Of a stretch of 64,000 bases of DNA, positions 1 to 64,000 are shown piece by piece. The notes beneath the pieces are model-generated. The model had not been told where the DNA came from. It searched no databases and saw nothing but the letters and a program-made list of their open reading frames with translations. The position numbers and the translations under genes were made by a program. The stretch is from Marsupella aquatica (lineage: Eukaryota > Plantae > Marchantiophyta). The stretch covers positions 8,729,079 through 8,793,078 of the forward strand of contig OZ316898.1 in NCBI GenBank assembly GCA_973895155.1. The letters are read 5' to 3'. How positions within the stretch are numbered: position 1 is the first letter of the stretch; each line of letters begins with the position of its first letter.

Positions 1-1365
1 ACTCCAACTATTAAGTTGAAATTATGTCAAAACTATTTGTGAAACTATCTTGCTTATGCTTTTATATACCAGTTTAAAATGCTAGTTAAGATGACATAGT
101 CAGGTCGGCACGAAATAATTCCGACCCACTTCTAGAAACTATGTTAGTAATCACATAAAGGGGTACAGTAAGTTCTACACATGCTAGACTGTGGATAAAG
201 GTCTAGAAATGAGTAAAATATATGATCTAGAACCTAATGTGTAAATCTTAATCTAGGTTTGGCTTAAAGGTATTGAATTAGATGTAGTTGAGCTAGTACT
301 TCTAAGATAAATAAATAAAATCACTAACCTGCTCCGCAATATATCTCTGCCCACCCTTGTACAAGCTAAATGGGTACCTTGGATGCCAGCATTGTAACTC
401 TTAGCACCACAGTGCTCACCAGTGCCCTTACTAAACCTTGCATTCAACCATGCGGACCTAAACAAGGCACTCGGACAGAGGAGAGTCAGTGATCGTACCA
501 ATCACTGTCTAAATGACAATGAACCAAAAAATGGATTGTGGGAGGTCTATACTCAATTTGAGGGCAAAAAGCCCACACATTACCCAACACACGAGTGGGC
601 ACCAACAGATCGGGCACGGGTGGATGAGGCACGCACCCAGCACACAAGTAGACATCGGATAGGGTGTCAGCCAATCACTCACGAGTGATAGGTGAGTTGC
701 GAGCACACACCGCTGACAGCTTGGAAGTTTAAAATTGGTAGGTGAGTCGCGAGTGGTCGTGAGTGGTCACACCATCGGTGACTCACGATCACATGCAGCG
801 AGGAGGGTCTCCATCATTGGCGCACATTGATGCCTCCGTACCCTCTCGGATCCTTGCCTCCTTGGACTCCTCGCTCGCAGGGGGTATAGGAAGGCAGGCC
901 TTGCGCTTGAGGCCTCATTTCCTTGCCTCCTTCTTGCCTCCTCTCTCGTCTCCTCACTCCTTGCCTCCCTCTTGCCTCGCTCTAGGGCTTTTGTTTTTGC
1001 CTCGCTCTTGGGATTTTTTTTCCGCCTCGCTCTAAGGCTTTTATTTCCGCCTTGCTCCCTTCCCTTTTGGGTCGCTCCCTCAATCATTGTTTGCCTGTTA
1101 GTGCCCTCTTGCAGCCTGTGGCATTCTCCATTGCTGCCACGCGTCATCTTAAATCTCACTCGCCCCTTACAATGTCTACTTCCTCCAGTTCTGAAGCTTC
1201 CACCACCTCCGCCAGTTCTCAAGAGTCATTGAACTTCAATTATAACTCTCTGTATGAATATGACCCTGAAGACCCGGATGTCCAAAAATTGGTTAACAAT
1301 GCGTTGGAGGCGTCAAAGAAAGCGCAGTTAACTTTTCCACGTAAGGCACCACCTGCTTCAACTTC

Positions 1366-2014
1366 TTGCCTCGCCCTAAGGGCGAGGCAACTTTACTTTA
1401 ATTTGGATTCAAACTTCTTATTAGGAAAATTTCTATATTCCTTTGCAGTCGCCTCGCCCCAAGGTCGAGGCGACGTCTACTTCATTCTAGATTTCTTGTT
1501 GCTCCGAAGGCATATTGGACCTTGTATCTTACATTAATAAAGGATCTTTAGCTATATTCTATTTTTTTCCTCGCTCTTGGGGCGAGGCAATGTCGTCTAC
1601 ATTCCCAAAAGTTGCCTTGCCCTTGGGGCGAGGCGATGTTATCTGCATTCCTAAATGTTGTCTGCATTCCCAGAAGTTGCCTCGCCCTTGGGGCGAGGCG
1701 ATGTCCTCTACATTCCTAAATGTTGTCTGCTTTCCCAGAAGTTGCCTCGCCCTTGGGGCGAGGTGATGTCCTCTGCATTCCTAAATGTTGTCTGCTTTCC
1801 CAGAAGTTGCCTCGCCCTTGGGGCGAGGCGATGTTGTCTGCATTCCTAAATGTTGTTTGCTTTCCCAGAAGTTGCCTCGCCCTTGGGGCGAGGCGATGTC
1901 GTCTGCATTCCTAAATAATGTTTGATTGCTTGGATGAGGTGGCAGGGCAAATTGCACTAGGAGCAAAGAAGATTTTGCAATCTTCTATTTGTCGCCTCGC
2001 CCCAAGGGCGAGGC
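1366..2014. repeat. Array of 21-bp palindromes GCCTCGCCC-NNN-GGGCGAGGC, including a 65-bp tandem unit (~5 copies, ~1590-1915)
   Basis: Copies start at ~1368, 1451, 1569 (degenerate), 1614, 1679, 1744, 1809, 1874, 1994; 65-bp period between 1614 and 1874. Confidence 0.95.
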
Positions 2015-3057
2015 ACCTTGAAAGTTTTCCACATGTCAATGTTAAAAATATGATGCTGACCATTTTGTTTTCAATGTTTCTTACCAGAAAAAAATCTTGA
2101 GAAGCCGGAGTTAAATATTATGGACGAGGATATCAAGGACTTTGTTTTCCCTGACCAAGATACTCCAGGATTTAGATGGGCACTAGAAGTTGGGGTGTCG
2201 ACGGAAGGCAGTCTCTTGATTTGTTTCAAGGGCCTCACGAGTCAATTGAATGACCGCAAGACAATTGTTACTCTAGGTCCAGTCATCCTTGTGAACACGG
2301 ACAACAACCGCAATGCAACGATTATTGTTGAGTCCAATGAGAAATCTCAGTGGATGAGACTTCTGGTGCCAATAAAACTCTACTCGACTTAATTTACTGA
2401 ATGTTGAGTGGATGGCTCGATTGGAGATAAGCGTAGCTGATATGGGATTCTTCCCAGATGGAGTAACAATTGATTAGATGTTTGAGAAGACGCGTTCTCA
2501 AATAAGTGGAGTTGACCTAGTGTTTGGATTTCTCTACGTAAAGAAGCACATGCATGACAATGCGGACAGTGTGGACCCTCCGTCTACTTGGATAGTTCAA
2601 AGGATGATTGAGAAGGCACATTTTTCATACGAGCAAGCAATCGACAAGAGTTTCATTTTTTGTCCAGAGTTTCAAGAGGCCGCGTGCCGGACGTGGATTT
2701 CAGAGATGAAGAAAAAAGAAGCAAAGCATAAGGCAAAGGAGAGAAAGAAGACAGTGGAAAGAAGTGTGCAATCAAAGACAGAAGAAACAAAAGCTTCAAG
2801 AGCCGGTTGTTCAACAAGAGAAACAATCTGGGAGTTCACGCCGTAAGAACATGGCTAAAAAAATTGAAGATGATGAGGGCCCCCAAAAAAAGCAGACAAA
2901 GAAGGCAAAGGTTGCGAAATCAAAACCAATGTCAGGGTTGACTTCAAACTTTGTCTTGCATCTAGAGGATGATATGTGTCCGACAGAAGGACCCAAAGAA
3001 GATGATGTGCTCAAAGGCCAAGAGGTTTTGCGTAATATTGAGCAGTATTATACTTTT

Positions 3058-3500
3058 GGCATCCGCAAAGTTTTTGATATTCCTGTAAAAAGTATTAATC
3101 CGCCATCGGCCGTTTTTGTATATCAAATGTTCAATCTTTTGCATGCAATGGAGATATCAAAGTCTATGATGAAAAACCCTGGACATGAACCACAAGTTGC
3201 TGATTTGATTCCGTATCGCGAGAGCACTAAACAGTTGCTTCATTATGACAACACACCTCAGGATAGGAAAGAGTTTTTGATTGGTGTGAAGAAGCATGAG
3301 ATCCAATTCCTTGCCATCAGTGGCCAGCATTCTGCAAGAGCTGCCCAATGGATCCAAGGGTGGGCCGAGACTGACGCCAAGCTGACAGATCTTGCCAACA
3401 AACTAAAGTATAGGAAAGCAAGGATCCTATCTGACCTCACTCCGAAGACAATTTTGGTTGAGCATTCAAGTTTATCGAATGCTGTCAATGATACTATGCA
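3058..3500 (+). other. ParB/Sulfiredoxin-like (DGQHR-type) domain segment
   Basis: VFDIPVKSINPP...EISKSMMKNPGHEPQV...FLAISGQHSARAAQ...RKARIL...SN follows the ParB N-domain pattern (IPIxxIxP ... LxxSIxxxG...P ... IxGxHRxxA ... N). The GQHR arginine is replaced by S. Confidence 0.5.
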
Positions 3501-3686
3501 ATTTAAGTCTTGTTTTTTAGAGACTATTGTTCATGCACAAAGGCAGTTTGAGGAGTGCGAGAAACCGCCGCGTCCAGGGATTGGGACCAATCAAAATACA
3601 GACAGGAAAAACTATCAGGTACATGTTGGAGCAACGCAAACTATTCTTGATCCGCTTTGTTTAAAGATTGTCAATGGTAGAGGTTT

Positions 3687-3869
3687 GCCTCGCCCCAAGG
3701 GCGAGGCTGCCTTTTCTTGTTTTCCTTGGTTAGAAGCAGATTAAAGCAAATGTTTGCCTCGCCCTCAGGGCGAGGCAACCTAGACTAGTCTCTCTAAGAA
3801 TAATTTCCTAGTTCCGTTTCAGTCAATTGCGGTGAGATGTAGAGGTTCGCCATGCCCTTGGGGCGAGGC
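3687..3869. repeat. Three more copies of the same 21-bp palindrome in predicted intron 2
   Basis: gcctcgccccaagggcgaggc (~3687), gcctcgccctcagggcgaggc (~3756), gccatgcccttggggcgaggc (~3849). Confidence 0.9.
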
Positions 3870-4635
3870 GGCTTAGCCTGTTTCAAACATAGGTATAAAT
3901 TTTCTAACATATGCATTGTACCCTGAAACTAATGTCAAGTCCATTGGATGTGCAGGATTGGTTTGCCCTGGCAAAGGTTACAATGGGGAAGTCAAGCCTA
4001 AAGAGCATTTATTGGTTACTTTTGAAGATGAGCTCTTTGAATTATGGCGGAACGTGTGTGAAAAATGGTTGAGTGGGAAGCTCCAAGACGGGGCTGGTGG
4101 GTATGGAGGGCCAAGACCCCCAAAATTGATCACTCCCGGTACCTTTCGATGCTTTGATGGAGAGATTAGTAGCAAACAGATAATTGAGATCTTGAAGGAC
4201 GTTGAAGAGGAGCGTGTCTTGCTGAAGAAGGATATCACCAACAAATCAGAGCTTGTCGCAATGGGAGACTTGGCCCTTACAATCAAGATAATGTCCAAAT
4301 TGAGAACAGTCATTATTGGCTATTTTGTGGAAAAGTATCGTGAGAAGTTTCCTGTTGGCACATCTTGGGAGTCTCTGGTGATATTGTTGCCTTCCTTGAA
4401 ATCTGAGCTTGAGATGACAAAATTGAGGAGAGCAGCGGGTGAGGTTTACCTCAACAATTCATTGAAGAAGAATGTGGTCAAAGAGAGTTTCCCACAAAGT
4501 CTGATGGTCAGACTAGATGGGTTGTATTGTAAAGAATTTGGTGGGATTGGTCATTCTCGCACGGAGCCTTTCTTGACATTTTTTAGTGATAATTTGATGA
4601 AGACAACCGTGCCGGAAATGCTACAAGAGCCTTTG

Positions 4636-5340
4636 CCTTTGTGTCCTCTTGCCATTGTTGACTTTAGTAGGCTCCGACAATATGTTTGGATCGATGCTAA
4701 AATTATTGCATTACTGCAATACATTGTGGATCTTCCAAGAAATCCAACAATTGTTGTTGTCATGACTGTGCATCCGGGGCCACTTGCTGCAAACATTTTG
4801 AGTGCCCTTAGGAAATTGCAACATGAAAAGGGAATGGACATCCACGTTGACTACGGGAGCTATCGACGGAGTGATACACCAGTTCCAGAGGGCTTACTTT
4901 TCAGTTGTGGTATGGAGGAGATAATCTTTGCAGGAATCACCACTGAGGAGAAATTTGATTGGAAGCAAGTGTTCAGGCCTGGATTTAATTGCCAATTTTC
5001 TTACAATTTGGCGATCGACCCTGATTTCCAAGTGGAAGACAAGACGGAGAAGCGAGATAAGAATAAGAGTAAGACAAGTAAGGAGATAGAGACTGAGTCA
5101 ACTTCGGCATTTCACATTGGAGATTTCTTACGAAAGGCTCCCATGTTTGAGATGGTGGGAAGTAGAGGTGGCTTTGTGAATATTCACGCTAAGCCAAAAT
5201 GTATGCTACAGAGTATTATTGAATTTTTTTCGGCTGAAAGGGAGACTATACTTGACTTTTTCTCGGGAGGACAGGTTATGAAGGTGTCATTGTTGTGTTT
5301 CAGAGAATGCTTTGCGTATTCAGACACTGAGGATGAATAT
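4636..5340 (+). other. Beta-class amino-methyltransferase (N6_N4_Mtase-like) fold, catalytic motif degenerate
   Basis: HAKPKCMLQSIIEFFSAERETILDFFSGG...SLLCFRECFAYS matches the HPtxKPxxLxxxLIxxxS.xGDxVLDPFxGSG...GRxxxGxE C-terminal block. Upstream CPLAIVDFSR sits where motif IV (DPPY/SPPY) is expected, and EEIIFAG matches the internal ExIxxxxK block. Confidence 0.6.
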
Positions 5341-6585
5341 GATTTCACTCAGGCATATGGAAGGGTTCTCTACGAGAAAGTTCCTTCCATAATGAGTGAC
5401 CGGATGGTCGGTTCCCAATTTGGTAGAGCCCGCGATGGGGTTTCCGAGCATGTTGGTGCCAAAGAAGGCGTAGACCAGGGCGAAGATGATATTGAGGAAG
5501 GAGAATTGGGTCACGACACATACGACAGGGTCACCCAAAATTTGGATGAACGTGGAACACAAGTGGTAGGTATTCCCTACTTTGGTGTGGGGTTGGCCGA
5601 TGTTGTGGGTCGACCTGAGGGCGACTCACCAAGAAATCTCTTTGCCGGTGTAGAGAATTGGATGCACCAATCGGACCCAGATCTTACATTGTCCACATCG
5701 GACGCACATTGGAAGGCAACCGCAGATGGTCTAGGCAATATTGACGCAGTAGAATTGGGAGAAATGTCAAACATTGCGCTTGCAAAGGAGGATGATCGTC
5801 AAGTACCTGAGACCGTTGCAAATGAAGAAGAGAAGGCAGGTGCTTCAAATCCTCCCCTGTCTCCTCTATATTGCTCATCAGAGACTAAATTGGTTTTTAC
5901 AAGTGCTTCTACAGGAAGCCCTGTAGTATTATCATTTTCACAAAATTTTGGATCCGAGATCGGCAGGACTAGATATATGAAAACAGTCCGTCCTGCAACT
6001 CATTTTATATGGAGAAATGGACCAAAGGTTGGAATGATAGAATCACTAGACGATGCTCCAAAGATAATGGCAAAATCAGATTACAAAAAACTGAACTTGA
6101 GACTGAGCCCAGTTTTTGCACCCCCATCCTTTGAAGAGCAACTTCCCAGTGGTATCAATTCTGAGATACAGAGTGTTCTAGGTGATCAAACAATAGATGA
6201 ATTTGGGCATTTTAGCATTGGAAATTATTAGCCCTTTCTTTGGTTCTTGGTATTTTAATGACAATCTAAGCTTTATCTTTGTAATAATATACATTTTTAT
6301 AGACCAAAGTTTCGTCGTAGAATCTCCTTCCTCAAAGGATTTTATTGGCATTCCCTCGAAAAGCGTTGCTGTGGAGGAAGGGTTTGACCCAGGTATACTT
6401 TGGATCTAAAAAATGGCAAGTGAATGTAATTAATGTTTTTCTAGGAGGGTCGCCCCAGGGTCGTTCCTCTCTACTTCAAATGCTATAACAAAGTTTGTTT
6501 GATTTCAAATTTTGAGAGTTTTCCTCCATAGTAATTGTTTAAACTTTGAGTCGCATTGACTAAGGGCTTATTTTAATGTTTCCAG

Positions 6586-7624
6586 AATTCACTCCAATAC
6601 TACACTCTCCGATCCGGCGAAAGCTCTTGGTTCTTGACCTTAACAAGATTTGTTGGGATTGCATTAAGACCAGAAGCTCAGGACCATGGCAAAATCAGAC
6701 AAGTTTACGTGGTGTGCACTGGGGGAGACGTGGAGGGTTTAATTTCATGTATGTGGAGCGCCCATACCTCCACAAATTTCTATATGCAGCTTTCATGGTT
6801 TTTGATGTCGCAATTTGGACCTGTGCAAGGAGGCCAAAAACAATGGACTTAATGGAGTTGATTTTCACTGAGGAGGAGCGACAGAAGTTCAAGTTTGTCT
6901 TTACTCAAGAAGATACCTTTGATAGTTGCATCCAAAGGCCAGATATAACAGATGGGAAGGCCAATTTACTTCTGAAGAATTTGCAAACCATTTGGGACCG
7001 TTTTCCAGAAAATATGATGCTTCTAATACAGTTCTTATTGATGATTCTCCATTGAAGGCATTTTTGAATTATGACGAGAATGGATTGTTTCCAAATCCAT
7101 TTACTCACACAGCTTCAAATGACACTTTTTTGCCCGAGATATTATGGCCGTATCTTTGCAAATTGAGAAAGGCTTACTGCGTTCAACATTATATCACTGT
7201 CAACAATCCAAAGTGGTCTGTTTTCAATTTATTAACAAGCAAGGAGGATCATGTTGCCATCTATGCTCGTTTGGAACAGAAGTGGGGAGATTGTCGTTGT
7301 ATCCATAAGGAGTTTGGAACCATCTTGGATGTGACTCCTGAAGAGATTCCTTGGGACGGAAAGAACGAGGTGCAACATTACCCACCACTAGAGACGTGGA
7401 CCACGGATGAGATCGAAGAAACTGCAAACGTAATACTTGGAGACAACTATTCTGGTCCTCATACACAAAATAGAAGGCATTTTATTTGGAAAGTTCTCAG
7501 AACTAGGGATCTCACCAATAAGTTTAAGAACCACCATGCGAGAGATACTTGCAACCGTGACATCCGCTATGATAAATCAGGAAGTAGACTTTCTTGTTCA
7601 AATGAGTTTTGTCTTGATCATTAG
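6586..7624 (+). pseudogene. FCP1/NIF (NLI-interacting factor) HAD phosphatase-like domain, one frameshift near 7010
   Basis: KLLVLDLNK..., YVERPYLHKFL, FDVAIWTCA, LLKNLQTIWDRF then (other frame) YDASNTVLIDDSPLKAFLN are NIF-family motifs. DLN replaces DxD. Confidence 0.75.
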
Positions 7625-8279
7625 GAGATAGGGTTGCTCTAGTGCCTACCCTGAATTGTACATTCATATTATGTCAAAGGATATGTTTTGAACATGTAGG
7701 ATAATGTAAATAATTAGGATATGCTTAGTGTGAGGCTCTCTCACTGGATTGGACAATTTAATAATTATATAGTGGGTCAATCTCATTTTGACCCTTGATT
7801 TATGACCATCTATATTTTTTAATTTATAGATGGTCTGAGTGGTATTGGCCTCTGATTTTTGGACTAAATTAAATTTACTCTAATTTTTAAATTAATAGAA
7901 TATATGATTTAAGTTATTATTAAACATTTGGGTGAAAAAAATAAAATTTGGGCGTTCAAAAGTGTATATTTGGGCTGAAAAAAATTAGCTTTTGGGAATG
8001 CTTTAATAGAAATTTGGCCTGAAAAAAAATAACTTTAGGGTTCATCTTATGGACTTTTAAAAGTACAGTTTTAATGAATGCCGCGTCCCTAACCTGGGCC
8101 TTAAATCCAGTTTAGTGCCATGGTGCGACCTCGACCACCAGTAGGGGTGAGGGTTCGGGCAAGGAGGTGTGTAGTGTCCCCGATTAGCCCTAAGTCGGGC
8201 TAAGCCGATATACTTACTGGTATAACGCTTAAGCTATTCGTACTAGTCATAGGTATCTTTTATCTTCCACCGCTGGAAT

Positions 8280-11200
8280 TGTGATGCCTAGACAGGAATC
8301 ACTCGGCCGGTTAAGTGGGTAAAGCAGGAAGGCACCCTAGGAACACCTTAGTATAGTGACAAAACAAGGAAAATATAAACAATTAGGGGCAACCATGGAA
8401 CCCGGGCAGAGGCCGGAGGTAAGGCTGAGGGTGAAAACCCGATTAGGGTTAGGGCGCGTTAAGCGTCGGCGGCTAGGAAGGATCAACGGGAAGAAGGACC
8501 GGCAGAGGAGAGGGGTAAGGAGCGCTTGCAGGAGATGGTGGCTCATTTGCGAGCACGAACTAGGCAGACGACTACGGGAGGCCAACTACTGTCAGCTGCT
8601 TAGGCAAGCACTCGGGGAGAGAGTAGATACCGACGATCGACCTAAGGAGGGTATGAGCAACGTCAATCAAGCGGCACATTTCTGGGGATGCCTGTTCGAA
8701 CGGGCAACTGAGTACATCAAGACTTACGAGGACGAGGAGTCAGAAAGGGCAGCTCGAGAACGGCAGGAGCTCGCTCGATTGTGGGAGCTGCAGAAGACGG
8801 CTTTCTTAGGAGGCGAACTCATCAAGGACGAGTTCCTATGGACGCCTACTTCCAATCAACCCGACGATCTTCTGTTTTGCAAAGACAGCGTCGTCGGCAT
8901 CCGAGAGGCCATCAAGAACTGCAACGACATACACTGGGAATTAAAGGGTAGCACGGAAAGGTGGACCCGGGCAACGGTGCTAGGAGAAACCTCCACGGCA
9001 GCAGAGATGAAGAGGAAGGGGGCCGTCAACGATGAAGCCACCCCGGCAAAAAGAACGAGGTCGGCGGCACCAAAGAAGCCAGCCGAGCAGCAGAGCAAGG
9101 GGCAGGGAGAAGCCGAAGAGGAGGAGGTCGATCCCATCAAGGCCATTCCAACCAGGGATGACACCTGGAAGGGCTGGGCGGCAACCCTACCGGTGGAGGT
9201 GCAACTACATTTTGCACGGGAGGAGGATGCATGCTTTACGGCCATGCAGACCAAGAAGTACCAAGGCTTCATGGCCGGATCCAGCTTGGAGGCCTTTGTA
9301 AGATTACCATGGCTGAAGCCGGAGGTACCGGAGTCAGACCTATTAGAATTCGTGGGGTCATGGGAACCCGAGACCAATTGCACGAGGATATATGGGAAGG
9401 ATTTCTATCTTACTCCCAAGGTGATTGCCGAAGTGTTTGGCTTGCCGATGGGCAATAAGACCAAAGTTGATACCAGGAAGACCTTGCCTGACAAGGAGTT
9501 CCGGTCGTTCCCCGGGCCATCAACGAAGAATGGCTTCTTCCGGAACACCTGCACCAACCCGCACATAGGAGAGATGATCGACTTCTTGCGGGTGACCATG
9601 CATTGTAACTTACCGAGGGCAGAGATCGGCAAGGCACAGGTCTATCTGGCAGAAAGGCCAGACCCAAGCCGGGACTACAACGGGTACCTCCTCAACCAAT
9701 TGAAGAAGATCTTAAAGGAGGAGCAGCAGGTAATCGGCATGGGGAGCGTGTCGCGGCTTGGCTATCACATGCCGCTGTTGTGCCGGTATGCCAGAGGTCA
9801 GACTTTTGCCCCGGTACTTCCCCTGCAGGTAAGGGCACCCGAGGAAACTCCAACGCCGAGGCCGTTGGCTGAGAAGCCTCAACCACCTGTTAGTCCTACG
9901 ATCGAGCAGGTGTTTAGGCCCAAGAAGGAAGACTTGCCGATGCAGCAACCAGGCATGCAGAGTCTGCTGAAACTACTGGAGAAAGAAAAGAAATCGGCAT
10001 CGGCAACAACAACGGCAACGGCAACAATGCAGGACACTACTACAGAGGTAGGCCTACACCGGCTCACAAGAGAAAACCCCTTTGCTGGAGACAAGAAGAG
10101 AATCAGGCCGGAATCCAAGCCAGGTGTTCGAATGTACGTGGGAACCTCAACCTCCAAATCTGAGGCAGAATTGCCTGAAGCTCCTACCGAGGAAGAGGAG
10201 AGGGAGAAGCCGGACGTCCAAGAGGTAGAGGAGGCAGTGGAGGACTGCAACCATGATAATTCCGGCTATGGGTCGGACCATCACGTTCCAGGAGTAAGGA
10301 CCTGTGGCCGGTTTGTCCCCACACTTCCAAGGGTAGTGCGAGGGGACCCCAACCAGCAGAGTAGCCCTGAGTCTCCCCCACCAGATGTCGCTCCCCCGAG
10401 CTTCGACGGCATAAAACAGACGGTGCAGGAATTTCAGGAGCGAATCAAGCAGGAGGAAGAGGCCGCCCTGGCTAAGGAAAAGGATTTACCAGGAGGAGAT
10501 TGGCCGGAGGACATCAGGCGGCTAGCCGAAAAAGGAAGCAAACCTCTAGCCACGATTGAAGAGATCCGCAGGACGGCGTGGGAGCAGAGGCCACGATGGG
10601 CGATGCCGATCACTTCTACTTACTCCACCTACGCTAAGAATAGAGCCATGGAGTATGGTGAGATGTGTGGGGAACTTGCGCTCGGCATCTTTGGAGAGGA
10701 GTTGGAGGTAGGACCCTTTTTTCATAGGGAGCAGTTGGAGAAGCACCAATTAGAAGAAGCGGTGGCTTTAGAGAGAAGCAAGAAGGACGAGGTCATTCGG
10801 CGGCTTAGGAGGATGGAAGCCGAGATTGAAGATCTAAGGGCGGCCAAGAAAGCCCAAGATGAACTGCGGATTAAACGACATGAGCTGAACATCATGCAGG
10901 GGCAGTTGGACGCCGCGCAGGCTGATAATCAGAATATCAAGGATAAACTGACTCAGACACAGGAAGAGTTGGCCGACACGATCAAAGAGAGGGAAAAGTG
11001 GAAGCAAGAGCTGAAGAATACAGAGGAGGCCCACATAACAGCCAACAGCCGGGCCATGGCGGAGACCCAAAGAAAGGAATGGGCATTGAAAGGGGAGCTC
11101 GAGAAAATCCGCGGAGCCCTTGAGCAGAAGGAGGTCGAGTTAGGGAAATCCTATCAAGGGATTATGGCGCTGCAGCAGGAGCTTGCGTCCCTGACGGCCA

Positions 11201-12939
11201 GCTTCAAGGCCGACCTAAGGGAGAAGGACGAGATGCTCGAACAGACTTACGCCAAGATGAACCAGATGGAGTCTGTCATCATTGCAGAGCTCGACAAGGA
11301 GCTAAGAGCAACCCAGGAGGAGAGGGCTACCTTGAAGAAGGAATTGGAGAAAGCCCACAGGGAGCAGGAGGAGGCCAAAAACGAGCTGGAGGGGGCACGT
11401 AAGGACCTGGATGAAACCCAAGAGGAGTTGGAGGAAATCACGAGGAAGATGGAGAACCTACAGCGGCGGGCCGACAACCAAACAGAGCGGCTGAAGAAAC
11501 AAGCCGCAGTATTTAAATGCTTAGCTGCAGCAGGTCCATCTCCCGTTGGGACAAACCAGTTACCAGGGGTGGTAATTGCCGAAGGACAAGCCGCGTCAAC
11601 TGCACCAGTGCCGGAAGTAAGTGGGAAGGGGAAGGGACCAGCTGCCGAGCCACCAACGAAGAAGAAGCGGAAACCTTCAGGGTCAAGGAGTAATATGACT
11701 TCACAGGCCGTGGTGATCAAGGAGGTAGACCCAGCACCGACCCCAGACAGGGTCACGGCTAAGGATCCAACTACCCTAGGGGAAGGGGAGGCCGAGGCCG
11801 AGGGAGTGGCTGAAGCCGAAGCCGTGGGAGTGGCTGAGGCCGAAGCCGTGGGTATTGCCGAGGCCGGTGTCGAGGCTGAAGCCGAAGGTGGACCCAGTCA
11901 GGCCGATGGAGAGTTGACTCGGTCAAGGGCAGGTAATCTGTCAGTAGGCGGGCCAACGGCAGTGGCTGAGGAGGAAGTGTTGGGGGCGTCCATTGAGGAT
12001 CCACCACCGGTGTCGTGACGGTGCAAGGGCGCCGTTCCTTTTAGGGAGGGCGGACGTGGAGGGAGGAGGCGTGAGTGGGCAGGGCGGGCACGGATCTCCA
12101 CGTTTAGGATTAGGATCAGAACCAGGAGCGGCCCTGACACTTAGCTTAGTGGGATTGCGGTTCCACTGGTAGGAGCAACACTTGTGCTCCTGCCTTGCTG
12201 TACATAGGTAGATTCGGGCAAGTAGATTACTGTCAGGTAGATTAGGCTTACGATGCAAAGAATGGCGGATCCACTACCAGGATAAGTACCTGGGCAGCGG
12301 GGAGCTCAGGGCCTCTTCTTTAGCAAGTTTTTAGTTTGCACCAGCCGGGCTGGGATCAAGTAGTACGAGAAGCTCTCGGTTAGTCATACAGTGACCCTTG
12401 TGTATATTCATGTTTCCTCATGCCTAAGAGCTGAATAGAGTTGGCCTCACGGCTTAGTTCGCAGAACTTGTGTATGAGATGTACTGTTTGTATGGCAAGT
12501 GCATGGTATGACTCAGTCAGAATGAGTCATTTTGCTATTTGTGTGTCGCATTAACTTGTGTGAAGAGTGCCCACATCAACAGAAGGAAGGAAAGTAAGCA
12601 GGGGAGTGATAGTTGGATGTGTCGAGCTGAGAGAGGTCTTAGCGGCTTAACCAAGCCTATTGGGGATCATTCCGGCGGCGGAATCCAAACATACCTAACA
12701 AGACGGAGGGGAAGACAGGGGAAGACAAGGGAAGGCCTATATTAGGCCGGCTACGTATCTCATGACCCGATGAAGGATCTGTCCAGTATATGTGTGTAAA
12801 ATGTTAATAGTAGTAGTAGAAGGTTAGCAGCGTCCCATGCCGCTAAGCCGCGGAAACGGCCTCGCCAAGCACGAAACCTGTGGGAATCGGCTTGAGCTGG
12901 GGGGTTTCTTGGGTTTAGGGAGCCATGGGACGCACCACA
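8280..12939 (+). repeat. 5' LTR (4,660 bp)
   Basis: Starts TGTGATGCC, ends CGCACCACA; about 17 substitutions seen by eye versus the 3' LTR. Confidence 0.95.
8395..12018 (+). CDS. LTR-encoded ~1,207-aa protein (5' LTR copy): Arg-rich N-terminus, plant-retrotransposon accessory-ORF-like domain, long coiled coil, acidic repeat tail
   Basis: Open frame 8356-12018, first ATG 8395. LLEFVGSW...RIYGKDFYLTPKVIAEVFGLP resembles the Athila env-like/Transposase_32-type motif (by eye). Heptad-rich region ~10700-11510, PTKKKRKP NLS-like motif, EAEAVGV repeats. Confidence 0.8.
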   Translation: MEPGQRPEVRLRVKTRLGLGRVKRRRLGRINGKKDRQRRGVRSACRRWWLICEHELGRRLREANYCQLLRQALGERVDTDDRPKEGMSNVNQAAHFWGCLFERATEYIKTYEDEESERAARERQELARLWELQKTAFLGGELIKDEFLWTPTSNQPDDLLFCKDSVVGIREAIKNCNDIHWELKGSTERWTRATVLGETSTAAEMKRKGAVNDEATPAKRTRSAAPKKPAEQQSKGQGEAEEEEVDPIKAIPTRDDTWKGWAATLPVEVQLHFAREEDACFTAMQTKKYQGFMAGSSLEAFVRLPWLKPEVPESDLLEFVGSWEPETNCTRIYGKDFYLTPKVIAEVFGLPMGNKTKVDTRKTLPDKEFRSFPGPSTKNGFFRNTCTNPHIGEMIDFLRVTMHCNLPRAEIGKAQVYLAERPDPSRDYNGYLLNQLKKILKEEQQVIGMGSVSRLGYHMPLLCRYARGQTFAPVLPLQVRAPEETPTPRPLAEKPQPPVSPTIEQVFRPKKEDLPMQQPGMQSLLKLLEKEKKSASATTTATATMQDTTTEVGLHRLTRENPFAGDKKRIRPESKPGVRMYVGTSTSKSEAELPEAPTEEEEREKPDVQEVEEAVEDCNHDNSGYGSDHHVPGVRTCGRFVPTLPRVVRGDPNQQSSPESPPPDVAPPSFDGIKQTVQEFQERIKQEEEAALAKEKDLPGGDWPEDIRRLAEKGSKPLATIEEIRRTAWEQRPRWAMPITSTYSTYAKNRAMEYGEMCGELALGIFGEELEVGPFFHREQLEKHQLEEAVALERSKKDEVIRRLRRMEAEIEDLRAAKKAQDELRIKRHELNIMQGQLDAAQADNQNIKDKLTQTQEELADTIKEREKWKQELKNTEEAHITANSRAMAETQRKEWALKGELEKIRGALEQKEVELGKSYQGIMALQQELASLTASFKADLREKDEMLEQTYAKMNQMESVIIAELDKELRATQEERATLKKELEKAHREQEEAKNELEGARKDLDETQEELEEITRKMENLQRRADNQTERLKKQAAVFKCLAAAGPSPVGTNQLPGVVIAEGQAASTAPVPEVSGKGKGPAAEPPTKKKRKPSGSRSNMTSQAVVIKEVDPAPTPDRVTAKDPTTLGEGEAEAEGVAEAEAVGVAEAEAVGIAEAGVEAEAEGGPSQADGELTRSRAGNLSVGGPTAVAEEEVLGASIEDPPPVS

Positions 12940-12943
12940 TTTT

Positions 12944-12960
12944 TGGCGCTAGATGGAGGG
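12944..12960 (+). promoter_or_regulatory. Putative primer binding site
   Basis: TGGCGCTAGATGGAGGG, 4 nt after the 5' LTR CA. The cognate tRNA could not be assigned by eye. Confidence 0.7.
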
Positions 12961-13008
12961 GGCATTTCTTAAGCCGTGAGATATGAAGTTAGAACGGAAG
13001 CGTAGGTA

Positions 13009-14979
13009 ATGACTGACCTTACGCCGAGGGAAGAAAGAGTGATTCAACGGGAGAGAGCTCGACTGCAGCAGCTGGCCGGGTGGCATGATACACAGCAACT
13101 GAGAGGGGCAGAAAGAGCTGGTAGCTCCGAAACTGGAAGTGGCATCGAAGAAGACATACCAGAGGAAGAGTCGGTAAGGAGAAGTGAGTCTCCAACCGAC
13201 ATGGGGGAACCAGAGGCACGGCAAGACGAGAGGCCAGGGACCAGATTGAGCCAGCGGTCGCGCATACATTACAAAGCATTTCATGGGAGAGGAGATGAGG
13301 ATCCGGACGAATGGTTGGATGATTTCGAGGGAACCGCTGCAGCAAATGGAGAATCGGCCATCAAGATGCAGATTCTTCCCGGCCTGTTCAAGGGTGAGGC
13401 TAGGCCTTGGTACAGAGCATTAGATGTGGAAGATCAAGCCATCTGGGATATCTTCAAAACACTCTTTGTTAAGGAGTTTCGACCCATTGGAACTTCAGAA
13501 CTAGCAGTGCTGAAGTTGGGACAACTTCGGTTCAAGGAGAACAAATCCTTCAGGAAGTTCTTGCAACGCTTTCAGAAACTGGTAAGACGTACAAAGACCA
13601 ATGCATCTGAAGGTATGCAACTTCAATGGTTGGTGAATGCTTTGCCACAGAAGATGAGTTTTGCAATTAGGAAGGAGAACCCGGAGACTTTAGCCGAAGC
13701 AATTAAGGATATTCAATTATACATTAATGCAGATATCACAAGCCGGAAGAAACAGCTTAAGCCTGAGAGTTCCTCATCAGAGGAGGGATCACCCCATAAG
13801 AAAAAAGATAAGAAGAAGAAACATTCCAAGAAGTCTAGAAGTGATAAGTCAAGCTCGGATAGTGGGAGTAGCAAGAGTGAGTCATCTTCTAGTTCTGAAG
13901 AAGAAAAAACTAGGAAAAGGAAGGGCAGAAGGAGAGGGAAGACGAAAGTCAAGATGGAGGCTAAGCCACCAGATAACATCGTAGCCCTTACCGAGCAACT
14001 TAAGGCTATCATTGCAGAGGTAAAACCAAAGAAGGTAGTACAGGAGGATAGCTCTGTATGGTGTGCCTTATGTTATAAAACCGGACACCATAAAGATGCG
14101 TGTCCTAAGCTTAATACTAATCATGTTCGGCATGTGGCCGAGATCAGACCATGTCAGGGAGAAGTAGAGTACTTTTTGGGAGATGCCGCTGATAGTGTTT
14201 TCGGCATCAGTGAGACTGGAGCACGAGACCTATCCAACAGACCTGCATCTCTGTGGTCAGGGTTAAGGAACAATCCAGGAGAGATGTATCCTCGGATTAT
14301 TCAGAACCCGTCAGTACCTCCTAGGCCGAATGTGCAAAGATTTGCGGCGTGCTATAATTGTGGTCAACCTGGCCATTTTGCTAGAGAATGCCCGAATGCA
14401 CGCAAACAGGGTGATGGACAACCAGCTCAGCTATGTATGGGATGCCGACAGGAAGGTCATATGCTAGGGCAATGTCCTACTTGGTTGGCAGGCCTGGCCG
14501 CAAATCATAAGCTTTTGCCGATCAAGATCTTACCGCCAGGTACTACCCCCGGAGGAGTTCAAATCAACCACATCGAACTAGGATGGCAAGAGGATGCCGA
14601 GGCAGAGTTCGTACCATCTGATGATGAGGCCGAAGCCCTATCAACCTTCTCAAAGGAGGATTTAGATCATGATTGCTACCGGGTCTCTACTCGATCTACC
14701 AGAAGGAAGGAAAGGTGGGATGGGCTGGCCAAAAATAAAGGGAAGGTTACGGAGGAAAGGATCGACTCTTCGTCAACATCAACAGAAGGAGAAGGGAGGG
14801 CTCCGGCAATACAGGTAAGCCATGAGCCCACCAGTGAAACCAATCCTTCACAAGATAGCGACTTCAATCGAGATCATCCTAAGTTGTTCTACCCCTCTGT
14901 TACGGCTAGTGTTAAGGAACAACTAAGAGAATTAGAAACCCTGGAGAATACCGAAGCCATTGCCAAGGATGTAAAATGA
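13009..14979 (+). CDS. gag: Gag (retrotransposon gag domain + three CCHC zinc knuckles)
   Basis: FHGRGDEDPDEWLDDF...KGEARPWY...FVKEF capsid-like block; CALCYKTGHHKDAC, CYNCGQPGHFAREC, CMGCRQEGHMLGQC. Ends at a TGA in frame with the protease segment. Confidence 0.92.
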   Translation: MTDLTPREERVIQRERARLQQLAGWHDTQQLRGAERAGSSETGSGIEEDIPEEESVRRSESPTDMGEPEARQDERPGTRLSQRSRIHYKAFHGRGDEDPDEWLDDFEGTAAANGESAIKMQILPGLFKGEARPWYRALDVEDQAIWDIFKTLFVKEFRPIGTSELAVLKLGQLRFKENKSFRKFLQRFQKLVRRTKTNASEGMQLQWLVNALPQKMSFAIRKENPETLAEAIKDIQLYINADITSRKKQLKPESSSSEEGSPHKKKDKKKKHSKKSRSDKSSSDSGSSKSESSSSSEEEKTRKRKGRRRGKTKVKMEAKPPDNIVALTEQLKAIIAEVKPKKVVQEDSSVWCALCYKTGHHKDACPKLNTNHVRHVAEIRPCQGEVEYFLGDAADSVFGISETGARDLSNRPASLWSGLRNNPGEMYPRIIQNPSVPPRPNVQRFAACYNCGQPGHFARECPNARKQGDGQPAQLCMGCRQEGHMLGQCPTWLAGLAANHKLLPIKILPPGTTPGGVQINHIELGWQEDAEAEFVPSDDEAEALSTFSKEDLDHDCYRVSTRSTRRKERWDGLAKNKGKVTEERIDSSSTSTEGEGRAPAIQVSHEPTSETNPSQDSDFNRDHPKLFYPSVTASVKEQLRELETLENTEAIAKDVK

Positions 14980-15999
14980 GCAAAAGCATTGTTTGCTTCG
15001 GAAGACCCAACAGCTGTGGAGACTAGCGTGGCAAAACTGGCCGAATCCAAGACGGAAACACCACCAGAAGAGAAGCCGATTGTTCCCTATGACCTGGCTA
15101 AAGATGTACTAGAATCTAGAGTCTCGGCAACAGTAGGTCAACTATTGAAAAATAGCCCGTACTTCCGGAAGCAATTAAGGAAGGCTATTCTCAGCAAGCC
15201 GAGATTACCCAAGGTAGCAACCAGATCCGACGTACTAATGATAGAAGAAGATCAAGGAGCCCCAACATTACCATTAATGATTCAAGGAGAATTATTACTA
15301 CGGGTACCCATCGATGGAGGATCAGGGGTATGTATTATGATTGATTCAACAGCAAAAGGGTGGGGTCTAACACCGGAGATGACTGGAAGAGTGTTGAACA
15401 TGGCCAATGGATATCAGGTCATTCCGACGGGAGTGTTAACCGGCATCAAGACAGAGATAGGAGGTATCTTCTTTAGCATTAACTATGTAGTAATGAAGCC
15501 GGTAAATCCTACGTCATTCCGGCTATTGATTGGTAGGCCATGGCTGTACCTAGCCGAGGTAATAGAAGATTGGGGTAAAAAGCAGTTCACTTTCGGGACC
15601 CCCTCTATCACGGTATCCTGGGACACTAAGGATGACCGTAGGAAAAGCATAAGGGAAGTAGATGGGTACGATAGTGGACTGGAGTCAGCCGATGAAGTAC
15701 GTTGGTTAGAATGCCTCACTAACCTAACCGAAGAAGGTGTCTTTGGACCAGAGGTACCCCCCAGCGGATTATGGCAAGAACCAATGGAAGGTGACTTGGA
15801 AGAAGAAGACGAAGAGGTCGAGGACTGCTTTACAATAGAATCCACCTTTTTAGCTGCAATTCCGGAGGAAGTAAAGGATGTAGACCAATTGGATGAAACG
15901 GCTAAGTGGGGAGCAGTAGCAGGGACAGTGGATTTTCTGCAGGCGTTGTGGCAGAGCCGACGGGGTCCACAACGCCATCGATCATCGGCAAGGAATTAA
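14980..15999 (+). CDS. Aspartic protease segment (same frame as gag, after an in-frame TGA)
   Basis: VPIDGGSGVCIM active-site-like motif and LLIGRPWL. Confidence 0.85.
   Translation, partial: AKALFASEDPTAVETSVAKLAESKTETPPEEKPIVPYDLAKDVLESRVSATVGQLLKNSPYFRKQLRKAILSKPRLPKVATRSDVLMIEEDQGAPTLPLMIQGELLLRVPIDGGSGVCIMIDSTAKGWGLTPEMTGRVLNMANGYQVIPTGVLTGIKTEIGGIFFSINYVVMKPVNPTSFRLLIGRPWLYLAEVIEDWGKKQFTFGTPSITVSWDTKDDRRKSIREVDGYDSGLESADEVRWLECLTNLTEEGVFGPEVPPSGLWQEPMEGDLEEEDEEVEDCFTIESTFLAAIPEEVKDVDQLDETAKWGAVAGTVDFLQALWQSRRGPQRHRSSARN
15930..15989 (+). promoter_or_regulatory. Candidate -1 programmed ribosomal frameshift signal (slippery heptamer + H-type pseudoknot)
   Basis: G_GAT_TTT at 15930-15936 in the protease frame, 5-nt spacer, perfect 10-bp stem 15942-15951/15967-15976; loop GCCGA (15956-15960) complementary to TCGGC (15985-15989). 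The RT ORF is in the -1 frame. Confidence 0.7.
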
Positions 16000-18900
16000 A
16001 TACCAAGGGATCGGCATACAAGCCGTTTACGAGGGCAGAACAAATTGAGGCCCTATTAGAAGCCGAGAGAGCACAGCGGCCTAACTCTCAGGAGCAAGAG
16101 GTGGATGAGATGGACAGACACGATCTAGAGCCAAGGCAGGAAGGGGAGCCGACCACTAATTCAAAACCAAATAGACCGGTAAGGGGACAATCTATGGACA
16201 CCAAGGAAGGGACCGACTCGGCTAGTCCAGCCGAGATCCCAGTTTATGGAGGTATGAGATTAGAGAGACTGGAAGCCGAACTGGACCCGAATTTGAAGAA
16301 GCAGATTAATATGATCCAAGCACGGCAATATCGGAAGCTCGACTTAGGAGAGGGAAGAGAACTGAACTTAGGGAGAAACCTAGCACCTGAGCTCGAGAAA
16401 GAGATCAGTGACTTATTGATTGAATTTCAGGATGTGTTTGCATGGAGTCACCAAGATCTAAAGGGAGTAGATCCAACACTAGGGGAACATCGAATTGATC
16501 TCATGTTAGGAGCCAAATTATTTCGACAACCAATTCGAAGGATGAACCCGAAGTATTCCCTGCTGGTCAAAACAGAAATCGACAAACTAGTGGAAGCTGG
16601 ATTCATCACTCCAGTCCTGCATTCAGACTGGGTGTCTCCAATTGTGATAGTTCCCAAGAAAGCTGGACCCGATGGTAAACCCAAGATCCGGGTTTGTCAG
16701 GATTACAGGAAGCTGAATGAAGCAACATTAAAAGACCATTTTCCTTTACCGTTTACTGATATGGTACTAGACATGGTAGCCAGTCATGAACTATATTCAT
16801 TCATGGATGGATACTCTGGTTATAACCAAATCAGGATTCGGCAGGAAGACCAAATCAAGACGGCCTTCATCACGGAATGGGGGATCTATGTCTTCAATCG
16901 TATGCCGTTTGGACTCTGCAACGCACCAGCTATGTTCCAACGATTAATGGTGAACATTTTTCATGATTACTTGAGAAAGTTCATGGAAATCTTCATTGAT
17001 GACTTTGCAGTATTCGGGAAGGCATCGAAACATGCTAAATACCTCAGGAAAACCTTCATGAGATGTAGAGAGGTGGGTCTCAAGTTACACCCCGATAAAT
17101 GTTTTTTTTGCAGTAACCGAGGGGGTGCTACTAGGTCACAAGGTATCAAGGAAGGGCATTGAGATTGACAAAGGTAAGCTAGCAGTATGGCTAGATATCA
17201 TGCAACCTAAGAACATAAAGGATGTAAGATCCTTCTTGGGATGCATTGGTTACTATCGCCGGTTCATCAAGGATTTTGCCAAGCTGGCTTTACCATTAAC
17301 CAATATGCTCAAGGCAGGAGCAGACTTCGAACCCACACCCGAACGAGTCACAGCGGTGGTAGAATTGAAGCAGATGTTAGTAGAGGCCCCAGTCATGATA
17401 GCACCGGACTGGAACAAAGATTTTCATGTTTTTGTAGATGTCTCGGGCTTCTGTATTGGCTCAGTACTAAGTCAGTTGGATGAGAAAGGAAGGGACCATC
17501 CCATATACTTCGCAAGCCGTCAGCTTGCCGATGCCAAACGGAACTACTCTACCACGGAAAGAGAAGCATTAGGAGTCATTTATTCTTGTAAAAAGTTTAG
17601 GCATTATTTACTAGGGTACAAGGTAATCTTTCATACTGATCATGAAAGTTTGAAGTACCTAGTCAATAAGCCGGACCTTACAGGCAGAGTAGCAAGATGG
17701 ATTTTGCTATTACAGGAGTTTGACTATGAGCTGAGGATCAAGCCGGGAAAGTTACATGCCAATGCCGACTTCTTTTCAAGGATCACAGGTAAACCTGCCA
17801 CGGATTGCATCGATGATCGATTCCCCGACGAGGAGCTATTCGTTGTGGAGATAGCTGGTACATGGTACCCTGAGATTTTACAATTTCTCAGCACTTCCAG
17901 ATTACAGCCAGGATTAAGCCGAGAGCAAGCCGCAGTCTTTGTGCGAAAGGTCAGACAGTATCAGTGCATTAAAGGCATACTGCACAAGCATGGAATCAAC
18001 GGCACGATTCAAAGGTGTTTGGAAAAGAGAGAGGTAAAACGAGTCCTACGGGCCATGCATGGAGAGGAGGCCGGAGGACATTTTGCCCCAGTAACCACGT
18101 CTAAGAAGATATTAAATGCCGGTTACTGGTGGCCCACCTTGCACAAAGATGTCTATCAGTTTATCAAACAATGCGATCCTTGTCAACGAGCGGGAGGACC
18201 AAGGGCGTCCACCAGGCATCCACTGCACCCTATTCTACCTCTGGCACCATTCGAGAAGTGGGGTATTGATTACATTGGACCTCTGAAACCACTGACCCAC
18301 CCTCGACGGAACAAGTACATAATCCTGGCTACGGATTATGCAACTAAATGGGTAGAGGCCAGACCAACAACGAAGGATGATGCAATTACTACGGCTAGAT
18401 TCATGTATGAGCAGATCTTCACCAGGTATGGAGCACCCCTAGAATTAGTTAGTGATAGAGGAACCCATTTTTTGAATGATATAATTAGTCGTTTAAATGA
18501 GCAGTATTTAGTTAAACATAGGCCTACTACTCCCTACCATCCAAAGGCAAACGGGTTGACAGAACGAGCAAACGGAATCATAGGAAAGATATTGAACAAG
18601 ACAGTAGCTCAGAACAAACTCGATTGGGATGATAAATTGTTTGCTGCTGTTTTTGCTTACAATCTTGCCTATAAATCCACTACCGGTCATACACCCTTCT
18701 TCTTAACCTTTGGACAAGAAGCCCTGGTACCCATGCAACTTGAGATACCGACATTTCAAGTTACAATTGAGGAAAGAGCCTCAGCGGAGGAGAGCCTAAA
18801 GGAGCGAGAATATAGGTTAGAAGCTTTAGAGGAAGCGAGAATGATTTCAGCCGAGAGAGTAGAATATAGACAGAATATCATGAAGCAGCAGTATGATAAA

Positions 18901-19173
18901 AGGTTAAAAGTAGTTAGTATTCATACCGGTGATCTTGTGCTACTTTATGACAGTAGGTATAGTAGGTTTCCAGGAAAGCTTTACACTCACTGGTTAGGAC
19001 CCTTTAGAGTAACCATGATGTTCCCCAATGGCTCCGTACAATTGGCCAACATTACGGGAGAGGTATATCCAGTTCGCATCCATTATGACCGCCTCAAGAA
19101 ATACTATATGGACGAAGATGAAGTTGTTCGTGAGGACGCTTCACAATTAAGTGGGGAGCTATGTGATGCCTAG
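15930..19173 (+). CDS. pol: Pol: reverse transcriptase, RNase H, integrase (one frameshift in T8 run 17102-17109)
   Basis: RVCQDYRKLN, MDGYSGYNQI, MPFGLCNAPA, FIDDF (RT); VDVSGFCIGSVL, RNYSTTEREAL, TDH (RH); H-H-C-C, GIDY...SDRG...NGLTERAN, GPF (INT). Removing one T restores PDKCFFAVTEGVLLGH. The stop codon lies inside the 3' LTR. Confidence 0.93.
19149..19161 (+). promoter_or_regulatory. Polypurine tract
   Basis: AAGTGGGGAGCTA immediately before the 3' LTR TG, inside the integrase reading frame. Confidence 0.7.
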
Positions 19174-22100
19174 ACAGGAATCACTCGGCCGGTTAAGTGG
19201 GTAAAGCAGGAAGGCACCCTAGGAACACCTTAGTATAGTGACAAAACAAGGAAAATATAAACAATTAGGGGCAACCATGGAACCCGGGCAGAGGCCGGAG
19301 GTAAGGCTGAGGGTGAAAACCCGATTAGGGTTAGGGCGCGTTAAGCGTCGGCGGCTAGGAAGGATCAACGGGAAGAAGGACCGGCAGAGGAGAGGGGTAA
19401 GGAGCGCTTGCAGGAGATGGTGGCTCATTTGCGAGCACGAACTAGGCAGACGACTACGGGAGGCCAACTACTGTCAGCTGCTTAGGCAAGCACTCGGGGA
19501 GAGAGTAGATACCGACGATCGACCTAAGGAGGGTATGAGCAACGTCAATCAAGCGGCACATTTCTGGGGATGCCTGTTCGAACGGGCAACTGAGTACATC
19601 AAGACTTACGAGGACGAGGAGTCAGAAAGGGCAGCTCGAGAACGGCAGGAGCTCGCTCGATTGTGGGAGCTGCAGAAGACGGCTTTCTTAGGAGGCGAAC
19701 TCATCAAGGACGAGTTCCTATGGACGCCTACTTCCAATCAACTCGACGATCTTCTGTTTTGCAAAGACAGCGTCGTCGGCATCCGAGAGGCCATCAAGAA
19801 CTGCAACGACATACACTGGGAATTAAAGGGTAGCACGGAAAGGTGGACCCGGGCAACGGTGCTAGGAGAAACCTCCACGGCAGCAGAGATGAAGAGGAAG
19901 GGGGCCGTCAACGATGAAGCCACCCCGGCAAAAAGAACGAGGTCGGCGGCACCAAAGAAGCCAGCCGAGCAGCAGAGCAAGGGGCAGGGAGAAGCCGAAG
20001 AGGAGGAGGTCGATCCCATCAAGGCCATTCCAACCAGGGATGACACCTGGAAGGGCTGGGCGGCAACCCTACCGGTGGAGGTGCAACTACATTTTGCACG
20101 GGAGGAGGATGCATGCTTTACGGCCATGCAGACCAAGAAGTACCAAGGCTTCATGGCCGGATCCAGCTTGGAGGCCTTTGTAAGATTACCATGGCTGAAG
20201 CCGGAGGTACCGGAGTCAGACCTATTAGAATTCGTGGGGTCATGGGAACCCGAGACCAATTGCACGAGGATATATGGGAAGGATTTCTATCTTACTCCCA
20301 AGGTGATTGCCGAAGTGTTTGGCTTGCCGATGGGCAATAAGACCAAAGTTGATACCAGGAAGACCTTGCCTGACAAGGAGTTCCGGTCGTTCCCCGGGCC
20401 ATCAACGAAGAATGGCTTCTTCCGGAACACCTGCACCAACCCGCACATAGGAGAGATGATCGACTTCTTGCGGGTGACCATGCATTGTAACTTACCGAGG
20501 GCAGAGATCGGCAAGGCACAGGTCTATCTGGCAGAAAGGCCAGACCCAAGCCGGGACTACAACGGGTACCTCCTCAACCAATTGAAGAAGATCTTAAAGG
20601 AGGAGCAGCAGGTAATCGGCATGGGGAGCGTGTCGCGGCTTGGCTATCACATGCCGCTGTTGTGCCGGTATGCCAGAGGTCAGACTTTTGCCCCGGTACT
20701 TCCCCTGCAGGTAAGGGCACCCGAGGAAACTCCAACGCCGAGGCCGTTGGCTGAGAAGCCTCAACCACCTGTTAGTCCTACGATCGAGCAGGTGTTTAGG
20801 CCCAAGAAGGAAGACTTGCCGATGCAGCAACCAGGCATGCAGAGTCTGCTGAAACTACTGGAGAAAGAAAAGAAATCGGCATCGGCAACAACAACGGCAA
20901 CGGCAACAATGCAGGACACTACTACAGAGGTAGGCCTACACCGGCTCACAAGAGAAAACCCCTTTGCTGGAGACAAGAAGAGAATCAGGCCGGAATCCAA
21001 GCCAGGTGTTCGAATGTACGTGGGAACCTCAACCTCCAAATCTGAGGCAGAATTGCCTGAAGCTCCTACCGAGGAAGAGGAGAGGGAGAAGCCGGACGTC
21101 CAAGAGGTAGAGGAGGCAGTGGAGGACTGCAACCATGATAATTCCGGCTATGGGTCGGACCATCACGTTCCAGGAGTAAGGACCTGTGGCCGGTTTGTCC
21201 CCACACTTCCAAGGGTAGTGCGAGGGGACCCCAACCAGCAGAGTAGCCCTGAGTCTCCCCCACCAGATGTCGCTCCCCCGAGCTTCGACGGCATAAAACA
21301 GACGGTGCAGGAATTTCAGGAGCGAATCAAGCAGGAGGAAGAGGCCGCCCTGGCTAAGGAAAAAGATTTACCAGGAGGAGATTGGCCGGAGGACATCAGG
21401 CGGCTAGCCGAAAAAGGAAGCAAACCTCTAGCCACGATTGAAGAGATCCGCAGGACGGCGTGGGAGCAGAGGCCACGATGGGCGATGCCGATCACTTCTA
21501 CTTACTCCACCTACGCTAAGAATAGAGCCATGGAGTATGGTGAGATGTGTGGGGAACTTGCGCTCGGCATCTTTGGAGAGGAGTTGGAGGTAGGACCCTT
21601 TTTTCATAGGGAGCAGTTGGAGAAGCACCAATTAGAAGAAGCGGTGGCTTTAGAGAGAAGCAAGAAGGACGAGGTCATTCGGCGGCTTAGGAGGATGGAA
21701 GCCGAGATTGAAGATCTAAGGGCGGCCAAGAAAGCCCAAGATGAACTGCGGATTAAACGACATGAGCTGAACATCATGCAGGGGCAGTTGGACGCCGCGC
21801 AGGCTGATAATCAGAATATCAAGGATAAACTGACTCAGACACAGGAAGAGTTGGCCGACACGATCAAAGAGAGGGAAAAGTGGAAGCAAGAGCTGAAGAA
21901 TACAGAGGAGGCCCACATAACAGCCAACAGCCGGGCCATGGCGGAGACCCAAAGAAAGGAATGGGCGTTGAAAGGGGAGCTCGAGAAAATCCGCAGAGCC
22001 CTTGAGCAGAAGGAGGTCGAGTTAGGGAAATCCTATCAAGGGATTATGGCGCTGCAACAGGAGCTTGCGTCCTTGACGGCCAGCTTCAAGGCCGACCTAA

Positions 22101-23821
22101 GGGAGAAGGACGAGATGCTCGAACAGACTTACGCCAAGATGAACCAGATGGAGTCTGTCATCATTGCAGAGCTCGACAAGGAGCTAAGAGCAACCCAGGA
22201 GGAGAGGGCTACCTTGAAGAAGGAATTGGAGGAAGCCCACAGGGAGCAGGAGGAGGCCAAAAACGAGCTGGAGGGGGCACGTAAGGACCTGGATGAAACC
22301 CAAGAGGAGTTGGAGGAAATCACGAGGAAGATGGAGAACCTACAGCGGCGGGCCGACAACCAAACAGAGCGGCTGAAGAAACAAGCCGCAGTATTTAAAT
22401 GCTTAGCTGTAGCAGGTCCATCTCCCGTTGGGACAAACCAGTTACCAGGGGTGGTAATTGCCGAAGGACAAGCCGCGTCAACTGCACCAGTGCCGGAAGT
22501 AAGTGGGAAGGGGAAGGGACCAGCTGCCGAGCCACCAACGAAGAAGAAGCGGAAACCTTCAGGGTCAAGGAGTAATACGACTTCACAGGCCGTGGTGATC
22601 AAGGAGGTAGACCCAGCACCGACCCCAGACAGGGTCACGGCTAAGGATCCAACTACCCTAGGGGAAGGGGAGGCCGAAGCCGAGGGAGTGGCTGAAGCCG
22701 AAGCCGTGGGAGTGGCTGAGGCCGAAGCCGTGGGTATTGCCGAGGCCGGTGTCGAGGCTGAAGCCGAAGGTGGACCCAGTCAGGCCGATGGAGAGTTGAC
22801 TCGGTCAAGGGCAGGTAATCTGTCAGTAGGCGGGCCAACGGCAGTGGCTGAGGAGGAAATGTTGGGGGCGTCCATTGAGGATCCACCACCGGTGTCGTGA
22901 CGGTGCAAGGGCGCCGTTCCTTTTAGGGAGGGCGGACGTGGAGGGAGGAGGCGTGAGTGGGCAGGGCGGGCGCAGATCTCCACGTTTAGGATTAGGATCA
23001 GAACCAGGAGCGGCCCTGACACTTAGCTTAGTGGGATTGCGGTTCCACTGGTAGGAGCAACACTTGTGCTCCTGCCTTGCTGTACATAGGTAGATTCGGG
23101 CAAGTAGATTACTGTCAGGTAGATTAGGCTTACGATGCAAAGAATGGCGGATCCACTACCAGGATAAGTACCTGGGCAGCGGGGAGCTCAGGGCCTCTTC
23201 TTTAGCAAGTTTTTAGTTTGCACCAGCCGGGCTGGGATCAAGTAGTACGAGAAGCTCTCGGTTAGTCATACAGTGACCCTTGTGTATATTCATGTTTCCT
23301 CATGCCTAAGAGCTGAATAGAGTTGGCCTCACGGCTTAGTTCGCAGAACTTGTGTATGAGATGTACTGTTTGTATGGCAAGTGCATGGTATGACTCAGTC
23401 AGAATGAGTCATTTTGCTATTTGTGTGTCGCATTAACTTGTGTGAAGAGTGCCCACATCAACAGAAGGAAGGAAAGTAAGCAGGGGAGTGATAGTTGGAT
23501 GTGTCGAGCTGAGAGAGGTCTTAGCGGCTTAACCAAGCCTATTGGGGATCATTCCGGCGGCGGAATCCAAACATACCTAACAAGACGGAGGGGAAGACAG
23601 AGGAAGACAAGGGAAGGCCTATATTAGGTCGGCTACGTATCTCATGACCCGATGAAGGATCTGTCCAGTATATGTGTGTAAAATGTTAATAGTAGTAGTA
23701 GAAGGTTAGCAGCGTCCCATGCCGCTAAGCCGCGGAAACGGCCTCGCCAAGCACGAAACCTACGGGAATCGGCTTGAGCTGGGGGGTTTCTTGGGTTTAG
23801 GGAGCCATGGGACGCACCACA
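19162..23821 (+). repeat. 3' LTR (4,660 bp)
   Basis: Direct repeat of 8280-12939, followed by TSD GGAAT. Confidence 0.95.
19277..22900 (+). CDS. LTR-encoded ~1,207-aa protein (3' LTR copy)
   Basis: Open frame 19238-22900; differs from the 5' copy by about 6 amino-acid changes and no indels. Confidence 0.8.
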   Translation: MEPGQRPEVRLRVKTRLGLGRVKRRRLGRINGKKDRQRRGVRSACRRWWLICEHELGRRLREANYCQLLRQALGERVDTDDRPKEGMSNVNQAAHFWGCLFERATEYIKTYEDEESERAARERQELARLWELQKTAFLGGELIKDEFLWTPTSNQLDDLLFCKDSVVGIREAIKNCNDIHWELKGSTERWTRATVLGETSTAAEMKRKGAVNDEATPAKRTRSAAPKKPAEQQSKGQGEAEEEEVDPIKAIPTRDDTWKGWAATLPVEVQLHFAREEDACFTAMQTKKYQGFMAGSSLEAFVRLPWLKPEVPESDLLEFVGSWEPETNCTRIYGKDFYLTPKVIAEVFGLPMGNKTKVDTRKTLPDKEFRSFPGPSTKNGFFRNTCTNPHIGEMIDFLRVTMHCNLPRAEIGKAQVYLAERPDPSRDYNGYLLNQLKKILKEEQQVIGMGSVSRLGYHMPLLCRYARGQTFAPVLPLQVRAPEETPTPRPLAEKPQPPVSPTIEQVFRPKKEDLPMQQPGMQSLLKLLEKEKKSASATTTATATMQDTTTEVGLHRLTRENPFAGDKKRIRPESKPGVRMYVGTSTSKSEAELPEAPTEEEEREKPDVQEVEEAVEDCNHDNSGYGSDHHVPGVRTCGRFVPTLPRVVRGDPNQQSSPESPPPDVAPPSFDGIKQTVQEFQERIKQEEEAALAKEKDLPGGDWPEDIRRLAEKGSKPLATIEEIRRTAWEQRPRWAMPITSTYSTYAKNRAMEYGEMCGELALGIFGEELEVGPFFHREQLEKHQLEEAVALERSKKDEVIRRLRRMEAEIEDLRAAKKAQDELRIKRHELNIMQGQLDAAQADNQNIKDKLTQTQEELADTIKEREKWKQELKNTEEAHITANSRAMAETQRKEWALKGELEKIRRALEQKEVELGKSYQGIMALQQELASLTASFKADLREKDEMLEQTYAKMNQMESVIIAELDKELRATQEERATLKKELEEAHREQEEAKNELEGARKDLDETQEELEEITRKMENLQRRADNQTERLKKQAAVFKCLAVAGPSPVGTNQLPGVVIAEGQAASTAPVPEVSGKGKGPAAEPPTKKKRKPSGSRSNTTSQAVVIKEVDPAPTPDRVTAKDPTTLGEGEAEAEGVAEAEAVGVAEAEAVGIAEAGVEAEAEGGPSQADGELTRSRAGNLSVGGPTAVAEEEMLGASIEDPPPVS

Positions 23822-24609
23822 GGAATCCTCCCTCAGTTAGTGACTCGGACTAACTCCCGGCTTGGGGCTTTTCAAGCCATCGACGCGAAAGAACTTTGTG
23901 ACATACAATGGGTGGCAATCCCTACCATTAGTCCACACCCGGTACGTCCCTTAAAATGGTGCCTTTGCCCAGACAAAGCATACTCACCACACCAGTTACT
24001 TGCAGAAACATTAGAGGGAAAAGACTACATTTACTTAGCAAAGCATCAGTTTACATGGTTGATTCGACTTCAAAGGGGGTCAGCAGGCCCAATGGCAGTC
24101 GATGCCCAGTCTCTACGAGGCCCCGCCTCGCACTTGCCCAACAAGCTCGACTCTGGCTCTCACTCCTTAGTGCGCTCTGACCCTGCTCAGGCCGGGACTC
24201 CCCGTGCCTCACCTATCTTTTGCCGAGATAACTAAGCCTTCTCCCCCTTCCATAGCGGAAGGGGAAGCCTAAATACTACAGTTTGCGGAAGAGAACCGGA
24301 GGATACTACCTTTCGGGATACTACCTACTGCCTAACTACCTTGACTACTGGTCGTGCCGCACTGACCGGTTGACCGTCGACGACAAGGGTGCCAACCGGG
24401 ATGGCAGCGGCCAAGCCTTTTGACAAAAATCTAGTCCATTGATGAACTCCATCCTTTGTTGGCTGATCCTAACTGATCCGGCCCTAATTCTTCCTACTGC
24501 CGCTAATCGGTGCCTAATGACAGTCATTCTGTCGTTGCACCTAACCGAAAGATGTCGTTGTCTTAACTGCCTCGCGTGGCGCCTGCTTCCACCCTTCGCT
24601 AACCACCCC

Positions 24610-27217
24610 TTACATGGGTGCTGTGGTTGGACCAGGGCTGGTCCCCTTGTCAGGGCGAGACCTCGAGCCGCCTTGATCAGAGGTGGGCCCAGGTTTTCCC
24701 CGCTGGAGGACGAGCAGGGTAACGCGGTCCTGCAAGGCCTTGTTGTCCCGTACCGCCTCCTCCGCCTCGTTTGCAGCTTCATCGGCCTCGGCCTGGAGCC
24801 GCGCTACCTCCAAGTTGAGATGGTTAATGGAGTCGCGATGGATCTGGTCCTGCGCCAGCAATTTATCCCGCTCGGCGGAGAGACTAGCCACCTGCTGCGC
24901 TGCCTACAGGAATTGTTTGTTGAGGTCGGTCAGGCTGGTAACCCGAGCCAAAGATTCTGAGCGTAATTGAAGCACGGTGTCGTCCAGCTTCTTGAGATCT
25001 GCTTGCGCTCTGCTTAACTCCTGGGTTAGTCCGTCCCTCTGTTCGACGGTGCGGACTAACTCCTCGCGGCGGGTAGTGGCCTCCTCCTCGAGGTGCTCTA
25101 CCAGCATCTGGAGGCGCCCGATCTCATTCCCCTTCGCCATGAGTTCTTCTTCCAAGCGGCTTACGATCCGTGGTTGGTGCTCTAACATGAAGAAGGCTGG
25201 TTGAAAGTACGCCGAGACTTGTTGTCCGATGTATGTTGCCAGCTCCCCAGACATAGTCTGGCTAAACTTCTGGACCAGGTCGTAGGCCATGGTCCCCGGG
25301 GCTACTTGGTAGTCCTCCATCCTCTCGGGTATCGGTGGTTCCTTGGGCGGGGCAACAAGCTCCTCCGTAGTCTGCGCTGGGGAGGGGAAGGTTTCTTCAG
25401 GTGGTGGAGGGATTGGGGGTGGTTGTACTGCGGGTAGTGGAGGCTCGACGGAAGGGGGCAGCGGAATTTCTAAAGGAGGAGGTGGTGGAGTATTACTCGG
25501 GGCTTTCGGCTCGGGGCTTGCCTGAGGGACGGTAGTCCGTGTGCTTGGGGTTGCCTCCTCTGGTGCACGGGTGATATTAGTCGGGGCTGAGGTGGCCATA
25601 TTCTTTCCTCTGGCCTCCCGCCGTGCCTTGTACCAGGCAAGGATAATGGCGATATGGCTTCCCAAGTAAGTCTTCCCCCCAATAGCCATACCACCCTGAG
25701 CCCGCTTCAGCTCCCCCAAGAATCTTCGGTAGAAGAATTGGGCCCAGTTCCGCCGTTTGTACTGTTCCACCTGCACGATCGTGCAGAGGGAAATCTCGGA
25801 TCGTGGCTCAATCATGTGTAGGGTAGTCCGTATGAAGTTAAAACGCTCCATGCAGATTAAGTTGGTGCACGACCCCTGCTTGTATCCATTGTCTGTCTTA
25901 CCCTCAGGTTTGAAGTGCTGCGGCGTATACTCCTTATCCCAAATTCGGAGTTCAACTGGCACCGGCCCGATTGGCAGATAGAAGATTTGCGTTAACCGAT
26001 GCTCCGTCAGTGATAAGGCCTGCCCCAAAACCTTGGTGGTCGATGCGTCAGTGTCAAAATTGGAGATGAACTCACAAATCTCCTTCGGCCTGACGGCGCA
26101 CGGCCTCCATAGCAAGTGAGCGAACCGCTCCAACTGATGCTCCTTCAGATAGTCCGCGTGTTTGAGTTTCTTGATCGCGATCCAGACTACTTCGGGGATG
26201 CGAATTACTTGTAATAAGTTGGACTTCGGGTTATCCGGGGGTCGTCGGTTCTGGTTGGCCGGGGGGTTTGCCGGGGCAGGGGCAGGTGCAGGCGCGGCGT
26301 TGGTTTGCGTTGTTGATTCGGGGGCCGTCGTCGTCCTTGATCGCTTACGAGAATGATGTTCGAGTTGCGGACTAACTTGCTCGGAACCCGAAGAACACTC
26401 TGTGTTGATCACTGGACGGACTTGGGACCGGTTTGGCGGTACGCCGGTGGTCATCGACTGAGGCACTGGTGGTATCGGGGTAGCCATATCCCAGTTGAAG
26501 GCGTTGGAGCTTTCCCCGAGGAATGTAAGATTACGCGCCGCTTCCCGTTGTCTGCTGATGTCTTCTTGGCACTTTTCGGCTGCAATCTGCTGGTCTAGGT
26601 ACCCCGAAATCTTGTCGAACTCCGCTTGAGTAAGCCGTTGGCTGCCCTTCAACTTAAAGAACTTCACTGGGACTTCAAGAATCGCCTCTGCTACCGATCT
26701 AAGCCCTTCCTCGCTGAGATATAGTTCGGTGATGTAGTCTCCTAGCTCGTTGTAGCTGGAATCCCTGGTGATGGCTGTCCTTTCGCAATTAACCAGTGCT
26801 ACCTTGGTCACCAGCTTCGCGTATCTTTGTTCGTAAGCGGCTTTCTCGGGACAAGAGTACCAGTAAGTCTCGGAGAACTTAGCACCTACCTCGCCAAACA
26901 AGGTCCAAAATCCCAAGGTTGTAAGGGTCATACTAACCTCGTAGTCCGGTCCGTTGAGTCCACGTTCCCACTCGGCTGGTCCTTTTGCTGGTGGAGGTCT
27001 CGCTCGTCCTGACTAAATCTTGCCATATTCTACTCTTATCCCTCGATAATCTCCTTGTAAAGGTCGACTTGATTCGATCAAAAAGGCGAGTGGATGGCAA
27101 CGTCCGCGAATTCCAAAAAGGTGGAAATGAGCAAATGGCCCGCAGTGCCATCGGCTCCTCTCTTATGGAGGTGCCAGGATGAGCCCGAGCGTGAGAAGGC
27201 CAGGCCGTTTTGGTCAT
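24610..27217 (-). pseudogene. Homolog of the LTR-encoded protein inside the solo LTR (in-frame TAG at 24904-24906; probable frameshift near 26932)
   Basis: FAHLLWRPCAVRPKEICEFISNFDTDASTTKVLGQALSLTEHRLTQIFYLPIG aligns with FVRLPWLKPEVPESDLLEFVGSWEPETNCTRIYGKDFYLTPKVIAEVFGLPMG; NGYKQGSCTN..FIRTTLHMIEPRSEI aligns with NGFFRNTCTN..FLRVTMHCNLPRAEI. The coiled-coil C-terminus continues in frame to 24610. Confidence 0.85.
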
Positions 27218-29504
27218 TGAATGAGCTGAAGTCGGCGCCTCGGTCCAAGCGTGACTTCTAACTGATTTTTACTCCGCTGCCGCCACCGTACCTCGGTCGC
27301 GCGTAATAATCCTCTTCTTGAACTCGTAATTATTTGGTCATCTTAACCTACTCCTAATCTATTCATAATGGCAACAGACGGCTATACGTGCTATTCTATG
27401 CTACGGCTACGGTCCTAACGTCTGTATAAGACCTAATCTACGACCTGGGTTTGGTTAAGTGACACGTTACCCGTGTCACAATGAATATAGTGATAAAGAT
27501 ATATCATCTATAGTACTTGTTGTTGATCTTTTGCTTAGTTGACACCCTGGTTGACACCTCTTATAGTGATGCGTCCCCATTTGGTTCAATGGCACGTCCT
27601 TACTTGGCTTTCACTTAGCTTTTCACCTAGTTATAGTTGTTGCCCCAATTAAAGACAAAGATTAAATCTAATGTGTTAGGTATTTACCCTTCCATCTAGG
27701 GTTACAATATGTAACCGTAGTTAGGCTAACCATAGTCGGAAACGTGGTTACGTTAACTAAGTTGCACACTATATCCCAAGCGATGCTTGCTAGGATGAAT
27801 GGAACCAAGGCTCATTGTTATAGAACCACTTGAGAGGTGAGGAGAGCTTATACTATGGAGACCTGGTATAGTCGACAGACTTAGAGTTCAATAAAGCTCT
27901 CTTGTGTGTTCCCGTGGACGTAGCCTCAAGGAGGTGAACCACGCATCTATTGTGTTGACTACTCGTGCGTTGGATGTGTCATGGGCTTACCATTGTGATC
28001 GAATGTCGTCTTTGCTCAACATAGTGTGCTTCTCACATCTACATGTACTTGTAGTTTCAGTGAAGATGTCAAATTTTCATTTCTTGCTTAGTTTTCATGG
28101 AAGAATTCTTTCAAGTTCTCAATGACACAAGTCCCTCATCATTACAAGATTTGTACTACTAGTTACATTACTATGAGCGTTGTGCTAGAGAAGGTATTAG
28201 GAGGGGTATTATTTTGCTCAAATTACCTCTAGCTTGCTTTGAGCCCTTGGGCCCTCACTCCGTGTAAAAGAAGTGGACCCCCTATAATCGGGACCTCTTC
28301 CTATTTACCCCTTGTTATTTTCATTTTACTATAAAAACTTCCCTTATTACTGGTAATAATTATAATTATTAGTTCAAAATGAATAATGAATAAAATCTCT
28401 TTGAGCATTCGCACGTCCTCCACATATTAGTTAAGATTGAGGGCCCGGGGTTTGAGTCATTAATTGTACAAGACTTAGAGTGACTTATAACATGTTGGGG
28501 GCACTTGTAAGTTTGGCTCCTTTATTCAAGGATTTGCATTTATTGAAGTTCATTTCAAATATGTTTTGGTTTTACTAGGTGATTTTTGTCTCCATGCTCA
28601 ATGCTGATTGGGTTAAGGGGCAGTGATTGAACAACCTGACATTGCCTTAATTGCTTTATTTTCATTGGGCCAACTTGCATGTATGCAGCCCTGAAACAAT
28701 TGGCCCTAAGCCCCGCCCTAAGCAATCGCAAACCTTTAAGAAAAAACCAAATCTTGGTATCTCTGTCCCTAGTGGGGTCCCTAGTACGTGTATTGAGCGC
28801 CCTTGCCCTTGGATTCTTGCTTGGTCCTTGTCCACTATAGATTATGCACTACCCATTTTGATAGTATATCAAAGGTGGGATTGCTAAGGGCGAGGGCCAA
28901 AAATCCATAATGATTGCCATCAGGCCTGCCTTAGGAGGGGATTCAGGCACTAAACTATAAATCTATGATATGATGGCATGAGTCAACTTGAGGGCTTTCA
29001 AACAACGGACTGCATACATGCAAGTTGGCCCTTCATGTTGTTTTCCTGGCCTCCATGTGGGAGTTGTCCTTTTCAACATGAGTTGGCCTTTGTGCTGCTT
29101 GTTTTCCCTTATCCTTGGTGCTTTCATAGTTTTATAACTTAGAAGTCCAAATCAAAAGATTTTTGGTTTGTATTCTATATTGAGAAGAGGAAGTGACCTT
29201 CCAGTAAATTTGCTTTGGTGAAAGAAGAGTAGTCATGCACTCCACAGAGTAGTGGGAGTGAGCCCACCAAAACCAATCGATTGTTACAATCAGCCACATC
29301 AATGATGATCACAGGTCTCTGAAGCGGCAAGAGTGTAGAGACTTGCTTCAAAATGTGGCTAGTGGTCTTTGGACATTGCAACCAGTGGGGTAGCGCATGA
29401 GACCTGGTTTGAAGTTAGAATCACCAGCACCAAACCGACTCGCAGAGACTCATGGCAGAGCTATTTGGAGAGCATGGGTGGGAGTGCTCTCATTACAGAT
29501 GACC

Positions 29505-29715
29505 GAACCGGTCACAAGACCCATGGCATTGCTGTTTGACAAAACGGGTCACAAGACCCATGGCATGGTTGTTTGACAATGGCATGGCTGTTTGACATTG
29601 GCATGGCTGTTTGGGAAGCATGGATAGGAGTGCTCTTATTACTGTAGGTGCCAAAGTGGGTCGCAAAGACCCATGTCATGGCTATTTGGTGGGCATGGGT
29701 AGGAGTGCTCTTATC
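29505..29715. repeat. Short degenerate tandem repeats (caagacccatggcat..gctgtttgaca; ggagtgctc)
   Basis: Motif recurs 3-5 times. Confidence 0.7.
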
Positions 29716-29914
29716 ATACCCTCCAGATTTAATCTCATAAGTAATAAAAGAAGCAATGGGTCCAGCCTCTTCGAAACCCACTCTTTGTGTACAGCATAAC
29801 TATTGGAGATGATTGTCTATATGACGAGGTATTTGTTCAATGCACCCTCAAAATGAAAAGTGTTACTAGAGGTTTTGGGTATGTTAATTTAAGGTCTATC
29901 AACAGGCAGGATCA

Positions 29915-30735
29915 CTCGAGGGTCCTATCAAGTAACACTTTTCATTGTGGGGTCCATCAAGCATATAGTTACCTCTCTAGGAACCCTCTCAACTAACTCT
30001 CATAAAAGGTTCTATCAAGTAACACTTTTTGTTTTGAGGGTCCATCAAGCATATACCTCTCGCTATGACCCCTTTCAACTAACTCCTATAAATGGGTCCC
30101 AGCAAGTGTTACTTGCTATTTTGAGGGTGCATCAATCATAGACCTCTCTCTATGACCCCTTTCAACTGACTCATATAAAAGGTCCATATACCTCTCTCCC
30201 CCTTTCACCTAACTCTTAAGGTCCATTTACCTTCTCTATGACCCTTTCAAAGAACTTTCATAAAAGGCCCTATCAAGTAACACTTTTCATTTTGAGGGTC
30301 CATCAAGCATATACCTCTCTCTATGACCTCTTTCAACTAACTCCTGTAAAAGGGTCCCAGCTCAAGCAGATACCTGTGTGTGTGACTCTTTCAAGGAACT
30401 CTTACAAAAGGTCAATACTTTTCATTTTTAGGGTGTATCACACATATACCCCTCTCTATGACCCCTTTCAACCAACTCTTATAAACGGTCCATATACCTC
30501 TCGCTATGACCCCTTTCAAGGAAATCTTATAAAAGATCAATACTTTTCATTTTGAGGGTGCATCACGTATATACTTCTGTCTATGACCCCTTTCAACCAA
30601 CTCTTATAAAAGGTCCATATACCTCTCTATGACCCCTTTCAACGAAATCTTATAAGAGATCAATACTTTTCATTCTGAGGGGGTGCATCACGCATGTACC
30701 TCTGTCTATGACCCCTTTCAATCAACTCTTATAAA
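29915..30735. repeat. Degenerate minisatellite (core acctctctatgacccctttcaactaactcttataaaaggtcc)
   Basis: Core recurs more than 10 times, alternating with a ttttcattttgagggtgcatca block. Confidence 0.9.
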
Positions 30736-31603
30736 TTATTGATTGTATATGTCAGTGTCTCATTAATCAACAATCGAGTCGTCGTGAGACTTTGCACGAG
30801 GAATCGCGCACTTATGGCGCCGCCCAATTCGAAGAGAAATCCAATTCATGATGGTCTTTGCTCCATCCCTCATTAGTAGGGGTTCTTCAGAAAAAGGGTT
30901 TACAGTACACGCTTTGTACTTGTGTAGAGTCGACACAACGTCGTGTGAATCGAGTGTCCTTCTCGTCAGCTCCCAATCCTCCCGTCCATCGCTGAACGAC
31001 GACGGAGATGGTGTACTGTCAGAGTGTCGTGACTGCAAAGCTTGATTGATGACAAGAATGGGCACCTGTGAGATGAGACTGTCGAGTGGACGTAAGTGAA
31101 AAAAACGAAGAGGAAGAGATTTATGGCTGGAGGAACGAGAAACGCTTTCGAGTGGACTCAAGGTGGAAATGCTACGTGATTGAAGGCTGGATGAGGAGCA
31201 GATGCAATCAAGGTGGGACTGAAATGGAGTGAGGCTTTGGCGTGGATGCAAGGAAACTTCTAGGTGATTGGATGACTTGACGAGGGAGAGTGTATGCGAA
31301 GATCATGGCTAGCAGGGGTTTAGGGTGTTGTAGTGAGTCAGGTGGATTGTGGATTGGGAGATGGAGATTTGGAATCGGATACAAACATTTCTAGAGGAGT
31401 GAAGAAGGATGAGTATTGGTGAAGGAGTCTGGATGATGTTTATAAGGAGGAGGAGGAAGGACGCAGCAGGGATGGGAGGCATTATTTTAGCGGTGAGGGA
31501 ATCGAGAAGCCTGAGCATAGCTGAGTGTCATTGGTTGACGAAGAAGTTGCAGCTGTCGAGGCGGGAATAGTGAGGGAGAAGGACGGGTGGTTGGCAGGAG
31601 AGG

Positions 31604-34600
31604 ATGAGCGCTCCGTCGTCGCCCTCTCTGTCATCTGGAAGCGACGATTTTGGAGCATTGCTGGATGCTGATCTACTCCAGACCTCGTCACCGGAAGAGT
31701 TAGCGGAGCTTTCGAAGGGTGGCTCTGAAGAAGACGTTGATATAGAGGAGGAGGAGGAGGAGGAGGAGGAGGAGGAGGAGGGAACTGAACAGGTCCAGGA
31801 ATCGTCTGTCGAGGCGGCGGAGGCTGGAGAGGACTCTTTGGTTGTTGAGGTGGAAGAGAACGACGCAGAAGAAGGCTTTCAGGAAGAATACGAGAATTCA
31901 AAATTCTCTGCACAATTAGGGTACATTACGCAAATTCGTGCATCCGTTCTCTCTGTCAATTTTCTGTCTTGCACGTAGGCCCCTCAAGTAGTATTTCCTC
32001 TTTCTTTCAGACGTTGCTTAAGAAATTGCTACCCATTACTTCGTTGTGTATCTGTGTAACTTGCATTGCGTGGACACGAATAAGCAGCATTTCCTTTGTC
32101 ATTCATTCTTTCAGACATGATGTCTGCAAATAGCTTGGTTGTGTATCTGTGTCGTTTTGCTATGGGCGATTATCTGAAGATTGAATCCTGACTTAGATTC
32201 GTAGCTTAAGTTTGGAGAAATATGTTATGACACCGGGCTTGAATAGAACTTAGATTCCCCAGTCTCGTTCAGCGACACTGAAGTGACCTCATCGTCGTGA
32301 TAATGTAGCGACTCAAGCCTTAGTTTCATTGAGATGTCAGGATGTTGTCAGTGTAGGGTCAACGACATGACGGAAGGTTAACTATCCATTTCGACTGTAA
32401 AGGCCACATGGTGCTGTAGAGTAACTTTTAATGTTTTTCCGCTGCTCAGAGAAAATGTTCCTGAGAGAGAGCAGTTTGATGGGCAAGAACAGGTCGGACG
32501 GGGAAAGCGGAAGAGGGAGCAGGACGAAGATGAGGCTCGGCCACATCCTCCTGAGAAAGGTGCTCACACCCAGCCAGCCTATGCTTCCTACTTGCCAGTC
32601 CTTCCTTTTCATGTCACGGAAGCTTAACTTGATTGTTTGCACGTAGTACATCGATCCCTTTCACTTCATTTCAAAATCATTACACTTATCAAACGTCTAA
32701 GAAAACTTTCGCACAACTCTTTTCTGGGGTTTCTTGCCATGTAGAAATTTGCCCTCCCCACCCAGGGTTTATGTGGGGGGTTTGTATCCGGTGCGGTGAG
32801 AATAGACAAGTAAGCAACAGTGAACCAGAGCCAGCGGCAGTATCCCTCCGATACATTCATGAGGTATTTCAGTGAATTGTCATACTCGGGCTTTTAGTGG
32901 TCATTGAGCTTGCAAGTCATGTTTAACACGAAATTACTGCAGGAAGAGGAGTTCCCTGATCCTGTATTCGCTAGTAGTTACTTGGTGGCAGATGTGTATT
33001 TGAGTGCATGCTTCGGCGTAATCAATTTTGAAGCTGACCCCGTCTTTGTCAAAAGGGGTTTTGAATGCTCTACAAGTTAATTATTGCACGCTCCCTATGG
33101 AAAGGCTTTGTTGCTTGGCTTATATTCACTTCAGTCCATGTTAAGTATGTAATATGTTCTTGGTAGGGTTTGGAGGTTTCTGAAACGGAGGCAGCGAGAA
33201 TGCGAAGAGATGAGCTCAAGCATGTGATGCTCAAGCAAAAACTTTACCTCGTTCTTGATCTGGACCACACTATGCTAAACTCTGCACGGTTTATTGAAGT
33301 GCTTCCTCAAGAGGAGGCTCATCTTGCAGCTTGCTACTCAAAAGGTACCCTTACTGTTTCACGTTCGGATGGAAATTTGAAAATTTTAGCGAGCTTTTGA
33401 AAATTTATGTTATTAGCGATTTTGCAAGAGAATGACGTCGTGGTTTTCTTCTTACATCATCTCTCATATTTGTTTTGCTGTTTGGTCCCATTTCTTATAA
33501 GCATGATATGAAGGCAATTCTTCTTTCCTTTTCTTCTTCTTTTGTTTTCATCTCCTGTCTCATTACGTCAAGATTCTGGCTGTACAGGGGGAATAGTTGG
33601 AGAAGGTGAGCGTGGATGCATAAATGGCCTGAATAGACTAAATAATTTGCAGATGTGGACAAAAATACGACCTTTTGCACGTGAGTTCATAGAGGCAGCA
33701 AGTAAGATCTGCGAGATATATGTCTACACAATGGGAGAACGGGCATATGCAGTAGCGATGGTACGCCTACTAGATCCAACTGGACGGTTTTTTGGTGATC
33801 GAATCATATCACAAGGAGACAGTACACGTAGTACGATGAAGGACCTCGATGTAGTACTTGGTGCAGAATCAGCAGTTGTGATTCTTGATGACACGGAAGG
33901 GGTGAGGAACACCTACCTTGACTTCCTCTATCTTGTGATGTAGAGATCCTGCCGATTTCAATAACCTCTGATAAGATTTTCTTCCAGTGTTAATTTTTTG
34001 ACGTTACAATTGGTATGCAGGTCTGGCCAAAACACAGAGCCAATCTCGTTTTAATGGAGAGGTACCATTTTTTCAGATCTAGTTGTAGGCAATTTGGCGT
34101 CAGAGGCTTATCTTTGACAGAAAAGGGGAGGGATGAAAGTGAGAAGGAAGGAGCACTTGCGATGGCTCTCAAAACTCTTCGCCGTATACACCATGCTGTC
34201 TTCAATGCTGCAAACCCGGTGAGTTCGTTGTGTCCAAGTTGTTCAGTCTATCACGTGTCTTTAACTTGCAATTGTTCGCTTGCTTACAACAGAATGTGTT
34301 ACAAGTCTTTTAAGCTTGCTGGAGGAAAGTGTAGTCTTTGTCTGTTTGTCATTCCATCAATGTTCTGGTCCTTATCATGGGCAAATCTCCTTTGCCATCT
34401 GTTCGCTATTGTTCAATGCACAGTTTAGTATGGCAATGGTTTGACCCTGTGTCTCTCTTCGAGGATAAGGGGCGTAATTTTAAAGGTTGTTTGGTTTTGA
34501 TTGTTACAAAATTGGCATATCTTGTATGCATGGGTTTGCCTACATTAAAATTTGACCATGAATGCAGCTGCAACTAATTCAAGTCATTTTGGCTGCAGAT

Positions 34601-35373
34601 AGAAAGAGGAATCTCGAAAAAGGCTACTGACCATATGGACGTCAGAAAGGTATTTTTCTGACTCTCATAACAGGAGAAGAAAATGCTCCTGAAGTATATT
34701 TGTGCTGGACAATATCATTAGGGACTGCCACAGAAATAATGTTGCCCACTTATTGAGGCTAAGTTATGATTTCTGGTTCGCTCCTGGCCTTGAAAGATGG
34801 CTAAACTTGCATCCTTGTGCTTTTCAGGTCATTCAATCCCTTAGAGGGAGAATTCTCAATGGATGTCGAGTAGTTTTCAGTCGCATTTTCCCCATCGGCA
34901 TGCCATATCCTGAGGGTCACGCATTTTGGCGGCTGACAGCAGAGCTAGGGGCTCATTGCTCGACCGTAACAAACTCAACAACGACGCATGTTATAGCCTT
35001 AGATCAAGGAACGGAAAAGGCACGGTGGGCGAAGCAGAACGGAAAGTTTCTGGTACACCCGTGCTGGGTAGAAGCTGCTAATTACCTGTGGTGTCGACCC
35101 GTGGAAGGGGACTTTCCTGTAGGGGAGAGCGATTCACTGCCACCTCTGACTTCTTTTGCCAAGACTGTCCCTGTGATGCAGCAGAGTAGACCAGAAACGC
35201 ATAGAAATGGGGTTATAGAGGGTCCTCAAACCCCGTTACCAGAGAAAGTTGAAGTCATGGCTAAGAATATGATAAATGAAATAAAAATCTCTCCCAAGGA
35301 AGAAGATATAGAAGTTTTGGACTCTCCGAAGATATCAAACAACCTTTGTACTCCTGCATCAGCCAGCACATGA
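31604..35373 (+). CDS. CPL4: RNA polymerase II CTD phosphatase-like 4 (FCP1 catalytic domain + BRCT), ~8 exons
   Basis: SDDFGALLDADL N-terminus, CPPHPGFMWGVCIRCG, LYLVLDLDHTMLNS (DxDxT), TKIRPF, YTMGERAYA, VILDDT, BRCT GCRVVFSRIFP...THVIA...HPCW. Predicted exons ~31604-31920, 32449-32558, 32744-32863, 33167-33344, ~33572-33901, 34021-34218, ~34599-34649, 34828-35373. Confidence 0.9.
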
Positions 35374-36679
35374 GTGATTTGGAGCGTCATTGCAACAAGT
35401 CCTGCAAACGGCCTGGCTACTCGGTCCAGTTTTCTCAAAATGTGCTGCTCTCTGGCTTTGAATAAAACAGCCATGTACAGTGTCGGCTTTCGAATTTTTG
35501 TAGAGAAACAATCTGTCGTGACCATGACGGCGAATTCTGAAAGCTTAGACGGATTTCATTCCCATTGAAAGGAGCGTTATTTCAATTTTGTGAGATACTC
35601 TTGTTGTGTCCCAGCAGACTGGGTGGGATGGGTCCCAATTTGTCCGATCGCTTGAAAACATTTTCACTTTTGTCTGATATGGTGTAACTTTAATAACAGT
35701 ATTGTGGGATCTCGGAAGGAGGAAGGCCATCAGCACACCCCTATTCTTGGAATATTGTCCTCAGCTTGTGTAATTTGCATCATGTCTTTTTTGTTGGCAT
35801 CTATCTTTTTTGTTTGCATGGAGATCGAGAAGTGATCTGAGTCTACTACCAGTTGGGCAAGAATCCACTCGCGGTTACGTTTTCCTGAGGTGTTTCCTTC
35901 GCTCGCGATGAAGTATTTACTGGCTTCAGCATTTTCTATGTCCTGTGGTAATATGAGCATTGAAACTCTCATGTGCCCATAAACCACTGTTTAGAAACGA
36001 GCTGTTCCAGCACGCTACTTTCTGGACTAGTTTACATCTCTGCTTTGATTTGGCTGCATACCTCACCAGCTCATTCGTCAGACTGTCTTAGGTACCTTTA
36101 CTTCGTTATAATCGCCTCCTTTGATGCCATCATGTCCACCCAGACGAGTTAAGCATCACTGCTTTAAACCACCAGTACAACTTTAAATGCTATTACTCAT
36201 TTCATAGATTTCAAACTCCAAGATCTACCGTACACCTCTAAATGCTAGTGGTAACGCAGAGGCACACTCAATTCACGGGCTTCAAGCTCGGAGATATTGG
36301 AGCTGAAGTACACCTATAGTAGATTATTCTACTGGTAGTCTAGTACACCAAAAGCAAACGTTGTGTTCATTTTATAGGCATCAAATTCCAAGATTTAATC
36401 TCTATACTTTCCTCTGAATAGTGCAGCAAACTTTGGGAAATTTTCGGAGTACTCTACAATATTCGTATGAGCGGATATGACAAGTTCACGCGGAGTGTAC
36501 CACGATTGAAGTAAGTTACGGGAGCCTCAAGCGTACTGTATTTTGGAATACAATATGACTATTTTGGGGACGCAACAGTAAAAGGCGACAGAGAAATAAA
36601 AGAGTAGACACGAGGTACTGAGGCAGCCACGAAGCTCCTAACTTGCGGTCGTCCTCTCTGCTTTCTGATCATCCGCAGT

Positions 36680-36812
36680 GGGCATGATCCACAGAAGACG
36701 AGCTGCATTTATCATCTCACTCCTGCCCAACAAGCCTTTCTGCAATTCAGCCATTGGGCATGATCCACAAAAGACGAGCTGCATTTATCATTTCACTTCT
36801 GCCCAACAAGCC
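36680..36812. repeat. Two ~57-bp direct repeats
   Basis: gggcatgatccaca.aagacgagctgcatttatcat.tcact.ctgcccaacaagcc at ~36680 and ~36757. Confidence 0.85.
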
Positions 36813-37491
36813 AGGTGGTGAAAACAGCTTTCGTCTCCATCCGAGAGATACGCCTATAGACAGCCCAGCACGGAACGTTTGGAATTTCAGCCGAAGGTTG
36901 TGATCTCTGTTCTCTTGATCCACATAAAAGTGTCGGTATTGTTAATTAAAACTTTCGCCGTACCATATCCCTTAGATCACGGAGTCCGTGCGATTGCGTT
37001 CTTGTGGTTTAGAGTTATAACTGGAAAAGCGGGAACTAGGAATACTTCTGGTCCATTTGAAACTCCTGCAGCGTCATAGCTTTGACTGCATTGCAGCTTC
37101 TTATTCACGTCGAAGCATTTCTTTCCTGATTCCTGTTTTTGCCTTTGCAGTCGATTCCGTAAAGAAACTCTGCTTTATCCTCTCTGGAACTTGGCCCAGC
37201 TGCCTGCTCCGCTCTGCTTTACTTTGCTTTGTCCCCCTTCGTGGTTGCTATTCTGCACCCTATGCGATTGGCATCGTTGATTTCCTCGCGCAGCGCAATG
37301 ATTAATTGAGGAGAGACGATTTCCACAGAATGGAAGAGCTCTACTGAAAATGCAGTCTCCCACGTTCCACTCATCAGCATTGATGGCTGCTTCGGATGGC
37401 AAAGGTATGTGGATATAGCAGTCAGCTGTTCAGAAGACGAGTGATGACGTGCAGTGGGATTTTTTAGTTCCTCGAGCTCGCTGTCGCATTA

Positions 37492-40400
37492 ATGGCGACT
37501 TGTATGCGAGCTGTTTGGGCGTGTTCTTCAGCGGTGGCATGTCCTCGTGGGGGCACTAGCTATAGCAGCAGAAATTATTTCTGGAGAAATACGAGCGAAA
37601 GCAAATTAAGTTGTTCCATTCTGGCATCCCATTTCCATGGCCGGGTGTCCTCTGTATCAACTGTGTATAATTTGCAGCAGCCCTGGGTTTGGAAGGGCCG
37701 CCCTGCAAATACTGTTTCTATGAACGCAATAGCGGAGCAGAATTTGACAGAAGAAGATTCGGCGGTTCAAGGAGAGGATGGGGTGATAGTGGGCACGGAA
37801 GACAATTTCTTGAATGAGGAAAAGGTTGATTATAGTTGGGAGACAGAATGGTATCCGTTGTATTTGAGCAGTGAAATCCCTCGTGAGGCGCCTCTAGCGC
37901 TGAGCGTCTTTGATCGATCGTTGGTCCTCTTCTACGATGGAGATGGCACGCTTAACTGCCTGGAAGATCGATGTCCACACAGGTTGGTGCTCCTGTTCTA
38001 TCCCAGATTCTCCCACAGAATTGCAACGTCTTGCTTGGCAGTAGGTATGCATGTCGGTGTTCTCCAGTAAAAATCCATTCTCCGGGTATCTTAGGGCTAC
38101 CTAAACTCGGCTGAATTGCTTTGAAACCAGAAGCTCTCTACGAAAGAATAACACTTATCGTACCCAGCTTGATCAGCTTGAAGAGCCCAATTTGGTAACA
38201 GTTTTCTCTTTCTCCGGATTCGTTTCCTTATTCAGTTACAACTCTACACGAGCTAACTAATCATTTTTCCAGCTTGATCAGCATGAAAAGCTCAGTCTTA
38301 TCAGAATTGGCTGTTGTCGCGACTCGTGAACTGCTTCACTGGCAATTATGCGAGCTATCTGATTATCTTCCCAGCTTTATCTGCTGGAAAAGCTCGCTTT
38401 CTAATTGATTCGTTTTGTGAACAGGCTAGCGAAATTATCAGAAGGCCAAGTTATAGATGGCGCCATCGAATGTTTGTACCATGGTTGGCAATTCCGAGGC
38501 GATGGGACTTGTACAAAGCTTCCACAGGTTTGTTTCTGAGACGCGTATACTTGTGTTATCTTGTGCGAGTATAGGTACTTGTGCATCCAATTTCATCCAC
38601 AAATAGATTATTCGGATCTCTGACCTTGTGAGAAAGCTAAGATCTGTCTCGCATTGGAGAATACGAATGAAGGTTTTCGACTATTAGTCCAGGCCAGACA
38701 TGGGACTTGTTGGAGAAGAAGAAGAAACAGAAACTCAGATGTTTCGACTCCAAAAATCCATTGTCGAACACACTTGAGCCAATTGTTCTTTCATAGGATG
38801 ACGGATGGTATTTCTTGAAGAAGAAGAAGAAGAAGAAGAAGAAGAAGAAGAAGAAGAAGAAACTCAGATGTTTCGACTCCAAGAATTTATCTTCGAACAC
38901 ACTTGAGCCAATTGTTCTTTCAGAGGATGTCGGAGCCTGTAAACTGGTATACAAGTCGACTAGAGTTGTCAAAGTACTAACCTACATGATCCAGTTCGTT
39001 TAACTGGTGTTGGGCTATTTCTAGACAGTTAAAGTTACAGTATCCGCAGCTCAGATTTCATCCCAGTTCGGCAGTGACTAAAAAGAATTGCGTATCTACT
39101 CCACTAATGCCAACGTGCGTCTCTATCTCCACGACAAGGGCCCATCCTCTGATAATGGAAAACAACCAGAGGAAACGTGACCCTCACAGACAGGGACCCA
39201 AACTCTCATGTGGGTCCAACTCGTCTATAGCATTGGACCACATTTGGGACAACCAGCTCTTTACTTTTGAGATTTAGGCACCTCAAACGTCTCAACGTAT
39301 ATTATTGGTTCTGGCAGGGTTTGACTATATTCTGAGATCTAAGTGGATTATTGTCAAGTATCTGACAGTTGCCTGCCGTGTTTGTTGTGCCAGCTCCTTC
39401 CAGGAGCCAAAATTCCGAAACAGGCATGTGCACGCTCGTATGCCATCAAGGAATCTCAAGAAGTGGTATGGGTTTGGATGGCAGAAAAGAGCACTGCCGA
39501 TGAGACAAAGTTGCCCTGGTTTGAACACTATGAACTCGAGAACTTTGGCCACTTTTCGTCCATTCATGAGATGCCCTACGATTACTCCATCCTGCTGGAG
39601 AACCTGCTTGATCCGGCTCACATCCCGATCTCCCACAACAGAACAGACCCAGCAGCGAAAAGAGAACTGGCCCAAGCTCTGCAATTCGAGGTCACGGAAC
39701 GCACGGGACGAGGCTTTGCAGGCACATGGAACAACATCCTCACTCCAGACAAGGTAGCCAAGCTCCGGTTCCAGGCCCCATGCGTAATAAGCAACGATGT
39801 CTGGAGACAAAATCCCAAGGACGGACTACAAGAGATAGTCTGCAGCATTCTGCTGTGTCGGCCTGCCGGGCAAGGAAAATCCATGCTCATTGCTCGATTC
39901 GGTGTTCAGAATCTGTTCAAGAGAAATTCTTTGCTGGGCCTGTTTCCAAGCTGGGTCGTCCACAACACGAGCTGCACTGTGCTGGAGCAGGACATGGGCT
40001 TCCTCTCGTCCCAGAACGAGGTTCTCATCAGAGAAAATGTGCCCACCAAGGATCTGTATCTCAACATTCGGTCCCAGGACACCTGGGTCTTGGAATTCCG
40101 CCAATGGATGGACAAAGTCGGTCATGGCTTGCCCTACTACTGGGGCCATCGCACACTCTCTTCAGCAGCCAAGTCAGCTGTGGAAGAAGGTGCGCCAGCC
40201 GGTCTCTTCGCCAGTACATCAGCTTCCTTCCCTTCCCAAGGAGCACTAGCAGGGTCCATGTTTGCCAGGGAGCCCACACATCGATACTATCGCCATTTTG
40301 TTCACTGTAAATCGTGCAGGAATGCGTTGAGGTTTTTCCAGAAAGGAAGGGATGTGGGGTTGGCAGTGGCAGCTCTCTCAGCTGGACTGGCTTTGGCTGT

Positions 40401-40533
40401 GTTCTACAGGAGCCATCTCTGGAGGACTCTCTTCGTGGTTTTGGCTATGGTCTCGTGCGCTGCGTCATGGGCCTGCACTCGAGCCACTGCTGCTCTCACG
40501 AAGAGTTTTTCCCGACCACATAGATATTCCTAG
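37492..40533 (+). CDS. TIC55: Chloroplast Rieske non-heme oxygenase of the PAO family, TIC55
   Basis: Exons 37492-37982, 38425-38527, 39394-40533. Rieske [14 protein letters not shown]...CLYHGWQF, mononuclear iron site [18 protein letters not shown], two C-terminal TM helices, transit-peptide-like N-terminus. Confidence 0.9.
38729..38930. repeat. Intronic ~70-bp duplication with (AAG)n microsatellite at 38818-38861
   Basis: gaaactcagatgtttcgactcc...gaacacacttgagccaattgttctttca occurs twice; about 14 AAG units. Confidence 0.9.
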
Positions 40534-40779
40534 GCTGGTATGTGTACCCAATTACTCATATTTCTTGACCCAGGATACCTTTCCAAACCCCGTGTACAGA
40601 CGAGAATTCTGGGTTTTTTCTTGGTTTTTTTTTTTTGGGGGGGGGGGGGGGGGTTTGATTGGGGGTTTTTGGGTTTTGATTGGGGGCGGAGTAGGGTAAC
40701 CCATCCTCAAGAGGTGGCAATGGGCTGTAAACCCCCGAGAGTGGTTAGTCTGTGGGGTTTGGAGCCCTTGTACCCTAAG

Positions 40780-41590
40780 TGGGGATGATCATGAGTTACC
40801 AAGAGTAAGACCCAAGTGAATTTTTGAGATGTTCATCTCACACTTTGATGCTAGGAAACTCTTGGTTGTTTACGGTGCAAGTCGAGCAGTCGAGTGTCTG
40901 TCTGCCCTCTGGAATTGATTAAGCTCTTGGTCGTTTATTCCTATTACACTGCAAGTACATGACCTGCACTTGCATGTCTGCTTAGTTGTCTGTGGGGATG
41001 AGTTACCAAGAGTAAGCGCCCTTGTGAATTTTTGAAACATTCACCTCACACATTTACACTAGCATCACTCTTGTTTGTTTAGGGCGCCTGTTGATCGTGT
41101 GCCTGCCCTCATGGAGTCGATGCAGCTCTTGGTCATTTACACTGCAATTAGGTGATCAGTATTTGCATGCTGGTCTGCTTAGTTGTTTGTGGGGACGAGT
41201 TACCAAGAGTGAGCCCCCAAGTGAACTTTTGAAACATTAACCTCACACTTTTGCACTAGCATCACTCTGGTTTGTCTAAGGTGCAAGTCGCTTGTCTGCC
41301 TGCCCTTGTGGAGTTGATTAAGTTCTTGGTCGTTTACACTTCAAGTAGATGATCAGTACTTGCATGCTGGTTTGCTTAGTTGTTTGTGGGGATGAGTTAA
41401 GCAGAGTAAGGCCCCAAGTGAATTTTGGAAACATTCACCTCACACTTTACAACTGGCGTCATTCTTGTTCATTTAGGGTGCAAGTCGCTCATCTGTCCTT
41501 GTGGAGTGGATTAAGCTTTTGGTCATTTACATTGCAAGGAGATTTACATTGCAAGGAGATGATCTTTCCTTTATGCAAGTTTGCTTAGTT
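40780..41590. repeat. Tandem repeat, ~200-bp unit, ~4 copies
   Basis: tggggatgagttaccaagagtaag..ccaagtgaattttt...cacctcacacttt at ~40780, 40990, 41188, 41385. Confidence 0.9.
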
Positions 41591-41998
41591 GTCTGCCACT
41601 TGTGGTTGGCAGCAACCAGGGTCCACTTAGACAGGGGGGCCCATGAAATTGTTCATTATCTTGTATTCTTATTTAAATTTGGGAATTCCCATGCTAGGCT
41701 GGCATAGGGGTTATGTGGCCTCGCCCCCAGGGTTCTGCCCCAAAGCCCTAAACCATTTAGCAGAGAAAATTTCAAGTTGGGGTTTACAGAAGGGTACCCA
41801 AGCCCTAAGGTGCAAACGGGCCCAGCTCTTGCCTCCTTGGGTGAGGGAAAACCCTTTCATGTTATTAATAACTAGCCCAATGCTAGTGCATTGTACAAAA
41901 GATGTTGAGGTGAGACATAACTGTCAAGATGACATAAACAAGTGTAGGTGAGCTCATTCCCAGTGCATTGCAAAAAAATGTTATGCAGAAGATGTCGT

Positions 41999-42360
41999 GG
42001 AGTCGTTACATAAAAGAAGCTGTTGCATAAAAAAGGTTGTGTTTGGGTTTTTTTTGAATAAAAAACAACATTGCATAAAAGATGTTGTGTTCGGGGTTTC
42101 ATTGCATAAAAGTTATTGTTGTGCAGAAGATGTAACTTATTAAATAATAGATTTTGGAATAGATTACAATGTGCAAAGATGGAGTCGTGACATAAAAGAA
42201 GCTGTTGCATAAAAAAGGTTGTGTTTGGGTTTTTTTTGAATAAAAGACAACATTGCATAAAAGATGTTGTGTTGGGGGTTTCATTGCATAAAAGTTATTG
42301 TTGTGCAGAAGATGTAACTTATTAAATAATAGATTTCGGAATAGATTACAATGTGCAAAG
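41999..42360. repeat. Tandem duplication, ~182-bp unit, 2 copies
   Basis: ggagtcgt.acataaaagaagctgttgc...tacaatgtgcaaagat at 41999 and 42181. Confidence 0.9.
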
Positions 42361-43076
42361 ATGTCAAGGTGACGCAAAGAAATGAAGGCTGTGTGTGTGT
42401 TGCACAAAAGATGTCATAGTTTGTGGGTGCAAAAGTCTCTGAAGCCCCTAAATGGGTGGGATTATCTATTATAATGTGATGTTGTTTTGTGTTGCTGGGC
42501 CTTGTTCAACTTGCTGTAGGTGCAAAATCTGTCCCGGACTCTAGTACACTTGGCCAATTTGTTCTTTATGAGCCACTAGAAAGCCTCAAGAGGTACTCTA
42601 AGAGTATAGTCAATAAGTTCAAAGGTCATAAGGCTTGGAACTGTTGCCTCTTCAATAGTGGTTGTTTCCTAAACCCCCCAAAGGACACACTGGGTGGACA
42701 TTAAGGAAATTTACTACATGGGTATCTGATGAGCATTCTGCTTAATAGCTTTACCTGAAAAGCTACATTTGATGCAAATTTAGCAGAAAGCTGTAGTAGA
42801 CATGCAAATTTTGGGGCTAGCCTCTATTATCTTTAATGAAAGTGGACATACCGAGTGAACCTCAATTTTCGGCAAAGAACAAGATAAAAAATAGCAAGTC
42901 TGAAGTCACATGTGGCAAACATAAAGCCATGCATGCAGTTTAGGGAGAAGTAAGTATAATTGAAGCTTGCTTTAGTCAGGCCCATGATCCCATAATTTGG
43001 CAGAGCTCTGACTGAATAAAGAGGCAACACACTATCATGGCATGACGAAGCGACCATTGGCATTGTCACCAGCCCC

Positions 43077-46000
43077 TCAAGATCTTTGGCCTAGGAAGCT
43101 TTCACGCCTAAAGAAATTAAACATCTCAATACCACTAGAATCAGTTTGTGTTGGAGGATTGGTGCTATCACCTGCGACAGAGTTGGGAAAGAAACACATG
43201 TGATCTTGTTGTGGGTCCATGTCATCCCTATTCTCATCCTCGATGACAGTGTCCATTTGCTGGGTTCTCGCCCTAAGCTCAAGCCAGAGGGTCTGAAGCT
43301 CATTCAACACCTCACTCATGCTTGGTCTTACTTTTGATTGCAAGTCCAAACATTTCACGGCTAACATTCCAACATTGATAACAGATTCCCTCACATGGCC
43401 AGCCAGATCACTGTAGGTATTCATAAGAGCCGGATCAATCAGTGATCTTAAATCTGTATTCTTAATATATGGGATAGCAATATTCACCAGACCTACTTTC
43501 TGTCCATCCACATCACTGTCTATTGCAGGCCTGGCTGAGATGAGCTCTAGAAGTACCACGCCAAAGCCATACACATCACTCTTGTCAGTCAGGCGATACG
43601 AGGTGTAATACTCAGGATCCATGTATCCAATAGTGCCATGGATTGCCATAGTTGATACATGGGTGGCTTCGAGAGGTGCCAACCTTGAGATCCCAAAATC
43701 TGCCACTTTTGCATCAAGATCCTCATTCAACAAAATGTTGGCAGACTTCACGTCCCTGTGGAAGATTGGAAAGGTCGCTGCAGAATGAAGGTAATTGAGA
43801 GCGTCTGCTGTTTGAACAGCAATCTTAAGGCGTTGTTCCCAGGTCAAGGGATCAGTCCCAATCTTCCCTTGGAGATGCTCTTGGAGTGTGCCATTCGACA
43901 CAAACTCAAAGACAAGCAAAGCAATCTTGTTCTCCAAACAACACCCCAAGAGCTTCACAAGATTGCGATGGCTCACCTGAGACAAGATCCTTACCTCATT
44001 CAAAAACTGCTCCTTATCCTTGTCAACTCCCTCGCGCTTGCTTCGCTTGATGGCCACTGTGGTTCCGTCATTTAGTTTGCCTTTGTATACAATCCCAAAG
44101 CCTCCCTTTCCTACTTGTGCACTCTCTGCAAAGTTGTCTGTGGCTTTTTTGAGCTCCCTGAGGGACATCAAAGTTGCTGCATCCCTTTCCATCAGTGTTC
44201 TGATCAAATCCTCATCTTGCTGGTGCCTTTTTCGGTACACTCTCAATCTCCAAGCAGTAGCCAAACAGCTTCCAATGGCTACTACCATAGATCCACCAAT
44301 TATGATCAACAACAACCACCAGCGTAGAGCTCCTGCCCCGGAGGTCCCGGAGTTCCCGGAGTTCCCTAAGGTCCCGGAGGGCCCCTTAGGAACAGCTTGG
44401 GGACATGGAAATAAAGGATAGCCACAAAGTGCACTGTTGCCGGAAAAGATGCTTGGGTTGAATAAGCTACTATTTGGCGGTATGTAAGGAAGAGCTCCAG
44501 CTAGATCGTTGTTGGACACATCAAAACTTTCCAGACTCGGAAGCGAAATGATGTCTTCTGGACAAGGTCCCGTTATATCATTTTTAGAGAGATCTAGGAA
44601 CCTCAGAGACGGTAAACATGTCCTGTTGAAAGCTGCAGCCAATATGTTCCCATCTAGATGATTGTTGCTGAGATCTAACACATTGAATTGAACGGCTGGA
44701 TCACTATAACTAGATTGGGAAACAAAGCATGCACGCGGGAGAGAGGTTCCTGAGAAATTGTTCCCGCCAGCCCTAAACTCTATCAACCTGCCAGTAGAGG
44801 TGAGCTGCTCCAGTGTAGCCCAGATTGGGTCAGGAATGGCTGTTGACGTGCTCCATCGAAGATTGTTGTCACTGAGGTCCAAGACTTCTAAATGAAAATT
44901 GGTACAATTGGCCGTTCTCGACAGGTCTCCAGTGAAAAGATTGCCATGCGCTCGCACCTCATATGTTCGATAAAAACACGCCTCAGTGCCAAGACCTTGG
45001 ACCATAACCTCGACAATATCTCCAGACAAGTGGTTGTACTGAAGCCACAAACGCTGGATCAAGTTGTCGGTGCTTGTGAAGATGTTCACGGGAATACTCC
45101 CACTCAGGTTGTTGTGACTCAGATCCAGAAAATTAAAACACAGATAATTAGCTCCATCGATTGGTATGCCGCCAGTGAGGAGATTGCGTGACACGTTCAC
45201 GGAAGCACAAGTTCCCGCAAACTGTCCGGAGTTCTGTTGTAGCATATCAGCAGGGATTCGTCCTTGGAGCTGATTTTGAGATAGATCCAAGAAGAAATTG
45301 TTTCTGTACAGCTGAGAAAATCCTGAAGGTATTTGGCCTGACAATCGGTTGCGCGACAGGTCGAGAATCTCGAGACTTAACAACGTTGTTACATTAGAGG
45401 GAATCACGCCGTCAAGTTGGTTGAGGGAGGCAGACAAGTGCTGCAGAGAACTGTTCGGACCGAGGAACCAGGGCTCCTCGAACCCTGTGAAGCGGTTGTT
45501 GTCGAGCTTTAGCTGGAGCAGACTGGACAAGTGTGGAAGAGCCGGAATAGTACCATTCAAATCATTATTGGACAGATCTACTTCGACAAGATGACGTAGT
45601 TCCCCGAGCTCTCTCGGAAACATGCCAGAAAGAAAGTTGTCACCAAGAAAAAGAGACTGCAAATTAACCAAGCTGCTTAGATTGGGGATATCACCAGTAA
45701 GTTGATTCTGCTGTAGAGAGAGGAACCGCAGGCTCCGGCAGGAAGAAATATTGGTGGGTATCGTTGTAAAGAGTTGGTTCTGTGAGAGATCCAGCCGCGT
45801 CAGTTGAGTCAACGTGCCGATATCGTCGGGAAGGTTGCCCACATTGTTGGATGACAAATCCAACTGACGAAGATCTTTGAGGTTGGACAACATTGCGAAA
45901 CTCAGACCTTGACTATTGACGTCGAATACACCCCAACCCGAGAAGTCAAGCTGCCACACTGTGTGATTGTTTGTGCAAGTAACTCCAACCCAAGCACACG

Positions 46001-46217
46001 GGTTCTCCTCACTCTCGTTCCATGTATTCCAATATCCTTTGCCTGAAAAGGTCATCGTGTTGGCGTCTCTGAAATTCAGGAGAGTACCGACCTCTTCGCT
46101 TCGATTCTGAGCGTATACTTGTGCCAACAAGGAAAAGTAGAGAAGGCAAGCTGAGATCAATTTACGTGACCACGTCGTCGAGAACACTGAGAGCATTGAA
46201 TAAAGGAAAGACGCCAT
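43077..46217 (-). CDS. Intronless LRR receptor-like kinase with WAK-like RD kinase domain
   Basis: First ATG 46217, signal peptide, CAWVGVTC N-cap, about 18 LxxLxLSxNxLxGxIP repeats, GNSALCGYPL C-cap, TM helix, kinase GKGGFG..VAIK..HRDVKSANILL..DFG..GTIGYMDPEY. Confidence 0.95.
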   Translation of the reverse strand: MASFLYSMLSVFSTTWSRKLISACLLYFSLLAQVYAQNRSEEVGTLLNFRDANTMTFSGKGYWNTWNESEENPCAWVGVTCTNNHTVWQLDFSGWGVFDVNSQGLSFAMLSNLKDLRQLDLSSNNVGNLPDDIGTLTQLTRLDLSQNQLFTTIPTNISSCRSLRFLSLQQNQLTGDIPNLSSLVNLQSLFLGDNFLSGMFPRELGELRHLVEVDLSNNDLNGTIPALPHLSSLLQLKLDNNRFTGFEEPWFLGPNSSLQHLSASLNQLDGVIPSNVTTLLSLEILDLSRNRLSGQIPSGFSQLYRNNFFLDLSQNQLQGRIPADMLQQNSGQFAGTCASVNVSRNLLTGGIPIDGANYLCFNFLDLSHNNLSGSIPVNIFTSTDNLIQRLWLQYNHLSGDIVEVMVQGLGTEACFYRTYEVRAHGNLFTGDLSRTANCTNFHLEVLDLSDNNLRWSTSTAIPDPIWATLEQLTSTGRLIEFRAGGNNFSGTSLPRACFVSQSSYSDPAVQFNVLDLSNNHLDGNILAAAFNRTCLPSLRFLDLSKNDITGPCPEDIISLPSLESFDVSNNDLAGALPYIPPNSSLFNPSIFSGNSALCGYPLFPCPQAVPKGPSGTLGNSGNSGTSGAGALRWWLLLIIIGGSMVVAIGSCLATAWRLRVYRKRHQQDEDLIRTLMERDAATLMSLRELKKATDNFAESAQVGKGGFGIVYKGKLNDGTTVAIKRSKREGVDKDKEQFLNEVRILSQVSHRNLVKLLGCCLENKIALLVFEFVSNGTLQEHLQGKIGTDPLTWEQRLKIAVQTADALNYLHSAATFPIFHRDVKSANILLNEDLDAKVADFGISRLAPLEATHVSTMAIHGTIGYMDPEYYTSYRLTDKSDVYGFGVVLLELISARPAIDSDVDGQKVGLVNIAIPYIKNTDLRSLIDPALMNTYSDLAGHVRESVINVGMLAVKCLDLQSKVRPSMSEVLNELQTLWLELRARTQQMDTVIEDENRDDMDPQQDHMCFFPNSVAGDSTNPPTQTDSSGIEMFNFFRRESFLGQRS

Positions 46218-47631
46218 AGTCCCTAAGCTAGAGTTAGGATAATTTGTCCCGACAGACTCCCCTGAAACAACTGCCCTTAATGTTGACGCCACTTAACGAT
46301 TGCTTTTGCTCTACATCACGTACACAATTCCGCTGCGCAATATCTGATTTAACTATGGCTCAGCTACGGTAGCAAAATCACGGTAGTACGTGATATAGCT
46401 ACGGTAGCTATCGATTCATCTGCTCTGGCGCCCATGAGGTCGCTCGGGTAGTATTGCAGCGGATGGGGCGGGAGGAGGACCTACTGTAAAGTAAGGATGG
46501 AATGGGATCTAGGGGAAGAAGTATCCTGTGGAGCTGCCTAAATGGCCATTTCTGTCCTATTGCTCCTTAATGCGAAGCTCATCGTTTCATGGTAAAGGTC
46601 TAGAGCTTTTAAACCCCGACAAAGGCCTTGGGCTTCCACTCGATCACCCAGAATCGTGGACAGTTTTCGTCTCGATTCGCAGTGTTGGCCGGGCTTTTCC
46701 AGTTTGTACACAATATCGGAGGTTATCGAGGTCGTTGAAAATTATCTCCGGCCTTGACACATACCTCCCCTCTTCAGTTGACAGGAAAAGGACCTTGCAA
46801 TGTAGTGTCATCCAGGTCGTCAATCTCCTGCTGGGACCGTGGTCTTTCTTGCAAGGTTTCTTCTTGTGGCGGAGTCATCGCAGCGCTACGACGTGGAATC
46901 AAAGTATTGTGCGTTCTTAAAAACTTTCTGGGGGCCCAGTCTACATCCTATGCGGCCTTACGTCACCTGACGACCTAATCCGTTCGGACATTTCATCCAA
47001 TTTTCATAGAAGCACGATGGCGATCTGCCCGTGCATGAATTAACTAACAGGTTTCTATATGAAATATGCGTTGTAAACATCGTACGTTTCCGGACATCTG
47101 GTACAAAGCTATTTTCGTGCCGCCTCAATTCTCAATAGCAAAGCATTGATCGAGGCTCATTGTCAGGACAAACCATAGTTTGCCCTCTCTGAAATGCTTG
47201 TTCCATATGTCGCTCGCAGGACCACGCCTGACCTTTTCAAACCAGCTCACTGTCAAGCATCCGACATCATTCGGAAAAATGCCGCATCATAACGGGAAAA
47301 GACAATCACGGGAACAGTAGTTCTGTTTCAGACGGCTGCCAGCTTCAACAATTTCGAACAGCTTTATTTTTTTCACAGTCTCACGTCCGTCAAATCTCAC
47401 GCTACATGGGAATGTGAACAAATTTGGTTCGAATTGGCGAGAGCTGTGGACTGTGCTTTGTCCTCATGGCCGATTTGGAAGGGCAATAACACGTGAACTG
47501 AGGAGAGAACCGGTGAAACTCTTCAGTGCGAGATGCTGTATAACCGCCATATAAAAGCCATATAAAAGGAGAAGTGTCCAAGACTTCTCTCTTCTTCACA
47601 TTCTCTTCTTCACATTCGTACAGGGAGACGA

Positions 47632-47735
47632 TAGTGTTCCACAATTGGAAAAATACTAAAAATGGTGAAACTTGGGTTTTTGTCATGGCTAGTGAATGTG
47701 TTCCACAATTTGGAAAAATACTAAAAATGGTGAAA
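47632..47735. repeat. Two ~37-bp direct repeats
   Basis: gtgttccacaatt(t)ggaaaaatactaaaaatggtgaaa twice. Confidence 0.8.
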
Positions 47736-50566
47736 TCTGTGTAACCAAGGTTTTGTGGCTAGTGGCTCTTTACAGACAATATAAAGAGTTTGAAGTGTCT
47801 TTTGTTATCTATTATTGTAATTGTGTACAGAAAAACTGATAGGTCAAAACGTACACACTGTATGCTTACTTATACATTGAATTTTAAAAAAGCATAAACA
47901 GTTTTTTTTTTTTAAGTATACTATGTATAGCAGGATGATATGTCAAAAATCCAGCCGGATGGTAACTTGGTTTTTAAGTACCTCCTGACATATACACTTT
48001 AGATACTAGTCAATAGATCTTGGAGCACCTAATCTTGTCTTGCTAGACTTAGATAAATGAAAAAACAAAAATTCTTTAAAAATTGCCTAAAAGGGTGAGA
48101 TTCCTATCAAAAAGGTAAAATAGTTTGTCTTGTAATGTTTTCCCTCAAAATTATTCCCCATGTTGAAAAGAATAATTAATCATTCCCTTTCAGAGTTTGG
48201 ATGGGTTGTTTACTAACCCCTTAAAGCAAGAATAAATTAATGTTGGGTGACTTGTTTCAAATTCTTGTTTGCGGGCTCAAGGGGAGGGGGTTTCAAACAA
48301 GAAAATTAAAATCATTAAGAGGGGGTAAAAATTAATTCCAAAGTCCAAAATACAAAGGATACATCTTGGCTAAAATAAATCAACACAAAAATATATTCCA
48401 AAGATCTCAATAAGACAAAGTAACCCGAGTAGGCTCCTGAACAAGTTTATACCGTATACAGATCCCTAACAAAGAACCTAGTAAGGTCACAAGTGAAAAC
48501 CATTACAATAACTCATTAGAGTTGTTTTTTCATTCACCCTTATTGGGTGTGGTCAACATAGCTTTCCAGTAAACCAACCCAGTAACCCTTGGGGATGCTC
48601 TTAGGGGGTCCCAAACCTCTCCAAGGGTACGGGCAAACTTCTTCATAGCCCCCAAAATTCCCACATGGCGGGCAAAAATGGTATAGAGCTTTCCCAGTAA
48701 GTGCTGGGCCATATCTCTAAAACATTAGCAGTTAGACCCCAATTGGCCACCAAATTTGAGGGCACTGGCTTGAGGGAATTGGCAGCCGGTGGACAGTGCC
48801 ACAATCCTTGCCTCTTTTCTGTTTGACGTTACTTCTCTAACGATGCACATGTCACAAGATCCTGGGTTTGCCTGGAACCTAATTCCAACATGGCACCAAG
48901 TGCTGTGCACGTTACCTGAGGAGAGGCATCAGTGAAACTCTGTTGGGAAGAGTGCAAGATGCTAATTTGAACAGAGATTGTCTTTCCTGAAAATAGAGGC
49001 TTAGGGTATGTCAAACCTAAAAATTTGATAGACCTTGACTTTTAGTAGTTAAGGTTACCCACAGAAAAAGCTATGCACCACCAAATTCATAATATAACCA
49101 TTTGCCAGACAGTTTGGTCATATGGGATGACCATAAGTCAGAGACTAGTGACAAGAAACAAAACAATAATGTATAGAACCCTGTGGAAAAGCTATGGCCA
49201 ATTGTTCATGGCCAAAAGCCATCATCCCCAACTTTCTAAAGCAAAGAAAGACTTAAGCGCCCCCTCCTGCATCTTGTGGACTTGATAGATGTCAAAAATG
49301 GATTTTACTTAACCAGGCCCTTCAGACTGTGGACCGTCAAAAGTTCTCAAATTGACCAGTACTTAAAATGCAGTTATCCTCACATTTGAACGCAAATTAT
49401 TGATGAAATACAGTTATCTTCACACTTAAGTGCAATTGACGTCAGGTCCTTCTCTGTTGCGTAGGGCTCCACCACTTGCTTCACTCAGAATCACAAGTCA
49501 ACCAGCAGATTTTTGAGAAAATTGTAATATTTTATTACATTATGGAATCAATCAATGGTGAACATTATTTAATGTGACTAGCCCCAACTACCTGTTCTTT
49601 GAAGTAAATAGCACAGAAGATAATAAAAAAATTATCAAAATATATTTTCTATTTATATTCTTTGAAGATTAATGAAATGATTAAAAAAACCATCATTTTA
49701 ATAGTCATATGTAATATATCATTCTTCTTGATGTATGCACATTCATGTTCTATGCACATATGTTGTGGTGGGGCCATACTGCCTATATTTTTTGAATGTA
49801 AATATTTAAAAATTATCACATAAAATTGACATGTACATACATCATAGTCATGTCATAAATTTTTCCCATTCAGATGATGACCATAGAGTTCCGGTCTAGA
49901 GGCTTCACTCTAGACCCTACCTTGTGAAGAGTAGGCTGCAGTTTGCGCTTTATTAGTAAGATCTGTGAAGTTCAAGCTATATAAGTACTGAGAAAATTTG
50001 GGACATTTTGGACATCTCCAAGACTCTATCGTACAAAATCCTCAAAATCATTTCCTCACAAAATGTAAGCTAGACATTTGGACACTTTTCTTTAGATATT
50101 TGTTTTGCAAGCCATGAATTTTGTTCTTGAATGGAGTTGACCCATTCCAAAAAGATGAAGTGGTTATTGGTTTTTTGTGGGCTGGATATGGTATAAATTG
50201 CAAACTACAAAGGACTAAAGAAAACTGCACTAATGTAATGTACATTGTAATTTATGAAAACACTATTTTTTGAGGATATATCATTGAGTGTTGGGACGGG
50301 GTGTTGGAGATATAAAACAACTTTTCTCACCATTGCTATGTATCACAACACTATCTTTTTTCTGAACAATCATGCATTTTGCATCATGTGTGTGTTGTTG
50401 CACGGTCTCTCTGGGCAGCACTACAACAACTATATTCTCATTACTTCATGAAATTTACCATGGTGTTAATTGAATCCACCCAATACATAAAAAATGTTTT
50501 GGCAATTTTCCTTTACTAAAGCAAGAAATCAAAATTTCCATGGCTTGATCAAAAGTTGTGGAACTC

Positions 50567-51245
50567 AACTACCCTAACACTTAGCTCCGGCGTTGCGGAC
50601 TCCAACGCCGAACTCCTCTATATTCCAGGCCTCCGGAACGGCCATCCAGCGGGGATAAGTATTGGGAGACTATTGGGTGAGTTAGACGGTGTGACCTGGT
50701 ACAAACAATTGTGACTACCTTTATGAGCTGGATCCTAGTTCCACTCATCTCGGTCTCTTAAGGACAAAGTTTGGATTGCATACATGGGCGCTAGAGGTTG
50801 TTGGGTGGCCAATTTGCTTTTTGCAAGTGGAAGTTAAAGGTGCTTGTCTCACATTTGTGGTAGGTTTAATCAAACTAAAGTGGGAACTAAAGGCTGGTAC
50901 CCCAAGGACAGAACAATTATGGCTTCAAGGAGTTTGGAGTTGGCTTACTCACACTGATTGGCGTCCAACTTGGATAAGTTAGACTGGTTGGGATCTCCTA
51001 AGTTTGGAATGCACGCACCAATCTGGTTTGCATCTGCCTTATGGGCAAACTATTTGTTACCTCATAATATTTTTCAGACCTAAAGTGTTCTAGGTGTGTT
51101 GGAACATTTACTTGGTTCACACGGATGTGACCATTTTTAAGGGGGGTGCAAGTGGCGGAAGTCGGCTACCCTAACAATTAGTTGTGGCGTTGCGGACTCC
51201 GATGCCGAGCTCCTCTATGGTCCAGGCCTTCAGAACGGCCATCCG
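50567..51245. repeat. Two dispersed ~80-bp direct repeats about 600 bp apart
   Basis: ctaccctaaca.ttag...ggcgttgcggactcc.a.gccga.ctcctctat..tccaggcct...gaacggccatcc at ~50568 and ~51166. Confidence 0.8.
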
Positions 51246-52841
51246 GTCCCGCATCCTGTGGGGACTAAGTAACTATGGGGAGACAATTAAGTGTGGGCAA
51301 CAAAGCGTTGCACTAGTAAGCTAGCTAAGGGTAATGTGTTATGCTGGTGATGCACACTAAAGACTTAGACTAGTGAGGGTGTTGGTTGGATCATGGGAAA
51401 GACCAAGCTCAAAGTGGACCGTCCGGACCCCCGACTGGACTTTGAATTCTCAACAAGAAGTCCTCCACTTCATGGATGCTTTGGAAAGCTCTTGAGGAGT
51501 ACTACATCCTCTTGAGCTCATATGGGTCTAAGGGTTCCTTTGGATCTCAAGCTTTGCGAGGGCTATTTTGCCCGGTTGCCAATTCCTACCGAAATAGTAG
51601 CCAAGCTGCGTTTAGTTTACACGGGAGCTTGCGTTGGGGAGGCAACACAATGTAGGCATGGGTGTTAGGTCCAAGTGCATTCGGCTCCTAGATTCTCAGT
51701 TTGGTTGGAACCTTAGAGCGGGCCTTAGAGATGGTTGCTAGTGTTGGGGCCAAACTGGTCCCGGAGTTTAGGACAAATTAGCTTAGTTGGGCCATGAGCG
51801 TGTCCTAGGGCAGGGTGGTCAGCTAGGAACAAATAGGAAATGGGGAAGCACGGCAACACCAGGTAGAGGGGCTATTCTGGACGAATAGTGGCTGTCGGCT
51901 TTGGCTTTGACTTATAGCAAGGATGTGTGGGCATGACAAGTTCTATTCGCTCACTTACTTACCAACGTCTGTTGAGCTTGAGTTGAGATGCTAGTCTTGG
52001 AGTTCCTAGATCATGTGGGGTTATTTACCTAGGTATTTGGTTGCTTGTGCAGACAGTGAGGACCGTTGAGCGATGATTGAGTTAGGGAGCAAGTGCGGTT
52101 TTGTATGGGAGTTGCCACCAAAGGTGCTAAAGGTACCAAGTTGCTTGCTCAAGGAGTTCTGTGTAGGCATCCAGACACCAAGGGCACTTAGGCAAGAGTG
52201 TTGGGATTGGTGAGGGCGTTGGGTGGCTAGGTCCACTTCTATCAATCTGAACGCAAGTATTAGGGACGATCATTTCGCTCAAGACATCATTAATTATGAG
52301 TTGGGAAAAGCTTTACAATATACTCATATTTAGGAATATTCTAAGCATTTCATATAAAACACCCATTTATGAGTTCATGCATTGTTTTTACATTTAAAAA
52401 ATGAATCTAAGAAGAAATTACTTATGGCACTATCCTATGTTTTGAAAAGGAAATATTAACTTAATGGATTGCAGTCTGTTAGCTTTCCAAGAACTTGGAC
52501 CCATTCTCTATGGTATCTACTGATCATACATGGCAAGCAGCTAGTGGGCCCAGAGAAATGCCCATGTGGAGTGCTTATTTTTCCTAGAACATCTTTAGGA
52601 TGAGCTGGAGTTGATAAAAATTTATAGTCAAGTGATCCAACCATTTATAAACTTTGGCTCCTCGATTCAAGTTTTCGTAACAGATGATACAGTAAAAAAG
52701 GAATTTGCATTATTGAAATTTGTGTGGAAGGACCAATGATTTGAATTTATTGAAATTTTTGGTCTCTTGTGTATTTTAGAACAAAGTGGCCCTCACTTGG
52801 ATGGAAAACAGTCACGGTGCCCTGACTACTTGTACAAGACT

Positions 52842-52940
52842 GTGGGGCACTTGTGAACTCTTTTTACCAGAGCAATCTGGAGGACCATTTTGATGGGGCA
52901 CTTGTGAACTCTTTTACCAAAGCAAACTGGAGTACCATTT
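52842..52940. repeat. Two ~48-bp direct repeats
   Basis: tggggcacttgtgaactctttt...gca..ctggag.accattt twice. Confidence 0.8.
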
Positions 52941-54040
52941 CAAATACTAAAGATAGTGTATCAAGGCAAGAAGAGTTCTTGGGAATCCTTTGATGGCCCT
53001 CATAGTCTTGTAAAGCTAACTGCGATACATGGTGTTAGAATCATTTGCTAAGATACAAGAAGGGGACCCTCTCCACATGAAAGTCACCTACAATAATTAT
53101 TTGGCTAGAGCCCTTCTAGCATTGATAAAATAATATCTGATGAAGGACTTGTGAATCCACTTTAAAAAAACAGACTCAAACTAGGCCTAGCCCAAGCTAC
53201 CAGAAGAAGAGACCTCCAACACAGGTGATCTAAATTTTGGGACCAAAATGTGCTCCTCACAAGCAAAAATCTGGGCTCCATTCCATGTAGGGATTGGCAA
53301 CAATATAGAAAGAAATGACACTCAAGAGTTTATAAAGTGAACTCAATTGTATCTCCCAACTAGATGGCCTTGAGCCCATCTTGGAGAACAAAAAATGTAG
53401 ACACTTTTTGGCCGGCTCTTTGGGTCTTGGGTTTTCCCTGTTTTTTCCCTTTGTTTTCCCCTTTATTGGGGTTTTTGCCTTTGGGGATCATGTATCCTAG
53501 TAAGAGTGGCTTTACAAGAACTTGGGGGCAGCAATTCCTTTCTTTCTAAGTGAGAGATGCAATCCTAGCCATTCATATGTGGGAACTGGTCACACTTCAC
53601 TTTACATGAACTTGGGGCACAATCAAGCAAAAGCATTACCCAACCTAGTCATCTATCAGTGGGCCCTTGTGGGTCCCCTTTTTTATGATGCAACCTTTTT
53701 TGTCAAAAACTTGGACCTCCATTCCGATTTCTCCTTGTTTCTCTTGTTTCAGCAATTTGATTGGCTTACACATCTTTTAAAGCACAAAACTATTGCGTCG
53801 CGAGTTTACACACATCATCACGAAGAAGCATAGATTCACAATTTCTGCAGCAGTCCTGAACGTGAAGCTTGATTCGAGAGTACCCCCATTTTGCAATTTA
53901 AAGAGTTGATGAGTTCTGACCGCGACAATTTGTCTCACGAGAGTAATTTGTAGTCCAGTCCAATTTCCGTGCGCTATTGATTGCTTGGGGAAATTCTACC
54001 TCGCCTGAAGCGCCCTAAGCGGACAAATAGTGAGCGGCCG

Positions 54041-57000
54041 ATGGCAGAAATTAGTGATCCTGCGCAAGCGCTTCCAATTGACATCGCATACAACAAACTG
54101 GCAGGTATGATGCATGCCTTCCTCGCGGTATGCTTCGAAGGTGTTTTGAATGTTCGGTTGCTTCAGAGCTCGTTTGAGAATTATAGAGTTAACTCGTCGG
54201 CTGTTTTTCGTTCTGACCTAATCAGAGTTCGTGTATTTTGAATTCTGAAGGCTTGGCATCTCAAATTGATACAATTCGTGAGTTGGGGTTGACATTGAGA
54301 GCACTGTCCATGTAGATTGGCTGGTGGATCGCAGGAAGGTACCACCGGATTGGCGCAAGAAATTGGCTACGGTTCAAGCGAAGGTCTCTGCTGCTCTGTC
54401 AACATTGCCACGCAGCGTGGACCCTAGCTTTGGAGGCCTCACTCCAGACTGTGAGTTCTTGCTCATATTCAAAATCCAACTAGGAGAAGCAACGCTCGGT
54501 TAGGTTTAATAAATTCCGCTTTTTCGTTGAACGCTGCTATTTATTGGCGGTACGCAAGTTCTTGCGTGGAGCTCAGCTCCTGTAAGGATACTTAGGTTCA
54601 TTGTCCAATCTGAAAGTAGAAGCTCTGTTCGAAGGCTAATGAAGGCTCTAGCTTTTGAGAACCTCTGGATTATAATGCCTTGGTCCTTCTAGAACTTCCT
54701 CACTCAATACAAGCATAGCTCAGGAATACTATCCGCATGACATTTATTGCAATATTTTTGGTAAAAAATGTACGAACCTACTCTCATTAGAAGATTCAGA
54801 GTTTACGGTATTGATGCTTGACCTGCTCCAGGTACAGGATACTTGGAGGCCAAAAATATCAGGAATGTCCTCCTCGCACGACCAGAATCTCGAAATCTTT
54901 TCGGAAGGCCTACTGGAGCAGCAGTGAGTACACCTTCATTTTCAGATTGTTTCCTCTTGAATTTGCCTCAAGGCTCCATTTGGAAAGTGTTTCCTAATCT
55001 GCGGGGTAATGAAATATCGTTTGCCTTGTTGTTTTTTTTGCTGATGCAGGCTGAATGGGATGCTATTGTCTCAGCATATGAGAAAGATCCTATCTTTTTA
55101 GGGGAAGCTGCACAGATAATGGTTCAAAGCACCAATTATGACATGTAAGTTCACTTTGTGAGAAAGTAAGACTGTGTCTGTCTGTGTCGTTAATTGGCAA
55201 GGGAGCATACAAAGCATTGCATAGTATTACAAAGTATTATATTTTTGTTTTTGGCAAGTTATAAAGCTAACAGAAGAGTGCTTTGACCCGTTGGTTCCGT
55301 GAAAAGACCATATCAGAAGAGGCAGATAGCTAAGTTGCAACAGCAACTAGCTGATTTGGAGCGCAAAGAGTCTGAGTTGAAGCGTAATGCTGTTCAATCT
55401 GCTTCCAAATATGGACAGGCCTGCGAGGAGCTCGGAATTCCTGTACGCTTTCCCCAGGATTTGAAGGTTTTACATGAAATAGTTTTGCATCTGAGCACTT
55501 CCGTTTGATAAGTGAGGAATGCCTTGGATAGCTACTTCTATAAAATGTGCTGATACTTTCTTTCATGACAGGGCATTAACGTGAGGGCCGAGTTGCTGGC
55601 CTTGGGAAAAACTCTTCCAAATATATTTGCCGATGTTGTCGACGGGCTTTGCAGTGGTGTAATTGGCTCTGCTTTGGAGTACTATCAGGGCTTCAGCTCA
55701 TATGCACATTCAATACAAGGGGTAAGGGGAACAGGACAAGCATCAGTGAGAATTGTTTTATTGTGCTCAAACCTCGTCGTATTGGATTCTATGTAATGAA
55801 ATAGGATTTCGTTCTTGGCGGGACAAATGCGGCTCAGGGTTTTTGATGAAGCATCTAACTTTCGTGTCTTTTGGTCAAAGGATGAGTCGACAACTGTACT
55901 TTCGACTTTGACTGATCTCCGCGTCAATCCTCCAGACGTTCTCGCTGAACTGAAGGTCACGTCACCCCAGACTATATCAGATGATCCACCAGATATGCAA
56001 GTGGACATGGGAATCGACTGGGGTGTCGGACCAGAGGATGTGGACGCCAGCACACCCATAGACATCGATTGGAACATTGGTACAATGGAGGAAATCGATG
56101 TCCAAGACCGCACTGTCCGTTCGAGTGATGCGCAAAATCTTGACAAAGGGGCAAGCTATGATTCACCAGCGCTTGCAGAGGATAGTCCAGCACAGGATAT
56201 CCAAAGAAGTTCAGAAATCAGTTGGGATGTAGAATTACCTGCTGAAATAAATTGGGACATTGATGTGGAGGAAGTTGGGGTGTTATCAACTCCTGAACTT
56301 TCTCAGATAGGTGATCAACCGACATCAAATGAAGGGATTGACCCAGTGAAAGTGGGTGAGAGTCAAGGTTCGCCATCAAGTTGGTTTTCAAAAATTGAGA
56401 ATAGAAACAGACTACTCGATGATCTTTTTGAGGTATGCATCTGAATGGAGTGGATCTTGCATCCTTGGATTCATCATATTAGAATAGGATATGGTCGTCG
56501 ACAAATATGCCGTTCTCTTAGCTTATTAGCCCAGGGAATTGGCCTTTAGGTTGAAATTTGCAGGACCCAGTTGGTAGTCCACAACCTAATCAATTTCCTT
56601 GCTTTTAGATTTTCGTCGTTGTTGGCCTTCTCGGTTAAGACAAGCACGTTACAGAAATCTCATCTAACTAGACTTTGTGGGTTACAGTTGAAGTTATTTC
56701 TTAAGCAGAGACTGCAAGAGATAGATAGTGATGAAACATCAGCCCTTCAAAATCAAGTCCAGGTGGTTGCTCCACCTTCAATTCCACAACACGGGTCTGA
56801 AACTCTGACAGCAATGGCATCGAGTGTTACGAAGGCCCTCAGTCTATTTTCTAATCGAGCAACCCGGGAATTGATACTGATATCCACTTCAATGAGGTAT
56901 ATTTACATCTCCATTCGCAGTCATCGGCGTTAACGGAAGATGTTCTTCAGCCAGTTTCAGTCGAAGTCACTACTGTATGTGAATTATTTCTATGTTTCCT

Positions 57001-57643
57001 CCTGGTGATCCTGGCAGTTGAGGTTGTAATGTGAAGGACTAGGTAGCTTACTGCTCACCCTAGTCTTTCCTACGCTGTGAAGGCACCTTGACAGACTGGA
57101 GGCATCGTTGATCCACAAGAAGCAAAATGAATTGAACCTGCAAAAGAATATTGCAGACCTTAGCAGCAAGCGCCTTGAAGTACGCAGTTCACAAGCTGCG
57201 CTGTGGCCTAAGCAGGTGATGAATCTTTGTTGACTTGAATTGGAATGAGGGGATCTTGCTTAGTGAACAGTAAAATTCTCCTGGCAAAGGCAAATCACAA
57301 AGTGTAAAGTTCTGTGGCTGGGCATTGTGTTACCCGAGCTAGCGTTCATGAGATCTGGCTGGCGTAGACAATGTTTTCAGATGTTCAGCTTGGTTATCAT
57401 TTTGAGTTGTGTCGGACGGAGCTCAATTGAAGGAACGCGATAAAACGTAGCAGTGTTGAAGACACTTAGAAGACTAGCCAACGGCTCCCTCAAACTGACT
57501 CGTCGACCTGTTGTTTGCAGGAGTCCACTATCGAAAGAACGTTGGCTGTCAAGCGACTTGTAGAGAGTATTTTGTCCACACAATACAATGGACGCAAAGT
57601 AAATATTATTGGAGAGATCAACACTTTGCTGGGACAAACTTAG
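54041..57643 (+). CDS. CDK5RAP3: CDK5RAP3-like protein (C53, UFMylation/ER-phagy receptor), ~10 exons
   Basis: LPIDIAYNKL|DWLVDRRKVPPDWRK, GYLEAKNI..NLFGR, YEKDPIFLGEAAQIMVQ, shuffled ATG8-interacting motifs IDWG/IDWN/ISWD/INWD, NRLLDDLFE, RKVNIIGEIN; stop TAG 57641-57643. Confidence 0.92.
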
Positions 57644-58558
57644 CGAATTGACTGCTGTCGACTGTGAATACCTTCATTTTGTGTCAATCATAGTCGGATC
57701 TGGTTCTGTTGGGTGGTCAAATGGCACCAGTGGACATATTCGGTTTGGTGATGTTTTGATTCAACCATCAGCAGACGATGCAGGTGGAACAACCATGCAG
57801 AAGGTGACAGGGAGCATCTCCATCCTGCAACTATTCTTGTAGCTGAGTAAGAAAGATCATAATAGGCAGAGGGAACAGTTTTGTAGCTCGCTAAGTCAGA
57901 TCACTACAGCGAGAAGACATCATTGCTTCACTAGTGGCCTACAGCGAAAGTATAGCTTCATGGAACTTTCGATCGACCAAGTCACGCTCTTTTGCGTTCT
58001 TTCATGCATGTCACGTCAAGACGAGATTGAAGCATCAGCGGGATAGAAACGGAGACAAAAGGCTAATTCACTCCAAGAATACGCCCAGAAAGAAAGGAGA
58101 CGATTCTTTTGAATTCCAATACTCAGTGTGGTGTTACGTTCTGTTCAGATCAGATTCAAGCGTCATGAGGATAGACCGAGACAAAGGCCACTGCACCGCA
58201 AGCAACGAATAACTCTGGTTACTTAAATACAACTTTGTTGCAACCGATGTGTATGAACTCCTGATTTGGACTCCCGATGTCCCCTCCAAATCAGAAGATC
58301 ATGAACTCTTTGTGTCATTTTTGTGCTGATAACAACTTTCGCATTTTGTTGCTACATTCCTCTCCCTTCTAAATCAAGAGTTCCCTTTTTTTGCTTTGTT
58401 ATCAGCATACACGTTTGATGTCTGATGGGAATAAGGGCTTTCTATTCGGTCTTCATCAAAGATCCTTGTATGTCCTCCCCATATGACAACTATTCCAACT
58501 GTGTAATGTGGGCTGACGAATCCAGGGTTCATCTACATTTGTTTATTTGAAATGAAGA

Positions 58559-58609
58559 CTATAGATGTCTCATTAATCCCTCATTGTGGGATTAATGAGA
58601 CATCTATAG
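58559..58609. repeat. Perfect 22-bp inverted repeat with 7-nt loop
   Basis: ctatagatgtctcattaatccc-tcattgt-gggattaatgagacatctatag. Confidence 0.95.
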
Positions 58610-59338
58610 CATATGGTCTGACAAATTAAGTGTTCATACATGTGCTTAGAGGCAAACAGGTCCCTTGTCTTTGCCCTTATTTATTTTATTTTTTACATTA
58701 TACAAACACATGTCTCATTGTGTTGTGGGATGCCTTATATGCATATGTGCATTATTGGATTTGGAGTGTCAAACTAAGAGTTTATTACCTTTGATTTTGA
58801 TGTGAAAAAATAGATAAAATGTCTGTCTCAATCAAGGTGATTCCAAAATGTTGCAGGGGGTGTCTTTTTGGCAGGCCCAGGACTGGGTTAAATTTTTCCA
58901 TGGTTTTGTGGGGATAACAAAACAGCTTTAGCGGGCAAGCGCTGCTCACTAGAGTCATTGCTGACCGGGCATTTCCCATAATGGGTGGGAATGCTCTAAC
59001 ATGCCTTGGATGAAGGACAAAAGTTAGTCTTGAGATTAATGATGCTAATCCACATTAATTAGCTCATAAGTGCTGCTTGCTGCCCACATGTGCTCCGCTT
59101 TTCAGGAGTGGCATTAGTTCTCATTGCCGTGTTGGTAATCACACATCTAAATGTGGTTGCATTCATTGATTGAAAGAAAAAAATTAAGATTATCACGGTA
59201 TGCAGGGGTGCCGTACATAGTATATGCCATATTTTGATGTGCAGTTATCGAGACCCTTCTCATTGGGGCTGGCCAGGTCTTGGGTAGTGGGCAGTATGGA
59301 TCCCAGTTTGAACTGATGGGCACTTTATGTGTTGCCGG

Positions 59339-59515
59339 ACACATAAGCTTGTCACATTACAACTCCAAAAGGGGTCAAATGATGCATATTTGCCAGTATT
59401 CTCTGGTCAGTCCCGAACTTTCCCGCGCCCCTCCCGGCCTTGCCCTACACATAAGCTCATCACATTACGGCGGCTCCAAAAAGGGTCAAATGACACATAT
59501 TCACCAGTATTCCCC
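59339..59515. repeat. Two ~65-bp imperfect direct repeats
   Basis: acacataagct..tcacattac...ctccaaaa.gggtcaaatga..catatt..ccagtatt twice. Confidence 0.8.
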
Positions 59516-60425
59516 AGTTGGTCCAGAACTATTTGATCCCCTCCCGGCCCGGTCCCGGGCTCCCCCTGGCTCCCCATCTCGGCCCAGTCCTAACCCTTCC
59601 CGGCTTGGTCCAGGCCCGGCCACCCCGCTCAGCCCTGCCACTCCACCCAGCCCGACCTGACCCCACTACCCGGCCGCAATCCTGACCTGGGTGACCGGGC
59701 GGTCAGGACGACCGGGTGTGACACATGACGGGTCCATACCCCTCATTTGCCAGGAATGTCCAAGCCGGGGTATGTATGTACTTGAAAATCTTAACAGGCC
59801 TGAAGATTCCCCTTGGACCTTAATTGCCTTGGTACCTCAAGAATGATAAAAACTACAGTAATAAAGTAGACTCTCAAAGTAGTCTTCACGTATGCCAGGT
59901 GTGCTTATTTTCATTTCCACACAACCCCTTTAGTTGCTTCACGACGACGTCATAATACATTCTGTAAAAGTATCCAGAAGCTATTACCGTTAAGCATAAG
60001 CTTCGTCGTCCGCGTGAATGTGTGATATTAAGAAACTGCGTCGGTGGTAACTGCGTCAAATCAGTGCTGACTTGGAAAGGCGCGTCACGAAGCCCGATAT
60101 CTACGTGGTTATCATCTGGATGACGCCCCAACGCCCTCCCGACACGTGGGCGGGAAAACGGGCCGACGGAAAGTATTTAAACTGATAGGTCAGGACTTCA
60201 AATACCTTCGACTTCATTGTCATTCTTTTCTTTGCTCTCGACTCTCGAGCTTTTTTCGAGCTTTTTTCGCAGTGTTCGTCGTGCGAAGTCGAGCGTTGCG
60301 TTTACTCGGAAAGGCTGATCATGGTCGCGCTCGTTTTCCGTTTGAAAAGCTGTGTTATTGTTACCGGTAGAGAAAAAAATTGATCGAGTGATCGCATCTA
60401 TGGCAGCGGCTTGCTCTTGTTGCGG

Positions 60426-60745
60426 TATTCACCCTAATTGGTGAGGTATCCAGGACAGGCCAGTGAAAGAAAGTACTGAACGAAGCTTGCGTTGCTCTGA
60501 AGCTTTAAACAGCGAGAGTAGGCTGATTTCGTGTGTTCACCCCCTGATTATTCGGGACAGGACAGTGAAGGAAAATATTGAAAGAGGCTGTCATTGCCTC
60601 GGACTTTTCGTTCGTGCAGGAGGTTCTGCCGTATCTCGGAGTTTCAAAACGCGACATCAGAGCGATTTCGTGTATTCGCCCTAATCGGTGAGGTATTCAG
60701 GACAGGAGTGAAGGAAAGTACTGTCATTGCCTCGGGCTTTTCGCT
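60426..60745. repeat. Imperfect repeats in the 5' region of the VID27-like gene
   Basis: gtattc.ccctaat.ggtgaggtat.caggacagg..gtgaa.gaaagtactg at ~60426 and ~60672, plus a partial copy at ~60535. Confidence 0.7.
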
Positions 60746-61003
60746 TCGAAACGCTGGTAGTGCCGGAGGTGCTGCCCTATCTCGAAGCTTGACAAAGCGA
60801 TAGCAGAGCTGATTGCGTGCATTGTCTGGTCGGTCTTCTCTCATCTGGTGGCAAGGAGAGCCTCACAGCCACCATTGTTTCAAATTCCCTTACTTGAGAC
60901 TTGAGACTTGAGAGGAAAGCTCAGTTCGCCGCGGCTCTTGAAGGTAGCAGCTCCTTAGGTTTGGAACTGAAACGCCGATCATTTTCGAAGTTTACGGTAA
61001 ACG

Positions 61004-62893
61004 ATGGGCAATGCAAATACTCGGGAGGGGTTTCTGGAGGATTCGGAGTCCGAAGACGAGTTTGAAGAGAGCGCACAGAGTTTTCACTCCGCCGACAATG
61101 GGGAGAAGAGTGCAATAGTCAAGAGGGTTCCAGGAACATTAGCGAGCCCTAGTACTGGTATGCCGAGCTCCAAGGGGAGGGCAGATATTCTGAGCCACAA
61201 ATTGGGTGGCCTCAAGTTGAGTCCAGGTCTTCCATCGACTCATAATCGAGCCAAGCTTTATTTCCACACGGGTGGAAGCACCACCAAATCCCAATGGACT
61301 GTTTATAACAAAGAGGTGCCCTGGGAGTTTGTAAAGGAGGAGGACGAAGATGATAGTGATGAAGAGGATGAGAGATGGAATTCTAAGAGGACCGGGAAGG
61401 AGCCGTGGGTGGATTGGGTGCTTAAAGTCGGAGACAAGGTGAGGGCCAGAGTCGATGATGGTCTCCAGATGCATTACTTCGACGACCAGTTGCGGGTGGA
61501 CTTCGTGTCGAAGGGTGTCTGGGCCATGAAATTCAAGAACAAGACTGATTACCAGCAATTTGTTCAGGAATTCCAGAATAGTAAATTTGAGAATGACTAT
61601 AGAATGAAGGCAACTGAAGCTAATAAGACCAAGGTGTTCGGCAAAGACTTCATGACCTGGGCAACTGGAGAGGACGCAGATGAGTCTATATGGGAAGACG
61701 CCGAAGACCACATTGATGAGCAGCAGGTGCAGCTGCAAAAGCGCAACAAGTTGAAACAAACGTACAATGAGGACTTGATAGGTGGAGCAAAGAGCCTCAC
61801 GATGGGAGCAGGGGACCTTAGCTTCTTGATTGGCAATTCGGGAATCGATGTTTTCAAGAACTCTGTAAATGGAATGCAAGGGAAGAGCATCTCGATGAAA
61901 TTTCCCGCAAGTGGTAATGACCCCTACTCGACACCCAAAAAAGGACTTTTGGTCAGAGGAGAGTCCAACATGATGCTCCTCAGCCCCAATAGCCGCTCCC
62001 AGGGAGTGAGCCAGCTGGATCTGGAAGCAGGTAAGGTCGTTTCCGAGTGGAAATTCCAGAAAGACGGTACACCGATAACCATGAAGGATCTGACGAATGA
62101 CAGCAAAGGAGCACAGCTCGGCTTGAGCTCTACTTTCCTAGGGTTAGACGATAATCAGCTCTGCCGATGGGATATGCGGGTACAGCAGGGCATCGTGCAG
62201 CAGCTTGCGAGCCCCACTGTGAACCTAGACTGGACAGAGGGACATCAGTTCTCCCGTGGAACGAATTTTAATTGCTTTGCTACCACAGGAGACGGAGCAG
62301 TGGTTGTGGGTTCCAGAGATGGCAAAGTTCGCTTGTATGGGACGACCTCCATGCGCCAGGCTAAGACCGCGTTCCCGGGATTGGGCTCTCCTATCACCCA
62401 TGTTGATGTCACTTACGATGGGAAGTGGATTCTGGCTACAACTGACACGTACATGATCCTCATCAGCACCCTCTTTAAAGACAAGGATGGGAAGACGAAG
62501 ACTGGATTCACGGGCAGGATGGGAAGCCGCATCGCAGCACCCCGCCTGCTCAAGCTGAATCCAGTGGATGCACATGCTGCCGGCGAGCATAAGTTCAGCG
62601 CTGGCCAGTTCTCGTGGGTAACAGAATCTGGGAAGCAAGAACGTCATTTAGTGGCATCTGTTGGCACTTTCTCAGTTGTTTGGGATTTTCAGAGGGTTAA
62701 ACAAACAGACCACGAGTGCTACAGACACGAAAAGGGCCTCAAGAGCTGCTATTGTTACGAAATTGTACCGAAGGACGAGTCCATCGTTGAAAGCAGATTC
62801 ATGAACGATACGTTCCACTCAATTTCTTCTCCTGAAGCACCACTAGTTGTAGCTACCCCCAAGAAGATCTCCTCTTATTATCTTGAGATGTAA
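61004..62893 (+). CDS. VID27: VID27/CYPRO4-like protein (PH-like + beta-propeller), intronless
   Basis: 629-aa [82 protein letters not shown]; MG N-terminus (possible myristoylation). Confidence 0.92.
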
Positions 62894-64000
62894 TTTCTTC
62901 GTGGGTATTTGTTTGTACCAATTAGGCACACATTGCAGGGTTGACAGATTCCTCGTGACCAACTCGGTAAGTGAAGGCCAGGGCTTTGTTGACCCCACAC
63001 CTGTGATGCTGCACATCGTCCCTCTGGTGTAGACGTCGCTCTGATGCTTCTAACCATGTTAACCGGAGACGAGGTGAAGGAAACTATGATGGGATGATGT
63101 GGACAGGATAATCATGGATGCGGAGAAATCCTCCATCCTAATCAGGGTGAATGGTGCCGGCTACCGAAAGTCTCTGTTGAGATGTAAAGTGTACGTTCTC
63201 TTGTGATTGAGTAGGTCTTAGTTGTGTAGGCCAGCAGATCAGCGTTTCTCAATTGATAAGTCTTGTTGTGAATCATGTAGTCAATAGGGGCCGATGCCTA
63301 CAGCGACATTCCTGCTGAGCTGTGTTTGTCAATGATAGATTGTGTTAGCCTGTTGAGAGCAGTGATGATTATCTGTCTCGTGGTAGACCAATGACAAACC
63401 TGACCAAGCTGGAAAAACAATGTAAAATACATGCTCGTAAAGAAAGTCTCGAAATGGTTCGGCGTGTTAAATTCGCAAAATCTGTCAAGAAGCACTGAAG
63501 TTTTTGACTCTTGGCTACCGAAGCTTGATGAAGGAGCAGCAGAATTCAAGCGACGGAGCCATGCTTGCTTGCGTGAGTGATTTCACTTTAGGGTATGGAC
63601 AACTTCCACGGTTCAAAGAAAATCTCGAAACTCAGCTTACGAAACAGTTGTGAGGGGAACTCGCAGCGTGCTGTACCACGCGTTTTCTCGGTCGTTAGAC
63701 ATTCCTGGTCTTGATGGTTTCCTTTTTCGCTTAGAACCCCGGGTGTCGCTGATTTCTCGTTCGTTAGACAGTCTTGGTCATTTCTTGCTCTTATCTTTAG
63801 AGTCGTCGTCTCGATGAGTTTCTTTAGAGACTCTTGGACTTTCTGTTTTCCCCCACGAAACCCGTCCCGGTTTCGACCTTGTTTCTTCCTTAGGTGATCC
63901 TGATCTTGTGGAGTCTCCTTTTCTAAGTACTCGTGAATTCCTTTTGTTTCTTGGCACACTCTTCCTGCAGAACGAAGCTGTGTCCAGAAGTGGTGGGAGA

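Follow-up and report, generated by a model that had tools for sequence, protein, structure and literature searches.

The window analysed here (a 64-kb stretch of DNA) carries on its plus strand, between 2120 and 6231, a gene with ParB-like and methylase-like parts. Exon A (2120–3618), delimited by tblastn with P0008 and P0009 and by three-frame translation, codes for the ParB-like domain and, ahead of it, an N-terminal domain that belongs to no known family and a lysine-rich linker, and corresponds to a single open frame in the homologues. Exon B (3956–6231), defined by tblastn, alignment and three-frame translation, contains the methylase-like domain, preceded by a helical middle region and followed by an acidic linker; a conserved C-terminal domain (about 5836–6207) comes next, and then the stop codon at 6229–6231. 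Between the exons lies a phase 0 GT..AG intron (3619–3955), and approximately 230 residues separate the ParB-like and methylase-like domains. Two gene models from the liverwort Calypogeia fissa (P0002 and P0011) span the exon A/exon B junction; hence, by comparison with these models, the two parts can be considered a single gene, in which this one intron is confirmed. Among named homologues of the family, the closest are annotated liverwort proteins.

A preliminary description of this locus had proposed the fusion of a ParB-like domain with a methylase-like domain of the beta class, which agrees with the folds found in both parts and with the liverwort models that bridge them. It had also placed an FCP1-phosphatase-like domain third in order on the same strand, and all three signals are real. 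Its splice chain (1340/2088, 6303–6392 and 6586) fared less well: the signals are plausible and in phase, but none has homologue support, and the homologue-supported intron 3619–3955 is missing from it. The putative exon 1 of that chain (1172–1340, plus strand; ATG at 1172, GTAAGG donor at 1341, in phase with an acceptor at 2087/2088) is covered by no homologue.

The copy in the window is dead: its reading frames are broken at four places, near 2387–2394, 2708–2806, 4023–4039 and 7008, and an in-frame TAG stop is present in exon A (2475–2477). Several frameshifts had been noted in it before. Relative to the window, other copies carry small indels at 2389, 2779, 4023 and 7008 as well as a substitution at 2475, i.e. 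at the places of the breaks. Contigs of run X1, from the same organism, have G or C where the window has A or T at 67 of 117 differences. In principle the frame breaks could be assembly errors, the compared contigs representing other copies.

ParB-like domain and 21-bp palindromes

The ParB/Srx-fold domain (3004–3486, plus strand) was assigned using an AlphaFold model (pLDDT 74.6), Foldseek comparison of this model with the PDB and BFVD, and invariant columns in the alignment; it was not detected by Pfam, NCBIfam or PDB sequence profile searches. The Foldseek check, which had been suggested for this segment, ranks Noc (7ol9, E 9.8e-4), ParB (6sdk, 7bnr, 7bm8), KorB (8qa9) and sulfiredoxin (1yzs) at the top of the PDB matches, with modest E-values (1e-3 to 1e-2) and TM-scores of 0.3–0.35. 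The BFVD matches are mostly ParB-like proteins, including those of Sylvanvirus, Orpheovirus and Fadolivirus. An AISGQHSA motif (3313–3336) is invariant in all nine sequences, and on this alignment GQHS is a family-wide motif and not a product of decay.

Nine 21-bp palindromes of the form GCCTCGCCC-NNN-GGGCGAGGC form a cluster at 1368–2014 (plus strand; motif count and Tandem Repeats Finder), inside which a 65-bp tandem repeat is present in five copies (1589–1916; Tandem Repeats Finder). Three further palindromes were found by motif count in the intron, at 3687, 3756 and 3849 on the same strand. These 12 matches, all within 1368–2014 and 3687–3869, compare with 0.01 expected in the whole 64-kb window, and occur only upstream of the ParB/methylase-like gene and in its intron. 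A 25-bp tandem repeat of 3.4 copies (974–1057, plus strand; Tandem Repeats Finder and inspection of the sequence) is built from degenerate versions of the palindrome's left arm.

By analogy, the palindromes are likely to be targets of the ParB-like domain, which would recognise them as ParB recognises parS. They might just as well be small foldback insertions or sites for a transposase. Subterminal repeat arrays bound by the transposase are a classic feature of CACTA, hAT and Mutator elements, and we consider it possible, if the less probable reading, that the palindromes are not ParB-like targets but subterminal sites of an unseen transposase, or small foldback repeats in the non-coding parts of the element. 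Their confinement to non-coding DNA is consistent with this, as is the variable structure of the contigs of other copies near 3624–3709 and 3736; however, the three intronic palindromes lie more than 1.6 kb from the upstream cluster, and the arms are conserved while the loops vary. Inverted-repeat arrays are furthermore described next to ParB-like accessory genes in red-algal Plavaka elements (bioRxiv 10.1101/2025.02.11.637652), which again favours the palindromes as ParB-like targets.

Methylase-like domain

The beta-class amino-methyltransferase-like core (4633–5373, plus strand) was identified by a family profile, Pfam, Foldseek and hhalign. The window copy gives a weak match to PF01555 (E 0.03, 14.7 bits compared to a cut-off of 26.7); the domain was detected in all five homologues scanned, in one of them above cut-off. 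The family profile matches M.RsrI with E 2.7e-5, and hhalign against two phage methylases gives a probability of 94% over motifs X–I. A structure model of low confidence (pLDDT 59.6) yields 40 Foldseek matches in the PDB at E<=1e-3, led by 1g60, 6pbd, 1boo and 1nw8; M.MboIIA, CcrM, M.PvuII and M.RsrI are matched, and the fold matches also include the rotifer N4CMT (PDB 8s9o; E 1.9e-4). The N6_N4_Mtase fold of the preliminary description is hence found by Pfam, by profile and by structure. The family shares this fold, the permuted motif order and the motif X–I sequence with the bacterial and phage enzymes, and the ParB-before-methylase order with phage ParB-N/N6_N4_Mtase fusions. It differs from them in the lack of DPPY or SPPY, in the long stretch between the domains, in its intron and in being eukaryotic, and its motif I is one residue shorter (DFFSG-GQV compared to DPFAGSGTT).

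The most conserved part of the family comprises motif X, represented by VNIHAKP (5176–5196) with VN..KP kept throughout, and motif I, represented by the variant DFFSGGQV (5254–5277), which is invariant in eight of eight sequences. The position of motif IV is occupied by DFSR (4660–4671). D-F-x-R is found in six of the seven sequences covering this place and DLLR in the remaining one, and none of them has (D/S/N)PP(Y/F/W) where the first core strand ends; on this comparison DF(S/G/T)R is family-wide and not the result of decay. The earlier proposal took DFSR to stand for DPPY, and no canonical (D/S)PP(Y/F) is present. The equivalence itself follows solely from the topological place in the structure model, as sequence alignment with two phage methylases does not pair the two motifs.

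In amino-methyltransferases, it is the proline pair, together with the aromatic residue, that holds the target amino group in place. Since motifs X and I are kept, the domain would still bind S-adenosylmethionine, while the absence of the (D/S)PP(Y/F) loop suggests that ordinary N6A or N4C transfer would be lost. Together with GQHS, the family-wide occurrence of DF(S/G/T)R is in keeping with the binding or pseudo-enzyme role that had been put forward for the altered motifs. It appears unlikely that the protein is instead an active methyltransferase of DNA whose motif IV is unconventional and which, guided by its ParB-like domain, would methylate its own element at N6A or N4C. The conservation of motifs X and I and the resemblance of the whole domain to active enzymes would fit such activity, and 4mC or 6mA activity is predicted for the relatives published from algae (PMC12477816), but no member of the family retains the proline pair motif.

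NIF/FCP1-like frame

A NIF/FCP1-like reading frame (6576–7624, plus strand), which opens with a separate ATG at 6576, was delineated using Pfam, an alignment with UBLCP1, the Atlas and the ORF list. The FCP1-phosphatase-like domain expected here is present at 6621–7174, with PF03031 scoring 34.3 and 23.5 bits, split over two frames, compared to a cut-off of 21.8. As in the NIF/FCP1-SCP phosphatases, of which UBLCP1 (PDB 3shq) is the closest solved, the strand-1 context KLLVLD and the LIDDSP motif (7034–7051) are kept. In contrast to these, the second aspartate of DxDx(T/V) is replaced by asparagine (DLNK, 6636–6647, from the UBLCP1 alignment), a change checkable in the window copy alone; there is no UBL or BRCT partner, and the frame lies within a repeat. 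The nearest Atlas cluster consists of stand-alone plant NIF proteins of 176 aa.

It had been proposed that one spliced transcript adds this domain to the ParB-like and methylase-like parts, via a donor at 6182, a mini-exon at 6303–6392 and an acceptor at 6585/6586. In favour of this, good splice signals stand in compatible phases, the mini-exon is an open stretch that lacks an ATG of its own, and the NIF-like frame lies 345 bases downstream on the same strand and repeat unit. Contigs of all four runs cover this frame, and in X5, the most distant run, one contig of 612 bases spans 5820–6432. However, 30-codon open stretches with in-phase splice sites are not rare by chance in AT-rich DNA, and the methylase-like frame stops at 6231, directly past a tail that the proposed splice would bypass. 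This tail, IDE(F/Y)G, is conserved in six of seven homologues, which end 4–14 residues beyond it (P0004 ends sooner); no GT occurs between 6183 and the stop in the window. A NIF-like continuation is absent from all seven homologues and from both liverwort gene models of that part, and, as weaker evidence, no protein longer than 1373 aa was found. The three-domain fusion is therefore improbable, and comparison with the homologues makes it probable that the NIF/FCP1-like frame forms a gene of its own within this repeat. Its product would act separately, and that of this copy would lack the second catalytic aspartate.

Repeat context and relation to known systems

Single contigs over the gene in run X1 have a depth of 474–480, compared to 12.8 for a single-copy reference contig of that run, 7091 bases long and identical to the window, placing the gene-bearing repeat contigs at ~30–40x single-copy depth. 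Thousands of contigs that are 90–99% alike occur in related organisms. At 8079–8080 this repeat copy is truncated by another repeat: the contigs of all four runs continue differently from this point, and their continuation is absent from the window. Within the 64-kb window the carrier element shows no transposase, no terminal repeats and no target-site duplication; transposase and element ends lie outside it, and the label "transposon" thus rests on copy number and precedent. The gene is repeat-borne and so probably derived from a mobile element, as had been suggested.

Taking these observations together, we favour with moderate confidence the view that the gene at 2120–6231 is dead and is one of many copies carried by a repeat; it has one intron and combines a ParB/Srx-fold and a beta-class amino-methyltransferase-like domain in one protein. 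The product would likely be a transposon accessory protein that binds the 21-bp palindromes, and the NIF/FCP1-like frame downstream is probably a distinct gene within this repeat. If the locus were instead a host gene paralogue in decay, perhaps kin of the Marchantia sperm N4C methyltransferases MpDN4MT1a and MpDN4MT1b, this could account for annotated liverwort proteins being the closest named relatives, and liverworts do own a domesticated bacterial-type N4C methyltransferase (bioRxiv 10.1101/2021.02.12.428880). We nevertheless regard this as very unlikely given the contig depth, the thousands of near-identical contigs and the decay of the window copy with transition bias. MpDN4MT1a/b and the rotifer N4CMT likewise represent a bacterial-type amino-methyltransferase fold in a eukaryote, but are described as single or duplicated host genes encoding active enzymes, unlike the window family with its missing catalytic motif, and the Marchantia paper makes no mention of a ParB domain. 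A virus origin had also been suggested earlier, but a fragment of an endogenous giant virus or other viral insertion can practically be dismissed: phages commonly carry ParB-like and methylase genes, and so do some giant viruses, whose ParB-like proteins are among the BFVD matches, but neither of two profiles finds a relative among 2.9 million viral contigs, and the gene has a spliceosomal-type intron and tens of copies.

The favoured transposon accessory gene has published counterparts. The Ectocarpus giant transposon Sola1-1_Ec32 encodes a 1104-aa accessory protein that is ParB-like with a DNA methyltransferase, with binding and modification of the element that encodes it as its proposed function (PMC12477816). 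Set beside the window gene by its description, it is likewise eukaryotic, repeat-borne, of similar size and ParB-like with a prokaryote-type N4C/N6A methylase. It resides in a brown alga opposite a known Sola1 transposase, whereas the present gene is from a land plant with the transposase unseen in the window; the window family moreover lacks (D/S)PP(Y/F) and has extra conserved N- and C-terminal domains and a NIF-like neighbour. In red-algal Plavaka elements, PAG2 (a PF01555 methylase with SET) and PAG3 (ParB-like with a 2OG oxygenase) are reported to carry the same two prokaryote-type modules as cargo, and the tandem inverted-repeat arrays adjoining the ParB-like gene resemble the palindromes seen here (bioRxiv 10.1101/2025.02.11.637652). 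There the modules are on two proteins with other partners, whereas here they are fused in one. Accessory genes combining ParB-like and methylase modules are hence a class already published for algal transposons (PMC12477816; bioRxiv 10.1101/2025.02.11.637652), and by analogy the window gene can be considered a land-plant variant of it, the protein of which would mark or shield the element's own DNA.

Gene model, folds and motifs of the ParB/methylase-like protein

Homologous proteins were mapped to the window by tblastn, and their matches fall into five pieces on the forward strand: 2090–2386 (frame 2), 2394–2708 (frame 3), 2806–3621 (frame 1) and, after a gap, 3953–4039 (frame 2) and 4006–6216 (frame 1). 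The first three pieces form a single open frame in the homologues P0008 and P0009. An intron at 3619–3955 (GT..AG, phase 0) joins exon A (2120–3618) to exon B (3956–6231) of the ParB/methylase-like gene. This junction is crossed by two gene models of Calypogeia fissa, P0002 and P0011, and hence the ParB-like and methylase-like domains belong to one protein, with a length of roughly 1,250 residues as judged from the matched spans. The Met codon at 2120 could be the protein start. A putative first exon placed at 1172–1340 in the preliminary description has a strong donor whose phase fits an acceptor at 2087/2088, and is covered by no homologue. All contig joints compared with the proposed introns proved to be DNA variants, none of which coincides with a proposed intron. 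Contigs of the sequencing runs X3 and X5 carry 6 other letters in place of 84 bases of the intron region 3624–3709. Several contigs also part from the window at 3736, inside the intron. The intron, together with the palindromes it contains, is therefore structurally variable among copies.

A homology search with the ParB-like part of the protein returned 8 homologues. The AlphaFold model of this part (pLDDT 74.6) displays a ParB/sulfiredoxin (Srx) fold, with Noc, ParB, KorB, PadC and sulfiredoxin as the top PDB matches in Foldseek (probability 0.9–1.0, E 1e-3 to 2e-2, TM 0.3–0.35). Matches in BFVD, a viral structure library, were mostly ParB-like proteins. The sequence profiles were silent by comparison: no Pfam ParB family was matched by the window frame or by any of the 8 homologues, the stop-to-stop frame 2710–3744 gave no Pfam match, and neither NCBIfam (nine sequences of the family) nor a PDB profile search yielded a relevant match. 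The one related profile match was to DndB (PF14072), found weakly (E 0.031) in one of the 8 homologues. Based on the predicted structure we accept the ParB/Srx fold for this domain; judged by its sequence, it is not assignable to any curated ParB family.

In ParB, CTP is bound by an arginine-rich box, GERRxRAA, and this box was not found in the ParB-like family. The family has an invariant GQHSA with R/K/E and AA after it, which is nearer to the DGQHR motif of DndB-like proteins than to the ParB box. The longer string AISGQHSA (3313–3336) is invariant in all nine sequences.

For the methylase-like part, 7 homologues were found (E 1e-163 to 3e-73), among them two named as proteins of the liverwort C. 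fissa. The N6_N4_Mtase family (PF01555) is matched weakly by frame 3877–6231 (E 0.03; 14.7 bits, below the cut-off of 26.7) and at E≤1e-3 by all five homologues scanned, rising above the cut-off only in P0007 (29.2 bits). M.RsrI was matched by the family profile (E 2.7e-5), and hhalign against two phage methylases aligned 46 columns covering motifs X–I (probability 94%, E 1.2e-7). A structural search of the PDB with the AlphaFold model, which is of low confidence (pLDDT 59.6), gave 40 chains at E≤1e-3. Highest-ranking were the beta-class enzymes M.MboIIA, CcrM, M.PvuII, M.RsrI and M1.HpyAVI; the rotifer N4CMT was also among the structural matches. A beta-class fold in permuted order, with strand 4 first and motifs X–I near the C-terminus, is seen in this low-confidence model, and the order of its secondary structure elements agrees with the beta-class permuted arrangement.

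Both SAM-binding motifs are present in the methylase-like family, VN..KP (motif X) and DFFSGGQV (motif I) being invariant in 8/8 sequences, the latter shorter by one residue than DPFAGSGTT. The catalytic motif IV, (D/S/N)PP(Y/F/W), was sought where the first core strand ends and is present there in none of the seven sequences covering it. Six of these read D-F-(S/G/T)-R at this place and the seventh DLLR. The assignment of DFSR to the motif IV position was made by model topology alone, and alignment with the two phage methylases by MAFFT and hhalign paired motifs X–I only and not DFSR with DPPY. Sequence comparison across the family shows that the altered GQHS and DF(S/G/T)R motifs are family traits and not decay of the window copy. 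That the family consistently lacks the customary catalytic loop and yet keeps the cofactor-binding motifs suggests a binding or reader role, or new chemistry.

The preliminary description had proposed both domains and had noted that the GQHS and DFSR motifs looked altered. The ParB/Srx fold is borne out by the AlphaFold model and its Foldseek matches, and the beta-class methylase-like fold by the PF01555 matches in the homologues, the M.RsrI profile match and the structural matches. GQHS holds in all nine sequences and D-F-(S/G/T)-R in six of the seven that cover it, (D/S)PP(Y/F) being absent from its place in all seven.

Two further regions are conserved in the family: an N-terminal domain of ~200 residues (2120–2700) and a C-terminal domain of ~125 residues (5836–6207) with the pattern AGAS...FCSS..KLV...LGDxxIDE(F/Y)G. 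Neither has a sequence match in Pfam, NCBIfam or the PDB.

The NIF-like reading frame and the question of fusion

The NIF/FCP1-like reading frame (6576–7624, forward strand) lies downstream of the ParB/methylase-like gene. The NIF family (PF03031) is matched twice above its gathering cut-off of 21.8 bits, with 34.3 bits in frame 6564–7055 and 23.5 bits in frame 6926–7624. Since the two matches span profile positions 1–106 and 94–156 of 160 in two different frames, they represent a single NIF domain split by a frame shift. The LIDDSP motif is retained. The nucleophile motif DxDx(T/V) was not found in the NIF-like frame, the window copy reading DLNKI (6636–6650) where UBLCP1 aligns with DIDYT. 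The earlier reading of DLN for DxD stands for the window copy, the one copy in which the motif was read, and the N could be a G-to-A change peculiar to that copy. Contigs of all four runs cover the NIF-like frame, and one contig of X5, the most distant run, bridges 5820–6432. An exact-sequence look-up of the NIF-like frames gave no match, and a literature search on NIF domains carried by transposons produced nothing relevant among the matches listed.

The preliminary description had joined all three domains in one putative spliced transcript. The observation of three domains was largely right; fusion of the NIF-like part to the other two is not supported. In favour of a fusion, the splice signals at 6585/6586 and around a proposed mini-exon (6303–6392) are of good quality with matching phases, and the mini-exon is without an ATG. 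Against this, the methylase-like frame stops at 6229–6231, seven residues beyond the conserved tail. Six of the seven homologues share this tail and end 4–14 residues after it, P0004 ends earlier, and none of the seven continues into NIF-like sequence. There is no GT in the window between 6183 and the stop, so that a donor at 6182 is the sole possible link to the mini-exon, and its use would skip the conserved tail. Furthermore, the NIF-like frame opens with an ATG of its own (6576), 19 codons upstream of the strand-1 motif, and the Atlas cluster closest to it consists of plant NIF proteins that stand alone and are 176 residues long (score 0.95). A search for fused proteins found none longer than 1373 residues, which is weak evidence. 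Taking both sides together, we consider a three-domain fusion improbable, and the NIF-like frame is probably a separate gene within the same repeat unit.

Copy number, decay and genomic setting

A 7091-base contig of run X1 (depth 12.8) shows zero differences over a single-copy part of the window, so X1 derives from this organism or from one almost identical to it. Over the ParB/methylase-like gene, X1 contigs have a depth of 474–480 and are 1–2% different from the window. This amounts to roughly 30–40 times the single-copy depth, or tens of copies, a figure that is approximate, as summed contig depth is not a copy number. Hence, the gene is both multi-copy (X1 depth) and carries both modules in one protein (bridging by P0002 and P0011). 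Related organisms contain hundreds to thousands of contigs 90–99% alike to the repeat. In X5 the summed depth rises over the coding parts relative to 841–1960; this was left out of account, because contig depth cannot rank gene parts.

Small insertions or deletions at 2389, 2779, 4023 and 7008, together with a base change at 2475, set the window apart from other copies. All these positions coincide exactly with the frame breaks and stop of the window copy, confirming the several frameshifts noted previously. Within 1–8079, the window has A/T where X1 contigs have G/C in 67 of 117 differences. We infer that this bias is the expected signature of methylated-cytosine deamination in a silenced copy, such transition bias being typical of methylated, silenced repeats.

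On the left the repeat continues out of the window, and at 8079 it is truncated. Contigs of all four runs share a common continuation after this point, which is absent from the window, and neither element ends nor a transposase are visible within the window. No relatives of the ParB/methylase-like gene were found among viral contigs. A metagenome scan returned one contig of 1802 bases, without flanks and with a stop codon, which was excluded from alignments.

The window is plant nuclear DNA, with the gene region at its left edge. A young Ty3/gypsy LTR retrotransposon (8280–23821) is flanked by a 5-bp target duplication (GGAAT) and has unusually long LTRs of 4660 bp (8280–12939 and 19162–23821). 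About 17 differences separate the two LTRs, and each bears an open frame of 1225 codons (8341–12018 and 19223–22900). The C-terminal half of this frame is coiled-coil, and it belongs to no Pfam family. LTR contigs in X1 reach depths of tens of thousands, compared with about 13 for single-copy DNA. The retrotransposon inserted into a second high-copy repeat (8080–8279 and 23827–28700), whose minus strand carries an open frame of 702 codons (24904–27012) with 28% identity to the 1225-codon frame over 270 residues (E 4e-21). The second repeat is probably the LTR, whole or in part, of a related element in reversed orientation. Single-copy host genes occupy 34693–46292 and 55800–62893, and comprise a BRCT-domain frame, genes for a Rieske/PaO oxygenase and, on the minus strand, an LRR receptor kinase, and CDK5RAP3-like and VID27-like frames.

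Palindromes, proposed mechanism and place of the family

A 21-bp palindrome, GCCTCGCCC-NNN-GGGCGAGGC, occurs in 12 copies in the 64-kb window, counted with up to 3 mismatches, compared to 0.01 expected. Nine copies cluster at 1368–2014, a region in which a 65-bp unit is repeated 5 times in tandem, and three lie within the intron at 3687–3869. Degenerate half-sites were recognised at 974–1057 from a tandem repeat and by reading of the sequence. The palindrome loops vary, with the arms conserved.

From these features we infer each step of the following mechanism. The ParB-like domain would bind the 21-bp palindromes as ParB binds parS, and this binding may anchor the protein on the element that encodes it. 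The methylase-like domain would bind SAM and DNA, probably without standard N6A/N4C transfer. The protein could thereby mark or shield its own element, by analogy to the VANDAL anti-silencing protein. A far broader proposal is that of a land-plant transposon family with a self-targeting chromatin kit. In such a kit, a ParB-like module recognising the palindrome arrays of its element would be joined to a methylase-like domain that binds SAM and has a remodelled active site, with a Pol II CTD-type (NIF/FCP1) phosphatase encoded alongside or alternatively spliced in, and the joint effect of these parts would be to reprogram the element's transcription or silencing. Bacterial-type amino-methyltransferases, for example the N4C enzymes of Marchantia sperm, might even have reached liverwort genomes by way of such elements. 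We regard this proposal as a long shot. The defined 21-bp palindrome tied to the gene offers a directly testable protein–DNA pair.

Comparable combinations are described from algal transposons. Ectocarpus Sola1-1_Ec32 encodes an accessory protein of 1104 residues with ParB-like and N4C/N6A methylase domains, and its authors suggest that transposon accessory proteins of this type could represent a new class (PMC12477816). In red-algal Plavaka elements, PAG2 combines PF01555 with SET and PAG3 a ParB-like domain with an oxygenase, tandem inverted-repeat arrays adjoin PAG3, and the same preprint cites the anti-silencing protein of VANDAL transposons (bioRxiv 10.1101/2025.02.11.637652). Marchantia possesses domesticated bacterial-type N4C methylases, the MpDN4MT1-type genes (Mp6g18330, Mp6g18340), and the passages describing them mention no ParB domain (bioRxiv 10.1101/2021.02.12.428880). 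Section 8 and the ParB passages of a survey of eukaryotic adenine methylases contain no land-plant clade with a ParB and methylase architecture (PMC4738411). Our literature search found no report of ParB/methylase-like genes in liverworts or other bryophytes.

The window gene is a dead copy, and probably belongs to a land-plant variant of the published transposon-cargo class; its value is as a pointer to the family and not as a working gene. Few transposons carry proteins able to recognise and modify the transposon's own DNA, and those described so far are, besides VANDAL, mainly algal. The ParB/methylase-like family, whose closest named homologues are from a liverwort, would extend the ParB-like and methylase-like cargo class to land plants.

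Follow-up and report, generated by a model that had tools for sequence, protein, structure and literature searches.

Twelve copies of a palindrome in the predicted introns of a ParB-like, methyltransferase-fold gene carried by a Marsupella aquatica DNA transposon: a candidate self-targeting array

The window analyzed here, by which the whole 64-kb stretch of DNA is meant, opens within a multi-copy DNA transposon carrying two cargo genes, the first of which encodes a ParB/Srx fold as well as an amino-methyltransferase fold and is the one harboring the palindromes this account is about. The element, its genes and an insertion interrupting its right end are arranged as follows:

974..1057, forward strand: half-sites (GCCTCGCTC with the centre) in a 25-bp tandem, ahead of the predicted start codon
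1172..1340, forward strand: predicted exon 1, short and of low complexity, without homology support
1341..2087, forward strand: predicted intron 1, GT..AG, phase 1, with nine palindrome copies
2088..3618, forward strand: exon 2, with an N-terminal region of unassigned fold, a lysine-rich linker and a ParB/Srx-fold domain at about 3055-3495 (motif ISGQHS)
3619..3955, forward strand: intron 2, GT..AG, phase 0, with three copies; its junction matches predicted spliced relatives
3956..6231, forward strand: exon 3, with a helical region, a beta-class N4C/N6A methyltransferase fold at about 4560-5380 and an acidic tail
6627..7621, forward strand: second cargo gene, with a NIF/FCP1-like phosphatase domain and a frame change near 7008
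7926..8027, forward strand: three short repeats of subterminal type, unrelated to the palindrome
8079..27480, forward strand: nested LTR retroelement (TG..CA) with the target duplication ATGAA at 8074-8078 and 27481-27485, interrupting the transposon end
27486..27492, forward strand: final bases of the DNA transposon, with TAGTG at the very end (reverse complement CACTA), just after which related copies diverge

A multi-copy DNA transposon, whose right end is of CACTA type, carries the gene as cargo: positions 1-8300 are matched by 383, 5532, 136 and 64 contigs, falling into several identity classes, in the four runs used (out of seven listed; three of the four cover all 30 bins, and the fourth covers 18). 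Other copies of the element continue from 8079 with the same TAGTG end and then diverge, contigs with different flanks after TAGTG numbering five in run X1 (agreement 0.64) and seven in run X2 (agreement 0.75), and the four flanks seen all begin with AT. The terminus of EnSpm/CACTA elements (CMCT clade) is described as 5'-CAC..GTG-3' (PMC12730594), and such a terminus was found at the right end, which is the one end that the window holds, the left end lying before position 1. No EnSpm-type transposase was found in 1-8078, the left part of the element being outside the window. An end of Helitron or Replitron type was also considered, but the TAGTG end was preferred. Neither the status of the gene as transposon cargo nor the methyltransferase fusion figured in the preliminary description of this locus.

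Both predicted introns have GT..AG ends and a frame-consistent phase. Two relatives, P0002 (from Calypogeia fissa) and P0027, both of them gene predictions, align contiguously across the intron 2 junction. Fifty-three relatives extend to the end of exon 2, and 45 of them stop no more than 30 residues away from it. The 199 tblastn hits include none located in 1-2060 or within intron 2. Intron 1 would be the weaker of the two predictions, phase and absent coding homology being its whole basis. The gene copy in the window is broken, with a frame change near 2389, a stop at 2475, a break before 2860 and another frame change near 4023.

That one palindrome recurs twelve times in this gene, as first noticed from the sequence, proved real: the 64-kb window contains 12 matches with at most two mismatches (seven exact, three with one mismatch and two with two; starting at 1368, 1451, 1568, 1614, 1679, 1744, 1809, 1874, 1994, 3687, 3756 and 3849), the chance expectation being a mean of 0.00 matches over 100 shuffles. 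The matches span 1368 to 3869; beyond them, the best match in the window has four mismatches, and the other 60 kb hold no copies. The individual copies, together with the tandem array that contains several of them, are the following:

1366..1390, no strand: copy 1, perfect over 25 bp, one unpaired base
1451..1471, no strand: copy 2, one mismatch
1568..1588, no strand: copy 3, two mismatches, in a 46-bp variant of the 65-bp unit
1589..1916, forward strand: five-unit 65-bp tandem array, left out at a joint by contigs of two runs
1614, 1679, 1744, 1809 and 1874 (starts): copies 4-8, within the 65-bp tandem array
1994..2014, no strand: copy 9, exact
3687..3707, no strand: copy 10, exact; contigs of three runs pass over it at a joint
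3754..3778, no strand: copy 11, perfect over 25 bp, within a roughly 66-bp unit that relatives have in repeated form
3849..3869, no strand: copy 12, two mismatches (3853 private to this copy; 3852 without a variant row in the runs)

Every full copy does lie in a predicted intron, nine in 1341-2087 and three in 3619-3955, and neither full sites nor clear half-sites were found in the exons of the gene, in the NIF gene, at the right end or in the other 56 kb. The confinement to introns claimed earlier thus holds for the full copies but not for the motif family, half-sites of the form GCCTCGCTC being present at 974, 999 and 1024, upstream of the predicted start codon. The “free” variable 3-nt spacer, from which binding by a protein had originally been argued, was overstated: the centre is CAA or TTG (reverse complements of each other) in 10 of the 12 copies, with TAA and TCA occurring once each; the two best copies (1366-1390 and 3754-3778) form perfect palindromes of 25 bp in which a single central base is unpaired; and strong variation in the palindrome centre among related copies is limited to this central base (3766, C/G/T). 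As an argument for protein binding, the free spacer is therefore weak. The spacing of the copies (83, 117, 46, four times 65 and 120 in intron 1; 69 and 93 in intron 2) shows no common helical phase.

The 65-bp array accounts for part of the set only, as had been stated, that is, for five of the 12 copies plus one more in the 46-bp variant. The description of the flanks as unrelated stands for some of the copies but fails for several others, which have the word TCTAC in common: it occurs within 14 nt in 5/16 flanks (permutation p 0.001), or in 4/14 once the 46-bp variant is dropped (p 0.016). The shared flank words show several copies to be of common descent, so that similarity of the copies by itself needs no selection, which counts against the reading of the set as binding sites for the protein of the gene. 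An entirely neutral origin would have a single quasi-palindromic unit, GC-rich and some 35 bp long, duplicated and inverted within the introns, with slippage, gene conversion and template switching keeping the arms alike and nothing binding to them. We consider such an origin unlikely, even though the TCTAC flanks, the five copies that make up one array, the two orientations that the centre takes with respect to the shared flank, and the loss of copies by some relatives would all suit it. What it accommodates poorly is that the palindrome word has been amplified in three different repeat units, namely, the 65-bp unit, the unit of about 66 bp that the copy at 3756 has as its own in other organisms, and the 25-bp half-site unit, and is the only part that these have in common.

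The copies are gained and lost among related elements: a joint 1591-1985 in contigs of X1 and X2 skips 1592-1984, whereby five array copies are gone, a joint 3624-3709 in contigs of X2, X5 and X6 skips 3625-3708, whereby one intron 2 copy is gone, and loose ends, together with a go-back joint at 3781, reveal that organisms B and C carry the unit around 3756 in repeated form. As for base substitutions, the related copies in the runs give 39 variant places in intron 2 at a 3% threshold. When variants reaching at least 25% in some run are counted, a threshold picked after the variant table had been seen, 1 of 54 arm sites is affected, as compared to 29/274 outside the arms (Fisher's test, p 0.026), the sole such arm variant restoring the consensus; with G/C sites only, the counts become 0/47 and 18/103 (p 0.0007). 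At the 3% threshold, the difference is not significant for all sites (4/54 in the arms, 34/274 elsewhere, p 0.21), and p is 0.03 for the G/C sites (3/47 and 20/103). The variable columns of the 65-bp array differ little between arms (2/18) and outside (10/44). Arm variation, accordingly, lends modest support to constraint, modest because of the post hoc threshold and because minor variants in the repeated unit can be masked by the summed depth, which is inflated at that unit. For a neutral origin of the set, the non-significance at 3% is favorable, whereas the lower variation of the CpG-containing arms relative to other G/C sites at 25% is not.

The “ParB-like” label given to the gene initially is backed by the fold searches. 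With a model of 2980-3618 (pLDDT 93, 59 sequences) as the query, the top eight of 48,161 chains were all of ParB/Srx fold (Z 7.7-4.6, the next at 3.0), led by 6ryk_B (Z 7.7, rmsd 3.3, 98 aligned), with PadC at Z 7.7 and KorB at Z 7.5; as a Z under 8 can reflect a common arrangement and the values themselves are middling, it is the consistency of the matches on which the ParB/Srx call is made. Foldseek gave Noc and ParB as the leading PDB matches (E 1e-3 to 3e-2, best Noc E 1.1e-3) and ParB-like phage proteins as the viral ones (best E 4.9e-5), while Pfam, PHROG and PDB sequence searches left ParB undetected. The CTP-binding arginine motif of ParB proteins is GxxRxxA (GxxR), and it is replaced here by GQHS, with G in 57, Q in 57, H in 59 and S in 53 of the 59 rows (T at the S position in 5/59). 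With the arginine motif replaced, a true parS/partition role, as proposed at first, is unlikely, and the locus is not taken to be a ParB-parS partition system. Furthermore, the matched domain is the nucleotide-binding one of ParB, not the parS reader. A helical region follows the fold, and no helix-turn-helix was identified in the protein, the fold search having probed this following region barely; likewise, no ParA was found among the long ORFs scanned in the window, which excludes the left part of the element.

Exon 3 matches the beta-class N4C/N6A methyltransferase fold (CcrM, Z 17.1, rmsd 4.9, 211 aligned; RsrI in a profile search, E 1.2e-5), and the SAM-binding motif I, DFFSGG at about 5254, is conserved. 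The catalytic motif of beta-class N4C/N6A methyltransferases is (D/N/S)PP(Y/F/W), in place of which DFSR stands at about 4660 where DPPY would be expected. Among relatives, the catalytic column reads DFSR, DFGR, DFTR, DLLR or DLAR, and the standard motif, sought anywhere in the sequence, is present in 0/13 relatives having motif I. With its catalytic motif missing, the protein is not taken to be a standard active methyltransferase. That the two folds sit on one chain can be seen in P0002 and P0027, which span the intron 2 junction, and 10 hits are shared by the profiles of the ParB half and of exon 3.

Bacterial ParB-parS and Noc-NBS systems likewise combine the ParB N-terminal fold with repeated palindromic sites near the gene, but the locus described here differs from them in its GQHS, in having no helix-turn-helix identified and no ParA seen, and in being a spliced gene of a eukaryotic transposon. 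VANDAL elements of Arabidopsis, a plant point of comparison, are Mutator-like. Their VANC protein binds motifs that tandem repetition has multiplied within VANDAL introns (Hosaka et al., PMC5735166), and the motifs resemble ours in being dense in non-coding DNA, own introns included, and in their tandem gain and loss (PMC5735166), whereas they are 8-9 nt long, non-palindromic and in one orientation, as opposed to the 21-25 bp palindromes found here. Both binding and hypomethylation have been shown for the VANC system (PMC5735166; PMC10398659). Pfam finds no VANC domain in the window protein, whose recognized folds are ParB and methyltransferase.

Two algal cases come with proposals of self-binding. 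In red-algal Plavaka elements, tandem inverted repeats adjoin the ParB-like PAG3 genes, and self-binding was proposed by Petroll et al. (bioRxiv 10.1101/2025.02.11.637652); such arrays next to ParB-like genes in other elements, too, argue against a neutral origin of ours. The PAG cassette of Plavaka (EnSpm/CACTA) from Bostrychia moritziana, as portrayed there, shares with the present element a ParB-like accessory gene, a PF01555-type methylase and tandem inverted repeats. It differs in its fusions, ParB with a 2OG oxygenase in PAG3 and the methylase with SET in PAG2, whereas ParB and methylase form one protein without DPPY here, and in that its arrays adjoin the gene, while ours are intronic, with a NIF phosphatase gene behind and a land plant as the host. 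In Ectocarpus, the giant DNA transposon Sola1-1_Ec32 has a ParB-methyltransferase gene of a kind whose products are considered a possible new class of accessory proteins (PMC12477816), with ParB-like and N4C/N6A methyltransferase domains in one protein as here, and for this protein, binding to and modification of the transposon encoding it have been proposed (PMC12477816); the element is, however, a Sola of a brown alga, and the string “palindrom” is absent from the main text of that paper (PMC12477816). The likeness to the PAG2/PAG3 and Sola1-1_Ec32 proteins is drawn from their published descriptions. Other ParB-linked methylase clades have also been described (PMC4738411). Within an incomplete coverage of the literature, no account of the land-plant family or of the motif was found, and what is new here is the land plant, the CACTA-type end, the intronic arrays, the fused degenerate methyltransferase and the NIF partner gene.

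Taken as a whole, we lean somewhat towards the 12 palindromes being a self-targeting array that is bound by the ParB-like protein of the element itself. This reading is suggested by all 12 sites and the three half-sites lying in or just upstream of one gene, by this gene encoding both a ParB/Srx fold and an amino-methyltransferase fold, by the stretch being a mobile multi-copy element, by the lower variation of the intron 2 arms at the 25% threshold, by the amplification of the same word in three units with a copy number that differs among relatives, and by the precedent of the red-algal Plavaka and Ectocarpus Sola1-1_Ec32 elements. Against it we count the non-significance at the 3% threshold, the small difference in the array, the GQHS and the lack of an identified helix-turn-helix. 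An intact copy of the element would supply a protein dimer that recognizes both arms, each of 9-12 bp, in duplex DNA, and tandem duplication (65 bp in intron 1, about 66 bp in intron 2 and 25 bp upstream) would raise the site density without a coding cost. The bound protein might then mark the element as “self” and regulate it or shield it from host silencing, acting in trans on dead copies such as the one in the window as well, with the methyltransferase fold probably serving DNA binding or dimer contact, not standard catalysis. A more elaborate version, in which CACTA-type transposons of land plants have a self-recognition module of bacterial origin, the ParB-fold protein with its rewired GQHS nucleotide pocket loads at the intronic, parS-like palindromes and spreads along the element, the DFxR methyltransferase fold reads, protects or places a non-standard DNA mark that counters host silencing, and each subfamily evolves a palindrome of its own, is rather doubtful; it would amount to a second anti-silencing system of plants beside VANC, one derived from prokaryotes.

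The sites might alternatively be bound by some other factor of the element, be it a transposase or a TnpA-like regulator encoded in the left part, and not by the ParB protein. TnpA of Arabidopsis Spm does bind dense motif clusters (bioRxiv 10.64898/2026.08.24.746577), the left end of our element is outside the window, and no domain of the ParB protein was recognized as a reader; TnpA, however, binds at the termini in that report (bioRxiv 10.64898/2026.08.24.746577), whereas the palindromes are at least 4.2 kb away from the right end, the repeats of which are different, which leaves such a factor quite unlikely.

Less likely still is a role in the RNA, where hairpins, or longer stems between opposite copies, would affect splicing or yield small RNAs; splicing hairpins were the other option raised initially, and they gained no positive support. 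The introns fold far better than their shuffles (z -11.3 and -5.4), and the intron 2 signal vanishes when the motif is scrambled (z going from -6.0 to -0.2), but any palindrome folds, which makes such z-scores circular, and the scrambling indicates that the strong folding of intron 2 is due to the palindromes themselves. Pairing, moreover, needs no one fixed sequence, the best copies would leave a 1-nt loop, and Rfam offered no family near its gathering score (four weak rows, best E 0.06). Compensatory arm changes, which the preliminary description had named as informative, are represented by one symmetric pair, C>T at 3760 and its partner G>A at 3772, which would fit pairing but is also expected from CpG decay, so that it may be either compensation or plain decay.

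Outside of the window, the exact motif occurs at one locus in viral contigs and at least 119 in metagenome contigs; among the matches listed none resembles the element, and among the 120 loci listed 119 hold one match and one holds two, these looking like unrelated prokaryotic hairpins. A dispersed genome-wide micro-repeat, or a site for a host factor, unlinked to the gene family is highly improbable given the empty 60 kb of the window and the absence of an encoded relative at any of those 120 loci.

The locus provides a defined candidate site of 21-25 bp beside a large liverwort and lycophyte protein family, so the proposals of self-binding ParB-like accessory proteins made for algae in two 2025 papers become directly testable. 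Should self-binding by the ParB-like protein be true, it would be a second plant transposon system of self-recognition beside VANC, built from bacterial parts; should it be false, what remains is a defunct transposon whose repeats sit neatly in introns.

Searching with a profile of the N-terminal half (E <=0.001) puts the family at 141 clusters, formed at 50% identity, among which P0147, a DNase II, is an evident false hit. Searches by locus returned no relatives in viral contigs (35 candidates) or prokaryote genomes (67 candidates). Calypogeia contributes four rows to the named relatives, and the 12 named out of 30 looked up belong to Riccia (10) and Diphasiastrum (2). In the ParB-domain trees, for which 58 of the 59 sequences were taken (P0015 was dropped as too short), the window protein falls among close relatives, in a supported clade with P0013 of Calypogeia (97/87). 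In P0155 of Diphasiastrum, the end of the ParB half is joined to a NIF domain, and this fusion hints that the two-gene cassette of ParB and NIF may be old.

At 3735-3740, within the ParB-like gene carried by the DNA transposon with the CACTA-type right end, the window has three additional bases compared with most of the related copies, and, in one contig of the sequencing run X2, the right end of the transposon is fused to sequence beginning at this very place, which could represent an insertion site together with an excision footprint. The first bases in all four flanks seen past the TAGTG end (at 27492 and at loose contig ends) are AT, which suggests that insertion either favours certain targets or duplicates 2 bp. 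One contig of X2 also has the region upstream (920) joined straight to 3762, within the copy of the palindrome at 3756, and this joint is perhaps that of an internally deleted derivative of the element.

Other features of the window are as follows:
6627-7621, NIF/FCP1-like phosphatase gene, transposon cargo
8079-8279 and 23827-27480, outer TG..CA block, in two pieces
8280-23821, Ty3/gypsy element (LTRs of 4,660 bp, target duplication GGAAT)
8341-12015 and 19223-22897, open 1,225-codon frame, one per Ty3/gypsy LTR
24907-27012, minus strand, 702-codon frame in the outer block
29826-30760, non-coding tandem array, 87/125 bp units with an inverted arm
31574-35370, gene with BRCT, probably a CTD phosphatase
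37468-40530, PaO-type Rieske oxygenase gene
40791-41595, non-coding tandem array, 197 bp unit
41998-42363, non-coding tandem array, 182 bp unit
43080-46292, LRR receptor kinase gene (identified by reading the translation)
61001-62890, VID27-like gene

About 3.85 kb long and probably a solo LTR, the outer block was split by the Ty3/gypsy element, whose two LTRs are 99.6% identical. An LTR containing a long protein gene is unusual; the 1,225-codon frames showed no clear Pfam family.

The three tandem arrays are unrelated to the palindrome, and the four plant host genes are ordinary. As for the cargo, the C-terminal end of the NIF/FCP1-like protein, which contains cysteine, is conserved in the relatives P0156 and P0157, and RNA polymerase II control could be affected by such a CTD-phosphatase-like gene being carried on a transposon.

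What the first reader, a model, noticed from the sequence alone, without database searches (positions are those of the whole stretch)
8079..27480. A second, diverged family shows the same design: a solo LTR carrying a homologous gene
Seen: removing the nested element leaves a ~3.86-kb TG...CA unit with TSD ATGAA, no gag/pol, and a long minus-strand ORF. Its protein aligns block by block with the LTR protein (FW-LF block, LGExS block, EF...GxxxxLT..I..IFxLPxG block, NG...CTN...PRxEI block, LGxH, coiled coil), although no extended DNA similarity is apparent by eye. Inference: protein conservation across diverged families implies old, selected function and a lineage of gene-in-LTR elements. Solo-LTR formation would scatter stand-alone copies of the gene, which annotators would call host genes.
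Basis: partly seen in the sequence, partly recalled or inferred. Interest (0 to 1): 0.85.

Follow-up and report, generated by a model that had tools for sequence, protein, structure and literature searches.

The report
Gene-carrying solo LTR in a liverwort
A 3.9-kb insertion in a leafy-liverwort genome is most likely the leftover end-piece (solo LTR) of a jumping gene, and it carries a truncated copy of a protein gene whose relative sits inside both end-pieces of a younger retrotransposon nested in it; the protein's core is predicted to fold like a plant transposon's DNA-binding anti-silencing factor, so such end-pieces would be small genes of their own.

Summary
Removing the nested Ty3/gypsy element (8280-23821, TSD GGAAT) leaves a 3,855-bp TG...CA unit with TSD ATGAA. 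It has no gag/pol and a 675-codon minus-strand ORF.

The ORF's protein is homologous to the 1,207-aa protein in each 4,660-bp LTR of the nested element (BLASTP E 3e-21, same domain order). No DNA similarity remains.

Public read sets show the unit is a multi-copy repeat with varied flanks. Paralogous empty sites carry one ATGAA.

The decisive test, paired copies flanking gag-pol, could not be run because no genome is held. "Solo LTR" is therefore very likely but not proven, and its orientation rests on weak evidence.

The stop that ends the ORF is private to this copy, so this copy is decaying.

The protein belongs to an unnamed family: 59 representative clusters, and the only organism named is the liverwort Calypogeia fissa, where they are annotated as ordinary proteins. 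With a family alignment AlphaFold gives a confident model. Its central domain's only clear structural match is VANC21, a transposon-encoded sequence-specific anti-silencing factor (Z 8.1-8.2).

Closest precedent for a gene inside an LTR: MMTV sag. Verdict: real, a new variant of known kinds, function inferred only.

The parts
8074..8078 (.). Left target-site duplication ATGAA of the outer unit
   Evidence: empty-site paralogues with a single ATGAA(T) in 4 of 4 runs (loose ends behind 8079)
8079..8279 (-). Left piece of the outer unit. It is the last 201 nt of the likely solo LTR when read in the gene's orientation.
   Evidence: Starts TG. Multi-copy in the runs, with varied upstream flanks.
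8280..23821 (+). Nested full-length Ty3/gypsy retrotransposon, TSD GGAAT at 8275-8279 and 23822-23826
   Evidence: Pfam finds gag, zinc knuckle, RT, RNase H and integrase. The PBS-like TGGCGCTAGATGG starts at 12944 and the PPT-like AAGTGGGGAG ends at 19161.
8280..12939 (+). 5' LTR of the nested element (4,660 bp)
   Evidence: blastn against 19162-23821 gives 99.6%, 17 differences
8395..12018 (+). LTR-borne ORF, 1,207 aa from the first ATG. The start shared with the family is more likely M87 at 8653.
   Evidence: It begins at LTR position 116.
19162..23821 (+). 3' LTR of the nested element, carrying the second copy of the ORF (19277-22900)
   Evidence: The pol ORF ends at 19173, 12 nt inside this LTR.
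23827..27480 (-). Right piece of the outer unit, ending CA
   Evidence: Repeated in all 4 runs, with contigs 85-99% alike.
24904..26931 (-). 675-aa ORF homologous to the LTR protein of the nested element
26512..26931 (-). N-terminal helical domain (residues 1-140, 'FW' block)
   Evidence: pLDDT about 90. Conserved in 10 rows of the 38-row alignment A3: the two window proteins and 8 database proteins. Only non-specific helical-bundle matches, Z 5.5 or less.
25606..26223 (-). Central conserved domain (residues 237-442), predicted VANC21-like fold
   Evidence: BLASTP core. pLDDT above 90. Foldseek top hit 9lnj_A, prob 0.92, E 0.14. VIA-align Z 8.1 and 8.2 with 190 residues aligned.
24904..24906 (-). 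Stop codon TAG private to this copy
24613..24903 (-). 97 further in-frame codons (coiled coil) behind the private stop, up to the next stop
27481..27485 (.). Right target-site duplication ATGAA

Best explanation
The 3,855-bp unit is most likely a solo LTR of a second, older Ty3/gypsy family of a leafy liverwort, and it carries, probably in sense, a truncated copy of an accessory gene homologous to the one inside both LTRs of the nested element.

Shown:
- It is a precise TG...CA insertion with a 5-bp duplication.
- It is multi-copy and has no gag/pol.
- The two proteins are homologous.
- The protein belongs to a family of 59 representative clusters.
- This copy carries a private stop codon.

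Inferred from the intact nested element:
- The plus-strand primer site (PPT) lies upstream of the gene, and pol ends 12 nt inside the 3' LTR.
- So the gene occupies the place of a post-pol extra ORF but falls inside the LTR, probably in U3.
- Reverse transcription therefore copies it to both ends.
- LTR-LTR recombination then leaves it behind in every solo LTR.

Predicted for the protein:
- An N-terminal helical bundle.
- A central domain with the fold of the DNA-binding part of VANC21.
- A long coiled coil for oligomerisation.

By analogy, and untested, the protein would bind the element's own DNA and help it escape silencing.
For: Insertion anatomy.

Empty sites: contigs in 4 of 4 runs run from the left flank straight into the first 11-12 letters of the right flank (5, 2, 4 and 4 contigs).

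Repeat status:
- 199-237 contigs per run were laid on the 330-nt left end.
- 19-44 distinct contigs per run cover place 24906.
- Flanks before 8082 vary, with agreement 0.56-0.70.
- A second junction type before 8087 is conserved in all 4 runs (agreement 0.97-0.98 where 2 or more contigs are long). That fits an LTR-internal junction.

No gag/pol in the unit.

No terminal direct repeats inside the unit, so it is not a miniature complete element.

Homology.

Family.

LTR status of the nested gene.

Orientation:
- 5' TGTGA and a GGGACGC motif near the 3' end are shared with the nested LTR.
- The termini score 2 in gene-sense against -3 in the other orientation; 5% of shuffles reach 2.
- The non-coding head and tail are purine- and G-rich on the gene's strand, as in the nested LTR.

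Fold:
- Model pLDDT is 81 overall and above 90 in both domains.
- VANC21 is the top hit in two searches that do not depend on each other: Foldseek prob 0.92, and VIA-align over 48,161 chains at Z 8.1, rmsd 4.3 over 190 residues, with the next hit at 5.5. The second look gives Z 8.2.

Literature:
- VANC proteins are sequence-specific anti-silencing factors with DUF1985 and DUF287 domains (PMC5735166, passages).
- VANC is structurally homologous to the PMD protein MAIN and is predicted to dimerise through a coiled coil (PMC13547354, passages).
Against: - No copy of the unit flanking PBS-gag-pol-PPT was seen. The genome is not held and contigs of the runs are only about 100-400 nt.
- The conserved junction could equally be read as a PPT side if the LTR ran the other way. 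Its last letters, AAAGTGAAAT, resemble the nested PPT. Orientation therefore rests on weak evidence (p about 0.05).
- The transcription start and poly(A) site are unknown. No TATA or AATAAA lies in either LTR tail, and no RNA run was available, so 'U3' is an inference.
- No Pfam family, PMD and DUF1985 included, matches either window protein even at E 10. Nor does any match 26 relatives above threshold.
- The family profile finds no VANC21 chain by sequence.
- Z 8 is at the level the tool's own note calls common for best hits. Identity is 10%.
- This copy is truncated, so it says nothing on whether solo copies are expressed.
Confidence: 0.7

Rival explanations
1. The unit is an LTR, but its sense strand is the window's + strand. 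The ORF would then be antisense to the element, a different design that resembles the antisense extra ORFs of Grande, RIRE2 and Retand, moved into the LTR.
For: TG...CA and the TSD are symmetric. The conserved junction before 8087 ends in AAAGTGAAAT directly before TG. It is purine-rich and resembles the nested element's PPT AAGTGGGGAG. The 3'-end alignment scores 4 in this orientation against 3 in the other. Antisense extra ORFs are common in plant Ty3/gypsy elements (PMC7264820, part 1 read).
Against: The summed terminal score favours the gene-sense orientation, 2 against -3. The GGGACGC motif and TGTGA sit at matching ends only in gene-sense. Non-coding head and tail show the same purine/G excess as the nested LTR on the gene's strand. 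A homologous gene inherited inside an LTR is expected to keep its orientation.
Confidence: 0.12
2. The unit is not a solo LTR. It would be some other integrase-inserted or rearranged piece, for example a fragment of a larger element whose apparent TSD is chance, or a non-autonomous unit that never had a partner LTR.
For: No paired copy was observed. The termini are a poor inverted repeat, TGC/TGT against TGTGAC. Depth falls over 8225-8279.
Against: The empty-site paralogues show a clean insertion bounded exactly by the TG...CA ends, with one ATGAA. A 5-bp TSD with TG...CA is the LTR-integrase signature (established knowledge). There are many copies with different flanks and no internal terminal repeats. 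The same gene family lies in a proven LTR 76 bp away.
Confidence: 0.08
3. The family is at root a host gene family. The Calypogeia 'unnamed protein products' would be real cellular genes, and the two LTR families captured copies independently.
For: VANC is thought to derive from capture of a MAIN-like host gene (PMC13547354, passages). 12 of the 30 clusters looked up contain annotated C. fissa proteins. Genomic context of those proteins was not seen.
Against: Both window copies lie inside TG...CA repeats, and both repeats are high-copy. One C. fissa 90% cluster has 6 members on 3 contigs, 4 of them fragments of 171-377 aa against a 630-aa member, which is transposon-like. Two independent captures into the same part of an LTR, with the whole three-part architecture kept, is less parsimonious than inheritance.
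Confidence: 0.08
4. The protein is a structural or trafficking accessory of the virus-like particle, a coiled-coil scaffold like the Athila domain or env-like ORFs, and is not a DNA-binding anti-silencing factor.
For: It has a long C-terminal coiled coil (sub-threshold coiled-coil families only). It sits directly behind pol, where env-like ORFs lie (PMC7264820). The atlas lists an ATHILA-bearing cluster among weak look-alikes (score 0.82). The VANC21 match is moderate.
Against: Neither protein has a hydrophobic segment of transmembrane strength: the best 19-residue Kyte-Doolittle mean is 0.98 and 1.13. The only structural match that stands out covers the whole central domain and is to a DNA-bound protein.
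Confidence: 0.25

Closest known systems
sag (superantigen) gene in the U3 of the mouse mammary tumour virus LTR
   Same: A protein-coding gene lies inside an LTR, which is 'ordinarily non-coding'. It is copied to both ends, and most surviving copies are in solo LTRs: 490 of 527 sag contigs (PMC4667437, passages).
   Different: That is a vertebrate betaretrovirus and this is a liverwort Ty3/gypsy element. There is no sequence relation: no Pfam family at all matched. This ORF is far larger, 675 to 1,207 aa filling over half of a 3.9-4.7 kb LTR. Its position in U3 is inferred here, not mapped.
VANC21 of VANDAL21 (Arabidopsis Mutator-like DNA transposon), PDB 9LNJ/9LNK
   Same: It is a transposon-encoded accessory protein of plants. 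The central domain of the model superposes on residues 295-534 of the DNA-bound chain (Z 8.1-8.2, 190 residues). Both have a coiled coil (PMC13547354, passages).
   Different: Identity is 10%. There is no DUF1985, DUF287 or PMD Pfam match and no profile hit to the chain. The carrier is an LTR retrotransposon, not a DNA transposon. DNA binding and anti-silencing are untested here. VANC is described as dicot-specific (PMC13547354).
Additional ORFs of plant Ty3/gypsy elements (env-like ORFs of Athila/Bagy2, antisense ORFs of Grande/RIRE2/Retand, ORF0 of Retrosat2/RIRE3/RIRE8)
   Same: These are lineage-specific extra ORFs of unknown function that evolve faster than pol. Several accompany LTRs over 3 kb (PMC7264820, part 1 and phrase search; PMC3485330, abstract and passages).
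   Different: All of those are described in the internal region, between pol and the 3' LTR or upstream of gag. Here the ORF lies beyond the PPT, inside the repeat itself. No transmembrane segment is present.
Transposon-associated plant mobile domain (PMD) proteins and their host relatives MAIN/MAIL1
   Same: PMD motifs occur both in genes and in transposons (PMC7156037, passages). VANC is structurally homologous to MAIN (PMC13547354). The motif around '...IF.LP.G' resembles the PMD core as I recall it. An atlas look-alike cluster carries PMD in 20% of its members (score 0.82, a lead only).
   Different: PF10536 does not match at E 10. Membership is not shown.

Membership tests
Solo LTR of an LTR retrotransposon | TG...CA termini | tested here: met
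   8079 TG and 27479-27480 CA
Solo LTR of an LTR retrotransposon | 4-6 bp target-site duplication and a matching empty site | tested here: met
   ATGAA on both sides. Paralogous empty sites in 4 of 4 runs. No allelic empty site was seen.
Solo LTR of an LTR retrotransposon | No internal coding region (gag/pol), no PBS/PPT, no terminal direct repeats of its own | tested here: met
   Best tblastn E 1.8. Self-blastn finds no direct repeat.
Solo LTR of an LTR retrotransposon | The same sequence occurs as paired direct repeats around PBS-gag-pol-PPT elsewhere in the genome | not testable with these tools
   No genome is held and contigs are too short. There is only a conserved junction in all 4 runs that may be the PBS side.
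Ty3/gypsy LTR retrotransposon (the nested element that defines the 'design') | LTR pair, TSD, PBS after the 5' LTR, PPT before the 3' LTR, gag then RT-RNase H-integrase order | tested here: met
LTR-borne gene of the MMTV sag type | ORF lies within the LTR | tested here: met
   ORF 8395-12018 lies inside LTR 8280-12939, with a second copy in the 3' LTR
LTR-borne gene of the MMTV sag type | ORF lies in U3, upstream of the transcription start | not testable with these tools
   No RNA run was listed. No TATA or AATAAA in the tails.
VANC / PMD superfamily | Sequence match to PF09331 (DUF1985), DUF287 or PF10536 (PMD) | tested here: not met
   No Pfam hit for the two window proteins or their domains at E up to 10. 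None in 26 relatives apart from one sub-threshold Transposase_32 hit.
VANC / PMD superfamily | Shared fold with a solved member | tested here: inconclusive
   VANC21 is the top hit in Foldseek (prob 0.92, E 0.14) and VIA-align (Z 8.1/8.2, rmsd 4.1-4.3, 190 aligned, next 5.5/4.9). Z about 8 is near the tool's background for best hits.
VANC / PMD superfamily | Sequence-specific DNA binding and loss of silencing at the cognate element | not testable with these tools
   Needs experiments
env-like extra ORF of plant Ty3/gypsy elements | Located between pol and the PPT/3' LTR, with a transmembrane segment | tested here: not met
   The ORF starts 116 nt inside the LTR, behind the PPT. Maximum hydropathy is 0.98 and 1.13.

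The most novel reading that the evidence does not exclude
Leafy-liverwort Ty3/gypsy elements carry inside their LTRs a VANC/PMD-type, sequence-specific DNA-binding anti-silencing factor. Every LTR, including every solo LTR, would then be a self-contained gene with a promoter, an ORF and the LTR's own terminator. Solo LTRs would keep supplying the factor in trans to the family. They would also be a route by which transposon genes of the PMD/MAIN kind become host genes.
Probability: 0.15. Interest if true: 0.85.

Novelty: new variant of a known kind. Interest (0 to 1): 0.6.

Why it matters
LTRs are treated as non-coding control regions, and repeat maskers and gene annotators both assume this.

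Here a large accessory gene, up to 1,207 codons, sits inside the LTR of one proven element. A diverged relative sits in a second, LTR-like repeat. So the arrangement is a lineage trait and not a one-off.

The arrangement has consequences:
- The gene is present twice per element.
- It survives the commonest route of element loss, solo-LTR formation.
- It is scattered through the genome, where annotation pipelines call it a gene, as appears to have happened in Calypogeia fissa.

If the predicted VANC21-like fold reflects function, this would be an anti-silencing type of accessory protein in an LTR retrotransposon of a bryophyte. That lies far outside the dicot DNA transposons where VANC is known. 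It would also make the origin of PMD-type host genes testable.

Tried and rejected
- Own genome search: not held.
- Word-based protein search with the whole 675-aa protein and with residues 236-445: no hit at near lengths. Longer and shorter lengths were not searched with that tool.
- Viral contigs and metagenome contigs, searched with the domain alignment and with relative P0067: no relative.
- RNA evidence: no RNA holder listed.
- Contig cover: X3 and X4 contigs cross the right unit/flank junction with 0 differences, but only 28 letters lie on the unit side, under the tool's 31-letter rule. They are not counted.
- Continuity 8279 to 23827 in uninterrupted copies could not be read. Contigs that run past the end of the laid stretch are only counted, not shown. 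It rests on the GGAAT duplication.
- Single-sequence AlphaFold of the domain: pLDDT 36.7, unusable.
- Pfam at E 10 and PDB by sequence profile: only coiled-coil noise such as syntaxin and apolipoprotein.
- N-terminal domain: only generic helical bundles (ferritin/Dps/BAR, Z 5.5 or less). No conclusion drawn.
- Atlas look-alikes all 0.85 or less: leads only.
- tRNA genes in the window to identify the primer: none.
- TATA and poly(A) motifs in the LTR tails: none.
- Tandem repeats as possible binding arrays: only short ones, a 15-mer x2.7 at 12206 and a 10-mer x2.8 at 12707. No conclusion drawn.
- Retrosat2 ORF0 was considered as the precedent and rejected. It lies upstream of gag in the internal region and is grass-specific.
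- Differences between the two LTR copies of the nested ORF: 11, of which 6 change the protein. This is post-insertion drift and says nothing on selection.
- The careful tree did not finish, so only the quick tree is used.
- Flank-to-flank comparison for terminal inverted repeats of the host repeat: nothing.
- Earlier findings by place and by sequence: nothing.

Full report
**Setting.** The window is plant nuclear DNA.
- It holds an intronless LRR receptor kinase (43077-46292, minus strand), a pheophorbide a oxygenase piece and a VID27/CYPRO4 gene.
- The VID27 protein is 91% identical to a Calypogeia fissa protein, 75% to Marchantia and 73% to Riccia.
- The source is therefore a leafy liverwort close to, but not the same as, C. 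fissa.
- No whole genome is held for it.

**Anatomy.** Two 4,660-bp direct repeats, 8280-12939 and 19162-23821, differ at 17 places.
- They are flanked by GGAAT on both sides.
- The first is followed after 4 nt by a PBS-like TGGCGCTAGATGG. The second is preceded by the purine tract AAGTGGGGAG.
- Between them lie gag with a zinc knuckle, a protease-sized ORF, RT, RNase H and integrase in Ty3/gypsy order.
- Each LTR holds a 1,207-codon ORF that starts 116 nt into the repeat.
- pol ends 12 nt inside the 3' LTR.

Taking this element out leaves a 3,855-bp unit.
- It starts TG, ends CA and is flanked by ATGAA on both sides.
- It has no similarity to gag or pol: best E 1.8.
- It has no terminal direct repeats of its own.
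- It has one long ORF of 675 codons on the minus strand.

**Is the insertion real and repeated?** Four public read sets hold 37-48% of the unit's sampled words. They carry two coded organism labels and come from two studies.
- Laid at 85% likeness, thousands of short contigs cover both the nested LTR and the unit.
- They are spread over all identity classes, and transitions dominate the differences, as expected for old, methylated repeats.
- Summed depth over the nested LTR is roughly ten times that over the unit.
- On the 330-nt left end, 199-237 contigs per run were laid.
- Contigs in all four runs (5, 2, 4 and 4) follow the left flank up to 8079 and then continue with ATAGTGATAAA... That is what follows the right-hand ATGAAT at 27487.
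- The flank is itself a repeat, so other copies of that repeat serve as empty sites carrying a single ATGAA.
- Contigs that enter the unit from the left have varied upstream sequence, agreement 0.56-0.70. Copies therefore sit at many sites.
- A second class, seen in all four runs, has one conserved upstream sequence, agreement 0.97-0.98 and up to about 130 nt. This is what a junction between an LTR and the inside of its element would look like.
- I cannot tell whether that junction is the PBS side or the PPT side.

**The gene.**
- BLASTP of the 675-aa protein against the 1,207-aa LTR protein gives E 3e-21, 28% over 270 aa.
- The N-termini give a weak second hit, E 0.012.
- The global alignment shows the same order of parts.
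- At the DNA level nothing is left.
- The first 86 residues of the 1,207-aa protein are an Arg-rich stretch with no counterpart.
- The 675-aa protein and seven of the eight database relatives that keep the N-terminal block carry the 'FW' motif within their first 12 residues. The shared start is therefore probably M87 (8653).

**This copy is broken.**
- The TAG that ends the 675-codon frame has, at its first base, a letter that almost no other copy shares. At 24906 the runs read G for 67,278 of 68,410 depth units in X1, 15,242 of 18,490 in X2, 8,137 of 8,296 in X3 and 4,507 of 4,507 in X4.
- Other copies therefore read CAG.
- Behind it the frame stays open for 97 further heptad-rich codons.
- The gene was at least 773 codons long, and this copy is decaying.

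**The family.**
- A profile of the shared domain, run over 1.84 billion representatives, finds 59 proteins at E 0.001 or better, 26 of them at 1e-10 or better. Lengths are 76-744 aa, and none is fused to gag or pol.
- I looked up 30 of the 59. Twelve clusters hold proteins named 'unnamed protein product [Calypogeia fissa]'. Two hold 'hypothetical protein' without an organism. Sixteen are unnamed contigs of sequencing runs. No other organism name appeared.
- One cluster at 90% identity has six C. fissa members on three contigs, four of them fragments. That is how a transposon behaves.
- Pfam matches none of 26 relatives above threshold.
- In a quick tree the 1,207-aa protein, with two unnamed relatives, is separated from all others, the 675-aa protein included, by the longest internal branch (support 100). 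The careful search did not finish.
- The two window genes are thus old paralogous lineages of one family.

**Fold.**
- Alone, the domain does not fold in silico: pLDDT 37.
- With the 38-row family alignment the model of residues 1-445 reaches pLDDT 81. Both folded parts, 1-140 and 240-445, are above 90, and the linker is disordered.
- Foldseek against the PDB finds no hit at E 0.001. Its first hit, the only one with probability above 0.13, is VANC21 bound to its target DNA (9lnj_A, prob 0.92, E 0.14, 237 columns).
- A search that does not use Foldseek, over 48,161 chains, also puts VANC21 first: 9lnk_A, Z 8.1, rmsd 4.3 A, 190 residues. It covers model residues 237-442, the whole central domain.
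- The next hits, at Z 5.5, all concern the N-terminal helical bundle. The second look gives Z 8.2.
- Z near 8 is not proof. But the hit stands clear of the rest, spans the domain, and concerns another plant transposon accessory protein.
- VANC proteins are sequence-specific anti-silencing factors (PMC5735166, PMC8756742, passages).
- VANC is reported to share its fold with the PMD protein MAIN and to dimerise through a coiled coil (PMC13547354, passages).
- Weak atlas look-alikes (0.85 or less) include PMD, DUF1985, Transposase_32 and ATHILA clusters. These are leads only.

**How it most likely works.**
- Shown: in the nested element the gene lies behind the PPT and so inside the repeat.
- It follows from the established mechanism of reverse transcription that everything between the PPT and the R region is copied to both ends. 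It also follows that LTR-LTR recombination leaves one full LTR, gene included.
- Inferred: the gene lies in U3, the outer unit is such a remnant of a related family, and its gene is in sense.
- Support for sense orientation is weak but consistent. The termini share TGTGA and GGGACGC, and 5% of shuffles score as well. The non-coding parts show the same purine and G excess on the gene's strand.
- Speculative: the protein binds its own element's DNA and counters silencing.

**What is known.**
- A gene inside an LTR has its classic case in MMTV sag, most of whose copies survive in solo LTRs (PMC4667437, passages).
- For plant LTR retrotransposons, the review of additional ORFs places them in the internal region. 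I read part 1 of 3, and a phrase search of its text for 'in/within/inside the LTR' gave 0.
- Retrosat2 ORF0 lies upstream of gag.
- Four full-text searches for LTR-borne ORFs in retrotransposons returned no plant case. These are phrase searches of an open-access library, so absence from them is not proof.
- Earlier notes of this scan report genes inside LTRs in other genomes. The arrangement may be commoner than the literature suggests. I did not test those notes.

**Verdict.**
- The thing is a new variant of known kinds: extra ORFs of Ty3/gypsy elements, LTR-borne genes of the sag type, and VANC/PMD-like transposon proteins.
- It needs the genome, RNA ends and a DNA-binding test to be settled.

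Noticed in passing
window 2060-7624 (+): A run of long open frames with no Pfam family (344 aa at 2710-3744, 784 aa at 3877-6231), followed by a piece of an NIF/FCP1-like phosphatase (6926-7624). It may be a large unannotated gene or an unknown mobile element.
   Followed up: no
window 7950-8078 and 27486-28105: The DNA into which the outer unit inserted is itself a repeat in the read sets (high summed depth). Its other copies served as empty sites. No terminal inverted repeats were found between the two flanks.
   Followed up: partly
window about 8260-8279: In the two runs labelled organism B, some copies of the unit carry a different TGTGAC... element about 10 bp from where the nested element sits here (loose ends behind 8260: 2 and 3 contigs, agreement 0.94-0.99). 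This may be an insertion hot spot near the LTR end.
   Followed up: no
window 8395-8652 and 8372: The first 86 codons of the 1,207-aa LTR ORF are Arg-rich and have no counterpart in relatives. A TATA-like AATATAAAC lies about 20 nt before the first ATG. Between the first ATG and the family-type start M87 (8653) there is only one other ATG, out of frame. This hints that the LTR gene has its own promoter at the LTR's start.
   Followed up: partly
window 1589-1992, 29983-30621, 40971-41495, 41998-42361: Four tandem or dispersed repeat arrays with periods about 65, 87-171, 197 and 182 bp.
   Followed up: no
Calypogeia fissa proteins P0070 and P0022: Two family members of different subfamilies have accession numbers two apart on one 41.7-Mb contig. 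Two split copies lie in opposite order ten accessions apart on a 14.8-Mb contig. This suggests clusters of these elements in that genome.
   Followed up: no

Follow-up and report, generated by a model that had tools for sequence, protein, structure and literature searches.

Plant Gypsy retrotransposons such as Athila, Ogre and Retand carry extra ORFs, which encode PMD, Transposase_28 or ATHILA domains as well as coiled coils and are located between LTR and gag or between pol and LTR (PMC7264820, PMC6317226, PMC4408406, PMC11963269, PMC11728184); the function of these ORFs is called unknown in reviews (PMC7264820, PMC6317226, PMC11963269). In Athila, for which REXdb names a PBS of tRNA-Asp, -Asn or -Ala, the extra ORF, where there is one, lies between pol and the PPT. 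For the Tat lineages IV and V, PMD-type domains with a coiled coil behind them have been described (PMC4408406), the ORFs of Tat/Ogre and of Retand (TRP28) being situated 5' of gag or, in antisense, behind pol; for the sense ORFs of TatII, REXdb gives 23% 5' and 26% 3', and LTR-resident ORFs could be a source of these figures. The LTRs of non-chromoviruses reach about 5 kb, and Phygy/Selgy elements are described in the same source with a 4-bp TSD and without an extra ORF (PMC6317226). The rice elements Retrosat2, FRetro3 and RIRE3 (Tekay) resemble the element reported here in having LTRs of >3 kb, an extra ORF and many solo LTRs; however, their ORF0 is upstream of gag-pol and distinct from the LTR, and they belong to the chromovirus lineage (PMC3485330). 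An accessory ORF inside the LTR, duplicated on integration because of this position, is known from MMTV (sag) and lentiviruses (nef) (PMC2664473). Within the literature covered, which was mainly open-access and had the REXdb element table outside its coverage, no description of an LTR-resident ORF in a plant element was found.

The window, i.e. the whole 64-kb stretch of DNA analysed, harbours a Gypsy element which carries such an ORF in each LTR. Its features are as follows (L numbers denote related metagenome loci, X numbers sequencing runs):

8275..8279, plus strand: left TSD, GGAAT, 5 bp; a contig of X6 crosses the empty site, passing from 8279 to the sequence of 23827 onward
8280..12939, plus strand: 5' LTR, 4,660 bp, TG..CA
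8395..12018, plus strand: LTR ORF copy 1, 1,207 aa
9187..9813, plus strand: conserved domain of ~200 aa, with a predicted VANC21-like fold and Transposase_32/ATHILA-like by language-model features
10831..11526, plus strand: predicted coiled-coil region, aa about 813-1044 (simple heptad score; weak ATG16 Pfam match below cut-off)
12944..12961, plus strand: PBS; LTR-end-to-12940 joints in X1 and X2
13009..14979, plus strand: gag (Retrotrans_gag, zinc knuckles), closed by a stop
14980..15999, plus strand: protease-like frame, no Pfam match, homologous to the post-gag region in L001, L002, L004, L012 and L013
15906..17162, plus strand: main part of the reverse transcriptase; frame break near its end, absent from some copies
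17062..19173, plus strand: end of RT, RNase H and integrase; stop 12 nt inside the 3' LTR
19145..19161, plus strand: purine-rich PPT, ends directly before the 3' LTR; last part of a conserved cassette found ahead of the LTR start of relatives as well
19162..23821, plus strand: 3' LTR, 4,660 bp, TG..CA
19277..22900, plus strand: LTR ORF copy 2, 1,207 aa, 99.5% identical to copy 1
23822..23826, plus strand: right TSD, GGAAT, 5 bp

Self-BLAST of the window revealed a single ungapped direct repeat of 4,660 bp (8280-12939 and 19162-23821, 99.635% identity). That the repeats are true LTRs, as stated in the preliminary description, is borne out by the TG..CA ends, the 5-bp TSD, the PBS (TGGCGCTAG) beginning at 12944, 4 nt past the 5' LTR, and the PPT ending at 19161, all of them features of Ty3/Gypsy repeats; the domain order gag, PR, RT, RH, INT (Pfam matches, PR by homology alone) is that of Ty3/Gypsy as well. 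The PBS is presumably of the tRNA-Asn type, and no tRNA gene was found within the 64-kb window. In the pol frames, neither a second RNase H nor a chromodomain was matched in Pfam at E<=0.1, RT_RNaseH being the sole RNase H match. As the preliminary description did not mention, the integrase frame crosses the PPT and stops at 19173; therefore, no spacer separates pol from the LTR, and an extra gene would find no space inside the element. Because of two frame changes in pol and the stop after gag, a stop also seen in L002 and L004, the focal copy is probably defective, while both of its LTR ORFs are open. The two LTRs differ at 17 positions, all of them transitions (distance 0.0037). These are unevenly spread, the first 2.8 kb holding just 2 of them (KS p=3e-4), for which conversion, recombination or consensus polishing could be the cause.

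In line with the intact sense ORF of ~1,200 aa originally reported for about 78% of each LTR, a stop-free frame of 1,225 codons occupies 78% of either repeat and yields 1,207 aa from the ATG at 8395 or 19277. In 200 dinucleotide-shuffled versions of the LTR, the longest frames had a mean of 172 and a maximum of 277 codons, and the codon-position bias of the ORF is pronounced (p=3e-36). Its product consists of a basic N-terminus, an N-terminal region weakly shared with the neighbouring solo-LTR ORF (see below), the VANC21-like domain, a low-complexity linker, the coiled coil and a basic KKKRK stretch. An env-like membrane protein is not indicated: no transmembrane helix was found, and the highest 19-residue hydropathy is 0.98 in the focal and 1.13 in the neighbouring protein. 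The few variant sites seen in the ORF are mostly non-synonymous, the samples being biased or post-insertion; the main sign of past selection is the conservation of the domain across families whose DNA is unalignable. A putative vestigial PPT just past the ORF stop, which resembles by eye the post-integrase G-tract of L001, was rejected (no excess over shuffles, p=0.11).

Of the described lineages, Athila (REXdb: non-chromovirus, OTA, Athila) resembles the focal element in its Gypsy order, 5-bp TSD, absence of second RNase H and chromodomain matches and sense post-integrase extra ORF (PMC6317226), and the nearest Atlas clusters of the focal domain are Transposase_32 (PF20167) and ATHILA ORF-1 (PF03078). 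However, the focal ORF occurs in two copies and lies beyond the PPT, pol extends into the LTR, and the protein has no Pfam match at cut-off. Unlike the extra ORFs of Tat/Ogre and Retand, it is in sense orientation inside the LTR, and the additional archaeal-type RNase H of those elements was not detected in the focal pol frames. Phygy/Selgy elements share a polyprotein that fills the internal region but differ in the 5-bp TSD and the 1,207-aa ORF seen here. As to the retroviral cases, sag and nef belong to animal viruses and their products are unrelated, and the whole MMTV LTR (1.3 kb) is shorter than the 3.6-kb focal ORF. Extra ORFs and LTRs of ~5 kb are known, whereas residence in the LTR appears, within the literature covered, to be new among plant elements; this layout is well supported.

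The element is at least partly present in ten sequencing runs from 8 studies, five of which contain at least half of its words. Contigs of four runs (X1, X2, X5 and X6), one of which is possibly the source of the window, were placed on 12940-28500. With a single ORF per element, a depth near that of the internal region is expected. The median depth of the ORF in the four runs was 3.3-3.8x that of gag-RT and 0.73-1.58x that of the non-coding part of the LTR, ratios which are only a hint because depth summed over contigs does not give a copy number. Joints of the LTR end to 12940 were found in X1 and X2, and X5 and X6 contain differing flanks before the LTR start; a further run, X7, yielded no contig matching 7950-8500. 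The ORF-in-LTR layout is real and family-wide, of which we are nearly certain, and the check proposed in the preliminary description, for other copies with short LTRs, did not refute it.

The focal element itself is nested in a solo LTR of another family:

23827..27480, minus strand: main part of the second-family solo LTR (total length 3,855 bp), which received the focal insertion
8079..8279, minus strand: 3' end of this solo LTR; its end motif is similar to that of the focal LTR
24904..26931, minus strand: solo-LTR ORF, 675 aa to the stop, the frame being open ~97 codons further
27481..27485, plus strand: TSD ATGAA of the solo LTR (other copy 8074-8078); empty site in X2 and X5

The unit runs TG..CA from 27480 to 8079 and measures 3,855 bp once the focal element is left out. 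Its edges are confirmed by a contig of X6 that crosses the focal insertion site and by contigs of X2 and X5 that cross the empty site of the solo LTR; a contig of X6 also shows the same type of PBS ~17 nt beyond the solo-LTR end. The product of its ORF shares 27% identity over 244 aa with focal residues 271-502 (E 1.7e-17), and a second, weaker match lies at the N-terminus (E 0.002). At the DNA level, no significant similarity was detected. The neighbour is a solo LTR whose ORF was kept but has since acquired a premature stop.

Both ORF placements were encountered among the relatives. Searching with RH-INT recovered 26 metagenome loci, eight of which have a post-integrase ORF matching the domain profile (E<=0.001), and a conserved PPT/TGT cassette is present in 10. 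The cassette is directly behind the integrase in seven loci, followed by a domain ORF in L002, L006, L009 and L011, by the ORF start alone in L004 and by no match in L015, L016 being too short; in L002 and L004 the LTR start and the LTR end ahead of the PBS form an inverted repeat. In L001, L012 and L008 the cassette comes after the ORF (without a domain match in L008). A 1-kb LTR follows it in L001, up to the PBS, and in L001 and L012 the homologous ORF sits between integrase and PPT. The two ORF subfamilies are homologous. Trees were computed for 15 and for 9 of the 26 loci, chosen by RH-INT coverage or known layout, the larger one by a quick search. When rooted on angiosperm rows, L008 and L012 fall outside a clade (100/98) of the focal element, the L002 group and the internal-type L001, the branching order within which is not settled; the internal placement of the ORF is therefore likely to be ancestral. 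Moves into the LTR amount to two changes on the best tree (9 loci) and to one in 40% of bootstrap trees, so that either one or two origins would be compatible with the trees.

During reverse transcription the PPT fixes the left edge of the LTR, and plus-strand synthesis begins there; therefore, both LTRs receive a copy of all DNA from the PPT to R. Were the PPT/LTR-start cassette to come to sit right behind the integrase, upstream of a formerly internal gene, this gene would become part of U3, be copied to both ends and thus be duplicated at each insertion, and LTR-LTR recombination would leave it in every solo LTR. By such a boundary shift the focal ORF quite probably came to reside in U3. 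The gene "captured in the LTR" of the preliminary description is indeed inside the LTR, yet "capture" is better replaced by an LTR boundary shifted around a gene that is internal in relatives, the extent of the LTR being an evolvable boundary governed by the position of the PPT.

It may be that only the 3' copy works, either from an internal promoter in pol or by splicing, and that the 5' copy and those in solo LTRs are carried along silently after a boundary shift, to no benefit. Such an arrangement, which we regard as possible but rather unlikely, would agree with the mere 115 bp between LTR start and ATG in the focal family, with the position of the copy 2 ATG 104 nt past the pol stop and with the stop in the neighbouring solo-LTR ORF. 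On the other hand, other LTR-type families leave promoter room of about 250-750 bp ahead of the first ATG, and the layout persists, despite its cost, across families ~50% identical in integrase. The original proposal that a solo LTR keeps a whole gene holds for the ORF, which is retained entire; with only 115 bp before the focal ATG, it may or may not be a working gene.

The focal protein has no Pfam match to PMD, Transposase_32, ATHILA or DUF1985 at curated cut-off (P0167 reaches 16.9 bits against a cut-off of 45, and one locus ORF an E of 2.5e-4); of the families proposed in the preliminary description, Transposase_32 and ATHILA are approached by language-model features, and the VANC21-like fold was not foreseen. 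No match was obtained in the PDB by sequence or in BFVD at E<=0.001, and no homologue in a word-seeded search with ORF residues 1-520. The same search with alignment A3 yielded none among proteins of 1,303-3,720 aa and is of little use because this size range was set by the alignment length. Viral contigs contained no RH-INT relative. Four of the ten domain homologues looked up are named from Calypogeia, and the best named RH-INT relatives are mostly from Calypogeia, Riccia and Marchantia, so that the host is likely to be a liverwort; RH-INT identity is about 39-41% to the angiosperm tree rows and 42-64% to liverwort proteins.

The best structural match of the domain, in two separate models, is VANC21 (PDB 9lnk/9lnj), over ~200 residues at 8-12% identity, a moderate match that says nothing direct on function. 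A coiled coil, predicted for the focal protein, is also present in VANC21 (PMC13547354), but VANC21 and MAIN/MAIL1/MAIL2 are encoded by a MULE DNA transposon (VANDAL21) or by host genes, not by a Gypsy LTR, and the likeness is known from the predicted fold. In the focal LTR no short target motif exceeds shuffles. In L001, L002, L004, L006, L009 and L011 enrichment is strong, and relatives carry palindromic motifs element-wide, some being saturated with one palindromic hexamer; no enrichment was seen in L008 and L012, and none beyond A-runs in four host controls. Judging from the fold, the domain may bind element DNA and the protein may oligomerise through its coiled coil and counter methylation or silencing by Polycomb, in the way that VANC21 acts for VANDAL21, and MAIN/MAIL for genes, in which case solo LTRs would be a trans-acting reservoir of the factor. 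A nuclear DNA or chromatin factor is the likely prediction; for a specifically anti-silencing role the chances are about even.

A structural or trafficking accessory (RNA export, a scaffold of the particle or pre-integration complex, integration targeting) encoded by the same, real layout seems unlikely, though not negligible. The long coiled coil with basic stretches, the focal element's lack of target-motif enrichment and the Rev-like or nuclear-import roles proposed for extra ORFs (PMC7264820) are in its favour; it is opposed by the sole clear structural match, common to both models, being a DNA-bound anti-silencing protein and by the element-wide palindromic motifs of relatives. On the whole, we somewhat favour a multi-copy non-chromovirus Gypsy family whose LTR gene is likely part of U3 and encodes a coiled-coil factor of predicted VANC/PMD fold, likely countering silencing.

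Placement in R/U5, past the transcription start, would put the ORF ahead of all other genes on the genomic RNA, as with the 5' ORF of Ogre, with gag-pol expressed by splicing. Although a TATA-like word ~21 nt before the ATG, the strong start context of the latter and the PMD-coiled-coil ORFs that precede gag in Tat lineage IV (PMC4408406) are consistent with this, we think it improbable: a TATA that close puts the start at or past the ATG, strong-stop DNA of over 4 kb would presumably be required, and the ORFs between integrase and PPT in L001 and L012 are such DNA as a shift of the cassette makes U3. Finally, a local duplication or assembly artefact, the objection raised by the preliminary description itself, is largely refuted and most improbable, since the uneven LTR differences that might suggest it are outweighed by the TSD, PPT and PBS positions, the ORF depth close to that of non-coding LTR, the joints and flanks in four runs, and the same layout in metagenome relatives and in the second family with its solo-LTR homologue.

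Solo LTRs, in most cases mere non-coding scars, are here units of 3.9-4.7 kb that retain a large ORF; such ORFs risk being annotated as host genes, and such LTRs escape size-limited finders. The VANC21-like fold and the hexamer-saturated relatives would provide a concrete protein-and-target pair. Only tentatively, Gypsy lineages of bryophyte type may have moved a VANC-like, sequence-specific anti-silencing gene into the LTR, perhaps repeatedly, the extra ORFs of Athila and Tat being anti-silencers too. If so, a solo LTR would combine the gene with, in some families, palindromic target motifs, and by virtue of such self-contained cassettes the host's main route of retrotransposon deletion would multiply a counter-defence gene. 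The genes flanking the locus (LRR receptor kinase, PaO, VID27) are plant-like.

In those relatives of the focal Gypsy element in which the extra ORF is internal, a G-run resembling a second PPT directly follows the integrase stop, mostly without a TG behind it. Among the metagenome loci recovered through RH-INT relatedness, it was recorded in the following:

L001 (at 3760), L005, L007, L008, L012 and L024: post-integrase G-run

This G-run is possibly a central PPT and a point from which the boundary shift could have originated, that is, the move of the PPT/LTR-start cassette upstream of the formerly internal ORF. In gymnosperm TatII elements, extra ORFs are placed 5' sense in 23% and 3' sense in 26% (PMC6317226, supplement 3); such near-equal rates could reflect LTR-resident ORFs that have gone unrecognised. 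In L023, a marine-sediment contig, the order is unusual: an integrase match is followed by protease-like and other frames (798-5135).

Several relatives (L004, L002, L009, L011, L006, and likewise L001) are each enriched element-wide in a single palindrome, far above shuffles:

TCCGGA: 57 copies in L004, 56 in L002, 37 in L009
AGCGCT: 14 copies in L001

These palindromes are candidate binding sites of the extra-ORF protein.

All 17 differences between the two focal LTRs (8280-12939 and 19162-23821) are transitions, and 15 of them lie within the last 1.9 kb (KS p=3e-4). Conversion, recombination between copies and polishing are alternative explanations of this unevenness.

The DNA flanking the solo LTR of the second family (27480 to 8079, minus strand), which the focal element interrupts, contains the following:

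2710-7624, plus strand: broken ORFs, in a region reaching up to 8078
27800-27960: short, widespread repeat, with very high contig depth and numerous loose ends in all four sequencing runs (X1, X2, X5, X6)

Pfam searches of the broken ORFs gave NIF phosphatase matches and a weak, below-cut-off match to N6_N4 methyltransferase (E 0.03); a motif in the first of them is presumably ParB-like. Since DNA at 7950-8078 has high depth in X2 and, in run contigs, continues beyond 27485 at the empty site of the solo LTR, 2710-8078 may represent a third, methylase-carrying repeat that hosted this LTR. Elsewhere in the window, self-BLAST revealed degenerate tandem arrays:

1589-1924, 29920-30735 and 40791-41543: tandem arrays

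Follow-up and report, generated by a model that had tools for sequence, protein, structure and literature searches.

A candidate programmed −1 frameshift signal at the protease/reverse transcriptase border of a high-copy Ty3/gypsy retrotransposon family from a land plant

The window analysed here (the whole 64-kb stretch of DNA) contains a complete 15.5-kb Ty3/gypsy LTR retrotransposon on its forward strand. The element is bounded by a 5-bp target-site duplication, GGAAT (8275–8279 on the left, with the identical five letters at 23822–23826 on the right). Its 5′ LTR (8280–12939, TG...CA) and 3′ LTR (19162–23821) are 4660 bp each, share 99.6% identity and differ at 17 places, by transitions only. 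They enclose an internal region of 6.2 kb. A domain search recovered gag, RVT_1, RT_RNaseH, Integrase_H2C2 and rve in that order, which is the Ty3/gypsy order. Other ORFs in the window, near the element, encode an LRR receptor kinase (LRRNT_2 domain) and a pheophorbide a oxygenase. The 64-kb window contains no tRNA genes, and an Rfam search over 12900–19200 returned no relevant match.

Four forward-strand ORFs make up the coding part of the internal region. The gag ORF (13006–14979, first ATG at 13009) encodes Retrotrans_gag and zinc knuckle domains and ends at an in-frame TGA (14977–14979) on the gag/protease border. ORF2 (14980–15999) continues in the frame of gag, encodes a putative protease followed by an acidic linker and ends at a TAA (15997–15999). 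ORF3 (15906–17162) lies in the −1 frame relative to ORF2 and encodes a linker and then reverse transcriptase (RVT_1, residues 250–403). ORF2 and ORF3 overlap by 94 nt (15906–15999). A run of eight T residues in the reverse transcriptase core (17102–17109) marks the passage from the frame of ORF3 to that of ORF4 (17062–19173), which encodes the end of the reverse transcriptase, RNase H and integrase (H2C2 and rve domains).

ORF4 has no chromodomain match, the feature of chromoviruses, and no RNase_H or RVT_3 match at E≤0.01. The latter result indicates that the additional RNase H of Tat, Ogre and Retand elements is absent. An additional archaeal-type RNase H domain defines the Tat clade (Neumann et al., 2019; PMC6317226), and the element is thus placed in neither the chromoviruses nor the Tat/Ogre clade. 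The Atlas clusters nearest to the integrase ORF are mostly from Streptophyta, and the host is a land plant.

Assignment of the protease relies on two motifs in translated ORF2, IDGGSG and LIGRPWL, both of which are kept in four relatives. Asp_protease was the only Pfam family matched by ORF2, at a sub-threshold E of 0.24. A PDB sequence search with the protease gave no meaningful match, and its AlphaFold model (pLDDT 48.8) was too poor for a fold search. ORF2 thus probably encodes the protease, which would set the site described below between protease and reverse transcriptase. The site falls within the long acidic linker. Alignment to one single-frame relative (P0005) extends as far as residue 281 of ORF2 and resumes only from residue 112 of ORF3, which places the site in a family-specific stretch.

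Within the overlap we identified a slippery heptamer, G_GAU_UUU (GGATTTT, 15930–15936). ORF2 codons start at 1 mod 3, so GAT (15931–15933) and TTT (15934–15936) are in phase with the protease frame, and ORF3 codons start at 0 mod 3, which is the −1 frame. A 5-nt spacer (CTGCA, 15937–15941), three of whose five positions vary between subfamilies, separates the heptamer from a hairpin (15942–15976). The hairpin has a 10-bp stem, S1, whose arms GGCGTTGTGG (15942–15951) and CCACAACGCC (15967–15976) pair perfectly around a 15-nt loop. Its predicted energy is −17.0 kcal/mol alone and −21.8 kcal/mol once a 3-bp top helix is added. Within the loop, GCCGA (15956–15960) is complementary to TCGGC (15985–15989), and the two form a candidate 5-bp pseudoknot stem, S2 (15956–15989). 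The zero-frame TAA stands 61 nt past the heptamer and the −1 frame is open from 15906.

An original prediction, made from the sequence of the window, had described a protease-phased G_GAU_UUU, a 5-nt spacer, a perfect 10-bp stem, a 5-bp loop-to-3′ complementarity (GCCGA/UCGGC) and an overlap in which the reverse transcriptase continues at −1. Direct reading bears out each of these, the complementarity as sequence. The overlap therefore combines a −1 offset, an in-phase heptamer of a working type and a structure 5 nt downstream. The heptamer is non-canonical (not X_XXY_YYZ), and re-pairing in the P site is imperfect for GGAUUUU.

Several observations set this combination apart from its surroundings. 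First, the heptamer at 15930 is the only in-phase slippery site in the 998-codon gag-protease frame when GGATTTT and the canonical X_XXY_YYZ types (Y = A or T) are searched for. Second, S1 is the only perfect hairpin of at least 10 bp (loop 3–25 nt) in the 15.5-kb element; the forward strand of the whole window has eight distinct perfect hairpins of this kind, whereas 20 shuffled versions contain 1.45 on average. Third, the region folds stably. The segment 15937–16000 folds at −23.0 kcal/mol (z −2.6, with 3 of 200 shuffles equally good), the larger segment 15900–16060 has a z of −2.8, and among 616 segments of 70 nt across the internal region (mean −13.0 kcal/mol, sd 4.3) the most stable start at 15910–15930 and reach −28.9 kcal/mol. 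That the only slip heptamer and the only 10-bp hairpin should share one 94-nt overlap with the right offset goes far beyond what chance would give. The exact heptamer and stem pattern had no match in genome contigs and none in viral contigs.

These features suggest that the overlap is probably a site of programmed −1 ribosomal frameshifting that yields Gag-protease in excess and Gag-protease-Pol at a low level. A ribosome would be held by the hairpin 5 nt downstream of the heptamer and, in a minority of cases, its tRNAs would move from GAU-UUU to pair with GGA-UUU. Ribosomes that do not shift would terminate at the TAA at 15997–15999 and release Gag-protease. Those that shift would read ORF2 to Asp318-Phe319 and ORF3 from Ser11, giving a Gag-protease-RT-RNaseH-integrase fusion. 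Slippage would in this way set the ratio of structural to enzymatic protein, as it does in retroviruses. That slippage takes place, how efficient it would be and whether a plain hairpin or an H-type pseudoknot would stimulate it are what we infer from the sequence.

We compared the window element with family copies in eight public runs that contain the stretch, from five organisms and an air metagenome. All of these data are Logan contigs, none of them recorded as RNA; such contigs are short unitigs with k-mer depths, in which copies are unphased and variants below 1% of depth are invisible. Runs X2 and X3 possibly include the source of the window and are thus not fully independent of it. A coarse comparison covered 14800–17300 at 85% likeness and at least 10% of depth, in four organisms from four studies, and a fine comparison covered 15895–16015 at 80% likeness and at least 1% of depth. 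The family is very high-copy, with summed word depths in the thousands in X1 and X3.

The −1 offset is maintained throughout these comparisons. The coarse comparison lists no indel at 10% of depth or more in 14800–16740, organisms A, B and C included, and the fine comparison lists none at 1% of depth or more in 15895–16015, organism E included. Single contigs cross the overlap without a gap at depths of 4072 (X3, 15788–16062), 30.5 (X2, 15552–16316) and 13.8 (X6, 15748–16013). Contigs with up to 23 differences per 118 nt remain collinear in the fine comparison, and the one contig from a fifth organism (X8) is gap-free, with 4 differences over 89 nt. The original prediction had named a family with protease and reverse transcriptase mostly in one frame as the finding that would speak against it; family contigs instead keep the −1 offset.

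The two other interruptions of the coding region behave differently. Most of the depth at 14977 has another letter, which gives a sense codon; X1 has it in 10706 of 10853 units, X2 in 73 of 79 and X3 in 21173 of 21623. The T run is one letter shorter in contigs of depth 3021 (X1) and 3687 (X3), about the main window-type depth, and in all 108 units of X2. The TGA after gag is therefore a lesion of the window copy and not of the family, and the sequence comparison indicates that the frame break at the T run is a lesion of the window copy or of a few copies, or else an assembly error. Neither interruption is family-wide, and in this the −1 offset differs from decay. With two further lesions the window copy itself is probably dead, and the putative signal is a property of the family.

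We also considered both interruptions as recoding sites. Readthrough of the TGA after gag was rejected, since a sense codon occupies this place in nearly every other copy. The T run as a second recoding site was rejected because contigs at main-subfamily depth have a different run length.

Variation within the overlap avoids the heptamer and the stem. The fine comparison found 12 variable places (15926, 15927, 15929, 15937–15939, 15945, 15960, 15962, 15965, 15977 and 15980). The heptamer (four runs, at least 1% of depth) and the 3′ arm have no variant, and the single variable place in the arms, 15945, varies at 1–2% of depth with no listed change in its partner. Heptamer and arm positions are variable at 1 of 27 places and other positions at 11 of 32 (Fisher p=0.0037), counted over 15926–15984, a range that we deduced from the table, which seems limited to places at least 31 nt inside the ends of the stretch. 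Among third codon positions read at −1, none of the eight in heptamer and arms is variable, against 7 of 12 elsewhere (p=0.015). These counts point to a constraint on the RNA beyond that on the protein.

Several of these variants are the majority in X3 and belong to a second subfamily of greater abundance, with contigs that align over 15930–15975 alone. Depth over this segment is two to three times that of its flanks in X3. Past the stem, the loose ends of diverged subfamilies have equal length, keep the TAA in place and the −1 frame open, and retain TCGGC. The conservation that the original prediction had proposed to look for in sister copies was thus found for offset, heptamer and stem. The covariation it had also proposed to look for was not seen in the family contigs, the arms being invariant. 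Arms without variation do not prove pairing by comparison, and their invariance could come in part from the shared ancestry of young, related subfamilies.

Substitutions outside the overlap bear on which frame is translated. Counting from the best-supported 40 of 237 differences, 18 of 23 in 16026–17096 are synonymous in the ORF3 frame and 2 of 23 in the ORF2 frame, whereas in 14856–15736 the −1 frame has stops, 5 of 13 differences are synonymous in the ORF2 frame and most of the others are conservative. This pattern indicates that the reverse transcriptase is under purifying selection in the −1 frame and that the protease is read in the other. Diversification of protease in one frame and reverse transcriptase in the other is hard to reconcile with a dead reverse transcriptase. 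Together with the absence of indels, the invariant heptamer and stem and the copy-specific nature of the other lesions, it supports the original reading of the frame break as a recoding signal and not decay.

More distant relatives have a different organisation. Four relatives (P0004–P0007, 38–43% identity) have protease and reverse transcriptase in one frame, and P0005 runs from gag to integrase in one protein. Single-frame distant relatives indicate that the −1 offset is derived, having arisen within the lineage of the window family. A search of longer proteins with ORF2 returned four matches, each single-frame and distant, and a protein search with the ORF3 linker (residues 1–125) returned none. 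HMMER with ORF2 against 1.84 billion representatives gave 325 matches at E≤0.001; the nine inspected, from 150 of the 325 that were listed, are short pieces or ORFs that extend from the end of gag to the linker without reverse transcriptase. The protein P0125, with 56% identity over ORF2 residues 243–319, ends four residues past the equivalent of the slip site, at a stop or a contig end. Metagenome relatives are distant as well (reverse transcriptase identity 36–65% among the best 80 of 122 confirmed). The closest among these best 80 of 122, L001, is a decayed 1-kb piece that ends short of the site. A survey of protease and reverse transcriptase frames in the best 80 of the 122 metagenome loci found a protease in two only, one in the same frame and one at +1, and is uninformative.

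The stimulator could differ from the one drawn above within the same frameshift. An H-type pseudoknot, with S1 of 10 bp, S2 formed by GCCGA/UCGGC and loops of 4, 6 and 8 nt, may be the stimulator and the plain hairpin alone may not, an arrangement that we consider possible but doubtful. The five S2 pairs exist, and other subfamilies commonly have A15960G, a change that would still allow G-U pairing. TCGGC is found at an unchanged distance in two diverged loose ends, while the 8-nt linker before it differs at five positions; however, TCGGC also encodes a conserved Ile-Gly in the −1 frame, and its conservation may lie at the protein level. Precedents exist for a long stem 1 (IBV) and for a 7-nt interstem loop (Visna-Maedi), as described in PMC5009743, and pseudoknots of these two types likewise provide parallels for an 8-nt connecting loop and a 6-nt interstem loop. 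S2 is nevertheless short (−6.9 kcal/mol as a free duplex) and competes with the nested 3-bp top helix, which lowers the energy of the hairpin from −17.0 to −21.8 kcal/mol. These energies come from nested folds and duplex energy only, and variation in TCGGC lies outside the assessable range of the fine comparison. Neither the top helix nor S2 is cleanly conserved, and the conserved core of the signal, as far as family sequences indicate, is the 10-bp stem.

An inherited defect would explain the offset without recoding. In this view a master copy would have gained a one-base change in its linker that shifted the reverse transcriptase out of frame, and the family would then have spread non-autonomously with the aid of a helper element. 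Heptamer and hairpin would be chance occurrences or would serve the RNA in some other way, for instance in packaging or dimerisation. The window copy does have two ordinary lesions, distant relatives are single-frame, and an invariant stem without covariation in closely related subfamilies is no proof of pairing. We regard this explanation as unlikely: synonymous differences in the −1 frame at 18 of 23 places are unexpected for an untranslated reverse transcriptase, synonymous positions in heptamer and arms are frozen (0 of 8) while their neighbours vary (7 of 12), and chance is very unlikely to have brought the sole in-phase slip site together with the sole 10-bp hairpin in a 94-nt overlap.

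Least probable of all, and in our judgement very improbable, is Ogre-like splicing of a short intron between protease and reverse transcriptase on some transcripts, for example from GT at 15791 to AG at 15942: this pair would join the frames over 152 nt, the right length class, TTTTCTGCAG|G at 15933–15943 resembles an acceptor whose CAG is retained in the variant spacer, and Ogre elements of pea and Medicago give a precedent at the same junction (PMC6317226). Chance alone, however, supplies 379 frame-joining GT..AG pairs. A crude filter leaves six of them, with 48–53% A+T and 16–22% T, a composition that equals the element mean and does not resemble that of plant introns. The putative intron is open, acidic coding sequence that contains no stop, in contrast to the gap-separated, non-overlapping ORFs of Ogre. 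Splicing would also leave unexplained both the phase of the heptamer and the invariance of the 10-bp stem. No contig in four runs skips 15791–15942, which is weak evidence.

A −1 frameshift at the heptamer remains the preferred reading, and the mechanism it implies would be classical, with a heptamer as in the umbravirus PEMV2 and a placement recalling retroviral pro-pol sites. Dianthoviruses also use G_GAU_UUU. As the original prediction had held, GGAUUUU is a working plant-virus site: it is the working −1 site of PEMV2 (PMC4737148; PMC5009743), and it is also reported for mesoniviruses, totiviruses and others. PEMV2 and the window element share the identical heptamer, plant ribosomes and a nearby downstream hairpin. 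They differ in that PEMV2 has a stop 3 nt past the site and three modulating hairpins, whereas the window element has its stop 61 nt downstream and one dominant 10-bp hairpin. The PEMV2 site also belongs to the replicase of an RNA virus, an unrelated genetic system.

Retroviral pro-pol sites (MMTV, HTLV) resemble the window element in having a −1 heptamer and a structure after the protease, with abundant Gag-protease and a rare reverse transcriptase-integrase fusion. They belong to vertebrate retroviruses, whereas the window element is a plant LTR retrotransposon with a non-canonical heptamer, and the signals are not homologous. MMTV and HTLV also shift between gag and pro, whereas the window element would shift only once. 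Alpharetroviruses have the protease in the frame of gag and a single shift to pol. Frameshifting of HTLV-1 pro-pol and of Rous sarcoma virus is described in PMC5009743.

Neumann et al., 2019 (Additional file 5; PMC6317226) tabulate which ORF organisation prevails in each of 14 plant gypsy lineages, none of which has GAG-PROT:o:RT-RH-INT as its prevailing form. Two lineages break the coding region at the same junction as the window element, Ogre as GAG-PROT:_:RT-RH-INT in 35% of elements and Retand as GAG-PROT:s:RT-RH-INT in 49% (PMC6317226). Ogre (a spliced gap) and Retand (a single stop) are likewise large elements with LTRs of up to 5 kb and the same apparent purpose. The window element differs from both in that its ORFs overlap in different frames and that the extra RNase H is absent. 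Plant elements are mostly single-ORF (PMC5580714), in line with what the original prediction had stated for plant Gypsy elements.

A tentative and broader interpretation, to which we give slightly less than an even chance, is that a recently active, very high-copy land-plant Ty3/gypsy family sets its Gag-protease to Pol ratio by −1 frameshifting at the protease/reverse transcriptase border. This would be a third, independently evolved solution beside Ogre splicing and the Retand stop, would reuse a heptamer of plant RNA viruses and would be the first −1 signal described for a plant LTR retrotransposon as far as we searched. The literature searched, with most subscription journals outside its coverage, yielded no description of a −1 frameshift signal in an LTR retrotransposon from a plant; reports of this device in plant retrotransposons are rare. 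How plant LTR retrotransposons make more Gag than Pol is partly understood, and the known answers are splicing (Ogre, and the shGAG RNAs of copia-type elements) and stop codons. A family-wide conserved −1 cassette, if correct, would bring ribosomal frameshifting into this set of plant solutions. It would also provide a compact 110-nt element that is directly testable in plant translation systems, and it warns that a protease/reverse transcriptase frame break in such elements must not count as decay in annotation.

Overlapping frames also occur in other gypsy elements of green plants. Selgy and Tcn1 have GAG:o:PROT-RT-RH-INT as their prevailing form (PMC6317226), a frameshift-type organisation. 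Their overlap lies between GAG and PROT in elements of 5–6 kb, whereas that of the 15.5-kb window element follows PROT. Selgy also makes a 4-bp target duplication, compared with 5 bp in the window element.

We identified an open reading frame (ORF) on the sense strand of each long terminal repeat (LTR) of the element (8341-12018 and 19223-22900, + strand). This LTR ORF spans 1225 codons from stop to stop, occupies ~79% of each 4.66-kb LTR and has its first ATG at codon 19. The N-terminal half of its product is protein-like and the C-terminal half is a long coiled-coil; the single Pfam match is to a coiled-coil (ATG16) and is sub-threshold. No homologue emerged when proteins of 673-2144 aa were searched. 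We also identified a 702-codon ORF 1 kb past the 3' LTR, on the strand opposite to the element (24904-27012, - strand). In pairwise comparison it shares 27% identity with the LTR ORF over 244 residues (E 9e-22), and the two are similar in a central domain and a coiled-coil tail. The LTR ORF thus belongs to a protein family that occurs at least twice in the window, since the 702-codon ORF is its distant paralogue.

The 3' LTR copy of the LTR ORF would probably fall in U3, where it would form an additional 3' gene of the genomic RNA. MMTV sag is a comparable case of a gene within an LTR. The pol ORF stops 12 nt within the 3' LTR, which is directly preceded by a purine-rich tract (AAGTGGGGAG, 19149-19161). 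At the other end of the internal region, TGGCGCTAGATGGAGG (within 12940-12960), separated from the 5' LTR by TTTT, is a likely primer-binding site.

Two further interruptions of the coding frame were considered. An in-frame TGA at the gag/protease border (14977-14979) is private or rare: another first letter gives a sense codon in ~93-99% of k-mer depth across three sequencing runs, and P0004 and P0005, distant relatives with protease and reverse transcriptase (RT) in one frame, also have a sense codon at the aligned position. We therefore rejected this TGA as a readthrough signal. In the RT core, the frame changes from ORF3 to ORF4 at a run of eight T residues (17102-17109), and the length of this run differs in sister contigs of main-subfamily depth. 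The run is either a lesion of the window copy or a homopolymer assembly error.

The ORF2 linker (residues 243-319) is 56% identical to P0125, a 106-aa database protein that ends 4 residues past the equivalent of the slip site, at which it has Asp-Leu versus Asp-Phe in the window. P0125 may represent a sister family whose ORF ends in a similar way. Downstream of the hairpin, ATCGGCA occurs at 15984-15990 and again 26 nt further on (16010-16016), and the loop GCCGA therefore has two possible downstream partners. Two diverged loose-end sequences carry changes in the 16010-16016 copy.

Elsewhere in the window, ORFs at 2710-3744 and 3877-6231 gave no match in a Pfam search. Host-gene pieces include an LRR receptor kinase without introns (1071 aa; 43080-46292, - strand) and Rieske and pheophorbide a oxygenase (PaO) exons (37468-40530, + strand). 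Further pieces, all on the + strand, encode a VID27-like protein (61001-62890) and fragments of BRCT (34693-35370), CDK5RAP3 (55800-56441) and NIF phosphatase (6926-7621). Outside the element, the window contains four tandem-repeat arrays, with periods of ~65 nt (1589-1992), ~87-171 nt (irregular; 29983-30735), 197 nt (40791-41543) and 182 nt (41998-42363).
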